Below, one piece after another: positions 1-64,000 of a stretch of 64,000 nucleotides of DNA. Origin of the DNA: Chiloscyllium plagiosum (taxonomy: Eukaryota); the NCBI RefSeq assembly GCF_004010195.1, contig NC_057755.1:4866316-4930315 (forward strand). The letters run 5' to 3'. A program made the translations under genes and the position numbers. The notes under the pieces are model-generated. The model worked only from the letters and a program-made list of their open reading frames with translations, ran no database searches and was not told the origin of the DNA. Every line of letters begins with the position of its first letter. The first letter of the stretch is position 1.

Positions 1-252
1 CTTCACCCAGAGAGTGGTGGCTGTGTGGAATTCTCTGCCCCAGAGGGCAGTGGAGGCCCAGTCTCTAGATTCATTTGAGAAAGAGTTGGATAGAGCTCTC
101 AAGGATAGTGGAATCAAGGGTTATGGGGATAAGGCAGGAACAGGATACTGATTGAGGATGATTATCCATGATCATAATGAATGGTGGTGCTGGCTTGAAG
201 GGCAGAATGGCCTACTCCTGCATCTATTGTCTATTGTCCATTGTCTATTGTC
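1..252 (+). mobile_element. CR1-type LINE 3' end
   Basis: ORF2 C-terminus FTQRVVAVWNSLP..., 3' UTR, and a (CTATTGT)n tandem tail at about 223-252. Confidence 0.85.
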
Positions 253-902
253 TCTGAACCAAATGCTGTCAAGTGAGACTATAACAGTTTATGTTTGGTC
301 TGCACGGACGGGTTGAGGCGAAGTGTCTGTTTCTGTTCTGCGTGACTCAAGGTCACTTCAAGAATATGATAGCAGCAGCAAAGAAGCTGTTCTTGAATCT
401 GATGGCACGTATGCACAAGCTTTTGCATCTTCTACCCAACAGAAAAAGTTGGAAAAGGGGAGGGAGGAGACTTTGTTATGTGGCTTTTGGAAATATATTG
501 CCATTCCTTCACTGTCATTAGGTCAAAACTGTAGAAATACCACGTCATTGCATTTTTAACCCATCTACTGCACATGAAATGCTGTGGTTCAAGAAGGAAA
601 CACCACATTCTCAAGCACAACTATGGATCGGCAATAAATGTTGGTCCAGTCAGCGATACCCATGTTCCACGAAATAATATATAAAAAAAAGACTCTTGCA
701 ACTAATGAATGAATCATTTGATGAGTTACAAACACACATTTCCCCGAAAGAAAGATAAGTTGGTCGAAAGGATATTGGCAATCAGATAAATATCTTGTAT
801 GCGTCACGTGGTGGGAAATAGTTCCAATTGGTACCTGGAGAAGGAAATGTCCGTGTTAGTCTGAAGACCACTTGCAGATGAAAAGACAAGAGATTGGAAA
901 CC

Positions 903-1025
903 AGAAAGTGAGGAGTGGAGATGCTGGAAAGTCAGAGTCAAATGTGGCACTGGAAAAACTCAGCAGGTCAGCCAGCATGCGAAGAGCAGAAGAGTCGACG
1001 TTTTGGGGATAAACACTTCCTCAGT
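903..1025 (-). mobile_element. Penelope-like terminal repeat fragment with decayed hammerhead motif
   Basis: Same family as 31617-31746; minus strand reads CTGAGGA...AAAACGTCGACTC. Confidence 0.55.
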
Positions 1026-1054
1026 CCTTCATTCCTTTTATTGGTATCAGTAAT

Positions 1055-1290
1055 TTAATTGGAGGTTGTTTCCGAATTTTACAGATGATGTGGTTCCCTT
1101 GACAGACTTGTTGTTAAAAAAAATGAAACAGCATTTGAATGACAAATTTCCAAGTGCCTCTGACAACTGGACCTCTGACAACATTATATAGCTGCCGTTC
1201 ACAGGTTGATTTCTATTAACTCGTTTAAATTTATAACTGGTGGTTATCATGTTGGCTTTGGTGAATTATTATGACAGTAGGACAAGAGGG
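1055..1290 (+). mobile_element. Decayed Gypsy RT-RNase H connection fragment
   Basis: Translates FPNFTDDVVPLTDLL..KK and a degenerate D-x-S-x-VGFG-x-LL-type segment; has stops and frameshifts. Confidence 0.45.
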
Positions 1291-3924
1291 GGACTGAATA
1301 GCTGGATGTCAAGTGAGACTATATCAGTTTATGTTTGGTCTGCACGGACGAGTTGAGGCGAAGTGTCTGTTTCTGTTCTGCGTGTCTCAAGGTCACTTCA
1401 AGAATATGATAGCAGCACCTCTGGGGCAGAGCATTCAGGAAAACTGAAGTGGTGCCATCCGAAGTTGAACGTTGGGAGAAAGGATGCTTTGGGTTTCATA
1501 ATCGCTGCTCAACGTTGTGTTACCATCTCAGCACCTCGGCAAGCAGCACCACTTGTATGGATCTTAACCTTTCTAGCTTCTTAGAGAGGTTTCACATTAC
1601 AAATCAGGGATTCTTCCATTATTTTACAAATCCAACCGTGTAATTTGAATTTCATTCAGAAACAAGAAATGAAAATATCACAGTGAATCTTTATCAACAA
1701 CAAACATAGAAGAAATGGAATACCAATCTCAGAATGGGCCTCTTGGTAACACGATTGCAATAATGATCACCTAAAGGTGATAAGAACCGTGATAGCCTAT
1801 TGTAGTTGCATACACAAGTGAGTTTTGCATTGGTCACATGGTCACAGGCGGGTTAAAGTGGACTTGTTCTTGACTGATGCTCAAAGTTGATCAAATCAGC
1901 TGATGGGAGGTGGGCACGTGTCCAAGCAAGCTAATAAAATGCGAAGGCCAGTCGGCCAAGTTCGTTATCTTGATCAAACGATGCCAAGCAGACTTCTGCC
2001 AGATGGATACTGTCAAACAGGAGGGGAGATGGTCATGGGTACTGTAAACAAGACCCTCTGTGCAACTTGTACAATGGAGCAGCATGTTGTGCAGCAAAAG
2101 CGTCATACGGAAATGTAGGAGCTCAAGAACTGCTGGGTGTGAGATAATGAGGATTTAAATCTGGATTTATGGTGTTGGAAGGAGCAACTATTTAATGCAT
2201 GCTGCTACAAACTAAAAAATGGCTTCCTAATGCAACTAACATAAAATAGCAAAACAAAGTGATTTCTAGGAGCAATGGCATCTAACTTTGCTGAAACGTG
2301 CATCCTTAAACTAATTGAAATAGATTAGCAAACAATGCCCTGTTCATAGTATGAATTAACTAAGGAAGATATGACATTATTAAAGTATCCTAACTGACCT
2401 TGGAAACCAGGTGTCCCGGAGTTAAACAAGTGCAAAACAAGTCAATTCCCAGGAAATGCCATTGGCTTAATTTTATGATTATTTGCCATATCATTTCATT
2501 TTATAGGATGAATTTTGCAATTAGGGCTGTTCGGTTTGTTAAGAGACCTATAAAAGTTGTCTGTGTTTTAAGATTGTATGCAGCCTTTCCAGAGTGCACA
2601 GAGGTGCTTAACCCATGCATTGCTGGATAACCTATGCCGGGCGTCATAACAAATTGCTAAAACTTGTTAAAACAGACTAAGCTGCTTCTGCTTATTTGAC
2701 CAATCGCGGAACCGAAAGGCCCCTCTTGAGCGTCCAGATTTACAACAGTGGACGTATTATGATAACCTCCGTCATTTCAAACTTGGGATTCCCGGAAATA
2801 AGTGTCTGTGGGTGTTAAAACTCTCAAGGGCTTTCAAATGAAAGGAAAAAAATTACAGAGGCAGAGAACAATGTCACAGCAGTTTATTTTTACATTATTA
2901 CTAAATAGTACCATGACCATGATTTCTACTGTTACACTTACTTTGTTTTGCCCTTTAATGACACGTTGATAAGGAACTAATCTGACAAGGTGATAATCGG
3001 AATGTTGGAGCCAAAATTCCTCACGTTCACCATCCTGACCTGCACGTCGTGCCCCCACATTCATTCCAACAAAATCTCAACTCCATTACAACTTAAGCGT
3101 TGTTGAACTGCTCCTCACTTGGGGTCACGTAGAAATTTGAAACCCAGGGTGGAAACGCTGTGACACAGTCGGCTCACTTTCAGACGTGCAGTGTTTTCAT
3201 TCATTGTGTAAATTATGCCATTGGAGATTTCAGCGAATGCTTGATTTGGTGCCTGAACGTGGACTGGGTTGGTGTGTAAATTCATGAGTTTGTTCAGAAA
3301 CTCAACCCCCTCAAGCCATGTTTCTAAATTCTTCAAATATTATTTCGGAATTCGTGTAGTCTAGTCCTCGAATGATATACTTGAAGACAACCAAAAGAAT
3401 GATCCATCACAGAAGTGTCAATCTGGGTTATATTTCAGTGGGTCACTGACTGAATACAAGTCTAAACAATACGTAATTTCAATCTAACCATCAGAGAAGG
3501 AGACAGACTGATGTTAGGTCTGATAGAAGGCAGGGTGAAGACTGGCGGTAGGTATGACAATGTGAGAGAGAGAGAGAGCACCGTTGCTAACAAAAATGTT
3601 GGGGGATCACTTTCAACTCAAGACAACAGCGAGGGAAACAAAGAAAGAGACTGGGATTTTTATTCCTCACGTTTTAATTCATTCATTCAAATTTCTGTCT
3701 CGGAGAAAGTGCAGGTAGACCTCATCAAACACACACACACACATAAAAACACACAAAGATACAGGGGCCCACCACGCACACAGAAACGTAAACACAGATG
3801 AACAGCGAGACAGAGAGAGAGAAACGCACACAGACACATATATGGTATATGTTCCTATTCTAATATCAGTGAATATGAGAAAAAGAATCACATTAATTGA
3901 ATAAGGATTTCGTTAGTGTAATCT

Positions 3925-3996
3925 ATGTTCTTTCTGAGACTTGAATCCTGGACTCTCAGGTTAAAAATAATGAGACTGAAGACTGAATTAGCAAAA
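3925..3996 (-). pseudogene. tRNA-Lys(UUU)-derived pseudogene
   Basis: Minus strand TTTTAACCTGAGAGTCCAGGATTCAAGTC versus vertebrate tRNA-Lys TTTTAATCTGAGGGTCCAGGGTTCAAGTC (3 differences in 29); D arm and acceptor stem degraded. Confidence 0.65.
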
Positions 3997-4382
3997 ACTA
4001 AGACACTATTTGCTATTGAGATTGAATTACATCCGAAAGATGATATTCAGGTGTTGAACCGAGAAAAGAACACTAAATCAAATTGGAAATGACTCGCTAA
4101 ACATTTGGAAGAATAAACCAAAAGGAGGTGATGGAAGAAGAATGACAAGAGAGCAAATAAAGTGACAAAGTGTGCAAAGTACAAACTTTAGACTTTTTTA
4201 ATTTGCTGTGACTTGAAAAACATATTGTCCTTCTTCGACCATCAACCTGCACATGTCCACCCCAAACTCAAGCTGCTGCCATCACCATGTGAGCATTTTC
4301 TCGCCAGTCAGATGCTGCTATTTGAAAGACACCACTGGAGACCACACTTCTGAGTAATTCAGAAAGGAAAGCAAACTTAGAT

Positions 4383-4510
4383 CATGGTGAAGTGTGGCGC
4401 TGGAAAAGCACAGCATGTCAGGGAGCATTCGAGGAGCAGGAAAGTCAACGTTTTGGGCATAAGCCCTTCACCCTGAGGAATGGTTTACGCTTACAGCATC
4501 AGAACTCCTG
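4383..4510. mobile_element. Penelope-like terminal repeat fragment followed by a short inverted partial copy
   Basis: GCTGGAAAAGCACAGC...CAACGTTTTGGGCATAAGCCCTTCA, then CCTGAGGAATGGTTTACG on the opposite strand. Confidence 0.5.
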
Positions 4511-5529
4511 ATTTTCGTTCGTGCTATTGGTGGTTAGGTGCTGGGCGGGCCTATTGGGATCATGGACTTGCTTCTTGGTCAACGTGCATTGTGCATGCAT
4601 GTTGGACTGACCTCCTTTGATAATCTCCAAGACCTTCCTGAAAATCCTCTGGGTAATTAGTTGCGATTGTATCCTGCCAGCTATATTCTAACAGCAAAAT
4701 TCTGAGTCAATCAAGGTGAATTTTTATCAATTGCGCCCCATCCAACTTGGGCCCGAGCCTTTTGCTAAAATCAGTGGTAACTGAAACAGCTGCTTAATCA
4801 TATGAAACCATCACTGAAGTTGTACCCTTAGTCTGAAAAGGTTACCCAGTGTTGGTTGTCGGTCGAATCGAGGTCTTAAGCAAACTTAATTTGGAGTTCA
4901 GAGGGCAGTTTCTTAAAGACAAACACTTCAATCAATGATATGGCTGCACCAGCACTATACTGCATTAGAGCTGGGTGACCATTTCAACAGGTACTTACTT
5001 TGGTCAGTTCTGGATTGTGAGCTGCAAAGCAATTGAATTGTTGCAAGCCAGGTGTAGGTGGGCTTCCCGGAGTGTGCACCCTCCTGGATACCGCCCTATG
5101 AGCTCTCTTACTCAATTCAGGCCCAGTGGGACACTTCTTTTCTGACACTTCTAATTCCAGCAGCAGCTACATTGTCTTTCCCAACCAGGCCCTGAAGGAA
5201 ACGTGAACCGCTTGGCAAAGACTTGATTTTGCTTTCGAGTTTTGCTGTGGGCTGATTTGGAGACCCTCTGTCCACGATATGTCCTGAGTGAAGCTGTGTA
5301 ATTGCCTCCATTCAAATGGTATTCCCCAGCGCAGTTGTTCTTGCGAGGGTGTCTATGTGCATCGACATGCACTGAAAATCCTATGCTCCACTTGCTGCAT
5401 TTCCAGATGACATAGCCAATTGAAGTGCCTGTTTGAAGTTCGGTGTGGCTTCAGTGAGTAAATGTTTTTGCAAGGTTATTTAATTAATCCCAGTGCCATA
5501 GATGCCACTATCCCATCTCCAAATGATCC

Positions 5530-5828
5530 TTCATTTACACCTGAAAAGCATTTGATATTGTTCCAGCTTCTTCAGACTAAGCTTTCAATGAAGAGAACTC
5601 TGACACTCCCATTTATTTTTTTTTCTTTTTTGCTTCTCTTTTTTTTATTTTTTTTTATTTTATTAACCCCCACACTATTCATTTACACCTGAAAAGCATT
5701 TGATATTGTTCCAGCTTCTTCAGACTAAGCTTTCAATGAAGAGAACTCTGACACTCCCATTTATTTTTTTTATTTTTTCTTTTTTGCTTCTCTTTTTTTC
5801 TTTTTTTCTTTTATTAACCCCCACACTA
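5530..5828. repeat. Tandem duplication, two copies of about 150 bp
   Basis: TTCATTTACACCTGAAAAGC...CCCCACACTA at 5530-5677 and 5678-5828. Confidence 0.9.
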
Positions 5829-6195
5829 CCACCTAAGTGCGGTAGTGCTTATTTTTTTCTCCAGCACCCATGGTGTGTGTGTGCAGGTGTGAGACACAGT
5901 GAAAGACACAAAGTGAACACATTTTTATTTAAATTCCACCACCAGGAAGATAGGAAAACACCCGAGTGGCCAGTGACAAACACTGCCCTTCACATCAAAG
6001 GGCAGTGCTGTGTGATCAAAACAGTGAAGGGGAGGGTAGGGACTAAATCAAAATAGAGTTGGAAGGAGAAATGATGCACTCCACTCCCTGCGGCGCCCAC
6101 CTCTCCCTGAACAACTCCAGGGTGTTGGTCGACACCGCGTGCTCCTTCTCCAAGGACACCCGGGCCCTAACGTAACCGCGGAAGAGGGGCAGGCA
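5765..6195 (-). mobile_element. 5'-truncated Tx1/L1-like LINE with 14-bp target-site duplication
   Basis: Minus strand LPLFRGYVRARVSLEKEHAVSTNTLELFRERWAPQGVECIIS; A-rich tail; TSD ACACTCCCATTTAT at 5751-5764 and 6196-6209. Confidence 0.7.
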
Positions 6196-6471
6196 ACACT
6201 CCCATTTATATTAGTCGGCCGGGACACCCTGATTGGATCAGGTTAACAGCTCCAAACACAGAAGTCATTTTATGAAATTGACCTGGTTCACCTTATTATA
6301 AGCACAACACCAACTACATTCTAGTTGGCGTCTAACCCCTCCTCACTTGGCTCTCTACATGCCTGCCACATTAGCATCCAAGCCACCTTGCACCCCTACT
6401 AACCTGGTGTCTCACTTCATTCCCCCTTGGTCAAATTACTCATCCAGCCCTAACAAATTGTCCTTTTTGCA

Positions 6472-9400
6472 TGTCACAAAGATGGTTCTGTTTTTCCAAA
6501 ATCTGGTCCTTTTTCCGAGGATACTGTGTCCTGTTTTTTTTTTCCAGAGGGGTCGTAAATGCTACCAGTGCCGATTAAGTTGATTTGGTATAGAGATTAA
6601 AGCGTATTGAGAGGCTTTTTAAATACGTAACCAGATAAGAATTCAGGACAAGGTGGTCATGTTCTGGAAGTTACCTGTATAAGGAAAGAGTAGTGGTCAG
6701 CTCTCTAGCAGAGCAGTTCCGTTCAGTCCAGAACTAGTTAGGAGTTCAACAGTGAGCTGTGTGGAAGATCTCTCTCTCTTTCTGCCCTTCTAAATTCAAC
6801 CTGTAAGCATCTGCTCCATTTTCCTTCCTGAGATTTAACGGGCTTTGCCTATTGGGACTGTTGTGTATACTCAGAACAGCATAATTAAGTCTAGTTTGGA
6901 TAGATGGAGTTCAGTGTGGGTTCTATATTCTGTTCTTTTATTTTATTGTATAATTTTGTGAATAGATTATTTTGTCTGTTTGAAAACCTGGTAGTCAACT
7001 TAGCTAGCTTACTCTGTGTAAATCTCACTGTACACATACTGAAACAAATTGCAAAGTTATGATCTGGGTTGCCTGCCGAAGATATTTTTGAGTGGTCTGG
7101 CCTAGTCCATAACAGATTGGGGCTCTTTGCGGGATTTTAAACAGCAAGTGGTAGGTGCTGGTGTCTTTACTTCGGGTGTTGGGTTGGTTGGGTAGGCAAA
7201 GCTTGGGATAGTAATGGCTCTTTCTGTCGCCAAAAGTTTTCTGGAAGAGGATGTGGTGATTTGGAAGTTTAATAAAAGGTAAACAAGACCAAGCTGCAGG
7301 AATTAGCAGACGAGCTAGAATTGGACCTGCCTGCTTCTGTGAGGAAAGGAGAGGTAATTACAGCAGGAGCTCTGTAGTTAAACTTGCTGGAGAAACCATC
7401 AGAATCAATAGAGATGGCAAGAATGTAATTGCAAATGAAGCAGCCTGAGTTAGAGGCGAGAAAAGAAGGAAAGGATAGCAGAAATTGAATAGTTTGAGTT
7501 GCAATTAACTGAAGAGGAGAGGGAAAACGAGAGAGCAGAGAAAGAAAAAGGAAAGAGCTTTTGAACTTCAAAAACTGACGATTAAAAAGGAAAGAAATTT
7601 TAAAAGGCAGGAGATAAAGGCTGAAGGTCATGTGGAAAAGCAGACATTTAAAATGGCAAGGGTAGCAGCTGAAGTGGCTGATGATTATGTGCTGACCCAT
7701 AAAACTCGGTTTGGCTTCCAGAATCAATGTCAGTCCCTGAGGGAGATAAATTTGGGCAAAGAGACATCCTCATGTGGAAAGGGAAAAGTAGATCTCAGCG
7801 AAGATCATAAGGATAACTTGCCCCAGGGTAAAAAAGAAACCATTGAGGGGGACAAAGAAGTTCAAAGGCTCCGGTGTTTTCTTTTGTAGTAAAGTGGGCC
7901 ACATGAAATCACAGTGTTGTTGGGCTAGGTGTGGAGAAATCAGACAAGCCTGGAAGTTTCGTTGGACTAGTAACAAAAAGCACAAGGGAAATTAGACAAC
8001 TTCCTCGGAGTGTACAAGATGATCAGAGGTTGATTAAGGAGGAAGTGCTAGATTTGCTTCAAAAATATACATGCAAGGGACACATTGGCCAGAAGCAGTA
8101 TGTAAAGAGGTTACAATATTAAGGGACACAGGATCCTATCAGTCTGTAATGCTGAAGGATGAGAAGATATGCACTCCTGAGGGACTATTGCCAGTACAGG
8201 TACTTGTAACAGGAATTCATGGGGAGACAAACAAGTGCTCAACTATGTAAAGTGAGGCAAGAGAGTCCAGAGGAGAGTGGAAAATTTGTACCGAACAAAC
8301 TCTCAGCTGCAGGAATACAATTTGTCCTTGCAAATGATATAGCTGAGAGAGCGTAGGCGTGCTGCCTCATCTACTTGAAAAGCCAGTGGAGACACAGGCA
8401 ACTGAAGAAATCAAGAATGTTTTTTCCAGAAATATTCCCGGATTGTGTGATCACAAGATCACAGGAGCACAAGTTGAAGCAGCAGAGATCACAAGGCATA
8501 GAAAAGGAAGCTGACATAGCTTTATCCAATACGTTTTTTTGATCAGGTAAGTGGCACAGAGCAGGAGCGAATAGATAAACATGCAAGTATCTTTAGCTCT
8601 GCTAAACTGATTGAATTACAGCAGAAAGATGAGAACTTAAAACACTTGTATCAAAAGGCATTTAGAGAGAAGGAGAGTGAATGCATGCCTGTGTGTTTTT
8701 ACTAAATAAATGATGTCTTTCTAAGGAAATGATAACCATTACACTTTCAAGCCGATGAGAAATGAGCAGGGATTCATCAAGTTGTTTTGCCCATAGGGTA
8801 TAGAAAGGCAATGATGCGAGTGGCATATGAGTGACCACTTGGAGGTCATTTGGAGGTGAGGAAAACTCAGGTAAAAATACAAAGGCATTTTTTATGGCCT
8901 GGACTATACGAGGATGTCGTTGAATTTGCCAGACGTGTCTTACATGTTGGCTAATCAGAAAATCGCAGGCAGTAATAAAGCCTGCACCTTTAATACATAT
9001 TCCAGCATTGGAGGAACCTTTCACAAGAGACCTGAATGATTGTGTAGGTCCCCACCTCAAACAAAAATGGGATTATGTATTTATTACAATAATGGATGAG
9101 TAGTCTAGAGTTCCAGAGGCAACACCACAGCTAAAATGTTTGGAGAAGAATTTCTTTATTTTGTTTATTGGATACGGACTATCGATTGAGATCCAGTCAG
9201 ATATAGGATTAAACTGCAGATCCAAACTATTGAAGGATGTTATGGAAAACTTGGGATTAAAGTAATTCAAATCTATTGCGTACCATCTGGAATCGCAGGG
9301 AGTGCTTGTGAGATGGCATCAAAGATTAAAGCCCATGTTGCCGGCTTACCATCAGGGTCATACAGATGATTGGGATAAGGGGGCTCCGTTTGTGTTTTAT

Positions 9401-11032
9401 GCAGTTAGGGATACTTCGAATGAATCGACCAAATTGAGTCCATTTGAATTAAATTTTGGGCATGAACTAAGAAGACCGTTAAAATTGATTAAGGAGAAAT
9501 GAAGAAGTCAGAATTCAGAGACCACCCATTTGGACTATGTGTCAAACTTTAGAGAACGATTAAATAGAGCTGGAAAGCTGGCGAGACAGCATTTAAAGTA
9601 TCACAGCGTACAATGAAACAGGAAGTGCATAAGAAATCACGATATGGCAATTTTGCAATTGGGGACAAGGTATTTGTGTTATTTACATTTATAGGTGACC
9701 CTTTAAAAGCAAGGTTTAATGGACCTTATCGAATTGAAAGGAAACTGAGTGAGGTGACCTACTTGATAAGGACTCCAAACAGGAAGAAATCTCACGAGAG
9801 CGTATCATGAGAATATGCTCAAAAGGCATTTTCATAGGGAAGGAAGGCAAGAGGAGAAGGTGTTAATGATTACAGCAAAGAAGGAAGAAGCAAGTTCAGA
9901 GGATTCTGAACTGGACATTCCTCAAATCAGATTAGACAATGAAGAAGTCGTCAAAAGTTGGGGTAAATTATTGAGTTACCTTCCACAAGAAAATCTAAAT
10001 GACCTGAAAAAGTTATTACTATCACATGGGGAGATCTGTGGAAATAAACTGGGAAGTACTAACTTAATTGTGAATGATGTAGATATAGGAGATGCAATTA
10101 CAATGAACAACATTCTTGTGGGCATAACCGTCCAAAGTTGGCACAGGTTCAGAAGGGGATTGCATGCTCCAAGATGGCATATTCAAAATAGGATACAGTG
10201 ACTAGAACTCACCCTTAGTCATGGTGACAACGATGTTACCAACGATTAGGTGTGGACTATTACAAACTCAACACCATGACAAAGAATGAAGCATATCCAA
10301 TTCCACAGTCAGAGGACTGTGTCGAAAAAGTGGGACAAGCAACTTATAATTCTAAGTTTGACTTGCTCAGAGGCTACTGGCAAGTATCTCTGTCAGAAAG
10401 AGCAAATGAGATTTTGGCTTCCGTAACGCCAAATGGACAATATCAAATCATTCGGTGCGTAAAACGTTCCGGCCACATTTAAGAGACTGACTAATAAGGT
10501 AATTGCTTCATTTGGTACAGAGATTAAAGGGTATTGCGAGGTCATTTTGCTTATATGTAAACAGATGGGACTTCAGGCCAACGTTGTCATATTATGGAAG
10601 TTACCTGTACAATGAAAGGGGAGAGGTCAGCTCTCGACCTGAGCAGTTCAGTTCAGGCAAGAACGAGTTAGGAGTTCAACAATGAGCTGTGTAGAAATTC
10701 TGTCTCGCTTTCTGCCCTTCAAACTTCAACCTGGAAGCATCTGCTCCATTTTTGTTTAACTGGGTTTGCTTATTGGGAATGTTGTGTGTTTTTGGAACAG
10801 CATAATTAAGTCTGGTTGAGATAGATTAAGTTCTGGAGGGGCTCTATATTCTGGTCCTTGTGTTTCATTGTGTATTTTGGTGATTTTTTTTGTCTGTTTT
10901 AAAACCTGTAAGTCAACCTAGCTAGCTTACTCCGTGTAATTCTTACTGTACACGTACTGAAGCAAATTGAAAAGTTATGGTCTGGATTGCCTGCTGAATA
11001 ACGCTTTGAGTGTTCTGCCTTCGTCCATAACA
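6472..11032 (+). mobile_element. Gmr1-type Gypsy LTR retrotransposon (decayed; gag-PR-IN-RT order)
   Basis: 5' LTR TG...CA at 6472-7114; decayed tRNA-Pro-like PBS after 7114; zinc knuckle near 7870-7920; protease ILRDTGS near 8115; integrase GGHL...WPG, AYH.ESQG and GPY (ARFNGPYRI); then RT DYYKLN...DLLRGYWQV at 10252-10482; 5'-truncated 3' LTR about 10505-11032. Confidence 0.88.
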
Positions 11033-11797
11033 ATTATAAGACAGTTCGAGCCAGGAAGCAGCTGTCAGGATGGAAATATCGTGCCGCATTTCTGAGGGTG
11101 CTCTGAATGGAATCTCCTTCCAGAAATACAGAGCTCCCTTCTTTGATCAGAGACAACGGGGCTCAAGTGGCTATCTGTGTGAGATGCCTGCTCACGGAAA
11201 ATCTCTCCATTATTTTGTTGATGTAAGAAGCAACAATGAACCTACACCTCAGTATGTTATACAATAGCTTTATTACAAACAGTAGCCCATTGTTCAACTT
11301 TTTGAAAATATTTGAAAAGTAGTCTTTTACCTTTTAACGTTACTTCTTTATTTTTGACTTCATACTAAGTAGGATTGTAATGTTTAACTCTTAACTTTGT
11401 TTCTTTACTTTTCTATTATTGGCCCAATGTTTTGCACCAAGGTTCCTTCATACCTAAGATGGTGCTGGAAATGGCGAGATTGCACAATTTTCACTGCACT
11501 CATGCACTTCTTTCCTTGAGTACACGTGACAATATAACTTAGTCCTACTTCTCGGGAAATTAATGGCATTTCTGTCATCAACACAGATCCTGTTGCGCTG
11601 TAACCCTCAGAGGAAAGTGCTTTATTTGATGCTTGTTTAGATTACTATGACTAATGTAATTCGTGATTCAAACAGATTTAGGGTCTCACAGGAAGTTTGG
11701 CTTCCAAATAAAAAAGAGGTTATCTTGACAATGTTATTGTATTTCGGCGGACAGAATCATTGTCTCTACAGCAACAAATGGACCAGCGTGGAACAGA

Positions 11798-11867
11798 ATG
11801 AAATATTCAGCAATCTTACAAATAGCAAGAATCTACTACCCGATACTTGCAACTATTGGAATTATTG
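11798..11867 (+). CDS. GPR139/GPR142-like orphan GPCR copy A, coding exon 1 (MKYSAILQIARIYYPILATIGII)
   Basis: ATG at 11798, 70 nt, phase-1 donor G|GTAAGT at 11868; paralogous to 35392-35461; supplies the N-terminus and start of TM1 that the exon-2 ORF lacks. Confidence 0.82.
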
Positions 11868-12289
11868 GTAAGTGATCAAATCCACTAATATTTGTGTTCA
11901 ACATGTTTAACTCTACTCTCCATTCTTTTATGAAATTTGACACACTTTCCCCACTTTTGCTGACTTCCAAGTTACGCATTCCTCATGATTTCACCAATAG
12001 TGTTGATCTCCATGTGCTGAAGCTGTTTTATTTAAGAACGTTTCACAGAATAATTAGTGCAATACTGAGGAGGCTGAGTCACCATTTAATCCCCATTACC
12101 GAATTACACTTGAGAAGATGGTGGTGAGGGGCCTCCTCAAACAAGTGAAGACCAGTTGTTGGAAGAGCACCCACATTGAGTCATGCAGCACAGAAACTGA
12201 TCCTGACGTCCACACTTGCCCGCCTATGGCCCACGTCCTGCTAAAGAGTTCCTCTTCAAGGAACTGTTCAGATATCTTTCAATTTATCC

Positions 12290-12875
12290 ATAAAACTGAA
12301 GGAAGGGCCATGTCTTTCCGTGATAGGAAAGGGTGAGTGGCTTGAAACGAAGTTGCTAGTGTTGCCATTCCCATACATCTGCTGCTTCGAGACAGTTGTG
12401 GTTGTGAGGTTCAGAGGGGGCTGCCCGAGGAGCCTTGGTCAGCTTCTGCAATTCATCTTGCAGATGGCACCCACTGCTTTCACTGAACGATAGTGGCGGG
12501 TCAGACTGAAGCTTTCTGGATATGGATGACAATCAAGCGGGCTGATATTTCCTGGAAAAAAAAGGCAGATGCAGGGTATCTTCACTAAACAAAGGAAATG
12601 TTAGATAAACCCGAAAGAGTTGGCGGTTTCTGTGTAGAGTTAGGAGGTGAGTCTTTGGCTGCGGAATTCCTAGCCTCAGACATACTGTTATGGAAACAAT
12701 CCTGATGTGGCTAATCCAGCGCAATGTTGGATCAATGGCAATCCTCAGGATGTTGATAATGGTGTTTCACGTGATGGTAGTGTCTCTGAATATCAAAGGG
12801 GGATGGTTAGAACCTTTTTTGTTGGAGATAGTAATTGCCTGACACTTGGGTGGATCAAATGTTAATTGTTACTTT
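12290..12875 (-). mobile_element. Decayed LINE fragment (CR1/L2-group)
   Basis: Similar to 18900-19330, 53475-53910 and (inverted) 62400-62886. Confidence 0.45.
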
Positions 12876-12879
12876 TACA

Positions 12880-13400
12880 GAGATCATGAGACTATGAAGT
12901 AGAGGAGTAAAGCTAACCCATTTGGCCCAACGAATCCTCTAGTCCAATCGATCATGGCTGAAGGGTTTCTGAACCCCATTCTTATGCCTCATCTCTGCCA
13001 CCTTTGATTCCCTTACTCATCAAGAAATGATCGCTGTCTTAAATGCACACAGTGACGGGCCCCGCAGCCTTTCTATGACAATGAGTTCCACACTTTCTGG
13101 CTGAAGACATTCTCACATCTCAGCTCTTCAAAGTTTCCCTTCCCCCTAACACTGTGTCCTCGGATTCGAGTCTCCCCTCCGAGAAACATCTTCTCCACGT
13201 CCTCTCTATCCGTGTCTCGGTGTTCTGTGGGTTTCAGACTTCCCCTCATTCATCCAAACTCCACCGAGTACAGATATATTGTCCTCAACTCCTCCTGAAA
13301 TAACAAATTATTCTTCTCCAGGATCATTTTTGTGAAATTCCTCTGAAACTCCTTTAAGACCAAGACATCCTTCCTTAGACTACATGTTCCAAAATTACTC
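12880..13400 (-). mobile_element. Decayed CR1 3' end
   Basis: Minus translation LRKDVLVLKEFQRNFTKMI...LYSVEF; CR1-type 3' UTR. Confidence 0.6.
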
Positions 13401-14194
13401 ATGATGCCTTGAGTGAGTTGTAAATGTCGCCTAATGAGAATATGAAAATAATGAGTACATGGAACTTTCACTTTTATTGTGTATATGAGCTCGTTACCTT
13501 TTCCCATAGTTCACTATGATTTCACTGTTTTGTGATTATTGCAATAATTTTCCAGTGATTGTTACTTATGAAATATATTCCCCAATTGCTGGTGATTACA
13601 TGGTCCTGAATTCAAGCTTATGTATGACTGATTGTTTTCAAAGGCCAGTTATTGGAGGAAGATGTAATATTACATCCAACCTTATCAAACACATCAATGC
13701 AAAATAACCTCAATTTAGAACCATCAGGTTAGTCCCACCATGTTCGCCTCATATAATTATTGATGCCACTGTATTTGTCCGTTATGAGCTTGAATAAATA
13801 TTTCCTCAGTATGATGCCTGTGATTAATTAATATGTACTACGATAATCTGACTGTTACAATTTAATCTGGTTGAGTTGCATTGCCTCCACAGTAAATTGC
13901 TAGCAACATTCAGCTCTCCTGTCTCGATGCTCTGAGTCCCAACCTGTGGACCACTACAAGTCCCACCTGCTTCACAGATGTGTCATGACATCTCTTAAGA
14001 GGTTGATTCGAAAAACATATGGTTGCGTTTAATTACCTGGTGTTGTCATTAAAGCCAAGTCAGATCATGTGTGGTTTTGCAGGACATGTTCAGATTTTTC
14101 TTCCAAACATAGTGTTGAGTTAAACCTGGTATTTTTTCCCGGAAGTGCACATCACGTTTATTTGTGTAATTTAATGTTGTAAAATTGTGAAACA

Positions 14195-15408
14195 AAGAGG
14201 ATTGATGAGGGCAAAGCGGTAGATATGATCTGTATAGACTTCATTAAGACATTCGACAAGGTTCCTCACAGGAGACTGGTTAGAACGTTATATCTCATAG
14301 AATACAGAGAGAACTAGCCATTTGGACACAGAACTGGCTCAAAGGGAGAAGACAGAGGGTGGTGATGGAGGGCTGCTTTTCAGACTGGAGGCCTGTGACC
14401 AGTGGAGTGCCGCAAGAATCGGTGCTGGGCCCTCTACTTTTCCTAATTTGGACAAATGATTTGGATGTGACCATAAGAGGTATAGTTAGTAAGTTTGCAG
14501 AAGACACCAACATTTGAGTTGTGTGGACAGCGAAGAAGGTTATCTCACATTACAACGTATCTTGCTCAGATGGGTCAAAGGGATGAGAAGTGGCAGATGG
14601 TGTTTAATTTAGATAAATGCGAGGTGCTGCATTTTGGGAAATCAAATCTTAGCAGGACTTTTGCACTTAATGGTAAGGTCCTCGGGAGTGTTGTTGAACA
14701 AAGAGACCTTAGAGTGCAGGTTCATAGCTCTTTGAAAGTAGAGTCGCAGGTGGATAGGATGGTGAAGAAGGATTTTGGTATGCTTTCCTTTATCGGTCAG
14801 TGTATTGATTACAGGAGTTGGAAGGTCATGCTGCAGCATTGGTTAGGCCACTGTTGGAATATTGCATGCATTCTGTTCTCCTTCCTATCGGTAAAATGTT
14901 GTGAAACTTGAAAGGGTTCAGTCAAGATTTGCAAAGATGCTGCCAGGTTTGGATGATTTGAGCTATAGGGAGAGGTTGAATAGGCTGGGGGCTGTTTTCC
15001 CTGGAGCGTTGGAGGCAGAGGGGTGATCTTATGAGGTTTATAAAATCATGAGGGGCATGGATGGGATAAATAGACAAAGCCTTTTCCCTGGGGTGGGGGA
15101 GTCCAGAACTAGAGGGGCATAGCTTGTGGGTGAGAAAGGAAAGATATAAAAGAGACCTAAGGGGCAACATCTTCACGCAGAGAGTAGCACGTGTATGGAA
15201 TGAGCTGCCAGAGGATGTGGTAGAGTCTCCCACATTTTTAACGTTTAAATGTCATCTGGATGTGTATATGAATAGGAAGTGTTTGGATGGATGTGGGCCG
15301 AGTGCTGACAAGAGAGGCTAGATTGGCTAGGGATATCTGGTCAGCATGGACAGGTTGGACCGAAGGCTCTGTTTCCATGCTGTACAACTCTCTGACTCGA
15401 TGACTCTG
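14195..15408 (+). mobile_element. CR1 LINE, RT to 3' end (in intron of gene A)
   Basis: [44 protein letters not shown]-type tail. Confidence 0.9.
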
Positions 15409-15544
15409 AATGGATATTTTGCTCTACAGGTGGACCAACAAGATAACATATTTTGTGAGAATGATATTTGTTTTCCATTAATTCTGCCATTTCAGCACTT
15501 TCATACTCTCTGAATTTTCTTCCACAGAACAGTTCATATATAAT

Positions 15545-15883
15545 CATAGAATGACAACAGTGTGGAAGCAAGCCATCGAGTCCATCGATTTCATACAAAC
15601 ATCCAGCACAGACCCATCCGTCTCCACGATCCGTATAACTTTGCACTTTCTATGCCTCATCGATATGGGCTGCACATCCCTGAACATGTGGACAATTTGG
15701 CATGGCCAATGCACACTAACCTACAAATCATTTGACCGTGGGAGGAAAATGGACCACCCTGAGGAAACCCATGTAAACATGGCGAGAATGTGCAAACATC
15801 ACACAGTCACCCGATGTTGTTATCAAAACCGGGTCTCCGGCACGGGGAGGCATTAGTGCTCACCGCTGAGCAACCATGCCACC
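15545..15883 (-). mobile_element. HE1-like V-SINE (decayed)
   Basis: Reverse complement of the tRNA head and V-domain seen at 18339-18660. Confidence 0.7.
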
Positions 15884-15925
15884 TTTGAGCCGTTTCTCAG
15901 TTTCTGTACACCCTCGTGTCGTTGT

Positions 15926-16515
15926 CAAAGAACAAAGAGCCTAACAGCACAGGAACTGACCCTTTGGCCCAAACGAGCTTCCGCCGATCCAGATCTAAAC
16001 CTGCCGCCTATTTTGTAAGGATCTGTATCCCTTTGCTCTCTGCTCAATCATGTATCTGCCGAGATAAATCTTAAATGTCGCTATAGTTCCCTCTCCAAAT
16101 TCCCCACTGGCAATGCATTCTCGGCACCTACCACTGTCTGCGTGAAGAACGTTCCACCTATATCTCTGCTGCTTTTTCTCTCTCACTTTGAACTTGTGAC
16201 CCCTAGTAATTGAATCCTCCACTCTGAGAAAACGTTTCATACTATCCACCCTGTCGAAACCTCTCATGATTTCGCAAAATTCAATCAGGTCCCCCCCCCC
16301 CCCCCCCAACTTCTTTCTTTCCAATGAACATCCTTCTAATCTACTCATCATCTCCTCAAATCTAGCACCATCCCATGACAGACAACATTCCATTGAACCT
16401 TCGGTGCACCCTCTCCAAAGCATCCGCATCCTTTTGGTAGCGAGGTGACCAGAACTGTGGCCAGTATTCCAAATGTGGCCGAACCAAAGTCTTATAAAAC
16501 TGAAACATGGCCTGC
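15926..16515 (-). mobile_element. CR1 LINE 3' fragment
   Basis: GDLIEFCEIMRGFDRVD...TRGHKFKVR. Confidence 0.8.
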
Positions 16516-17074
16516 AAAGTCAATATCCCGTCCAAAGAAGAATACCACGCCGTTCACCAGAAAGTCCTCCCTACATCAACGCTTCTATTTCTGAATATGG
16601 TTCTGAATGCTTTCTTCTTGGGGTTCTGCACTCAGCTGTTTGCAAGCAGATTTGTTTTTACAATTCAAAGTTCAAACATGGCTGTATGTTAATTTTGATG
16701 ATTGAAGTATTCAACAAACTTTTTTTTCTGATTCCCTGGAAGTCTTTCCTCCCATACGTTGATCTACTCTAAAGCTTGAATTCTCACAATGTCATTATCG
16801 TTACAAACCCATGGTAACTGAAGGATCTTGATTGGGAATAACAGCATGCTACATCGAAGCAGAAATAGGCTATCCTCAAGCCAGCTGGCTGTTCGATGAA
16901 TTCAGGGCTAACCTGTTATTTTGTGCTGGTTCCACATATCACTTAACTGCATGAAATTTCAAAAATCTAACTACCTCTTCTTCAAGTGATTTCAGCGAGC
17001 TAACTTCCAGAATTTTCAGTGTTTAGAATTCCAGGCAGTCACTAATCTCAGAGAAGCAATTCAGTTTTAGCATG

Positions 17075-17815
17075 CCCAGTAAGTTTGAGAGTGACACCAA
17101 CTTCCGTGGTGAAGTAGACAGTAAAAACGTTTTCTAAAATTACAAGGGGAACTTGAACAATTGGGCCAACAGGCCGATGAGTGGCAGATGGAATTTAATT
17201 GGGATAAACATGAAGCATTGCATTTTTCTTTACAAGGGCAGGACTTATATAGTAATGGAGGTTTCCTGGGACTTAATGTCAAACAGAAAGGCCTCATGGT
17301 TCAGGTGCACAGTTAATTGAAAGATTTGTCGCAGGTAGACAGGTTGGAAAATAAGGCATTTGGCTTCCTTGCCTTCTAGCTCACATCAATGCATGTCAGA
17401 GTTGGATTGTCATGTTGCATTTGTACTGGCCGTTTGTGAGGCTAGTTTTGGAATATTGTTTAAAATCATGCGGGGCATAGATAAGAAGAATAGCCAAGCT
17501 ATTTTGCTTATGGTCGGGGAGTCCAGGATTAGAGATCATAATTTGAAAGGAAAAGGAGAAATCTTTCGGAGGGGCCTGAGGAGCAACGTCCACAGACAGA
17601 ATGCCCTTCGTTTCTGTAGCGAACTGCAACAGGAAGTGCTGGATGCAGGTGCAGTTAATGTTAGAATGTATTTGCACAGGTGAAGGAACAGGACAGCTTT
17701 AGAGGGGTATGGGTCATGCACAGGCAAGTGGGACCAAATTAGTTTGGGGAAACTGGTTGGCAGGGACAAGTTGGGCTGAAGTGTATGTTTCCGTGATGCA
17801 TGATTTTATGATTGT
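17075..17815 (+). mobile_element. Decayed CR1 3' fragment
   Basis: ADEWQMEFN and FKIMRGIDK motifs; CR1 3' UTR. Confidence 0.7.
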
Positions 17816-18338
17816 CTGATTGAAAACAAGCATCAAATTTAAGATGAGTCGCATCAGAGAAACGTTTAATAAACACTATCTATTGCTTCATGGAGTTGTG
17901 TTTCACTAAAGAAAACAGATCTCTATAAATAAGAGCCAACGTACATTCCCAGTATTCAACTTATTTATCGCTGAAGCTTACTTTTTAGATGAAATCTTAG
18001 AGTAACTTAAACCGATCTACACTTTAATTGGAAACCACCACTTTGGCCCCTGGAGGTGGCAGCCTTAAATAGTAATGAGGAACCCATATGCTAGCGGGAT
18101 TATTGAATTGCATTTGCAGAAGTAGAATATTGGAATGTGGTTTAATAAAGCACGCATTATAAAGCTGCAACATAGCGATAAGGGTGACTGGGAAATATCA
18201 CAAGATTATGGAATACTAGCAGTCATCTATAAAGACTATCCATCACTGACCATCTAGTCACATTGTGAATTGGATTGGGAGCGTATGTAAGTAATTAATA
18301 ACATGATTGTTCTGTAATTGCTAAAGGTGGGACAAAAT

Positions 18339-18660
18339 GGCTGCACGGTGGCACAGTGGTTAGCACTGCTGCCTCACAGCGCCTGAGATCCGGGTTCAAT
18401 TCCCGCCTCAGGCGACTGACTGTGTGGAGTTTGCACATTCTCCCCCGTGTCTGCGTGGGTTTCCTCCGGGTGCTTCGGTTTCCTCCCACAGTCCAAAGAT
18501 GTGCAGGTCAGGTGAATTAGCCATGCTAAATTGCCCGTAGTATTAGGTAAGGGGGTAAATGTAGGGGTATGGGTGGGTTGCACTTCGGCGGGTCGGTGTG
18601 GACTTGTTGGGCCGAAGGGTCTGTTTCCACGCTGTAATGTAATCTAAAAATCTAATCTAA
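18339..18660 (+). mobile_element. HE1-like V-SINE (well preserved)
   Basis: Pol III A box TGGCACAGTGG, B box GGTTCAATTCC, V-domain GTGTGGAGTTTGCACATTCTCCCC...GGGTTTCCTCCGGGTGC, CR1-derived 3' end and (TCTAA)n tail. Confidence 0.9.
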
Positions 18661-18899
18661 AAATAAATGCGCAAAGGTTTATATCTTTCCTTTGTTCAGT
18701 GAAGAAGCTTCTGAACCTTCAGATGTTTCTACGCATTTGTTCGACATCAATTATCTCTTTGAAGGTAGAAGTGGAATCCGGGGATCAAGTGACTTCTTTT
18801 GTCATTCCACCCAAAAGCATTTGTTTCACGCCAAAAAAATCTTTTCAATGCAAGTTATCTTAAAATGAACTTACATATTCAAACTGAAATCTGGATTCA

Positions 18900-19330
18900 T
18901 ATTACATCATTTCTTTCATTCATACGTGGGGCATGAGCATGATTGGCTGGGCCGGCATTTTTTGCCTGTCTCTCATTGCAATTGAGAGGGTGGTGTTCAG
19001 TTTTCTTCTTGAAACGCCGCAGTCCACCTGCTGTGAGTTGACCAGAATGCTTCAAGAGAAGGAATTCCTGGATATTCACCCAGCGACTGTGAAGTAACAG
19101 CGATATATTCCTAAGTCAGGATGGTGAGTGGCTTGGAGGGAAATTTGCAGGGGATGTTGTTTCCTTGTTTGGCTACTGTCGTTCTGGGTGGAAGTCTTTG
19201 TAGATATGGAAGATGCTGTTAGTGACATTTTGCAGTGAATCCTATCGATAGCACGCAATGCACCGAATAAGTGTTATTGGGTGGAGGAAGTGGATGATTT
19301 TGTGGATGTAGTGTCAGTCAGGCAGGCTGC
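18900..19330 (-). mobile_element. Decayed LINE 3' end (CR1/L2-group)
   Basis: Inverted homolog of 62400-62886. Confidence 0.5.
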
Positions 19331-19985
19331 AAACACACCTTCCAAATATTGGATTATTTTTCTGACAAAGGACCACATCTACTAAATTCAATAATGATTC
19401 TCACATGCTCCTATACATCCTCATCCCCCTGGCTCTTTCGCACTCCATTTGCAGCTCCTGCAGATTTGTGATAAGCATAAGGGAGAAAGCATGGACGCTA
19501 GTAAGTGACAGGGCCAGTCCAGTAACCTAAACCTCATATTGGACCATTTGATTTCCCCTTCCAAACAAAAATTATCCTAGCAGTTCACGTGCTCAGTTTC
19601 TGCCTGGGTGAATTGATGTAAAATACCTTGTCCTTATTCCCACTTTAATTTGTTTTGCTTTTCTCCATGTTACCAGTTTGATAAGCGTGGAAAAGGTTAT
19701 TAAACGTTTGTTGAAACTGTCAGCATCACATACTTGCATTAAAATATTGCATTCATTATAATTTTCATTCCTCGCTGATTGATTTAGTCTTTGTCCATTG
19801 GTTAAAAGCTCATCTTTCTTCTCCCCTGGAGTTTGCTTGAATCCATAATTCCATTGTATTTTTTCACCATGAATGGTGTAATATGAACCTGAGTCAACTG
19901 GTGTGATTTAGATGACCAGTTAACCTATTGTTTTTGCTATGACTATAATCATGCGGAGGTGCATCTCTCTTTATTTTTCTTACAG

Positions 19986-20890
19986 TTAACGTAGTGGCAA
20001 TTGTGATTCTGAATCGAGGCAGGTGTGGACTCTCTCGGTGCATCACTCGCTATTTGTTAGCAATGTCAACAGCAGATCTACTTCTCGTCATCCTTAATGT
20101 CTTACTGAACCGAATTAACAATCTTTATTTCCCAGTTACTTTCTTATCCATTACTTCAGTGTGCGCTGTGAGAGTTGTTCTATTCCTCGCAGCACTGGAC
20201 TGTTCAGTTTGGTTCACAGTTGCTTTCACATGTGATCGGTTTGTAGCAATTTGTTGCCAGAAACTCAGATCAAGATACTGCAATAAGAGAACTGCATTTG
20301 TGGTCATAATAACTGTGAGCGTGGTGAGCTGTTTGCGCTCAATTATTTGGTACTTTGTATTTATTCCTTCGTTTGTTATTGACAATATACCATGGTTTTG
20401 TATCGCAATACCAAGCTATTACACATCATTATTTTGGAAAGTGTATGAATGGGTTGACAGTATAATTACGCCGTTGCTTCCAATCGTACTCATTTTGATA
20501 TTCAATGCTCTGACTGTCAGACATATTATAATATCCAACCGGATCCGCTGTCGCCTTCAGATCCAGGGAAATAGACAGAATAATACTGACTCAGAGGTGG
20601 TAAACCGGAGAAAATCCATCATCTTGCTCTTTGCATTGTCTGCTAATTTTATAGCGTTGTGGATGACCTATGTCATACGTGCTCTAATATGGCAAGAAAC
20701 AAACTATAATTATGAAGACAAGACTTCAAACGACCCAATATTTACCTTTCAAGAAATTGGATTCATGCTCCGGCTTGTGAATTCGTGCACCAACACCTGT
20801 ATTTACGCTCTAACACAAACAAAATTCAGGAAGGAGTTAGTCAATGGCATAAAATACCCGTTTATTCGAAATGTTAAGCTATGCAAATAA
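19986..20890 (+). CDS. GPR139/GPR142-like orphan class A GPCR copy A, coding exon 2 (spliced protein 324 aa)
   Basis: Acceptor TTATTTTTCTTACAG| ending 19985; G+TT=Val then N1.50; TADLL (D2.50), TM3 Cys, DRF, PWFC, LPIVLILIFNALTVRHI, CTNTCIY, KFRKEL; uninterrupted frame with 7 hydrophobic segments. Confidence 0.9.
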
Positions 20891-21894
20891 GCATACTGGT
20901 CTGACCTCTATTTGAAGACATACTTCTAGTCAAAAATCAGGATCTCCTTTTTGAAAGAGCTTTTGGAAAATCTCTGGTTTCACTAGCTGAAAAGAAATTC
21001 ATGTCCTAAGAATTTGAAAGAACATTTCCAGTTCCTTAACTTGTAAATAATTCACCCGATGGAAAAGATATGAATTGAAATTAGCATAATTTCTCAAGTA
21101 AATTGTGCCTTTCTAAAGCATGTTGCTGCTCAAACGGCCGTGTCATTGCTTTTGTGCTTTATGTTAACACCCTTCCTAATTTCTATAATTTTGAATTTTC
21201 TGATTAATAAGTTTCTGTTCTTCTGCTGAAAGGGCAGTGGCAGCCTCATGTGAATATATTTACTGACCAAATACAAAGATTAAATGTAAAATCTTCCCAA
21301 CTGCTGTCGCTGAGGAATCTGACATGACAACAGCTGTGACCAAAATACACAACGTTCAGAAGTATTTTCCACAATACACAGTCTCTGGCATTGCTTCATA
21401 ATAAAAAAAACCCACTTGAGTGGTCGTTCATGTTGTTGTACACCATATCCCACAATCCATTCTTGAATCTGCCTCATTGTCAACACATCTGAAACTTCTT
21501 CCTTGGGTGTGCCTTGCATGCTCCTTTTCAGCTGTTATAGAATACCATTTGAGTTTTCAGCTCCTATATGTAGTTGTGAGTCGTGCGCATTAAATGCGAG
21601 GCACATTGGATAATGACCTACTTCAGCATGTCAGAACAGTTTCCCGAACATTGAAACTGAACACCAAAAATCACCGTGAAAGAAATTCTGTGGACTGACA
21701 CTAATGATGAAGAACATTCTTGACCACTGTGAACGAAATCTTTTACGAGCCAGGATTTGCAGAGGTAAATGGAGACAAAATGCGCGATCTGCTTTGATCA
21801 AACGATGAGCCCATGGTAAACACGGCGACTTACACCCTACGTCTTTGAAATAAACCCTTTGTTGACCGAAATGGAAATGAGCGTCAAGTGGTTG

Positions 21895-22460
21895 CGTTAG
21901 TATTGTGAGCAACGTTGGGCCCCATACCTCGGGAAATATGTATTGGCCCTGGAGCGGGTCCAGAGGAGGTTCACGAGAATGATCCCAGGAGTGAAAAGGC
22001 TTAACAAATGAGGAACGTTTGATGACTCTGGAACCATACTCGGTGGACTCGAGAAGGATGGTGGAGGTGGTGGGACTGGGTGGGGGGTCTGACTGAAGCA
22101 TTCAGAATACCGAACAGTCTGTATGGAGTGGATGTTGGGGAGATATTTCCATTGTCAGAGAGATGACAACCTGAGGGCACAGCCTGACCTGAATGGGAAG
22201 ACATTTTAGAACGGATATAAGGATAAACTACATCAGACAAACAGTGGTAATTGTGTGGAATTTATCACCACAGAAGGCGGTGGAGACCACGTTATCGAGT
22301 ATATTTAAAACAGAAGTGAATAATTTTGTGATTGCCAAGGGGATCAAAAGCTGGGAAATAGTGGGAAAATGGGTTAGAAAAACCTGTCAATGATGAGTGA
22401 ATGGTGGAGCGGACTCGATGGACGAATGACCAAATTTCTGCTCCTATCACTCAGGGTATT
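21895..22460 (+). mobile_element. Decayed CR1 3' end
   Basis: LERVQRRFTRMIPG and VWNLSPQKAVE motifs. Confidence 0.75.
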
Positions 22461-22739
22461 CTGGTTTTAAGTCATTCCTCTCAAACAAGGAATGCATGAC
22501 GCTTCATGGGAATATTGCATAGATGGTCTATAACACAATAAGGCAATAATAACTGAGGCTGTCCGTGTCCTCAAACCGATCCCACAATTCAATAGGATCA
22601 TGTCGGGTCTGACAGCTCATGCATCCACTTTCCTACAGATTCCCAAAAGACTAAATTCCTCGACTGTTCAAAAATGTGTTTCTCTCAGCCTTAAACATCC
22701 AAGAGGACCCCATGCAGCTTTTTTCCCCTGCAATAGGGA

Positions 22740-23040
22740 GTTATAGAGTTATAGAGTCATACAGATGTACAGCACAGAAACAGACCCTTCGGCCCAACCC
22801 TCCATGCCGACCAGATATCCCAACCCAATCTAGTCTCACCTGCCAGCACCCGGCCCATACCTATCCATGCCCCTCATAATTTTGTAAACCTCTATAAGGT
22901 CACCCCTCAGTCTCCGACCCTCCAGGGAAAACCATCCCAGCCTGTTCAGCCTCTCCCTGTAGCTCAAATCCTCCAATCCTGGCAACATCCTTGTAAATCT
23001 TTTCTGAACCCTTTCAAGTTTAACAACATCTTTGCAATAG
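22740..23040 (-). mobile_element. CR1 3' fragments (internally deleted)
   Basis: (ATAGAGT)n tail; inverted homolog of about 14900-15400. Confidence 0.7.
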
Positions 23041-23265
23041 GTTGCATCCTTTCATATATTTTGAAACCTTTTATATCCTTTCACAACATTGATAGGGAAG
23101 AAATCCCTCCTCTTCCCAATCTTCTTTTCATTTTCCTTAACCAGCTTGGCTGCTGGGGTACAACTCCAATAGCACCCAAGAAGATTAACACATTCCAGGA
23201 CAAAGCAGCTCCCGCTTGATAGGCACCACACCCAGAAACATCTATTCCTTTCACCACTGAAAGGA

Positions 23266-24000
23266 CTACGAGCCCTACGGGTGTAGGGCTACGAGGGAGA
23301 GAGGGTCGTGTCGTTTTGTGGCTAGCTGGTGTTCGTGTATCTAACCACCTTACCATACATCAAATAAGTTTCAGAAATGACAGTCAGACTACTAAAACCC
23401 TCGGAATCCCAGTAGCACACAAACCCACCAACACTCGCAAACAAAAACTAACAAACTTAAATGACCCAGTACATCCCATGGACAAAACCAACGTCATCTA
23501 CAAAATTCTATGCAAGGACTGCCACAAACCCTACATAGGGCAAACAGGAAGAAAGTTAGCCACCAGGATACACGAACACCAGCTAGCCACAAAAAGACAC
23601 GACCCTCTCTCCCTCGTAGCCCTACACAAGGATACAAAAGCCACCATTTCGACTGGGACAACACATCTATCCTGGGACAGCCTAAGCAAAGACATGCCAG
23701 AGAATTCCTAAAGGCCTGGCACTCCAACCACAACGCCATAAACAAACACATGGATCTAGATACCATCTATCAACCCCTCAGAAAACGAACAGGAAATTAC
23801 ATCACCACAAACCCTAGGAACCCCATCCAAGAGAAAGATACAAACAGAAAGCAGGAGACAACAGCTTCGCTTCACTTGGAGGTCGCCACTGATGGTGTTA
23901 CCGAGCCAGGTAATGAAACATCTGGATATCAAACCTACAGCTCAGCGAGCAAACCTACATCCTAAACCTCAACCTGAGCTACAAACCTTCACAAACCTTG
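23266..24000 (+). mobile_element. Penelope-like element 3' part (GIY-YIG endonuclease + terminal repeat) with inverted 5' segment
   Basis: NVIYKILCKDCHKPYIGQTGRKLATRIHEH; decayed hammerhead at 23886-23925; 23281-23341 is an inverted copy of 23567-23627. Confidence 0.88.
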
Positions 24001-24329
24001 CATTTGAATAATCTGCAATAAGCACGAACATTGAGCCCCTGAAAGGCCCGGCATCATCAATGTGTAAACGAGGCCAGTGTTTAACTTTGGTTGAGTCAAT
24101 CGCTCTTGCTCCCAATAATGAAATGCCGTTCTCTTCAGTTTTGGATTAGATTAGATTAGATTACTGATTGGGCATTTATCAACTGTGAGAAGCCATTTTT
24201 TGTATGTTTAAAATCCACATGAAGGCAAAACGTCGAATCAGACTTTACAAACAGTAGGACCGGAGCAGTTCATTCTGTAAACTGGATTTGTTTGATGATT
24301 TCTTTACTTTACAACCTCCTGATGTTTAC

Positions 24330-25541
24330 CTCTGCTTTGTCTGTAAGGGAAATAGCATTAGGCTGGTGTTACAGAACCGTGGAATTGCCTCCTGGGCAAC
24401 GTGCAAGGTGACCTTGGTTCCCTTGATAATCCCTCGACCTTGTTGAAAGATTTCCGGGTATTTCATTAGGACTTCACTCAGGCAACCATTTACAAATCAA
24501 AAAAAATGTGGAGCCAATCAAAGTGATTCGTTCTCAAGCAATTCCGTCCCCATCAGCCTTGGGCCTGAGTCTTTCACCACAGTCACTGGTAACTGAACGA
24601 GTTGATTCTCATGCAAATTTGAATCCGAAATTTGCCCTTAATCTGTAAAGGTACCCTGGCATAGATTCTCAGTGTTGCCAAGGTCTCACACACAACTAAG
24701 GGTTGGAGGTCAGTGCGCATTTTGTTAAAGACTGTCTCTGTGTCACTGACAAAGCCGATCTGGTATAAACCTCAATTAAAACGGAGTGACCATTTAACCA
24801 GATGCTTATTTTGTGTGATTCTGATTTGGATGTTCCAAAGCACATTATTTGTTCCAAGTCAAATGTAGCTGGGCTTTCCAGCGCGGCCAATCTCCAGGGT
24901 ACCGCCCTATGAATTTTCTAACTTAATACAGGCCCGGTGGGAGTATTTTGCTGTCTCAAGTCAGCAGACTGGATGCAATTACTGTGGCTTGCCTGCCCTT
25001 GATACTGAAGAAAATGTGACCTGTTTGGCCGAGGTTTGATTTTGCATTGGGATTTTTCTCTGGTCTGACCTGGACTCCCACTGTTCAGGATCTCTCCTCA
25101 GTGATGCTATGCAATTGCCTTCACTAAACTGGTGTTCCCCAAATGAAATTGGCCAGCCGTAAGTGTCCAATTCCATCGATATACCCTGCAAACCATGCAC
25201 TCCACTTGACACATTTCGGAAGGCAAAGCTAAGTAAAGTGTTTGTTTGAAGTGCAAATGGACTTCAGCTGGTAGGCGATTTTGCATGGTTAGATCATTAT
25301 TCCCATTATTGGCTCGATTGACATAACTCCACAGAGGCCGGTATCCCATCACCAAATAACCCTTTATTTACACCTGCATAGTAAGTGACACTGATCCAGC
25401 ACCCCGAGAGCCATCTTTCAGAGAGAACAGATCCCCTGACTCTCCTGTTTAGATACGTCTGGCAGGCCTTCCTGATTGGACTAGCTTAACAGCCCCAGTT
25501 GAGGAACTCATATTCTTTAAAGTCCACCTTACAATCGCTAC
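24330..25541 (-). mobile_element. Old Gypsy remnant (5' LTR + gag/protease), copy in duplication unit B
   Basis: Protease-like IWLNGHSVLIEVYTRSALSV; LTR with AATAAA and CCTGATTGG; homologous to units A and C. Confidence 0.65.
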
Positions 25542-27355
25542 ACCACCCCTATCCCAGTTGGTATTCTAACCATTCCCAGGTTGGTGCCCTACAAGCCTGG
25601 CACCATGACCACTTTGCCCTCTGCTAATCTGGGGTCCCATGTCATTTTACATCGTGAACTTAACTATTACAATATTGTCAAATCGCACTTTCTTCATGTG
25701 TTACAAGACAGCTCTCGCCAGGAATCACCAGTCAGCGTGGAAGTCAGGTTCCACGTTCCTGAGGGTAGCCTGAATGGAATCTCCACACAGAAATGCAGAG
25801 CTCCGTTCTTTCATCAGAAAGAAAAGGTCCAGAGTGGCAATCTGTGTGAGAATCCCACTCACTGGAAAACTTGACCCAGTATTTTATTGATTTTAAAGGC
25901 ATTAATGAAGGGAAAAGCTGCATCTCAGTATGACACAGAATACCTTTATTGCAAACGGGAACGCATTCTCCTGTCGATCATAAATTTAAAAAAAAACTCG
26001 TCTTTTAATTTTACTTCGTTTCCACTTTATACTAAGAAGGATTGTAATGTTTCTTTACTTTTCTATTCTGTACCTAAGGCTTTGTACCGACGTGACTTTA
26101 TGCATAACGTGACGCCGGGTGTGCTGATATTTTGAACTTTCACTGTAGCCATATACTCACGTACAGAAGGATATGAGAACACGTGACAGCAAAAACAAAT
26201 ATTAATTCGCCAGAAATTAGTGTCATTTCCTTCTTCAAAATACATTCTGTGGCGCCATAACACTCAGAGAAAAGGAGTCAATTTGCTGCTTGTTCAGATT
26301 ACTGCAACCTGCGCAATTCGTGAATACACCGATCCTGACTGGGTCGGTTGAGGTTAAATAAGTTGCCCTTCTTAGCATTTAAATTTAAGTTTTTCTCCTT
26401 TAACAATTTGATCCGCATGAAAAATCTCTAAAACATTTTGGTCAATCTGTCAGAATGACATACTTGCATTAACATATTTCATTCATTATAGCTTTTGTTC
26501 CTTATTTCTCTATTAACTCATTTACTCTGTCTATGGGTTCAAAGCATGTCGTTATTTGATTCTTTTTTGTTTGAGGCAATAATGCAGTTGCAATTTTTCA
26601 CGTGTACAGTGTAATTGAGTTGATATATTTATGTGAAGAAATTGATTTGATTTAACAGACTTATGAACATTTTCTTTTTGTTTGTGTTCTGGTCATGAAG
26701 AAACAAAAAAAAATATTTTTCTTACAGTTAACTTCGTGGTAATTGGGGACTCTCTACATGCACCACTCGCTAGTTGTTGACAAAGACTACAGCATAACTA
26801 TTTACCGTCACTTAATTTCGTACTGGACCGAATTAAGAATCTTTATTTCCCAGGTAATTTCTTATTCATCACTCCTGCGTGTGCCTTGAGCGTTGCTCTC
26901 CACCTTGCAACACTGGACTGTTCAGTTTGGTTCACAGTTGCTTTTACATTTGATCGGTTTGCAGCAATGTGTTGCCAAAAGCTAAGAGCAAGATATTGCA
27001 ATAAGAACATTGCATTTGTGGTCATAGTAATGTGAGTGTGGTGAGCTGTTTGCACTCAATTGCTTGGTATTTTGTGTTTACTCCTTCATTTGTTATTGAC
27101 AATGTGCCATTCTTTTGTGTCACAATATCAGACCATTGCACATCAGTATTTTGGAAAGTCTATGTGTGGATTGACTCCATCATTACGTCGTTACTTCCAA
27201 TCATATTGATTTTATATTGAATGCTCTGACTGTCAGGCATATTAAAAAAAGCCAACCCGCATCCACTGCCGTCTTCAGATCAATGGAAATAGGCAGAATA
27301 ATACTGATCCAAAGGTGGGAAATCGGAGAAAATCAACCATTTTGCTCTTTGCATT

Positions 27356-29253
27356 ATAGAACATAGAACATTACAGCTTCGGCCCTCGATGTTGCGTCGC
27401 CCTGTCATACTAATCTGAAGCCCATTCCCCCTACACTATTCCATGTGCATCCATACGGCTGTCCAATGATGACTTAAATGCACTTAAAATTGGCGAATAT
27501 ACTACCGTTGCAGGCAAAGCATTCCATACCCTTACTACTCTCTGAGTAAAGAAACTACCTCTGACATCTGTTTTATACCTATCACCCCTCAATTTAAAGT
27601 TGTGTCCCCTCGTGCTCGCCGTCGCCATACTTGGAAAAAGGCTCTCCCTGTCCACCCTATCTAATCCTCTGATTATCTTATATGTTTCTATGAAGTCACT
27701 TCTCAATCTTCTTCTCTCTAACGAGAACAGCCTCAAGGCCCTCAGCCTTTCCTCGTAAGACATTCCTTCCATATCAGGCAACATCTAGTAAATCTCCTCT
27801 GCATCCTTTCCAAAGCTTCCACATCCTTCTTATAATGCGGTGACAAGAACTGTACACAATACTCCAAGTGTGGCCATACCAGAGCTTTGTACAGCTGCAG
27901 CATAACCTCCTGGTTCCGGAACTCAATCCCTCTATTAATAAAGGCCAAAACACTGTATGCCTTCTTAACAACCCTGTCAATCNNNNNNNNNNNNNNNNNN
28001 NNNNNNNNNNNNNNNNNNNNNNNNNNNNNNNNNNNNNNNNNNNNNNNNNNNNNNNNNNNNNNNNNNNNNNNNNNNNNNNNNNNNNNNNNNNNNNNNNNNN
28101 NNNNNNNNNNNNNNACATAGAACATAGAACATAGAACATTACAACGCAGTACAGGCCCTTCGACCCTCGATGTTGCGCTGCCCTGTCATACTAATCTGAG
28201 GCCTATCCCACCTACACTATTCCATATACGTCCATATGCCTGTCCAATGACGACTTAAACGCACTTAAAGTTGGCGAATCCAATACCCATGCAGGCAAAG
28301 CATTCCATACCCTTACTACTCTCTGAGTAAAGAAACTACCTCTGGCATCTGTCTTATACCTATCACCCCTCAATTTAAAGTTGTGTCCCCTCGTGCTCGC
28401 CGTCACCAGACTTGGAAAAAGGCTCTCCCTGTCCACCCTATCTAAACCTCTGATTATCTTATATGTCTCTATGAAGTCACTTCTCAATCTTCTTCTCTCT
28501 AACGAGAACAGCCTCAAGGCCCTCAGCCTTTCCTCGTAAGACATTCCTTCCATATCAGGCAACATCCTAGTAAATCTCCTCTGCATCCTTTCCAAAGCTT
28601 CCACATCCTTCTTATAATGCGGTGACAAGAACTGTACACAATACTCCAAGTGTGGCCATACCAGAGCTTTGTACAGCTGCAGCATAACCTCCTGGTTCCG
28701 GAACTCAATCCCTCTATTAATAAAGGCCAAAACACTGTATGCCTTCTTAACAACCCTGTCAATCACGGTGGCAACTTTCAGGGATCTGTGTACATGGACA
28801 CCGAGATCTCTCTGCTCATATGCACTCCCAAGAATCTTACCATTAGCCCAGTACTTTGATTCCGATGACTCCATCCAAAGTGTATCACCTCACACTTGTC
28901 CACATTGAACTCCATTTGCCACCTCTCAGCCCAGCTCTGCATCCTATCTATGTCTCTCTGCAACCTACTACATCCTTCGTCACTATCCACAACTCCACCG
29001 ACCTTAGTGTCATCCGCAAAATAACTAACCCACCCTTCTAAGCCCTCATCCAGGTCATTTATAAAAATGACGAACAGCAGTGGACCCAAAAGCCAACCCT
29101 TGCGGTACGCCGCTAGTAACTGGACACCAAGATGAACATGTTCCATCAACTACAACCCTCTGTTGTCTTTCAGCAAGCCAATTACTGTTCCAAACTGCTA
29201 TGTTTCCCACAATCCCATTCCTCCGCATTTTGTATAATAGCCTACTGTGGGGA
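27356..29253 (-). mobile_element. Young CR1 LINE inserted in GPCR pseudogene B (3' end appears twice around an assembly gap)
   Basis: (ATAGAAC)n tail; YFADDTK and PHLEYCVQF motifs; flanking CATT duplication at 27352-27355 and 29254-29257. Confidence 0.9.
27983..28114. other. Assembly gap (N run)
   Basis: N characters. Confidence 1.
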
Positions 29254-29432
29254 CATTGTCTGACAATTTTAGACTGTTTTGGATTACATATGGCATACAC
29301 GCCTTAAACTGCAAAGAAATAAACTACAATTATGAGGACAAGACTTTTAATCATCCAATATTTGTCTTTCACAGAAGTTGGATTCGTGCTACGCCTTCTG
29401 ATTTCCTACACCACCACAAACAAAATTCAGAA

Positions 29433-30812
29433 AATACACAATATTCCAAGTGCGGCCGCAGCGGAGTTTTGGACAGGTGCAGCATGACCTCGTGGCTCCG
29501 AAACACAATCCCTCTACCAATAAAAGCTAATGCGCCATATGCCTTCCTGACAACACTATCAACCTTGGTGGCAACTTTTAGGGATCTATGTACATGGGCA
29601 CCAAGATGAGTCTGCTCACTTATGCTGACAAGAATCTTAACATTAACCCAATACTTTTTATTGCTGATGCTCCACCTAGAGTTAATAAACTCACACATTT
29701 CTGATTAAACACCTTTTTCCACCTCTCAGCTCAGCTCTGCAGCTTATCGATGTCCCTCTGTAACCTACCAACATCCTTCAGCACTATCCACAACTCCATC
29801 GACCTTAATGTCCTCCGCAAATTTACTAAATCATTCTTCTATGTCATCATCCAGTTCATTTCTGAAAATGACAAACAGCAGTGACGCCAAAACAGATCCC
29901 TGCGGTAAACCACGTGCAACTGAACTCCAGGATGAACGTTTCCCATCAACCATCACTGTCCGCCTTCTTTCAGCTAGCCAATTATTGATCCAAACCGTGA
30001 AATCACCCTCAATCCCGTCCCTCTGTATTTTCTGCAATAGCCTGCCATGTGGAACCTTTAGAAATGCCTTACTGAAATCCATTTACACCACATCAACCTC
30101 TTTACCCTCATCCACCTGATTGGTCACCTTCTCAAAGAACTCAATAAAGTCTGAGGCACGACGTACCCTTCACAATACTGTGTTGACGATCCCAAATTAA
30201 TTTATTCCCATCTAGATAATTATAAATCCTATTTCTTATACACTTCTCCAACACTTTGCACACAATCGAAGTAAGGCTCACTGACCTATAATGACCAGGG
30301 TTGTCTCTCCTCCCCTTCTTGAACGAGGAAACAGCATTTGCTAACCTCCAGTCTTCTGGCACTATTTCAGTCGACAATGACGACATAAAGATGAAAGCCA
30401 AAGGCTCTGCAGTCCCCTTCCTGTCTTACCAGAGAATACTTGGATAAATCCCATCCGGCCCAGGGGGCCTATCTATTTTCACACTTTGCAGAATTGCTAA
30501 CGCCTCCTCCTTGTGAACCTCAATCCCGTCGAGTCTAGTAGACGAGATCTCACTATTCTCCTCACAACAGTGTGTTTTTCCCAGTATGAATACTGAAGAA
30601 AAATATTCATTTAGCGCTTCCGCTATCTCCTTGGACTCCACACAACTTTCAACCACTGTCCTTGATTGGCCCTAATCTAACTCGACTCATTCTTTTATTC
30701 CTGATTTTTGCCTACAGAAAGCTTTAAGCTCCTATAAGCCAAAGTCTTCTCCTGTCCAATTCTGGCCTTTCTTTGCTCCCACTTTCGGTCTTTACTGGCT
30801 AACTTGTAACTG
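29433..30812 (-). mobile_element. CR1 LINE ORF2 fragment
   Basis: DFSKAFLKVPHGRLL, GLPQGSVLASLLF, PEDWRLANA, PGPDGIYP. Confidence 0.88.
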
Positions 30813-30989
30813 TTTTCTTAAATTTCAGTTCAGATTTTTGCATTCATTTGACACTGCAATAACTGCACATCGGCCGGTATTCATTCACCCAGACACACTT
30901 TATTAACATGTGCACAACACATGTTCTCTGACCAACCAGCTCAAAGCCAGTCCCCAGAGTGAGGAGATTCTCGTGTTTATTTATTTTTA

Positions 30990-32472
30990 GAAATGATCTC
31001 GTTCGACATAACAGCACTGTTCACCTCCATCAACATCGACCTGGCAAAGGAAACACTTACCACACTTTTAGAACAGACCAACACACACACACCAACCACC
31101 ATCAATCACATTACCAATGAAAACATCATGAAGCTCGTGGACCTGTGCCTCACCACCCACTTCACTTTCAACAACATAGTCTACAAACAAACCAATGGCA
31201 CACCCATGGGATCTCCGCTATAAGGGATTCATAGCAGAAGCGGTAATGCAAAGACTAGAACAAACAGCCCTACCAACCATCAAACCAAAAATCTGGGTGC
31301 GCCACGTAAATGACACCTTTGTCATCACAAAACGAAACAAGATAGAAGGGACATTAAACATCATCAACAACACCCTTACAGGCATAAAGTTCACCAAGGA
31401 GGAAGAATCCGACAACAAACTCGCATTCCTGGACGTTACAGTCGAAAGAAAGGACAACGGAGAATTACAAACCGACAAACACTGACCAAATACTTAACTA
31501 CACCAGCAACCATCCCAACACACACAAACAAAGCTGTATCAGAACACTATTCCAACGAGCCTTCCTCACACTGCAGCACAGACGAACTTCGGAAAACAGA
31601 GCAGAACCACCTATAGGAGAAAGTGAGGACTGCAGATGCTGGAGATCAGAGCTGAAAAAATGTGTTGCTGGAAAAGCGCAGCAGGTCAGGCAACATCAAA
31701 GGAGCAGGAGATTCGACGTTTCGGGCATAAGCCCTTCTTCAAGAATCCTATAGCACGTATTCAAGAAGAACGGATACTCAAAAAATACAGTGCGCAGATT
31801 CCGCAAGAACAAACCACGACAAGCAGACCAAACACAGCCAGAAACCCTAACCACCTTACCATACATCAAAGAAGTTCCAGAAATGACAGCCTGACTACTA
31901 AGACCCCTCAGAATCCTAGTAGCACACAAACCCACCAACACTCTCAAACAAAAACTAACAAACTTAAAAGACCCAGTACAGCCCATGGACAAAACCAACG
32001 TCATCAACAAAAACAATTCCATGCAAGGACTGCCAGAAACACTACGTAGGACAAACAGGAAGAAAGTTAGCCACCAGGATATACGAACACCAGCTAGTAA
32101 CAAAAAGACATGATCCTCTTTCCCTCGTAGCCCTACGATGAAAAAAAAAACACCATTTCGACTGGGACAACACAGCTATCCTGGGACAGGCTAAGCAAAG
32201 ACATGCCAGAGAATTCCTAGAGGCCTGGCACTCCAACCGCAACGCCAGAAACAAACACATAGATCTCGATGCCATCTATCAACCCCTCAGAAAACGAAGA
32301 GGAAATGACATCACCACAAACCCCAGGAACCCCATCCAGGAGAAAGATACAAACAGAAAGCAGGAGACAACAGCTTCGCTTCACTTGGAGGTCGCCACTG
32401 ATGATGTTCCCTAGCCAGGTATTGATACGTCTGGATATCAAACCTACAGCTCAGCGAGCAAACGTACACCCA
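30990..32472 (+). mobile_element. Penelope-like retroelement (RT + GIY-YIG, 5'-truncated, frameshifted)
   Basis: SFDITALFTSI, YKQTNGTPMGSPL, WVRHVNDTF, LAFLDVTV, HYVGQTGRKLATR; same 3' end as 23760-23960; decayed hammerhead at 32395-32434. Confidence 0.9.
31617..31746 (-). mobile_element. 130-bp hammerhead-bearing Penelope-type terminal repeat inserted into another Penelope
   Basis: TSD CCTATAG at 31610-31616 and 31747-31753; minus strand gattc-TTGAAGA-a-gggc-ttat-gccc-GAAACGTC-gaatc. Confidence 0.75.
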
Positions 32473-32689
32473 TAAAAATGTCCATTTTCTATTAATTTTG
32501 TTTGTACCATACACTTCCAATGCAAAGCAGTAACGCTTATCACTCACTCACATCACCAGTGCTTTCTTGGGTCTGTGTGTGTGTGTATGTGTATGCACAC
32601 GTGCATGTTTGAGGACTCAGTAAAGAAAGACACAATTATGAAAGATATTTCTTCCACATTTTCACCGGCATGGAAATCACCCACGTGGC

Positions 32690-33160
32690 CAATGAAACAT
32701 TAACAAGCAAAAAGTGATAAGGTCAATATCTATGTGAGAAAAAAATACGTAGGAGGGGAGGGATAAAACACAAATAGGGTTGGAGGAGGAAAGAATGCAC
32801 TCCATTGTCCGTGGTGTCCACCTCTCCCTCGAGGCATTCGTGGACAACGCGTACTCCCTCTGCAAGGACATCTGAGCTCAAACATAACTGCAGTGGGGTG
32901 CAGGCAGTCAGCACAGAGGGTGACCTGTTTATATCTGTCAGCCAGCACGCCCAGATTTGTGCAGGTGGACAACCCCAATCAAGGACAGCATAGTCAATGA
33001 GATCCATCTGCCCTTCATTCCAATCACTGTATCACACACACACCCTCCACCTCCCAACCATCGATATCTGCCTCTGCTGTTGCCCAAAACGTAAATGGCA
33101 CTGGGCGGGTCTTACAGAATTGCATCCTGGCCAACCTGCGAGATAAGATTGGTTCCTTTG
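32690..33160 (-). mobile_element. Older Tx1/L1-like LINE 3' fragment
   Basis: SLQREYALSTNASRERWTPRTMECILSSSNPI is homologous to the 5765-6195 C-terminus. Confidence 0.55.
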
Positions 33161-33169
33161 GTAACCATC

Positions 33170-34594
33170 CGACCTTGCTGAAAAACTCCCAGGTATTTAA
33201 TTGTGACTTCACTCAGACAGCCGTTTACTAAAATTAAAATGCAGGGCCAATCAAAGTGAATCTTTCTCAACAAATTTTATCCCATCGGACTTGTCCAGAG
33301 TCTTTTACCACAATGAGTGGCAGCTGAAGGAGATGTGTCTCATGCAAGATCGAAGCCAATGTGGTACCCTTAACCTGTAACTGTTCCTCGGTTTAGATTC
33401 TCAGTGTAGCCAATCGCATTTGCAAACATGAGGTTTGAAATCCAGAATGAATTTTGTTAACAACGTGCTCTAAGTCAGTTATACAGCCCTACCATATAAA
33501 CCTCCATTAGAAACAAAGGACCATTTAGCCAGTTGGTTATTTTGCAAGCAAACAACAAATTGACCGTTCCAAGCGAGATGTAGGTGAGCTTGCCAGCGTG
33601 GCCACTCTCCTGAATATCAGCTTATAAGTTCTCTCATTTCATTCGGGCCAAGTGGAACTCTTGCAGTCTCTCGTGTGCAAACTGGAACTGATTACTCTTG
33701 CTTGCCGGCCGGGGACTGCAGGAAATGTGACCTGCTTGGCTAACGCTGGCTATGTCTTGGGTTTATTGCTGTGGGATGACCTGGACTCCCACTGTTCAGG
33801 ATATACCCTGAGTGAAGCGATGCAATTGCCTTCACTGAACCGGTGCCCCTGAAGCTCAACTGGCCTGGCGAGAGCGCCCACTTCCCAACAGCATACCCTG
33901 CAGACCACATGCTCCACTTGACACATTTCCTGAAGGCAAAGCCTTTTCAAGTGTCCGTTTGAAGTACAGAAGGGCTTCAGCAAAAAATGAGTTTTTTTTC
34001 ACGGTTAAAACAGTAATCCCAGTCTCATCTCCTCTGAAATAACTCCACAGAGGCCGGTACCCCATCGCAAAATGACACTTAACTTGCACGCGCATAGTGC
34101 TTCAAAGTGATCCAGCTCAATCAGAGCCAGTTCTCCGAGTGAACAAAACCCCTGACAGTGTGGAGGCACAGTGGCGCAGTAGTTCGATTCCAGCCTCGGG
34201 CGAGTACCTGTGTGGAGTTTGCACATTCTCACCGTGTTTCCATGGGTTTCCTCTGGGTGCTCCGGCTTCCTCCCAGAGTACAAAGATGTGCAGGTGAGGG
34301 TGGATTGGCCATGCTAAATTGCCCATTGTGTTCCGGGATGTGCAAATCAGGTGCCTTAGTTGGGGTAAATGCAGAATAATAGGGTAGGGAAATGGGTCTG
34401 TGCAGGTTACTGTTCGGAGAGTCGTTGTGGACTGGTTGGACTGAGTGGCCTGTCCCCTCACTTAAGGGATTCTATGGATTCCACGATCCTGCTTAGATAT
34501 GTGAGGCAGCGTTCTCTCATTGGACAAGATTAACAGCCCCAGTCGCGGAACTCATAATGAGATCTATCTCGCTGGCCACGTTTGAATTATTACA
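33170..34594 (-). mobile_element. Old Gypsy remnant (5' LTR + gag/protease), copy in duplication unit C
   Basis: Homologous to 24330-25541 (FSEGNCIASLR..PEQWESR in both); LTR about 34036-34594 interrupted by a SINE. Confidence 0.65.
34160..34480 (+). mobile_element. HE1-like V-SINE inserted in the LTR
   Basis: B box GTTCGATTCC and V-domain TGTGGAGTTTGCACATTCTC. Confidence 0.85.
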
Positions 34595-35391
34595 TAAACC
34601 ATGCCCGAGTTCGCATTATAACACCTCCCTATTTGGCAGCCTACATATGTGGCACTATAAGCACCTTGCTTCCTATTCACCTGTTACACGACATCATGAA
34701 ACAACTGGAATCTGACTCTTGCAGCACTGCCAAATCATTGTTCCTGTCTGAATTATAAAGCAGTTCTAGCCAGAAAAGTTATTTTAGTGTGGAAGAACGA
34801 GTCCTCATTCTGCAGGACACCCTAAATGAAATCTGCTCTCAGAACGGCAACGCTCTAGACACTCATGAGAAAGAAAAGGGCCCGAGATAATCGGTGCTAG
34901 TTTGCCATGAACTGGGAAATCTGCCCCAGTGTTATGTTGATTTCAAAGGCAATAAAGCTTTATCTCAGTATGACATGAACTTAATATGAATAAAGCCTGT
35001 ACTGTTTAATTTTAACTCGCTTTCTTCACTTTTCTACTTTGGATCTGGGCGTCCTTGTATGTAAGATGGCCCCGGGAATGGAGACATTGTGCACTTTTCG
35101 CTGTACTCCTGTACGTCTGTACTTGAGTACATTGACAATATAATCAAATACTAACTCTCAGGAAATTAGTGACATTTTATTCTTCAAAACTGTGAAGTAA
35201 CCCTCAGAGGAAAGTTGTTACTTTGCTGTTGTTCAGATTACTGCAATTAACTCAGTCAGTGATCCAAACGTCTTTATTGTCTCACGGGACATTTAGCTTC
35301 ACAATAAAATGAGGTTATGTTGACGTTATTATTATTTTTCAGCAGACAGAATCATTGTCTCTCTTCTAACAGACGACCTGACTGGGACATA

Positions 35392-35461
35392 ATGAAATAC
35401 TCAGTAATCTTACAGGTAGCACGAATTTACTACCCAATACTTGCAGCTGTTGGCATTGTTG
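35392..35461 (+). CDS. GPR139/GPR142-like orphan GPCR copy C, coding exon 1 (MKYSVILQVARIYYPILAAVGIV)
   Basis: ATG at 35392, 70 nt, phase-1 donor G|GTAAGT; same length as A exon 1 with only silent or conservative changes. Confidence 0.85.
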
Positions 35462-36244
35462 GTAAGTCCGTACATATGTCTATGTTCGTGTAAACCTATT
35501 TAACTCTACTCCCCCATTCTTTATTGAAATTTGACGCAGTTTGCTCGGCTTTAGTTAATTGTAACCTTTTGCATTTCCCGTGGTTTCACCAGGAGTTGTT
35601 TTTTTTTACTGTTGTTTCCTTCCATCCGTGTAATCAGGTTTCGCAATAAATATTTTACAGACTGTTTAATTGTATCATAGAGCAGACTGAGACAGCAGGA
35701 TTGGCCATCCAAAGTTACACTTGAGAAAGTGGTGCTGAGCTACTTTCTCAAAACACTGCAGACAATTAGCGTAAGACCATCCGTGTATAGTTATAGAGAC
35801 ATCCAACATGGAAACATACTTTTCAATTTAACTTGTCCTTCCCGACCAGGTTTCCTAAACCTAACTATTCACACTTGCCAGCACTTGACTCATGTCCCGC
35901 TACACCTTTCCTAAACGTGTAGACATCCAATTGTGTTTAAACTGTTTTAAGTCCAGCAAAAATGAAGGAACAATGATGTGTTTCCAGCCAGGAAGGTGAG
36001 TGGTTTAAAGGAAACTTACAAGTGCTGTCATTCTTGTACACCTGCTGCTTCTAGACAGTAGTAGCTGTGAGGGTGACAGGGAACTGTCTGAAGAAACTTG
36101 GTGAACAGAAGTCGGCTGTTCTGTCCATCAATTCTGCTCCACCATTCAATGATGACTGGTATATTTCCAAACCACATTCGAGGTGTTGTAGTTCAACTTC
36201 CATTAATTTAAATCATTCACCGAGGACTGCTGTTATTCCTACCC

Positions 36245-36855
36245 TCGATTAACGTAAAACTCAATAAATTATGGGTCATACTCCCGAAATTGTCCCCCTC
36301 TAAAACTCCACTCATCTGTCGGGGCTCATTTCCAAGAAGCAGGGCTAGTATAATTCCTTGCTTGGTTAGACTGTTTGCATATTGTGTAAAATAAACTCTC
36401 CTAAATGGTCGTTACAACTTCTGCCCATCCAAGGCCCCAGCACGAAGTGAGTATCAGTCAATTCCATATCAGTCACCGTATCACTCACCATATCTGTCCT
36501 GCTGTTTCCAAAGTTTTGAGCATCTTTCGAAAATCTGTATGCGTATTCTCTCTTCAATCTCCCGTGGCTGTTGCGAGGTCTATGGTATACCCCAGCATTG
36601 AGAATTCACTTTCCCTACTCTTGAGTTCTACCCAATTTGCTTCACTCCACGGGCCGTCAGTATTACCGTGAGATACTCATTTAAAAGTATTCGATCTCGC
36701 CCACCGCTTTTGCATCCCTTTCTATCACACCTGAAACATCTAAAACTTGGGACATTCAGCTGCCAACCTTGTCCTGCTTTCAGCCAAGTCTTCGTAATTG
36801 CAATGATGTCATATTTCGAACCACTTACCAAAGCTCTGAGTTCATCTAACTTGCC
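36245..36855 (-). mobile_element. CR1 apurinic endonuclease fragment
   Basis: YDIIAITKTWLKAGQGWQLNVPSFRCFRCDR. Confidence 0.65.
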
Positions 36856-37258
36856 AAAAAGAGATATTGAGCTTGCTGTTGGTGTTGCACCATGTCAACT
36901 TGTACATTGGCAGTGACTTGAGATAGTTGAATATAATGATCATGACCCTTTAAAGTTTATGGAAAAAAAAGTATCAAAATTTCAGACTGCTTAGGTGGAG
37001 CTCATTACTGTAGAACTTGAGAAATGTGCACAGGGCACGACGAGAGGACATAATTGCTGATGCATTTACGTGATTTTGGGGAAGAAAGTTGTAAGTGTTT
37101 AGTGGCAGAAAAGGAATACGGACTGAAATGGATAATAGTACTGAATGCTTGTATGCTCAAAGTGAATGTCAGATATATTTATTGCTGTGTACAAGTAGTG
37201 TAAGAATAAAGGTTATTTAAGATCAATGTATATTGATGTGTTACTTCGTGGGGAGAGT

Positions 37259-37892
37259 TGTGACGAGACTGTGGCTTCAAGATGTGAAATTTGTCCTGTG
37301 TTTGTTTGAAAAGAGATTTGAAGACAGAGGTAACAAGATATCTATTGAAAACCCTTGAAGTAAATCGCTTCAATTCTTGGAGTCTTTTTTATTAAAATGT
37401 TGGAACAAAAGAAGAGCTTGGGTGGGGCAAGCTCCTATCCAAATATGACTTCTAACTTTAGCTTTTCAGGGGCATCAGTTATTTTTTAAAGCTGTAGAAG
37501 CCACTTTATTTCTCTTTTGGTTGTATCTAAAATCTGGGGGTTCTCTGCCTGCTGCCAGAATTGAATTGAGGCAAACTATTTTACTGAATTTTCCCCTCTC
37601 AAGAGTGTGTTTATAGCATGTTACTGAACTGGAACAGTTACTGATTAGTAATTTAATAATCTATCATTCTCTTAAGATTTCCAATAGAGTTAATTCATTC
37701 TAATTTCTTCTTTCTCCCGTTGCATTTTAAGTAGGAGGCATGAATAAAATTCTGTACTTCAGCTCTGGTAAGTTATTCAATTGAATTGCATTTGGAATGC
37801 AAGACCTGGAATTTGGTTTTAAAAGAAGAAAAGGAGAGGGCAGGGCTTTCTTTTGGATATATTTTGACGATAGTTTGATCTGGGCCATAACA
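37259..37892 (+). mobile_element. Possible solo LTR in intron of gene C
   Basis: TG...CCATAACA termini with the same 3' end as the Gmr1-type LTRs; similar length (about 630 bp); internal AATAAA; no TSD recognised. Confidence 0.35.
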
Positions 37893-38341
37893 TTTTTCGA
37901 ACAAATTGCCGCCTTCACTGAGTTTCATAACAATTCTCACGAGCTACTATGCTTCGCATGCCATGCCTCAGTACTGATCTTCGCCTTATTACCACGTTAA
38001 TTTGATTTATTTTATTCATTAACAATACAATAACCATCAAAAATCTACTGAACCCTTTGGTGAATTCGCCAGGATGCCATATTTGCATTAACATATTTCA
38101 ATCATGATAGATTTCATTCCTTGTTTATTTATTTATTCTGTTCATCTATTCGTTCAAAGAATACCTTTATTTAATTCCGGTTTGCTTAAGTCAATAATAC
38201 ACTTGTCACTTTTCACCATGTATAGTCTAATTGATTTCATAAGTTGATCTGAGGCAGCTGGTGTCATTTAGCAGACATATTAAGACAACGTTGCTGTCAA
38301 TAAAGTCATGAAGAGGAGTATCTTTCTTTATTTTCTTACAG

Positions 38342-39297
38342 TTAACTCCATGGGAATTGTGATCCTGAATCGAGGCAATTGTGGGCTCTCCCCATGCATC
38401 ACTCGCTATTTGCTGGCAATGTCTACAGCAGATCTACTTCTCGTCATCCTTAATGTCTTACTCGATCGAATTAACATTCTTTATTTCCCGGTTAATTTCT
38501 TGTTCATCACTCCTCTCTGTGCCTCAAGAGTCGTTCTGTACCTTGCAGCCCTGGACTGCTCAGTTTGGTTCACAGTTGCTTTCACCTTTGATCGGTTTGT
38601 TGCAATTTGTTGCCAGAAGCTGAGAGCAAGATATTGTAATAAGAGATCTGCATTTGTGGTCATAATTACTGTGAGTGTGGTCAGCTGTTTGCGGTCAATT
38701 ACTTGGTATTTTGTGTTTACTCCTTTAATTGTTATTGACAATGTGCCGTGGTTTTGCATTGCAATATCAGACTATTTTACAGCATTATTTTGGAAAGTGT
38801 ATGTATGGATTGACAATATAATGATACCATTGCTTCCAATCGTATTGATTTTGGCATTCAATGCTCTGACTGTCAGACATATTATAATATCCAACCGCAT
38901 CCGCTGTCGCCTACAGCTCCAGGGAAATGGACAGACGAATACTGACCCAGAGATGGTAAACCAGAGAAAATCAATCATCTTGCTCATTGCATTGTCCGCA
39001 AATTTTACACTGTTGTGGATGACCCATGTCGTGCGCTCCTTTAACTGGCAAGAAATAAACTATAATTATGAAGACACGACTTTTGATCATCCAGTATTTG
39101 TCTTTCAAGAAATTGGATTCATGCTCCAGCTTCTGAGTTCCTGCACCAACACCTGCATTTATGCTTTAATGCAAACAAAATTCAGAGAGGAGCTAATCAA
39201 TGGAGTAAAATATCCATTTAATCGAATGGTTAAAATATGCAAATTGGTCAAAAGTTCTGACCTTCGTTTGAGACAGATTTTTCATTCAGAAACATAA
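38342..39297 (+). CDS. GPR139/GPR142-like orphan class A GPCR copy C, coding exon 2 (spliced protein 341 aa)
   Basis: Acceptor TTTATTTTCTTACAG| ending 38341; open frame; TADLL, DRF, PWFC, FNALTVRHI, CTNTCIY, KFREEL. Confidence 0.9.
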
Positions 39298-42200
39298 TCT
39301 GCTGGTTGAAACAGACAGTGGCATTCCCCTGGCTGTATTAAATGCAACGACGTCCATGTATTCAGAATTGGAAATGTGCCTTATGGCCACACAATTTGGA
39401 AATAATCAGTTCTGGTGAAAATTAACGAGTTGATTTTAGTATGATTTTTTCAATGAAAACTGAATATCTGCAAAGGATGTTGCTGGTGAAAAAGCTGTAT
39501 TTTTCTTTCGTGTTTCGTGTTGAGACATTCTCCAATTCTGATGTTTTTATGATATTGTTTTTTTCTCATTAATAACTTGATGTTCTTGCACTGTAAGGCC
39601 AGCGGCAGCGTCATGTGAATATTTTCACTGATTAACTACCACGGCAATCAAATGCAAAAATTAAACTTTAAATATTCCAAACTTCTGTCATTCTGGGATC
39701 TGATTTGACTTGTATTTTTAGCAACTGTGGCCATAACATACAATATTCTGAAGCGTTTTCCACAATTCACTTTGGTTGTACTTTAGGAAAAAAAAGGTGC
39801 CTTGTTGCCCAACTATTTTGTCCTATCACCCACAATCCATCTTTAATCGACTGCACAGTCAACATTTCTGAAAATTCTTCATTCGGTGTGCCTTTCATTT
39901 TGTATTGCTTTTTATAAAAAGAAAACTCATTACAGTTGAGGTTTCCATTCATTTCTGCAATTCTGGCTCGTTTTTGATACTTTCCGCAGTTTATTTCCGG
40001 TCACCGAAAGTACAATGCACAGTGGATGGTCATTTTCCTCACCATAACTGAGCAGCTCCCTGAGCATTGAGGCTGTGCGCCAAGTTTCACTGTGGAAGAA
40101 ATACTGAGCACTGACACTATTTATGGAGAAACTTACTGACTACTGATAAACGTTGCGAAGGAGATTATGGACCGGTCAGGGTGTGCTGAAGTAAAAGTAC
40201 AAACAGCCCCATGATGCATTTTGTCCGTCATATGAGCGCATGGTAAAACCACCAACTTTCTTGTAAAAGAAACCAATTGATGTTTGCAATGGAACTGAGT
40301 TTCAAATGACTTTACAAAGCCACTTTCTCTAACAAGGGATATGTGGAATTTGGTGACTCAGTGGAACATTACAGAAGTTGTCTTTCAGACTGTATGAACT
40401 GAAAAGAGGACAAAGTCATTTGAACGTACAGTGTTGTGATGCCATTTGTCACAAAGCTGGTCCTTCATTTGAAAAACAAACAAGCGATCCTTTTGTCAAA
40501 GATACTGTGCCCTTGTTTCTTTTATTAAGAGTGGTTGTTCAACAGCTCCGGCTCTGAATCGCCCGAAGTGGTACAGAGATGTAAAAGGTATTGGGACGCC
40601 GTTTTGTTTGCATGTGAACAATTGGGTCTTCAGGCCAAAGTTTTTATGATTTAGATGTTACCTGTATGAAGAAAGGGGGTGGGGATGTCAGTCCTGAAAC
40701 CTGAATTCTTGTTTTTAGTCACTTCAGTAGTGGTGTGTGTGGAGAAAGGCTGTTGAAGTCAGTTAACTGAGACTGGAACATCTCTCTCTCCTTCTGCCCT
40801 TCTCACTTCAACCTGAAAGCCTCTGTGTTCAAGTTTATTGGGACTGTTGTGTATTGTTGGAACAGCACAGTTAAGTCTAGTTAAGACAGACTAAGTACTA
40901 TAGGTATTCAGTATTTGGTTCTTTGCGATTCATTAAGTAATTTTGTGAATAAAGTTTCATCTGTTTTAAAACCTGGCAGTCAACCTAGTTGACGTACTCC
41001 GAGTAAATTTCACTGTACAATTAACGAAACAAATAGCAATGTTTAAGTCTGGGCTGCCTGCATGGGAATGTTGTGAGTGGTCTGGCCTCATCCATAACAG
41101 ATTGGGGGGTCTTCGAGGGAATTAAAGAGCAAAAGGTAGTTGCTCCTGTCCTTATTTCGGGTGTTGGTTTGGTTGGCCAGACAAGGGTTGGGAGAGTGAT
41201 GGCTCTTTCAGTCGCCAAGAGGTTTCTGGAGGTGGACGACGTGAGCGTGGTAGTTTTACAAAAGGTGATTCAGGCCAAGCTACTGGAATGAGCAGACAAG
41301 CTGGGGTCGGCACTGCCTCCTTCTTTGAGGAAAGGAGAGATCGTTAAAGGAATAGCTCAGCATTTAAACTCGCTGGAAAGTCCATTAGAAACTGTAGAGA
41401 TGGCAAATATTCAATTGCAATTGGATCAGCTTGAGTTAGAGGCGAGGGATAAGGAAACGGCAGCACAAATTAAACAGTTTAAGTTACGGTTCAAAGCAGA
41501 AGGGAAATAAAAAGTACGAAGGGCTTCAGCAGAAGAGAAAGAACAGGAGACAGCTTTCGAACTTCAGAAATTGACAGTTAAAAAGAGAAGTCAGCTTAAA
41601 AAGCTGGAGATGAATGCTGAAATTAAAATGAGTGAGGAATTCCCTGGTAGTGAGGATGAGCAAGCCCCTGGTAGTTAAATGCCCCTTGAGAAAACGTTTC
41701 AGTATGTTCAAACATTGCCTAATTATGATAAGAAGGACGTGAATACCTTTTTTCATCTCATTTGAGAAAGTGGCGAAACAAATGCAGTGGCGAGTGACCA
41801 TATGGGCTTTGTTGATCCATACAAGGTTAGCAGCTGAAGTGGCTGATGATTATGAGCTGGTCCATAAAACACAGCTTGGCTTTCAGGATCAATTTCAATC
41901 CATGAGGGATAGAAATTGGGGCAAAGGAATATCCTCATGTGGAAAGGGAAAGATAGATCCCCGTGAAGATCATAAGGATAACTTACCACAGGGTAAAAGG
42001 GAAACACTTGAAGGGGAAAAAGAAGGCATAAAGCTCCATTGTTTTCATTGCAAATACAGTGGAAATACACGTGAAATAAGAGTGTTGCTGGGCTAGGTGA
42101 AAGTTAGATGGAGGAAATCAGGACACTTTAATTGGACTGGTTACAGAAACCACAAGGGAAAGCTGCATCAGAGTGCATAAGTTGTTTAAAGTTTGATTAA

Positions 42201-45200
42201 GGAGAAATTTCCAGATTTGCTTAAAAAATATGCGTATTCACATCGGCTAGGAGTAACAGGTAAAGAGGTCATAATATTACAGGAGAGTCTGTGATACTGA
42301 AAGATGAGGAGATATGTACTCCTGAAGGACTATTGCCAGAAAAGGTACTGGTAACGGGAATTCACAGCGGGACGAAAAACACTCAGTTATATTCAAGTGA
42401 AGCTAGAATGACAAGAAAAGGGTGGAAAATTTGTGGTAGGAATGCAAGACAAACTCTCAGCTCCAGGAATACAATTTGTCCTTCCAAATGATATAGCTGG
42501 TTCACCAGTAGGAGCGCTGCTTACTTTCTAGTTGAAAAGCGAGTGGAGGTGCAGGCAAATGAAGCAATGCAGGATGTTTATCCAGGAATCTTCCCAGACT
42601 GTGTCTTCGCGAGATCAGGAGAGATCAAACGGCACAGATAATGAAGGCTGAAGAAGCATTATCAAAGAATTTTTTTGATCCAGTAAGTGGGACAGAGCAG
42701 GAGACAAATGTTAAAAATGCTAGTACCATTTGCTCAGCTAAGCCTGCTGACTTACAGCAGAAAGATGAGAACTTGACGCAGTTATGTCAAAAGCCATATG
42801 CAAGGATGCAGAGTGAATGCATTCCTGTGTGTTATTACTATACAAATGGTGTTAATGATGAAAGAGACAATCACACTTGTAAACAGATGAGAAACAGGCA
42901 GAAGCTAATCAGCTCGTTTGCCAGAAGGGTATGGAAAGGAAGTGTTGCAAGTGGCGCATGAGCTATCACTTGGAGGTCATTTCGGAGTGAGGGAAACACC
43001 GGCGAAAATACAAAGACTTCCTTGGACTACACAAGGATGTAGTTAAATATTGCCAAACATGTCATACATGTGAGCTAATCGGTTAACCACAGGCAATTAA
43101 AAAAATTGTCTGCACCTTTAATAAGTATTCCACTATTTTGCGCACCTTTCACAAGAGCACTTTGATTGGTTGTTTAGGTTCCCTACCTCAAACAAAAAGT
43201 GTGATTAAGCATTTATTGACAATAATATGTTTATTGACAAATTTCCAAGGCAGCTTGAAGGGTTGGAGGAGAACTGCTCTTTCTTTTTCACGAAATATGG
43301 ACTACCACTAGAGGTACAGTCAGATAAAGGGTCAAAAGACATATCCAAACTATTCAACGAGTTTATGGATGTTTGTGAAGAAAACAGTTCATATCTACTG
43401 TGTTCATTCCAGAATCAAAGGCGGAATCAAATGTTAAAGACCATGCTGAGGGATAAGGGAGTTCCGTTTGTGCTTTTTTTGAGAAGAGATGCCCCAAATG
43501 AATCGCCCTAATTCAGTCCCTTCGAATTAATTTTTGGGCATGAAGTAAGAAAACAGTTAAAATCGATAAAAGAGAAATTAATAAGCTAGAACTAATTCGC
43601 CACAAATTTGGATGATATGTCAAATCTTAGAGAGCGAATAAATAGTGCTGGAGAGTTGGCTAGACAGTGCTTAAAGGTATCCCAGCATACAATGAAACAG
43701 GAAGTGTTCAAGAAGTCTAAAATTCGTCATTTTGTCGTTGGGGACAAGGTATTGGAGTTACTTCCAGGAATAGGTAAACCTTTAAAAGCAAGGTTTAGTG
43801 GACCTTTATCAAATTGAGAGGAAAATGAGTGAACATAGAACATTACAGCGCAGTACAGGCCCTTCGGCCCTCGATGTTGCGCCTACCTGTCATATCAATC
43901 TGAAGCCCATCTAACCTACACTATTCCATGTACTCCATATGCTTGTCCAATGACGAAAAAAATGTACTTAAACTTGGCGAATCTACTACCGTTGCAGGTA
44001 CTACTCTCTGAGTAAAGGAACTACCTCTGACATCTGTCCTATATCTATCACCCCTCAATTTAAAGCTATGCCCCCTTGTGCTCGCCATCACCATTCTTTG
44101 AAAAAAGCTCTCCCTATCTACTTTATCTAACCCTCTGATTATCTTATATGTCTCAATTAAGTCACCTCTCAACCCTCTTCTCTCTAACAAAAACAACCTC
44201 AAGTCCCTCAGCCTTTCCTCGTAAGACCTCCCCTCCATATCAGTCAATATCCCAGTAAATATCCTCTGCACCCTTTCCAAAGCTTCCACAGCTTTCTTAT
44301 AATGCGGTGACGAGAAGTGTACACAATACTCCAAGTGCGGCCCCACCAGAGTTTTGTACAGCTGTAACATAACCTCATGGTTCCCGAACTCGATCCCTCT
44401 ATTAATAAAAGCTAAAACACTGTAAGCCATCTTAACAACCTAGTCAACCTTGGTGGCAAGTTTCAAACATCTGTGTACCTGGACAACGAGATCTCTCTGC
44501 TCATCTACACTACCAAGAATCTTACCATTAGCCCAGTACTTTGCATTCCGGTTACTCCGACCAAAGTGAATCACCTCACACTTGTTCACATTAAACACCA
44601 TTTGCCACCTCTCAGCCCAGCTCTGCAGCTTACCTATGTCTCTCTGCAACCTACAACATCCTTCGTCACTATCCACAACTCTACCGACCTTAGTGTTGTC
44701 TGCAAATTTACTAACCCACCCTTCTACGCCCTCATCCAGGTCTTTTATAAAAATGACGAAAAGCAGTGGACCCAACACCGACCCTTGCGGTACACCACTG
44801 GTAACTGGACTCCAGGATGAACATTTCCCATCAACCACAACCCTCTGTCTTCTTTCAGGAAGCCAATTACTGATACAAACTGCTATATCTCCCATAATTC
44901 CATTCTTCCACATTTTGTACCATAGCCTACTGTGGGGAACTTATTCAACGCTTTGCTGAAATCCATATGCACCACATCAACCGGTTTACTCATCTACCTG
45001 TTTGGTCACCTTCTCAAAGAACTCAATAAGGTTTGTGAGGCATGATCTACCCTTCACAAAACCATGCTGACTATCCCTAATCAAATTATTCTTTTCTGGA
45101 TGATTATAAATCCTCTCTCTTCTAAACTTTTCCAACACTTTACCAACAACTGAAGTAAGACTCACTGGTTTATAATTACCAGGATATGTCTCTACTCCCC

Positions 45201-45632
45201 TTCTTGAACAGGGGAACCACATTTGCTATCCTCCAGTCTTCTGGCACTATTCCTGTAGACAATGACGATTTAAAGATCAATGTCAAAGGCTCGGCAATCT
45301 CCTCCCTGGCTTCCCAGAGGATCCTAGGATAAATCCAATCCGGCCCAGGGGACATATCTATTTTCACACTCTGCGGGATTTCTAATACCTCTTCCTTGTG
45401 AACCTCAATCACACCTAGTCTAGTAGCCTGTGTCTCAGTAATCTCCTCGACAACATTGTAGTTTTCTAGAGTGAATATTGTCGAAAAATATTCATTTAGT
45501 GCTTCTCCTATCTCCTCTGACTCTACACACAACTTCCCACTACTATCCTTGATTGGCCCTAATCTTACTCTCATCATTCTTTAATTCCTTAAATACCTAT
45601 AGAAAGCCTTAGGGTTTACCCTGATCCTATCC

Positions 45633-45943
45633 NNNNNNNNNNNNNNNNNNNNNNNNNNNNNNNNNNNNNNNNNNNNNNNNNNNNNNNNNNNNNNNNNNNN
45701 NNNNNNNNNNNNNNNNNNNNNNNNNNNNNNNNNNNNNNNNNNNNNNNNNNNNNNNNNNNNNNNNNNNNNNNNNNNNNNNNNNNNNNNNNNNNNNNNNNNN
45801 NNNNNNNNNNNNNNNNNNNNNNNNNNNNNNNNNNNNNNNNNNNNNNNNNNNNNNNNNNNNNNNNNNNNNNNNNNNNNNNNNNNNNNNNNNNNNNNNNNNN
45901 NNNNNNNNNNNNNNNNNNNNNNNNNNNNNNNNNNNNNNNNNNN
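45633..45943. other. Assembly gap (N run)
   Basis: N characters. Confidence 1.
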
Positions 45944-46457
45944 ACTTTAGTGATAGAAAGGGATAGGTGTATACCACTGGGCAAGAGTTACAGCTGGGGG
46001 AAAGGCAATTATGATGCGATTAGGCAAGATTTAGGAAGTTCAAAATTTGAGAGAAGACTTGTAGCTCGGGTGCTCATTGTTGTGGTTCTGTTCGCCGAGC
46101 AAGGAATTTGTGTTGCAGACGTTTCATCCCCTGTCTAGGTGACATCCTCAGTGCTTGGGAGCCTCCTGTGAAGCGCTTCTGTGCTGTTTCCTCCGGCATT
46201 TATAGGGATGGAAACAGCACAGAAGCGCTTCACAGGAGGCTCCCAAGCACTGAGGATGTCACCTAGACAGGGGATGAAACGTCTGCAACACAAATTCCTT
46301 GCTCGGCGAACAGAACCACAACAATGAGCACCCGAGCTACAAGTCTTCTCTCAAATTTTGAACTTCCTAAATCTTGCCTAATCGCATCATAATTGCCTTT
46401 CCCCCAGCTGTAACTCTTGCCCAGTGGTATACACCTATCCCTTTCTATCACTAAAGT
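45944..46457. repeat. Perfect inverted repeat (248-bp arms, 18-bp spacer) centred on a Penelope-type terminal-repeat pair
   Basis: 45944-46191 is the reverse complement of 46210-46457; identical ORF peptides reported on both strands. Confidence 0.92.
46247..46286 (+). ncRNA. Minimal type I hammerhead ribozyme motif (Penelope-associated); mirror copy at 46115-46154 on minus
   Basis: gca-CTGAGGA-t-gtcacc-tagaca-ggggat-GAAACGTC-tgc: intact CUGANGA and GAAA cores, stem I gca/tgc, palindromic ACGU in place of stem III, GUC cleavage triplet. Confidence 0.7.
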
Positions 46458-48369
46458 GAACATAACAGAATTGTGATCGCTAACTTCAAAGTGCTCACCT
46501 ACTTTCAAGTCAACCCAGTACCAAATATAATGTGGCTTCGCCCCTTGTTGGTCTGTCTACATACTGTGCCAGGAAGCCCTCCTGCGCACATTCGACAAAA
46601 ACTGATCCATCTTTAGTACTCGTCGTATAGTGTTCCCAGTCAATATTTGGAAAGTTGAAGTCCCCCATGACAACTACCCTGTCTCTCTCACTCCTATGGA
46701 GAATCATCTTTGCTATTCTTTCCTCTACATCTCTGAAACTATTCGGAGACCCATAGAAAACTCCCAACAGGGTCACCTCTCCTTTCCTGTTTCTAACTTC
46801 ATGCCATACTAGCTCAGTGGATGAGTCCCCAAACATCCTTTCTGCAACTGTTATACTGTCCTTGACCAACAATGCCACACCTTCCCATCGTTTACCATCT
46901 TCTCTGTTCTTATTGAAACATCTAAATCCTGGAACTTGCAACATCCATTCCTGTCCCTGCTCTAACCATGTCTCCGAAATGGCCACAACATCGAAGTCCC
47001 AGGTGCCAATCCATGCTGCAAGTTCACCTACCTAATTCCGGATGCTCCTGGCATTGAAGTAGACGCACTTCAAAACAACGTTTTGCTTAATGGTGCCATC
47101 TTGCATCCCTGAAACTTGATTTTGGACCTCCCTACTCTCAACCTTTTCTCTCCTCGAAATACAATTTTGGTTCCCATCCCCCTGCTGGATTAGTTGAAAC
47201 CCACCCCAATAGCCTTAGCGAATTTCCTCCCCCCACCCCCCCCCCCCCCCCCCCAGGATATTGGTCCCCCTCTGATTCAGATGAAGACCATCCTTCTTGT
47301 AGAGGTCCTACCTACCCCAGAAAGAGCCCCAATTATCCAAGAATCCAAAACCCTCCCTCCTGCATGATCCCTGTAGCCACGTGTTCAACTCCTCTCTCCC
47401 CGTATTCCTTGCCTCACTAGCACGTGGCACGGGCAACAAACCAGAGACAACAACTTTGTTCGTCGTAGCTCTAAGCTTCCATCTTAGCTCCCTGAATTTC
47501 TGCCTGACATCCCCATCTCTTTTCCTACCTATGTCATTGGTGCTTATGTGGACCACGACCTGGGGCTACTCCCCCTCCCCCTTAAGGATCCCAAAAACAC
47601 GATCAGAGACATAACGAACCCTGGCACCTGGGAGGCAACACACCAAACGTGAGTCTCTCTCATCCCCACAGAACCTCCTATCTGGCCCCCTAACTATGGA
47701 GACCCCAGTGACTACTGCTCTGCTCCTCTTCTGTAACTCCTCTCAATAACCCCCTCTGCCTCCCGAATGATCCGAAGTTCATCCAGCTCCAGCTCCAGTT
47801 CCCTAACGCGGTTTTCGAGGAGATGGAGTTGGGTGCATTTCCCGCAAATGTAGTCAGCAGGGACACTAGTGGTGACCCTTACCTTCCATATTCTGCAGGA
47901 GGAACGTTCAACTGTCCTAACCTCCATTCCCACTATTCTAAATTCCCAAAGAGACTGTTAAAAAAAAGGAATAAAAATTAACTCGTTACCTTACCAATTT
48001 GGTGCAGAGGTACTTTTCTTTTGGTTAGAGGAAGATGACGGGTGGGAGACATTACCCGAGTAGTGTTTCGGGTAACGCAACCAAACAAATATATGACTTC
48101 CCAGAAGTCCTTCGCTCCTCCCTCATACCTCTCGGCAAATGGAGGCCCGACTCGCGAGGTAAGTCCGTTTTAATGCGGGTATACTCGCCCTTCCCGGCAG
48201 CCCTCGCTTCACCTCTCCTTCTTTCCTCGCCGCTCTGGCAATAGTGAGATGAACTACTTGATATGGACTCCAGAAATGAAAAGCCTCACAGAGTGTGTTC
48301 ATGTGAATATGTTCAAAAAGTACTTTGACAGAGAAGGAAAACAGGAAAAGGTATTAAAGATGAAGTTGA

Positions 48370-48715
48370 ACATTACACAACACCAGGTTATACTCCTGAT
48401 TTAGAGATGCTGGTGTTGGACTGGGGTGTACAAAGTTAAAAATCACTAGCTTTCGGAGTGACGCTCCTTCATCAGGTGATTGTCACAATCACCTGATGAA
48501 GGAGCGTCGCTTGAAAGCTAGTGCTTCCAATTAAACCTGTTGGACTATAACCTGGTGTTGTGTGATTTTTAAGGTTATATTCCGACAGGTTTGTTTGGAA
48601 GCATTAGTTTTCAGAGCGCTGCTCCTTCATCAGGTGGAAGAACAATCACACTATAACCTGGGTTGTGTGATGTTTAATTTTGTCCACCTTTGTCCAACAC
48701 GGCCTCCTCCACATC
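48370..48715. mobile_element. Rearranged cluster of Penelope-like terminal repeat fragments
   Basis: CTATAACCTGGTGTTGTGTGA / CACAACACCAGGTTATA units in both orientations, plus three hammerhead-like motifs. Confidence 0.6.
48441..48523. ncRNA. Divergent pair of minimal hammerhead motifs (48441-48481 on minus, 48490-48523 on plus)
   Basis: Minus: aatcac-CTGATGA-a-ggag-cgtca-ctcc-GAAAGCTA-gtgatt. Plus: cac-CTGATGA-ag-gagc-gtc-gctt-GAAAGCTA-gtg. Confidence 0.68.
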
Positions 48716-49614
48716 TTGTCCTGGATGGTGTGAAGCATCTTTTATGGAGTAGAGCTCTCCCCATGTGAGTGAGTGGATTAAGGGGCATCCACTTAGGACA
48801 GAGATGAGAAGGGATTTCTTCTTTGTAGGTGATCAAACCGGCATTCACAACGTGCTTGACTTTTAACTGCTCAATCAAACAGCTAAATCAAGCAGTACAA
48901 GCGTTCTGAGGAGATAAATCTTCACTTTGCCTGGAAGTCTCTGTTACAATCCAATGTTGCTTAATTATCTATGCTTGCCACATTTGGTATTGAATAATTA
49001 GAATCGGAGGAAGAAATGGATTCATTGAGCACAATGTGCACAAATTGGTCAAGAGGATTTAAAGCTGGATGATTTCCGGTCTGAGGAAGGGTCACGAGAA
49101 CTGGCGCTTTAACTCTGATTTCTCACTAAAAATGCAATCAAACCTGCTTTGAGCAATTGCTTTATTTATTTCATATGCAATAGTTTCAGGTGATCTTTGA
49201 TGGAATTGGGTCATCACTGTCGGCTGGTGGAAAGGTAGGACTGGAAAATAGAGACAGCTTTCACCACAAACCAGTGGATCCCATCAGTGTGTGTAATGTC
49301 ACTGTCTGAGATGCGTATCATTCTCCTCAGAGAAATTGTATCATTTATCCACGCAAGTTTGTTTCAGGTAACATGCATCCCATTAAATTCCTGAAGAGAT
49401 TTCCCTTTTTCGTAACTGCTCCGAGTTGTCTCTGTGTGTTTTCACAAGGAATTGATTCAGAGAAGCAGTGTTTTTCCCTTTCTCACACTTGATGCCTCTC
49501 CATCTCTGTCGCTCTCTGTGTTCTCTTTTCTTCCCTGTATCTGGGGTTTTCTCTTTATTTCTGTCTCACCCTCTGCCATTCTTCGCTGTTGCACTGCTTT
49601 GAACCAAAGACAGA

Positions 49615-52360
49615 CTCACAGAACACAGAAAATTACAGCAGAGTTACAGGCCTCTCTGCCCTCGATGTTGCGCCGATCTGTGGAACCAACCTGAAACCCA
49701 ACTGTCCTACCCTATTACATTCTCATCCATATGCCTATTCAATGACCATTTAAATGCCCGTAAAGTTGGCGAGTCCACTACTGTTGCAAGGCAGTGCGTT
49801 TCACGCCCCCACTACTCTCTGTGTAAAGAAACTATCTCTGACATCTCTCCAGTATCTATCTCCCATCAGTATAAAGCCGTGTTCCATAGTGCGAGCCGAG
49901 GAAAAAGCCTCTCACAGTCTACCCTATCTAACCCTCTGATATTCTTATATGTCAATTAAGTCACCTCTCAGCATTCTTCTCTCTAACAAAAACAGCCGCC
50001 AGCTTCTCAATATTTCCTCATAATACCTTCCCTCCATAGCAGGCAATATTTTCGGAAAACTCCTCTGAACCCTTTCAAAAGTTTCCATAACCTTTCGATA
50101 TTGTGGTGACCAGAAATGTACGCAATACTCCAAGTGCAGCCGCACCAGAGTTTTGCACGGCTGCAGCATGACCTCGTGGTTCCAAAACTCAATCCCTCTC
50201 CCAATAAAAGCTAAAACACCGCATGGTTTCTTAACAGCCATACCAATCTGGCCAGCAACTTTCAGGGATCTTTATACATGGTTACCGAGATCTTTCTGCC
50301 CATCTATACTGCCAAGAATCTTACCTTTAGCACAATACTCTGGATGGATTTTTGCTCCTTCCAAAGAGAATCACCTCACACTTTTCTGCATTAAACTCCA
50401 TTTGCCACCTCTCAGCCCAGTTATGCAGCTTATCTATGTCCCTCTGTAACCTGCAACATCCTTCAGTACTGTCCACAACTCTAGCGACCTTATATGTTCC
50501 GCAAATTTACTAACCCATCCTTCTATGACCTCATCGAGGTCATTTATAAAAATGACAAACAGCAGTGACCACAGAACTGATTCGTAATTGAACTCCAGGA
50601 TGAACATTTCCCATCAACCACCACCCTCCGTCTTCCTTTAGCTGGTCAATTTCTGATCCAACCCGATAAATCACCCTCAATCTCATGCCTCTGTATTTTG
50701 TGCAATAGCCTGACAAAGGGAACCTTGGCAAAAGCTATATTGAAATCCATATTCACCACATCAACTGTTTTAACGCCATCCCCTGTTTGGTCATCATCTC
50801 AAAGGGCTGAATAAGGTTTGTGAGGCATGGCATAGTATTCACAAAACCATATTTTTCTACAGTTTACACACAACAGAAGTAAAGCTCCATGGTCTATAAT
50901 TACCAGGGTTGTCTCTCACAAGGGGATAGCATTTGCTATCTTTCAATCTTCCCCTACTCTTATGTAGACAATGATGACATAAAAAATGAAAGCTAAAAGC
51001 TATGAAATCTGACCCCCGCCCACCAGCTTCCCAGAGAATCTTAAGTGAAATTATATCTGACCCAGAGGAATTATTTATTTTCACACATTCCAGAATTGCT
51101 AGCACCTCCTCCTTATGAACCTCATTCGCATCTCGTCTAGTAGCCTGTATCTCAGCACTCTCCTCAACAACATTGCCCTTTAATTTAGTGTTTCTCTTAT
51201 CTTCTCTGATTCTACGTACGACATCCCACTACTCTCCTTGGTGGGACCCAAATCTTTCCGTAGTCATTATTTTATTCCTGATATACCTGTCGAAAGTTTT
51301 AGGGTTTTTCTTGATCCAATCTGCCAACGCCTTCTCATTTCTCCTCCTGTCTCTTAGCTCTCTTTTTCAGTATTTACTTGCTAAATTTAAACTCTCTAGC
51401 ACTCTAACTGAGCTTTCACGTCTCATCCTAACTTAAGCCTTCTTCTTCATCTTGACCACTTCATCCCTGCCTGACAGGTATATAATTATCAAAGGACACG
51501 AAGTTGCTGTTCCTTGACTAAGCCCAACATTTCAACTGTGCCCATCCGGTGCATTTCCTTCCCCATCCCCTGCATCACAAATCTTGCCTAGTCCCAACAT
51601 AATTTCCTTCCTCCAGCAATAACCCAGAAATACCTCGTCCTTTCCATCACTAATGTAAACATAACCGAATTGTGATCATAATAACCTCACACCAAATCGA
51701 ACCAGATTCTTCACTGGGTATCAAATTTGACCTCACTCTTGTTAGCTTGTCTAAACCATCCTGCACAGTTTGGACAAAAACTGACTCAACCAAAGTACTT
51801 GAGCTGTAGCATTTCCAGTCAATATTTGAAAAGTACAAGTCCCCTATCGCAACTACCCCGGTACTTTCGTTCCAATCCAGAATTATCATTGCTACCCTTT
51901 CCAACACATCTCTGGATCTATTCGGAGGTGAATAGAATACTCCCAAAAATGTGAACTCATCTTTCCTGTCTCTAACCTCAGCACATACTAGCTCAGTAGA
52001 CGAGTCCTCAAACATCTTTTCTGCCACTGCAACACTGTCCTTGACTGACAATGCCACACCTCTGCCTCTTTTACCATCTTCTCTGCTCTTACTGAAATGT
52101 CTAAATCTCGGAACCTGCAAAACCATTCATGTCTCTTCTCTAACCATGTCTCTGAAATGTCCACAACATCAAAGTCCCAGGTATTAACCCGTGCTACAAG
52201 TTCACCCAGCTCATTCGGGATGGTTCAGGTGCTGAAATAGACACCCTCCAGCCATCTTCCTGCTTGCCAGCGAACTTTTGCGACATTAAAATCTCATTTC
52301 TAACCTCATTACTCTCAACGTCCTGGGGACTGGAACTACAGTCTAGGTTCCCACCCCCCT
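49615..52360 (-). mobile_element. Older CR1 LINE, ORF2 (APE to 3' end), decayed
   Basis: GVFYSPPN, AIGDLYFSNIDW, LHLEYCVHFWSP; colinear with 43833-47200. Confidence 0.88.
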
Positions 52361-53474
52361 GACTCTTTCAAGGTGATCATCCACCTTCTACTCTAAACTG
52401 TCAGAAGTCACTCTGTTTTGATCTTCTTTTCACCAGTAGTCCAAAACGATGCAACTGCATCTAAAGCAGTGATTACTGCTCCTGGAATTCAAGAAAATCA
52501 CCCCACAAGAAATCAACTACTTCAAAAAAGGAGCAGTTTTTTCAGACACAATTTTTTTCGTTATCCATCTTGGGTTACCAAGAATCCTTTCAGCCTAGGG
52601 CCTGAGCTGACTCATCACAACCAATGTATTGAAAACGTGCAAAAATAAAGGAGTACTTGGTGATGGCTTTCTGACCTCTGTGCAAAAACAAAACCCTGGA
52701 GATTGTATCCGCAGACTGCCTGCCCTTTTTCCACATTTATGCTCAACCACCGGTGTCCTTGAAGATTGCACATGCCACGTTCTCTTGATGCCTGCAGAGA
52801 AAAATGACCACCACCGGGGTGGGGGTGTGGTTGTGGTGGAATGCTCGATTGTCCTCTCCAACTCCATCCTGACCTTCCGTTTTCACAATTTTTTTTTCTC
52901 AATTTGGCTTTGCACTTCCAGGACTTTGCTTTTTAATGTTTCACCCCCCCCCCCCCTCCCACCCAAATAGATTTTTATTTTCTGTGTTGGAAATACACAA
53001 TAATAGTCTTGATCAATGCTGACTGATGTACTGAGTCAATGGAAAAACAGAAACGCGGTTGCACGGGCGAAGCGGGGTAATGTAAATGCTACAGCTTTAA
53101 GGTAGCAGTTTAGGTTGTAAATTTAAAAAAAAGAAAAGAGAAAGTAAAAAAAAAGACAGGAGATTCTCCTTCCTCGAGTTTCTGACATTGAACCAGCTAG
53201 TCAGAGCCCATGTAGTATTCACGTGTAAATGAAAGGAAACGAGGCACCAGAATACTGTTCTCTGTGCAGTTATTTCAGGGTTAAAAATGTATTGCGTTTT
53301 AGAATTGATTAGAAATCTGATCTGGAATGAAAGAGAACGGTCACTTGTGTATTGACAGACTGAGTGTGTCAGTTGCCACAAGGGAGGAACCAAAATCCAC
53401 AACTATTTTAATTGGTTTGATGAGTACAAATTATCAGGTCAGCTTATTTCCTTTGTGCAATGATGCAGGCTTTG

Positions 53475-53910
53475 CAGCTTCTTCAGAATTTATTGCCCGT
53501 CCCCAGTTGCCTCTTGAGAAATTGATAGTGAGCTGCCTTCTTGGGTGACCCACAATGCCATTTGGGATGGAATTCTATGATTTTCCCCCATCAACACTGA
53601 AGGGACAGCGATAGGTTTCAACTCTGGATGCTGGGTGACTTGCAGGAGAAGTCGCACGGATTGATCTTCCCATTTATCTGCTGGTCTTGCCCTTTGAGAC
53701 GGAAGTGGTCGTGGACTTGGAAGGTAGCATGCAACGGTCTTTGGTGAATTTCTGCAGTGCATCTTGTAGATTGTACACACTGCTCCTATTTCATGTTGGT
53801 GACAAATGGAGGGGATGTTTGTGGGTGTGAAGCCATTCAAGCGGGAGCTACTTCGACCTACAGGGCATCAAGCTTCTTGAGTGCTGTTGGAGCTGTGCCC
53901 ATGTAGGCAA
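53475..53910 (-). mobile_element. Decayed LINE 3' end (CR1/L2-group)
   Basis: AVCTIYKMHCRNSPK motif; homolog of 62400-62886. Confidence 0.55.
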
Positions 53911-54759
53911 TTTGATTAAGCGGCATCAATTTCAGAGTGAGAAAAGGGGAAATTCCTTCCCTCAGAGGGTTACCAGCCTTCGGATCTCCTTGTCGCATCT
54001 CGTTTTAGGGAGCAGAACCCCCTATGTAAATTTAAGGCGAAAAGAGACAGATTTTTCATCAGTCATAGAGTCAAGCGCTGTGCGGAAAGTGCAGGAAAGT
54101 GGATGTGAGGAATGCGGACTGGGCATGATCGTATTGAATGGTGGAGTTGGCTTGAGGACGAACAGCCTCCTCCTGTTATTATTGATGAACAGCTAATGGT
54201 TTTATAGACCGTTTACACAATGTTCCACTCAGCCAGCAAATGTCACGCATCCTTTATTAGAGAGGAACGATTTAACACAGTCACTTGATATTCAGTTTCA
54301 TTTCAATCATTAAATGGTATTTTTCATAGCTGGTGGGGAGTCTGTCGCTATGTGTCCAATGTGCGTATCCACTGTGTAATGGAGATCTTCCACTTGTGCA
54401 CTTTTATTTTAACACATTTTGGCTGGGTCAGGATTCCCTTCACAGTGCGTTTCAGTGGTCAATAATTTTATTTATAATTAGTGTCAGTGCTCAATCTTTC
54501 TTTCAGTGTTGGTGCTCAGTCTCAATGTTCAGGGAGCCTTTCATGTATGATGAGGACCGTTGTGTGTAGTACTTCATGTGCCTGGAAATAAATTGGACAA
54601 AGTATTAATACAGTGTCACCATTGGAGATGGGTGATGATTTGGTTTATTTTATTGTAGTCACATGCACCTAAATACAACGAAAAGATTTGTTTGCGACCA
54701 GTAGAGGTACCGCAAAGTAAAGAAGGACAGGCTGCTCATAGGGTGCTGAGAGGAAATAA

Positions 54760-55420
54760 GGCCTGCAAGATTGGGTCTGCATAGGAGATGCGCAAAGCTA
54801 GATCGAACTTACTAAGATCAACATTATATGAAGTTGGAGAGATCTATTCAGCAATTTAATAATGCAAGGGAAGAAATTTTCTTTGAAATTGTTACCGCTT
54901 ATATTTAAGCTTCTGTATCTTCCGCCTGATGGAAGAGATAGAAAGAGATCATTACGGAGTGTGAGGAACTTTTGATGATGTTGGCAGCCTTTCCTTAGCA
55001 ACGAGAAGTGCAAATAGAGTCTCTGGCTTCCATAATTGTCTGGGCTGTACAAACAACTTTCTGTAGTTTCTTATGGTCCTGGGCAGAGAGGTGGCTATTC
55101 CAAGCATTTATGCATCTGGATAAACTGCGGCCTATGGTGCATCTGCAAAGGTTGGAGACGGTCTTTATGGCCAAGCCGAATTTCTGAAGATGCCTGCGGA
55201 TGATCAGCTGTTGTTTTGCCGTCTTGACCGTAGCATCTATGTGGGAGGTAGTTGGTTATGGTCAGTCATTGGAAAGTGATGCCTTCGACCCTCTCCACCT
55301 CAGCTCCATGGATGTAGATAGGGGCTCCTTCTCCTCATATCTTCCTGAGGTAAATGACCAGTTGGTTTGTTTTACAATACTGAAAGAGATCGTTATCATT
55401 GCACCACAAACCGCAACTAG
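54760..55420 (-). mobile_element. Rex1/Babar-like LINE 3' fragment
   Basis: LPSGGRYRSL...NFFPCIIKLLN resembles the Rex1 ORF C-terminus. Confidence 0.55.
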
Positions 55421-56048
55421 CATTGTATCACAGCTTAAAAATGCTAGGCACACCCAACGAAGAAGGTTCTGGAGAACTGACGGTCGGGTAGATTAAAAGA
55501 CTGATATTAGGGTAATGGTTTGCAACAAACGGACGAGTTGGTTATAGAAAGCACAGCTCGAGATTGAACGTGAATCACGGCAATCTGTTTTGAATATTAT
55601 GTATTATGGTTCTAGCTGCGATTAATATCGGTTAAATCAAATCCATGTTGAAAGCATTTTTGGAAGGTTTTCAGTTTAATCTTTGCATTTAGTTGCCTTG
55701 GTAGTTCGTCATGGAACATATTCACATGAGGCTTCCGCTGTCCTTTCAACACAAGATCATAAATCTATTCACAACGAAGTGCACAGGTAAAAATACATTC
55801 AAAATAGGAAAAGTTCTCAAATGGAGCACAAAAACAAATTCTCAGCCTTTTCAGCAGCATCGTCTTTGACAGATACTCAATCCCGTTGAAATATTATTCT
55901 AATTTCAACTCGTTAATTATAATGCAGAGCAGATTATTTCCCATTTGAGTGGCTGAGAGGTTCCTTTTCAATTCCTAGAAAATGGAAATCTTTTCATTTG
56001 ATGCAGCAAGGGAAATTCCACGAGCTGTTTCAAATTGGAAATTCTGTT

Positions 56049-56976
56049 TTATGATTGAGGATGCATTTTCAAAGAGATGTCAGACCTGTTGAATGATTTG
56101 CATATTTTAATAATTACGGTAAATGGATATTTAATCCATTGATAAACTCCTCTCTGAATTTAGTTTGCGCTAGAGCATAAATGCAGGTGTTGGTGCAGGA
56201 ATTCAGAAGCCAGAGCGTGAATCCAATTTCATGAAATACAAATATTCGATCATTAAACGCTTCATCTTCATAATTATATGTTACTTCCTGACAGTTGAAA
56301 GAGGGTATGACATGCATCATCCACAACAATATAAAATAAGCAGACAATGTGAAGAGCAAGATGATGGATTTTCTCTGGTTTACCAACTCTGGATCAGTAT
56401 TGTTCTGTCTATTTCCCTGGTTCTGAAGGCGACAGCGGATCCGGTTGGCTGTTCTCACATTCCTGACAGAGAGAGCATTGAGTGCCAAAATCAATACAAT
56501 TGGAAGCAATGGTGTAATTATTGCATTAATCCATACAATCATTTTCCAAAATAATGATGTATAATAGTCTGGTACTGCAATACAAAACCATGGCACATTG
56601 TCAATAACAAATAAAGGTATAAATGCAAAATACCATGTAATTGACTGCAAACAGATGACCGCACTCACGGTTATTATAACCGCTGCATTTTCCTCTTAGA
56701 GTCGGCAACAAATTGCTGCAAACTGATCAAATGTGAAGGCAATCGTGAACCAAACTAAACAGTCCAGGGCTGCAAATTGCAAAACAACTCTCAAAGGGCA
56801 CACAGGAGTGATGAATAAGAAATTAACTGGGAAATAAAGAATGTTAATTCGTTCAAGTAAGACATTAAGAATGACAAGAAGTATGTCTGCTGTAGACATT
56901 ACCAACAAATGGTGAGTAGTGCATTTGGAGAGTCCACAATTGCCTCAATTCAGGATCACAATTCCCACGGAGTTAA
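56049..56976 (-). pseudogene. GPR139-like GPCR pseudogene D (same subfamily as A/B/C, inverted)
   Basis: Acceptor TTTTCATCCAG|TTAAC; CGA>TGA stop at 56945-56947; DRF changed to DQF; stop and deletion near 56696; frameshift near the C-terminus. Confidence 0.9.
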
Positions 56977-57261
56977 CTGGATGAAAAATAAAGATACACC
57001 TTTTTATGACTAGAGTCAGAACAAAAACATCAACTGAACATGTACTAAATCACAACAAATGCCTCAGATTATACTCCTCAGTCAGTTGCACCACAGATGG
57101 TGTTAACTTGCAATGGAACAATTGATGCAAGCATAGAATGAAATAATGACTTGTGTTGGAAAAAATAGACAAACAGAATAAGTAAATAAATAATCGAGAA
57201 AAAATACCACATGGCGTGATATTTTCTAATGCAAGCATGTCAAGTTGATAGATTCAAAGAA

Positions 57262-57820
57262 ATGTTTAAAAGATTTTACACTCTTCCCAAACTGGTAATG
57301 AATAAAAAATCAAAATGCTAAGAGGAACAAGTTATTTTACATTAATAAACTCAATTAGCAACACAGTACATGAGCAGTCACAACAATATAAATTTTGTGA
57401 AGGGCAATTGGCATAGTTGATTATGAGGTTTAGGTAGTTTGAATGTGGTCACATGGTTTCTTACTTATGCTGGTCACAAAACTGAAGTGGCAGTTGGTCA
57501 GGGACGCTGCAATCAGATTGGGAAACGCAGGAGCAGATGAAAATCATGTTTAAAAGATTTTACACTCTTCCCAAACTGGTAATGAATAAAAAATCAAAAT
57601 GCTAAGAGGAACAAGTTATTTTACATTAATAAACTCAATTAGCAGAGCAGTCACAACAATATAAATTTTGTGAAGGGCAATTGGCATGGTTGATTATGAG
57701 GTTTAGGTAGTTTGAATGTAGTCACATGGTTTCTTACTTATGCTGGTCACAAAACTGAAGTGGCAGTTGGTCAGGGACGCTGCAACCAGATTGGGAAACG
57801 CAGGAGCAGATGAAAATCAT
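57262..57820. repeat. Tandem duplication, two copies of about 280 bp, in the intron of copy D
   Basis: ATGTTTAAAAGATTTTACAC...GATGAAAATCAT starting at 57262 and 57546; the second copy lacks 11 bp and has a few substitutions. Confidence 0.92.
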
Positions 57821-58029
57821 TATGCAACTCGGTAAATGCAGGACATTGTCAGAACACTAACACTATAATTGCAAGTTGTGATTGCAGTATGCTTCATTGG
57901 CAACACATCCAACCACTCCACCATCAACACTCAGTCGTAGCAGTGTGTCCTGCAGAAATTTACCAAAGCTTCCGAGACAGCACTTTACACGCCTATAAAT
58001 AAATGCACCTAAAACGGCAAGATTTAGAT

Positions 58030-58252
58030 TTCACCACCGGAAATGACATCACCACTGGACGTAACATCACCAACCCAAAGAAACCCTAACATATAAACAG
58101 AAAGAAGGAATCATGTACACTGCTTCGCCTGAAGTGCACTGAAGATGTTACCTAGTAGAGTGATAAAACGTCTGGAACTGAACCTCCCAGCTCAGCGATC
58201 AAAGCTACTTCCAGAACCTCAGCCTGAGCTATAAAATCTTCTCAAAACTCGC
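58030..58252 (+). mobile_element. Penelope-like 3' terminal repeat with decayed hammerhead
   Basis: Homolog of 23790-24000; gca-CTGAAGA-tgttacc...AAAACGTC-tgg at 58136-58175. Confidence 0.7.
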
Positions 58253-58676
58253 TATGTCAATTACATTGATGCCAACTGTAAGTTACAAGTGGGCTTGATC
58301 AATTACAGATGACAATTTCTTTTCCCCCAAAATGGCATTCGTATTCCAGAAGCGTTTTATGGCAATGGTTAAACGGCCACTATGAGACCAGTTGATACTG
58401 ACTTCACTCCAACAGTTCTTTATCTCCAGTCCTAGCATGTTCACTTCTTAAACTTGTGACTGCATTTCTTTTCTCATGTGTCCACTTCCCTCTATATCCA
58501 GAATAGTGGCTTGCCATTAAAGAGAGAGAGAGATGGGGGGAGGGAGGCTATGGTATTCTATCCTAAATTCCTTGGGCATAAGCACTTCTCAGTCCAATTC
58601 GATACAAAGAAGATGTCTAAATTTCACGTGTTCATAAAATGTGGAACTTGTCTCTGGCTTGGCTTAGTACTCCTTT

Positions 58677-59080
58677 TTATTTACGAAAAAATATCAATAA
58701 TGTGAGTGAGTATTTCAACATGCTTTTGAACTGGTCTCTGAACTTGGACTGTGTCACAGTATAATTAATTGTGTTTGTGCAACAATTTAATTCAGTCAGC
58801 ATAAGCGCAATTTGCAGGAAGATATTTCCAGAACCAGTATAATAGTTGAGATTTTTTCCTGCAATGTTCTCGTAGTTGACGAATGGAATAATTACTAACG
58901 ACAAAAGCATAAACTGCAGGATACAGAGAAAAGTATACTCATGAACCTCCTTCTCGCCATTTCTGGGTTATTTTGATGCTCACCTATGCTCTGATCCTTC
59001 AGTCCCTTGTGGACATGACTAGCCACTAAAATATGTCTGATTATTAGCGCGTTGAACAACAGAATGAAAACAAAAAAACT
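58677..59080 (-). pseudogene. GPR139-like GPCR pseudogene fragment E (TM5 to C-terminus)
   Basis: ILLFNALIIRHILVAS...NPEMARRR; frameshift; LNCCTNTINYTVTQSKFRDQF. Confidence 0.8.
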
Positions 59081-59496
59081 TAGTGTTTCAGGCCAACTCT
59101 CAGAGTTAAAGTCGGAGGCAGCATAGTTGCAGAGCTTTGGATTTATACGCCGTGGAATTGCGAAGGGCCCAGAATGGTTACAACATCGCAAATTCCAACT
59201 TCATGTTCAAAATTAACAACTAGATTGCAACGTCCAATTAAACCCAGTATATGGCAGAAAATATTGTATTCTGTGCTTGCAACGGATGCTGAAAATAATA
59301 GACTTATAGATTCACAGAGTGAGATCATGTATGTCATAGTCAATTATTTTCTGATTAACTGTTCTAGTTAATGTCCATAAACTCCTGCGAAGGATTTATT
59401 TTGATGGAGACGTATAGAGGGTTGCAAGCTAATAGCAATTACCGAGTAATTCTTTTTCTTGGTCAATTCCTTGGGATTATGCTACAATGGGGAATC

Positions 59497-60056
59497 CACA
59501 GGTTACAGCATAAATAAATATATTTCTGCAAAAACATAACATCTGCTGCATAAAACCAATAACAGTGAAGTGGTTCAGGATTGATTACATGAATAACGTA
59601 ACAGAAGAAATGTATAACAGTGATTAACCAGAGGAGGATGACCCTCCCAAGTATAGTGAAGAGCAAAAATCACATACCTCCTTCTGCTCTCCATGTCTGT
59701 GTCTCTGGGATTATCTTCTTTATTTTCATCCTTCAGCTTCGTCCGAACTCGATTTGTCACTAAAACATGTCTGTCAGAGCATTGACCAACAGAATTAAAG
59801 CGAACGCTGGTGAAGAGGTTAAAACCGGATCAGGCCAACCTATTGCCACACACCAAGTCGTAGTAAATCAGCTTGATTTTACTTCACAGTGGAATGGCAC
59901 ATTGTTCATGATCACCCGAGTTTCCTATTCAAAGTAGAAGGGGATGTTTTTCAGGAAGAGTGCAGTGCAGGTTGTTGATAGAACCACAGTCGTAGTTTTG
60001 TCAGTGTAACAATTTGTTCTCAGCTTCTGACAAATGGTCACAAATCGGTCAAAGGA
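59497..60056 (-). pseudogene. GPR139-like GPCR pseudogene fragment F (TM3 to TM7), close to copy G
   Basis: FDRFVTI.CQKLRT, LKNIPFYFE*, RDTDMESRRR, HFTVIGFM...IFIYAVT; stops and frameshifts; 5' part lost at a repeat insertion. Confidence 0.82.
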
Positions 60057-60186
60057 GGAGAAAGTGAGGACAGCAGATGCTGGAGAGCCAGAGTGGAAAA
60101 GGGTGGCGCTGGAAAAGCACAGCAGGTCAGGCAGTGTCCCAGGGCCAGCAGAGTCGAATTTCGACTACAACCACTGCATCAGGAAT
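60057..60186 (-). mobile_element. Penelope-type terminal repeat (same family as 31617-31746) at the 5' break of pseudogene F
   Basis: GGAGAAAGTGAGGACAGCAGATGCTGGAG...GCATCAGGAAT. Confidence 0.6.
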
Positions 60187-60209
60187 GTGGAGGGAAAAGT
60201 GGAATGAGA

Positions 60210-60537
60210 GATTAGGTTAGATTCCCTACAGTGTGGAAACAGGCCCTTCGACCCAACAAGTCCACACCGACCCTCCGAAGAGCAACCCACCCAGACCCAT
60301 TCCCCTATATTTACCCCTGACTAATGCACATAATACTATGAGCAATTTAGCATGGCCAATTCACCTGACCTGCACATCTTTGGATTGTAGGAGGAAACCG
60401 GAGCTCCCGGAGGAAACCCACGCAGACATGGAGAGAATGTGCAAACTCCACAAAGGCAGTCGCCCGAGGCTGGAATTGAACCTGGGACCCTTGTGCTGTG
60501 AGGCAGCAATGCTAACCACTGAGCCGCCGTGCCGCCC
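60210..60537 (-). mobile_element. HE1-like V-SINE
   Basis: Reverse complement has GGGCGGCACGGCGGCTCAGTGG (A box), GGTTCAATTCC (B box) and the V-domain. Confidence 0.9.
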
Positions 60538-60679
60538 AAATGGAAGTAAATGGAGGAGGCGGGGCTAGGGATAGGGTCGGTGGTAAGATTGGTGGATGCA
60601 GGTGCGGGGTAATTGTGAGAGATTTCTGGGGAGACTGGAGCAGATAGAACAGGTCAAGAGAGCAGTGCTGACTCAAAGA

Positions 60680-60975
60680 CAGTTGAGCTGGGCGTTGCCA
60701 TCAGCGTTAGTTCCTAAACTAGATGGATCAACTTGGCATTGCATATATTATAGAAAGAGCAATCTGTCTCGGTTTACGTAGTCAGAAGTCTTCATTTATC
60801 AGGCTACTGTTGTCTTATTCCTTTTGATTGAATATGGATGAGAGGCTGGGGCGTCCTTAAAATTAAACACGAAAGGAATATCTGCGTTTGTTACTGCAAA
60901 TAAACGGCGCCAATGTTGGGTTTAAACTATCTGCACTGATTATCAAACACTCATGATTCAAGGTGTAGCTGAGAT
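60680..60975 (+). mobile_element. Decayed Gypsy RT N-terminal fragment
   Basis: SWALPSALVPKLDGSTWHCIYYRKSN resembles the W.SP..LVPK.DGS.R.C.DYRK.N motif. Confidence 0.5.
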
Positions 60976-61119
60976 ATGGACCAATGCAATGCATTTAGAT
61001 TAGTTCATATAACGCATTAGTTATTTGATTTTTTACTGGGTATTCAACTACAGTAAACATCACTCCCACCTGTCATCCAGCGATATCATTACCGAGTATA
61101 AACTGTATTTACTGGAAAG

Positions 61120-61533
61120 TCTCAATAGGTTGTGTCTGTTTTTCCTGGAGCATTGGAGGAGAGGGGTGACCTTATAGAAGTTTATAAAAATCAAGAGATG
61201 CATGTTTAGGATGAACAGATAACGTCTTTGCTTTAGGTTTTGGCAGTCCAGAATTAGAGGTCTTCGGGTTAAGGTGAGAGTGGAAAGATTTAAAAGGGAT
61301 TTAAACTTTTTCACCCAATGGGTGATATGTGTGTGGAATAAGTTGCCAGAGGAAGTGGTGGAGTCTGGTACAATTGCAACATTTATATCTGGATGGGTAT
61401 ATGAATAGGAAGGGTTTAGAGGGATATTTGCCATATTCTGGCAAATGGGACTAGATTAAATTAAGATATCTGCTCAGCATGGATAAGTTGGTGTGAAGGG
61501 TCTGCTTTCGTGGTGTAAAACTCTACCACTCTG
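61120..61533 (+). mobile_element. CR1 3' end
   Basis: GDLIEVYK and VWNKLPEEVVE motifs; ACTCT-type tail. Confidence 0.8.
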
Positions 61534-62399
61534 TGCAATGCTGATGGAAGATGTCGTAAATCCAGTGAAGACAATACTTCCAGACTTGTGACAATTTCTG
61601 ACTGGATAGTACAACATTTCAACATGAAGGTATTGACGGGAACAGAGTTTGCTATGAATATCTAAGAGTTTGTGAGTAACGTTTCAGTCCACATCAGAGG
61701 GAGACCTATTTGTGCTTGTGTGTGTGTGTGTGTGTGCGTGTGTGTGTATATACACGTGTTTGTGGATGATGCTGTCAGTTTGGATGGTGCAGTGAGATTA
61801 TGAACTCCCTCTCCGCGTCACTGACTGAATCCATGAGGATTTTCACCTTGCATCACTCCCAACAGCACTAGTGAGGGGAGGCCATCAGAGGGTAGTCTTG
61901 TATCATTTTCAAAACATGAGAGGTTGGTTGCATCATTAGGACTCTGCACACATTGACAGGAAATGCCTGATGAGAATGCATTAGAGTAGCAGCCCATTGG
62001 ATTGGGAAGATTGATGCTGACAAATAGCAAGCCCAGCCATTTGTTAAGATTGGTCTTGTAATCACATAATCCAATTTTTCACGTCGAAGATGCTCATAGT
62101 AGCTGTTTGTGACATAAGTCTACACTCTGTTGAATTGTTACTGAGCAGTGAGACCAGATATTTAATCGTCAAACATTTTCTGATGAACGTTTCTATTTAA
62201 TTTCATCAAAACCCACCAAAGCATCTGATTTGTTGGAGACTTACAGAGGGTTCCAGGCTGACAGCCTTTATCCAGGAGTAAATTCCACTTCCCCAGACAA
62301 TTCCTTTGGAATGTGCTACAATGAGGAATTCGCAGGTCCCCAGTTCAACACTGACCCTGCACTGGTCCTGAGTACTCTATGTGAGGAGTGTGATAGAAT

Positions 62400-62886
62400 A
62401 TCCCCCATTTTCCCTTGTTGGGTCAAATCCAATAACACTCAAGAAGCTCTGCACCATCCAGGACAAAGCAGACCCTCTTGATTGATACCACAGCCACTAA
62501 CATCCCGTCCCTCTTCCAAGGATGCTCTGTAACAGCAGAATATACCATCTTCGTGGAATACTGTAAAACGTCACCAAAGACCCTGAGACATGACCTTGCG
62601 AGCCCACACCAATTCGATCTAGAAGGACAAGGGCAACAGATACAAGGGAACATCACTGCCTGCAACTTCCCCTGCAAATCTCTCACCATGCTGCCGTTTC
62701 TTCACTGTCGTTGGGTCAAGATTCAAAAATTCCCTCCCGCAGGGCGAGGAGAATCTATTTACAGCACATGGATTGCAGCAGTTCAAGATGACAGCTGACA
62801 ACTCCTTCATAGTGGCGTTATGTAGGCATGGGTATTGAATTTTGAGCGAAGCGGTGACGCACACATCCCGCAAGTGAGAATTAAAA
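62400..62886 (+). mobile_element. Decayed LINE 3' end (CR1/L2-group)
   Basis: LCTIQDKA..LI and TIFVEYCKTSPKTLR; ends in GAATTAAAAA. Confidence 0.55.
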
Positions 62887-62942
62887 ATGATATGTATCGT
62901 GTGGAAACCATAGATATCGACTGTGATCTTCACAAATGACTT

Positions 62943-63844
62943 TTATTTATTGAAAGCGCAAGAAAGTTTTTCAAACAGGTACTTTACTGCATTACATATC
63001 TCCGCTCTAAATCTAGACAACGTTGCTGCATAAATGAACGTGTTTGTGCAACAACTTAGGTTCTGCAGCATAAAACCAACAATACTGAAGTGGTACAGAA
63101 AAGGTGCGTAATCATCAGGGTGGATTTTTTGGATGGCATAATATAAGAAATCTATGACAACGATTAACCACAGGAGGATGAAGCTTCCAGAAATGGTGAA
63201 GAGCAAAATTACAGACTTCTTTCTGCTCTCCATCTCTGGGTCTCTGTGATTCTCACCTATACTCTCACCCTTCAGCCTCTTCCGGACTCGACTGGTCACT
63301 AAAATATGCCTGACTGTCAGAGCATTGAACAAAAGAATCAAAACAAATGGCAGTAAAGGGGTTAAAACCATATCAAGCCAATCTAATGCCACCCACCAAG
63401 TCTCAGTGAAGTAGCTTGATTTTGTATAACAGTAGAATGGCACATTGTTGATTATCATCATAGGTTCATATTCAAAGTAGAAAGGGATGTTTTTCAGACA
63501 GAGCAGGATGCAGGTTGTTGCTAAGACCACAGTAGCCGTTTTCTCAGTGCAATATTTTGTTCTCAGCTTCTGACAACAAATCGTCACAAATCGGTCAAAC
63601 GAGAAAGTGACCGTGAACCAGACAGAACAGTCTCTTGCTGCACGTATCAGGGCCCCAATAACACTGCAAACAGGAGTGATGGACAGGAAAGACTGAGGAT
63701 AATAATAAAAGCGAAAACTCGTCAGCAGAATATCAGTGATAATGACCATCAGATCGGCAGCTGCCATGACCACCAGATAGCGAGTTGTGCAAGGGGAAAC
63801 ATCACACTTTCCCCGGGAAAAGATGACAATTGCCAGCAAATTAA
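62943..63844 (-). CDS. GPR139/GPR142-like orphan class A GPCR copy G, coding exon 2 (exon 1 expected beyond 64000)
   Basis: Acceptor TTTGTCTTCCACAG|TT AAT at the same phase-1 position as A and C; open frame with AADLM, DRF, PFYC, FNALTVRHI, CTNTFIY, SRFR; divergent subfamily. Confidence 0.88.
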
Positions 63845-64000
63845 CTGTGGAAGACAAATACCAAATGACGTGGTGAATTACTGATCAGAAACCCCCTGCC
63901 TTTTCCAGACAGTTACAATAAGATTTTACCACAAAAATCAGCGCACCCTGTGAGTGGAAGTTGGAGGGATTGAGTGAAATTCATTGAGTGAGGGGCCATG

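What the first reader, a model, noticed from the sequence alone, without database searches (positions are those of the whole stretch)
11798..63844. Lineage-expanded GPR139-like orphan GPCR array evolving by birth and death: a candidate unrecognised receptor repertoire
Seen in sequence: at least seven copies in 52 kb. A, C and G have open frames; B, D, E and F are pseudogenes. There are at least two subfamilies (A/B/C/D and F/G, with E possibly a third). Every copy whose 5' part survives has the same phase-1 intron at the start of TM1. Established: mammalian GPR139 and GPR142 are single-copy, aromatic amino acid (Trp/Phe)-activated GPCRs, and sharks have small canonical OR repertoires. Inference: tandem arrays, a high pseudogene fraction and a very short N-terminus are typical of chemosensory or immune-type receptor families, so this may be a cartilaginous-fish ligand-sensing family whose function has not been described. 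Function cannot be read from this window.
Basis: partly seen in the sequence, partly recalled or inferred. Interest (0 to 1): 0.8.

Follow-up and report, generated by a model that had tools for sequence, protein, structure and literature searches.

The report
Thousand-copy shark receptor gene family
These seven gene copies belong to a family of well over a thousand cell-surface receptor copies in this shark genome, distant cousins of GPR139 likely grown from one ancestral gene, which likely forms an overlooked set of chemical sensors in animals thought to have only a few dozen, though tissue and ligand are untested.

Summary
Confirmed. The window holds seven class A GPCR copies: three with open frames, four broken. 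They belong to a very large family: three separate motifs match 1,772, 1,092 and 1,472 places in this genome (controls 0), and relatives occur across sharks, rays and a chimaera. They are not GPR139. True GPR139 and GPR142 are single genes elsewhere, a tree rejects grouping with them, and five of six pocket residues are lost. The sister group is a gene found as about one cluster per species in amphibians, sturgeon and reedfish. Intact copies are under purifying selection (dN/dS 0.19-0.45). One young subfamily, not the window's own, shows strong positive selection at 15 extracellular codons and has poly(A) transcripts in a single-cell library of unstated tissue. Promoters share an O/E-like plus TATA-like footprint near -105, replicated in a held-out set. 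Best reading: a chemosensory repertoire (about 50%); main rival is immune or barrier sensing. No tissue, ligand or spliced read was shown, and none for the window's gene C. Ten literature searches found no description. This scan noted the family many times before on other DNA.

The parts
11684..11712 (+). Promoter footprint of copy A: O/E-like decamer (11684-11693) followed 13 nt later by a TATA-like hexamer (11707-11712); function inferred
   Evidence: same layout in 9 of 14 and 5 of 13 other promoters
11798..11867 (+). Copy A exon 1 (23 codons + 1 nt, N-terminus and first half of TM1), GT donor at 11868
19986..20890 (+). Copy A exon 2, intact; spliced protein 324 aa, 7tm_1
   Evidence: model pLDDT 90.4
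26728..29438 (+). Copy B pseudogene (exon 2 only; 2 stops, several frameshifts), split by a LINE fragment at 27357-29252
35392..35461 (+). Copy C exon 1
38342..39297 (+). Copy C exon 2, intact; spliced protein 341 aa
56052..56976 (-). Copy D pseudogene (1 stop, 3 frameshifts), inverted duplicate of the A/C type; no exon 1 found
58671..59161 (-). Copy E, decayed 3' fragment of a third lineage
59502..60067 (-). Copy F pseudogene of the G type, 5' end lost at a repeat (2 stops, frameshifts)
62943..63844 (-). Copy G exon 2, intact (299 codons); candidate exon 1 lies 1.5 kb beyond the window end

Best explanation
The seven copies are members of a family of well over a thousand class A GPCR loci that multiplied in cartilaginous fishes, likely from one ancestral gene, and that likely serves as a chemosensory repertoire, predicted to sit in sensory neurons (nose first) and to bind varied waterborne ligands, likely peptide-sized. 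Shown: two-exon genes, still carrying their intron, were copied repeatedly, with many copies dying; the receptor core and G-protein side are conserved; pocket residues differ between subfamilies; one young subfamily changes fast at the mouth of the pocket; a promoter footprint is shared; poly(A) transcripts of that subfamily exist. Inferred: EBF-type factors read the footprint, each cell uses one or a few members, the ligands are peptides or amino-acid derivatives, and signalling runs through an ordinary G protein.
For: Size: TM3 motif 885+887, TM7 motif 544+548, exon-1-plus-donor motif 735+737 exact matches; each reversed-pattern control 0. Stop-free matches: 124 of 131 scored with A and 114 of 130 scored with L015. 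L015's nearest paralog among those scored is only 89% identical, so this gene has no haplotype-like duplicate there. Range: 1,983 clusters at E<=1e-10; 118 of the top 120 are named from sharks, rays, skates or Callorhinchus, 2 are unnamed. Origin: family is one clade (95/88), sister to an amphibian-plus-sturgeon clade (100/100), with about one cluster per species. Selection: pairwise dN/dS 0.30 (A/C, 14 genes), 0.19 (C37, 12), 0.45 (young subfamily, 10). In 36 young-subfamily genes, omega 9.25 on 5% of sites, LRT 657; all 15 sites lie in ECL1, ECL2 or the tops of TM5-TM7. Tree-free check: 0.39 non-consensus bases at these codons against 0.044 at fourfold sites. Promoter: composite in 9 of 14 (shuffles 0.36, max 3) and, with the definition fixed, 5 of 13 held-out (shuffles 0.28, max 2; control windows 0). 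O/E and homeodomain sites are implicated in olfactory receptor gene choice (PMC8213819 passages). RNA: 280 reads of run X5 on L015, most 82-95% alike (so from several paralogs or alleles), 17 with poly(A) tails at a site that is not A-rich in the genome. Precedent: nematode srw, a birth-and-death family from the FMRFamide-receptor neighbourhood, speculated to sense environmental peptides (PMC2576165 passages); the Atlas places a family protein near such clusters.
Against: No tissue is known: the tool does not state it for X5. The window's own A/C subfamily and the C37 subfamily show no positive selection (LRT 0). Strict O/E consensus, tested without the TATA anchor, was barely enriched (1 of 15 sequences). 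Only 4 of 14 elements have a homeodomain site within 30 nt upstream. The composite was defined after I saw the first set, promoters share ancestry, and 8 of 13 held-out promoters lack it. EBF factors also act in B cells and other neurons (recalled). In the catshark, the top 50 genes of brain plus olfactory epithelium held no GPCR, and its OR-like genes are expressed in spleen, stomach and ampullae (PMC11979771). Omega near 9 in a young burst fits a host-pathogen race as well or better (inference). Gene conversion could inflate the site test, and my codon model scaled rather than re-optimised branch lengths.
Confidence: 0.5

Rival explanations
1. The family is an immune or barrier sensor repertoire on granulocytes, mast-like cells or skin, gill and gut epithelium, detecting microbial or parasite peptides, like formyl-peptide receptors or MRGPRs.
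For: Very strong diversifying selection in a young, star-like subfamily. Selected sites sit at the pocket mouth (about 6.58-6.62, 7.29-7.35, ECL2). The model has an ECL2 hairpin and ranks peptide receptors first. Sharks are reported to lack MAS1 and its relatives (PMC8455134 passages), so that role is vacant. EBF1 is a B-lineage factor (recalled).
Against: NF-kB, ISRE, STAT, ETS, C/EBP and RUNX consensus sites were not enriched in 15 proximal promoters (a crude test). The loose NF-kB signal most likely comes from the 42-bp N-terminal repeat.
Confidence: 0.27
2. The family serves another internal or somatosensory role: trigeminal or spinal sensory neurons, gut endocrine cells (as GPR142 does) or reproductive tissue.
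For: GPR142 acts in pancreas and gut and GPR139 in brain (PMC7318219 passages). Shark chemoreceptor-family genes often appear in non-olfactory organs. The subfamilies differ in selection regime, so they may not share one job.
Against: An endogenous ligand would not need about a thousand diversified pockets (inference).
Confidence: 0.1
3. Copy number is mostly a by-product of repeat-driven segmental duplication, and only a few members matter.
For: 8 of 16 loci in 264 kb around the window are broken. Young copies travel with 65-bp and 40-bp satellites and long shared flanks. Seven first exons in 270 kb of C8 have no second exon.
Against: dN/dS is 0.03-0.14 in parts of the core among paralogs. 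At least 238 matches are stop-free. Diversification is targeted to the extracellular face. Transcripts of several members are polyadenylated.
Confidence: 0.1
4. These are duplicated GPR139/GPR142 receptors for tryptophan and phenylalanine.
For: GPR139 is the best PDB sequence match (E 3e-5). The phase-1 acceptor lies at the same place in this genome's GPR139 and GPR142. Databases use that name.
Against: The orthologs exist separately as single loci. Identity is 25-29%. An AU test rejects one clade, p 4e-6. Only W6x48 of six pocket residues is kept.
Confidence: 0.03

Closest known systems
GPR139 and GPR142 (class A orphans activated by L-Trp and L-Phe; PDB 7VUG, 9M42)
   Same: 7tm_1 fold, nearest solved structure by sequence, phase-1 intron acceptor at the same TM1 position, W6x48
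   Different: 25-29% identity; separate single-copy orthologs in this genome; E3x32, F3x33, H5x43, R6x51 and N7x38 not kept; the family has a TM3 cysteine that the shark GPR139 lacks; more than a thousand loci against one
GPR210A, GPR210B and a third unnamed set near GPR139/142 (Rinne et al. 2019, PMC6504862)
   Same: Orphan paralogs near GPR139/142 in coelacanth, gar and fishes; L002 and L003 and the amphibian-sturgeon-reedfish gene are likely these or their kin
   Different: Described only as small sets; no cartilaginous fish among the genomes listed in the passages read; no expansion or function given; I did not map the Ensembl ids, so the match is unverified
Vertebrate OR, TAAR, V1R/ORA, V2R and T2R repertoires
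   Same: Tandem and dispersed arrays, birth and death, many pseudogenes, variable pocket, O/E-like promoter element
   Different: Different origin (GPR139/FMRFamide-receptor neighbourhood); a coding intron in TM1; sensory expression and one-receptor-per-cell choice not shown
Nematode srw family
   Same: Large birth-and-death family derived from the FMRFamide/myosuppressin-receptor neighbourhood, speculated to sense environmental peptides (PMC2576165)
   Different: Independent expansion in another phylum; 1 of the 120 listed homologs carries PF10324
Mammalian MRGPRs and formyl-peptide receptors (recalled)
   Same: Lineage-expanded, positively selected peptide-sensing class A receptors of sensory neurons and immune cells
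   Different: No tested sequence kinship; far smaller families

Membership tests
Class A (rhodopsin-like) GPCR | 7tm_1 domain above the curated cut-off and a seven-helix fold | tested here: met
   54-75 bits against cut-off 30.5; model pLDDT 90.4; Foldseek hits are class A receptors
Class A (rhodopsin-like) GPCR | Signalling motifs (DRY-like, W6.48, Y7.53) | tested here: met
   DR[FYL] in 76 of 78, W6x48 in 73 of 78; Y7.53 column 100% in 98 rows
GPR139/GPR142 | Orthology (one clade with GPR139 and GPR142) | tested here: not met
   Tree; AU p 4.2e-6; single true orthologs L001 and L027
GPR139/GPR142 | Trp/Phe pocket E3x32, F3x33, H5x43, W6x48, R6x51, N7x38 | tested here: not met
   Only W6x48 kept; residues from PMC7318219, mapped
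GPR139/GPR142 | Coding intron in TM1 | tested here: met
   Acceptor at the same codon and phase in L001, L027, L002, L003 and 78 intact family exons; donors of GPR139/142 not fetched
GPR139/GPR142 | Activation by L-Trp or L-Phe | not testable with these tools
   Needs a cell assay
GPR210-like orphans (Rinne 2019) | Groups with coelacanth, gar and fish orphans beside GPR139/142 | tested here: inconclusive
   Family nests with coelacanth, teleost and amphibian orphans (98/95, 98/94), but the paper's Ensembl ids were not matched
Vertebrate chemosensory receptor repertoire (functional class) | Large birth-and-death multigene family | tested here: met
Vertebrate chemosensory receptor repertoire (functional class) | Diversified ligand-facing surface over a conserved core | tested here: met
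   Met in the young subfamily and between subfamilies; no positive selection within A/C or C37
Vertebrate chemosensory receptor repertoire (functional class) | O/E plus homeodomain promoter motifs | tested here: inconclusive
   O/E-like plus TATA-like footprint replicated; homeodomain site next to only 4 of 14; binding factor unknown
Vertebrate chemosensory receptor repertoire (functional class) | Sparse expression in sensory cells | tested here: inconclusive
   Poly(A) transcripts at low level in run X5 of unstated tissue; none for C
Vertebrate chemosensory receptor repertoire (functional class) | Response to external chemicals | not testable with these tools
   Needs deorphanisation
OR / TAAR / V1R / T2R families (membership) | Sequence kinship with these families | tested here: not met
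   Pfam gives only 7tm_1; no olfactory, taste or vomeronasal receptor appears in the PDB, Atlas or listed fold hits; these families were not put in the tree

The most novel reading that the evidence does not exclude
Cartilaginous fishes have a further, unrecognised vertebrate chemoreceptor family of about a thousand working genes, built from a GPR139-related orphan and run by olfactory-type promoters. It would be their main sense-of-smell repertoire and would overturn the view that sharks smell with a few dozen V2Rs.
Probability: 0.38. Interest if true: 0.95.

Novelty: new variant of a known kind. Interest (0 to 1): 0.8.

Why it matters
Published surveys give the catshark 2 canonical ORs, 6 OR-like genes and about 32 V2Rs (PMC11979771) and speak of a paucity of GPCRs in cartilaginous fishes (PMC8455134). 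A family with well over a thousand loci, hidden under the automatic label 'probable GPR139', contradicts the second point for this genome. It also offers a direct test of how animals with large olfactory organs manage with so few known receptors. If the family is immune instead, it is a large germline-encoded sensor set in the oldest jawed-vertebrate lineage. The apparently single ortholog in Xenopus and axolotl gives an easy way in.

Tried and rejected
Haplotype duplication as the source of the count: not supported for L015, whose nearest scored paralog is 89% identical; not excluded for every locus. Retrotransposition or a mobile element carrying the gene: the 20 dispersed copies examined keep intron sequence, and shared flanks have no fixed ends, so DNA-level duplication is more likely. 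Fold search: it does not single out GPR139 (rank 12 among near-equal class A hits). Run search: no RNA holder listed for gene C, which is no evidence either way. Runs X6 and X8 laid no reads, so they are no test. X1's summed depth over the TM3 motif is no copy number and was not used. An NF-kB-like signal with a loose pattern was set aside as most likely from the 42-bp repeat. Literature: ten searches and passage look-ups in six shark genome papers found no description. Not seen, and could bear on novelty or tissue: the catshark supplement (unreadable), 12 of 24 whale shark supplements, and the supplementary table of tandem clusters of bioRxiv 2025.06.08.657570 (closed). Subscription journals were not searched. 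No complex prediction was run, because no partner is claimed.
Full report
OBSERVATION. tblastn with the three long reading frames finds seven GPCR copies in the window. A and C are two-exon genes: a 70-nt exon 1, a phase-1 intron, and a 0.9-kb exon 2, giving 324 and 341 aa without internal stops. G has an intact exon 2, and a candidate exon 1 of 22 codons lies 1.5 kb beyond the window. B (2 stops, frameshifts, LINE insertion), D (1 stop, 3 frameshifts), E and F are broken. All three intact frames pass Pfam 7tm_1 and no other family. A and C are 79% identical, A and G 47%. In 264 kb centred on the window I count 16 loci: 7 with intact exon 2, 8 broken, 1 cut by a gap. The other open frames of 200 codons or more look like repeats.

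SIZE. A protein search of the genome with A scored 131 of 8,306 candidates; all were at least 48% identical and 124 had no stop. Exact motif counts give 1,772 (TM3), 1,092 (TM7) and 1,472 (end of exon 1 with donor), each with 0 in the reversed control. The TM3 motif catches 8 of the 16 local loci and 47 of 68 intact exons not picked by it, so the total is probably 2,000-3,500 loci (my estimate). Of 20 motif-picked dispersed copies, 10 are intact, 5 broken and 5 cut by gaps. With 7 of 16 locally, this suggests on the order of a thousand intact exon 2s (estimate; the assembly is in 101,977 pieces). A second search, with L015, scored 130 loci: L015 itself and 129 others at 83-89% identity, 114 of the 130 stop-free.

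RANGE AND ORIGIN. The homolog search returned 1,983 clusters at E<=1e-10 among 4,855 candidates. Of the 120 listed, 118 carry names from sharks, rays, skates or Callorhinchus, nearly all 'probable GPR139', and 2 are unnamed. The genome's real GPR139 (L001; E 7e-157 to the human chain) and its likely GPR142 (L027, 56%) are single loci. Two more apparently single relatives exist, L002 and L003. In an IQ-TREE of 39 rows (chosen from the 81), the family is one clade (95/88). It is sister to an amphibian and sturgeon clade (100/100), then to the L002 group (98/95) and the L003 group (98/94); amphioxus proteins and GPR139/142 lie outside. Forcing the family together with GPR139/142 is rejected (p 4e-6). 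The sister gene appears as 20 amphibian clusters, one sturgeon and one reedfish cluster; no teleost or amniote was listed, though these word-based searches miss distant relatives. Rinne et al. named GPR210A, GPR210B and a third set beside GPR139/142 in bony fishes (PMC6504862, passages); these are likely the same group, but I did not match identifiers. All lineages share the splice acceptor before the TM1 asparagine (82 of 87 long frames examined). Of six GPR139 pocket residues (PMC7318219, passages), the family keeps only W6x48; 3x32, 3x33, 5x43 and 6x51 differ between subfamilies.

SELECTION. Pairwise dN/dS is 0.30 for 14 A/C-type genes (extracellular half 0.41, rest 0.23), 0.19 for 12 C37 genes (0.18, 0.20), 0.45 for 10 young-subfamily genes (0.63, 0.27) and 0.25 for G and its neighbour. 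My own M1a/M2a fit finds no positive selection in A/C or C37. In 36 young-subfamily genes (39 candidates; 1 duplicate and 2 non-intact dropped) it finds omega 9.25 on 5% of sites. The 15 sites carry 4-12 different residues among 32 genes (the 4 most divergent left out) and lie in ECL1, around the ECL2 cysteine, and at about 6.58-6.62 and 7.29-7.35. Recombination was not modelled, but a tree-free count agrees (0.39 against 0.044; sites chosen after the fit). This subfamily also has a longer N-terminus, with a 42-bp repeat and a variable aromatic stretch. The model of A (pLDDT 90.4) has an ECL2 hairpin and resembles peptide receptors generally. A ligand at the pocket mouth, such as a peptide, is my inference.

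EXPRESSION. On gene C, single-cell poly(A) run X5 (2% read) gave 51 partial reads, none at 95% or better. On L015 it gave 280 reads (1, 36, 149 and 94 in falling identity bands), a peak over the 3' end, and 17 reads with poly(A) tails at 5881-5883, behind AATAAA and ATTAAA in DNA that is not A-rich. So members of that subfamily are transcribed and polyadenylated at low level. The tissue is not stated, and no spliced joint was seen. X6 and X8 laid nothing.

PROMOTERS. The lead came from earlier notes of this scan. Exon 1 was found for 12 of 20 genes fetched; with A and G that gave 14 promoters. Nine have a decamer with at least 6 of 8 matches to the recalled O/E consensus at -102 to -114 from the ATG, followed 9-15 nt later by a TATA-like word (shuffles 0.36; control windows 1, 1, 0). 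With the rule fixed, 5 of 13 further promoters (13 of 20 fetched) have it at -99 to -113 (shuffles 0.28; controls 0). Unanchored motif counts were weak, and immune-type motifs were not enriched. O/E and homeodomain sites are tied to olfactory gene choice in mouse (PMC8213819, passages), but the factor here is unknown and shared ancestry may explain part of the signal.

READING. Shown: a very large, old, two-exon class A family under birth and death, with a conserved core, variable pocket, a shared promoter footprint and some transcripts. Inferred: a sensor repertoire. I put sensory neurons, nose first, at 0.5; immune or barrier sensing at 0.27; other organs at 0.1; mostly by-product at 0.1; Trp/Phe receptors at 0.03. 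The subfamilies may differ, and the window's own genes show only purifying selection. It works like an OR, TAAR or srw repertoire, but I found no sign of membership in those families, and it fails the tests for GPR139/142.

NOVELTY. Ten searches found no description. I read passages of PMC10620051, PMC8455134, PMC11406177, PMC6504862, PMC7318219, PMC8213819, PMC2576165 and bioRxiv 2025.06.08.657570 and 2025.09.06.674125; passages and section 13 of PMC11979771; and the abstract of PMC6368271. Unseen supplements may list the family or its tissues. The genes are in public annotations under a misleading name. This scan has reported the family many times on other DNA (16 notes listed); those notes are not independent support. 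The kind of system is known; this family and its scale appear not to be.

Noticed in passing
G000:C8:2,636,601-2,760,500 and 2,802,601-2,949,200 (L174-L181, L234-L253): Seven first-exon cassettes of the long-N-terminus subfamily lie in 270 kb (14.6 kb N) with no second exon; 10 of 10 such cassettes had none within about 19.5 kb. Very long introns in a fragmented assembly are the plain explanation; orphan or mix-and-match first exons are not excluded.
   Followed up: partly
L144-L173, exon 1: The young subfamily's N-terminus carries 2-6 copies of a 42-bp (14-residue) repeat and then a variable tryptophan- and tyrosine-rich stretch before TM1, a possible extra ligand contact.
   Followed up: partly
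L008, L014, L015, L018-L025: A 65-bp and a 40-bp satellite sit in the intron and flanks of young-subfamily copies; a 65-bp remnant also lies 1.6 kb upstream of several first exons. They may promote duplication.
   Followed up: partly
L015:4554-5015: Run X5 has a second pile of reads of opposite orientation over the intron end and the start of exon 2: antisense transcription or internal priming.
   Followed up: no
L002 (G000:C26:36.6 Mb), L003 (G000:C98156): Two apparently single-copy GPR139-related orphans with coelacanth and teleost orthologs, likely the GPR210 genes, present in a shark.
   Followed up: partly
window 27357-29252 and 29428-30726, 43831-47184, 49617-52361: LINE fragments on the minus strand; one interrupts copy B.
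   Followed up: no
window 57262-57820: A 273-bp direct tandem duplication, 95% alike, in the intron remnant of copy D.
   Followed up: no
window 6580-9752, 10507-11032 and 40569-43832: Repeated blocks with long purine-rich frames, probably remnants of one transposable element family.
   Followed up: no
L144, L160, L165, L173, about 260-590 nt upstream of the TM1 motif: Some young-subfamily promoters hold a near match to the extended homeodomain site of mouse olfactory enhancers; most paralogs do not.
   Followed up: partly
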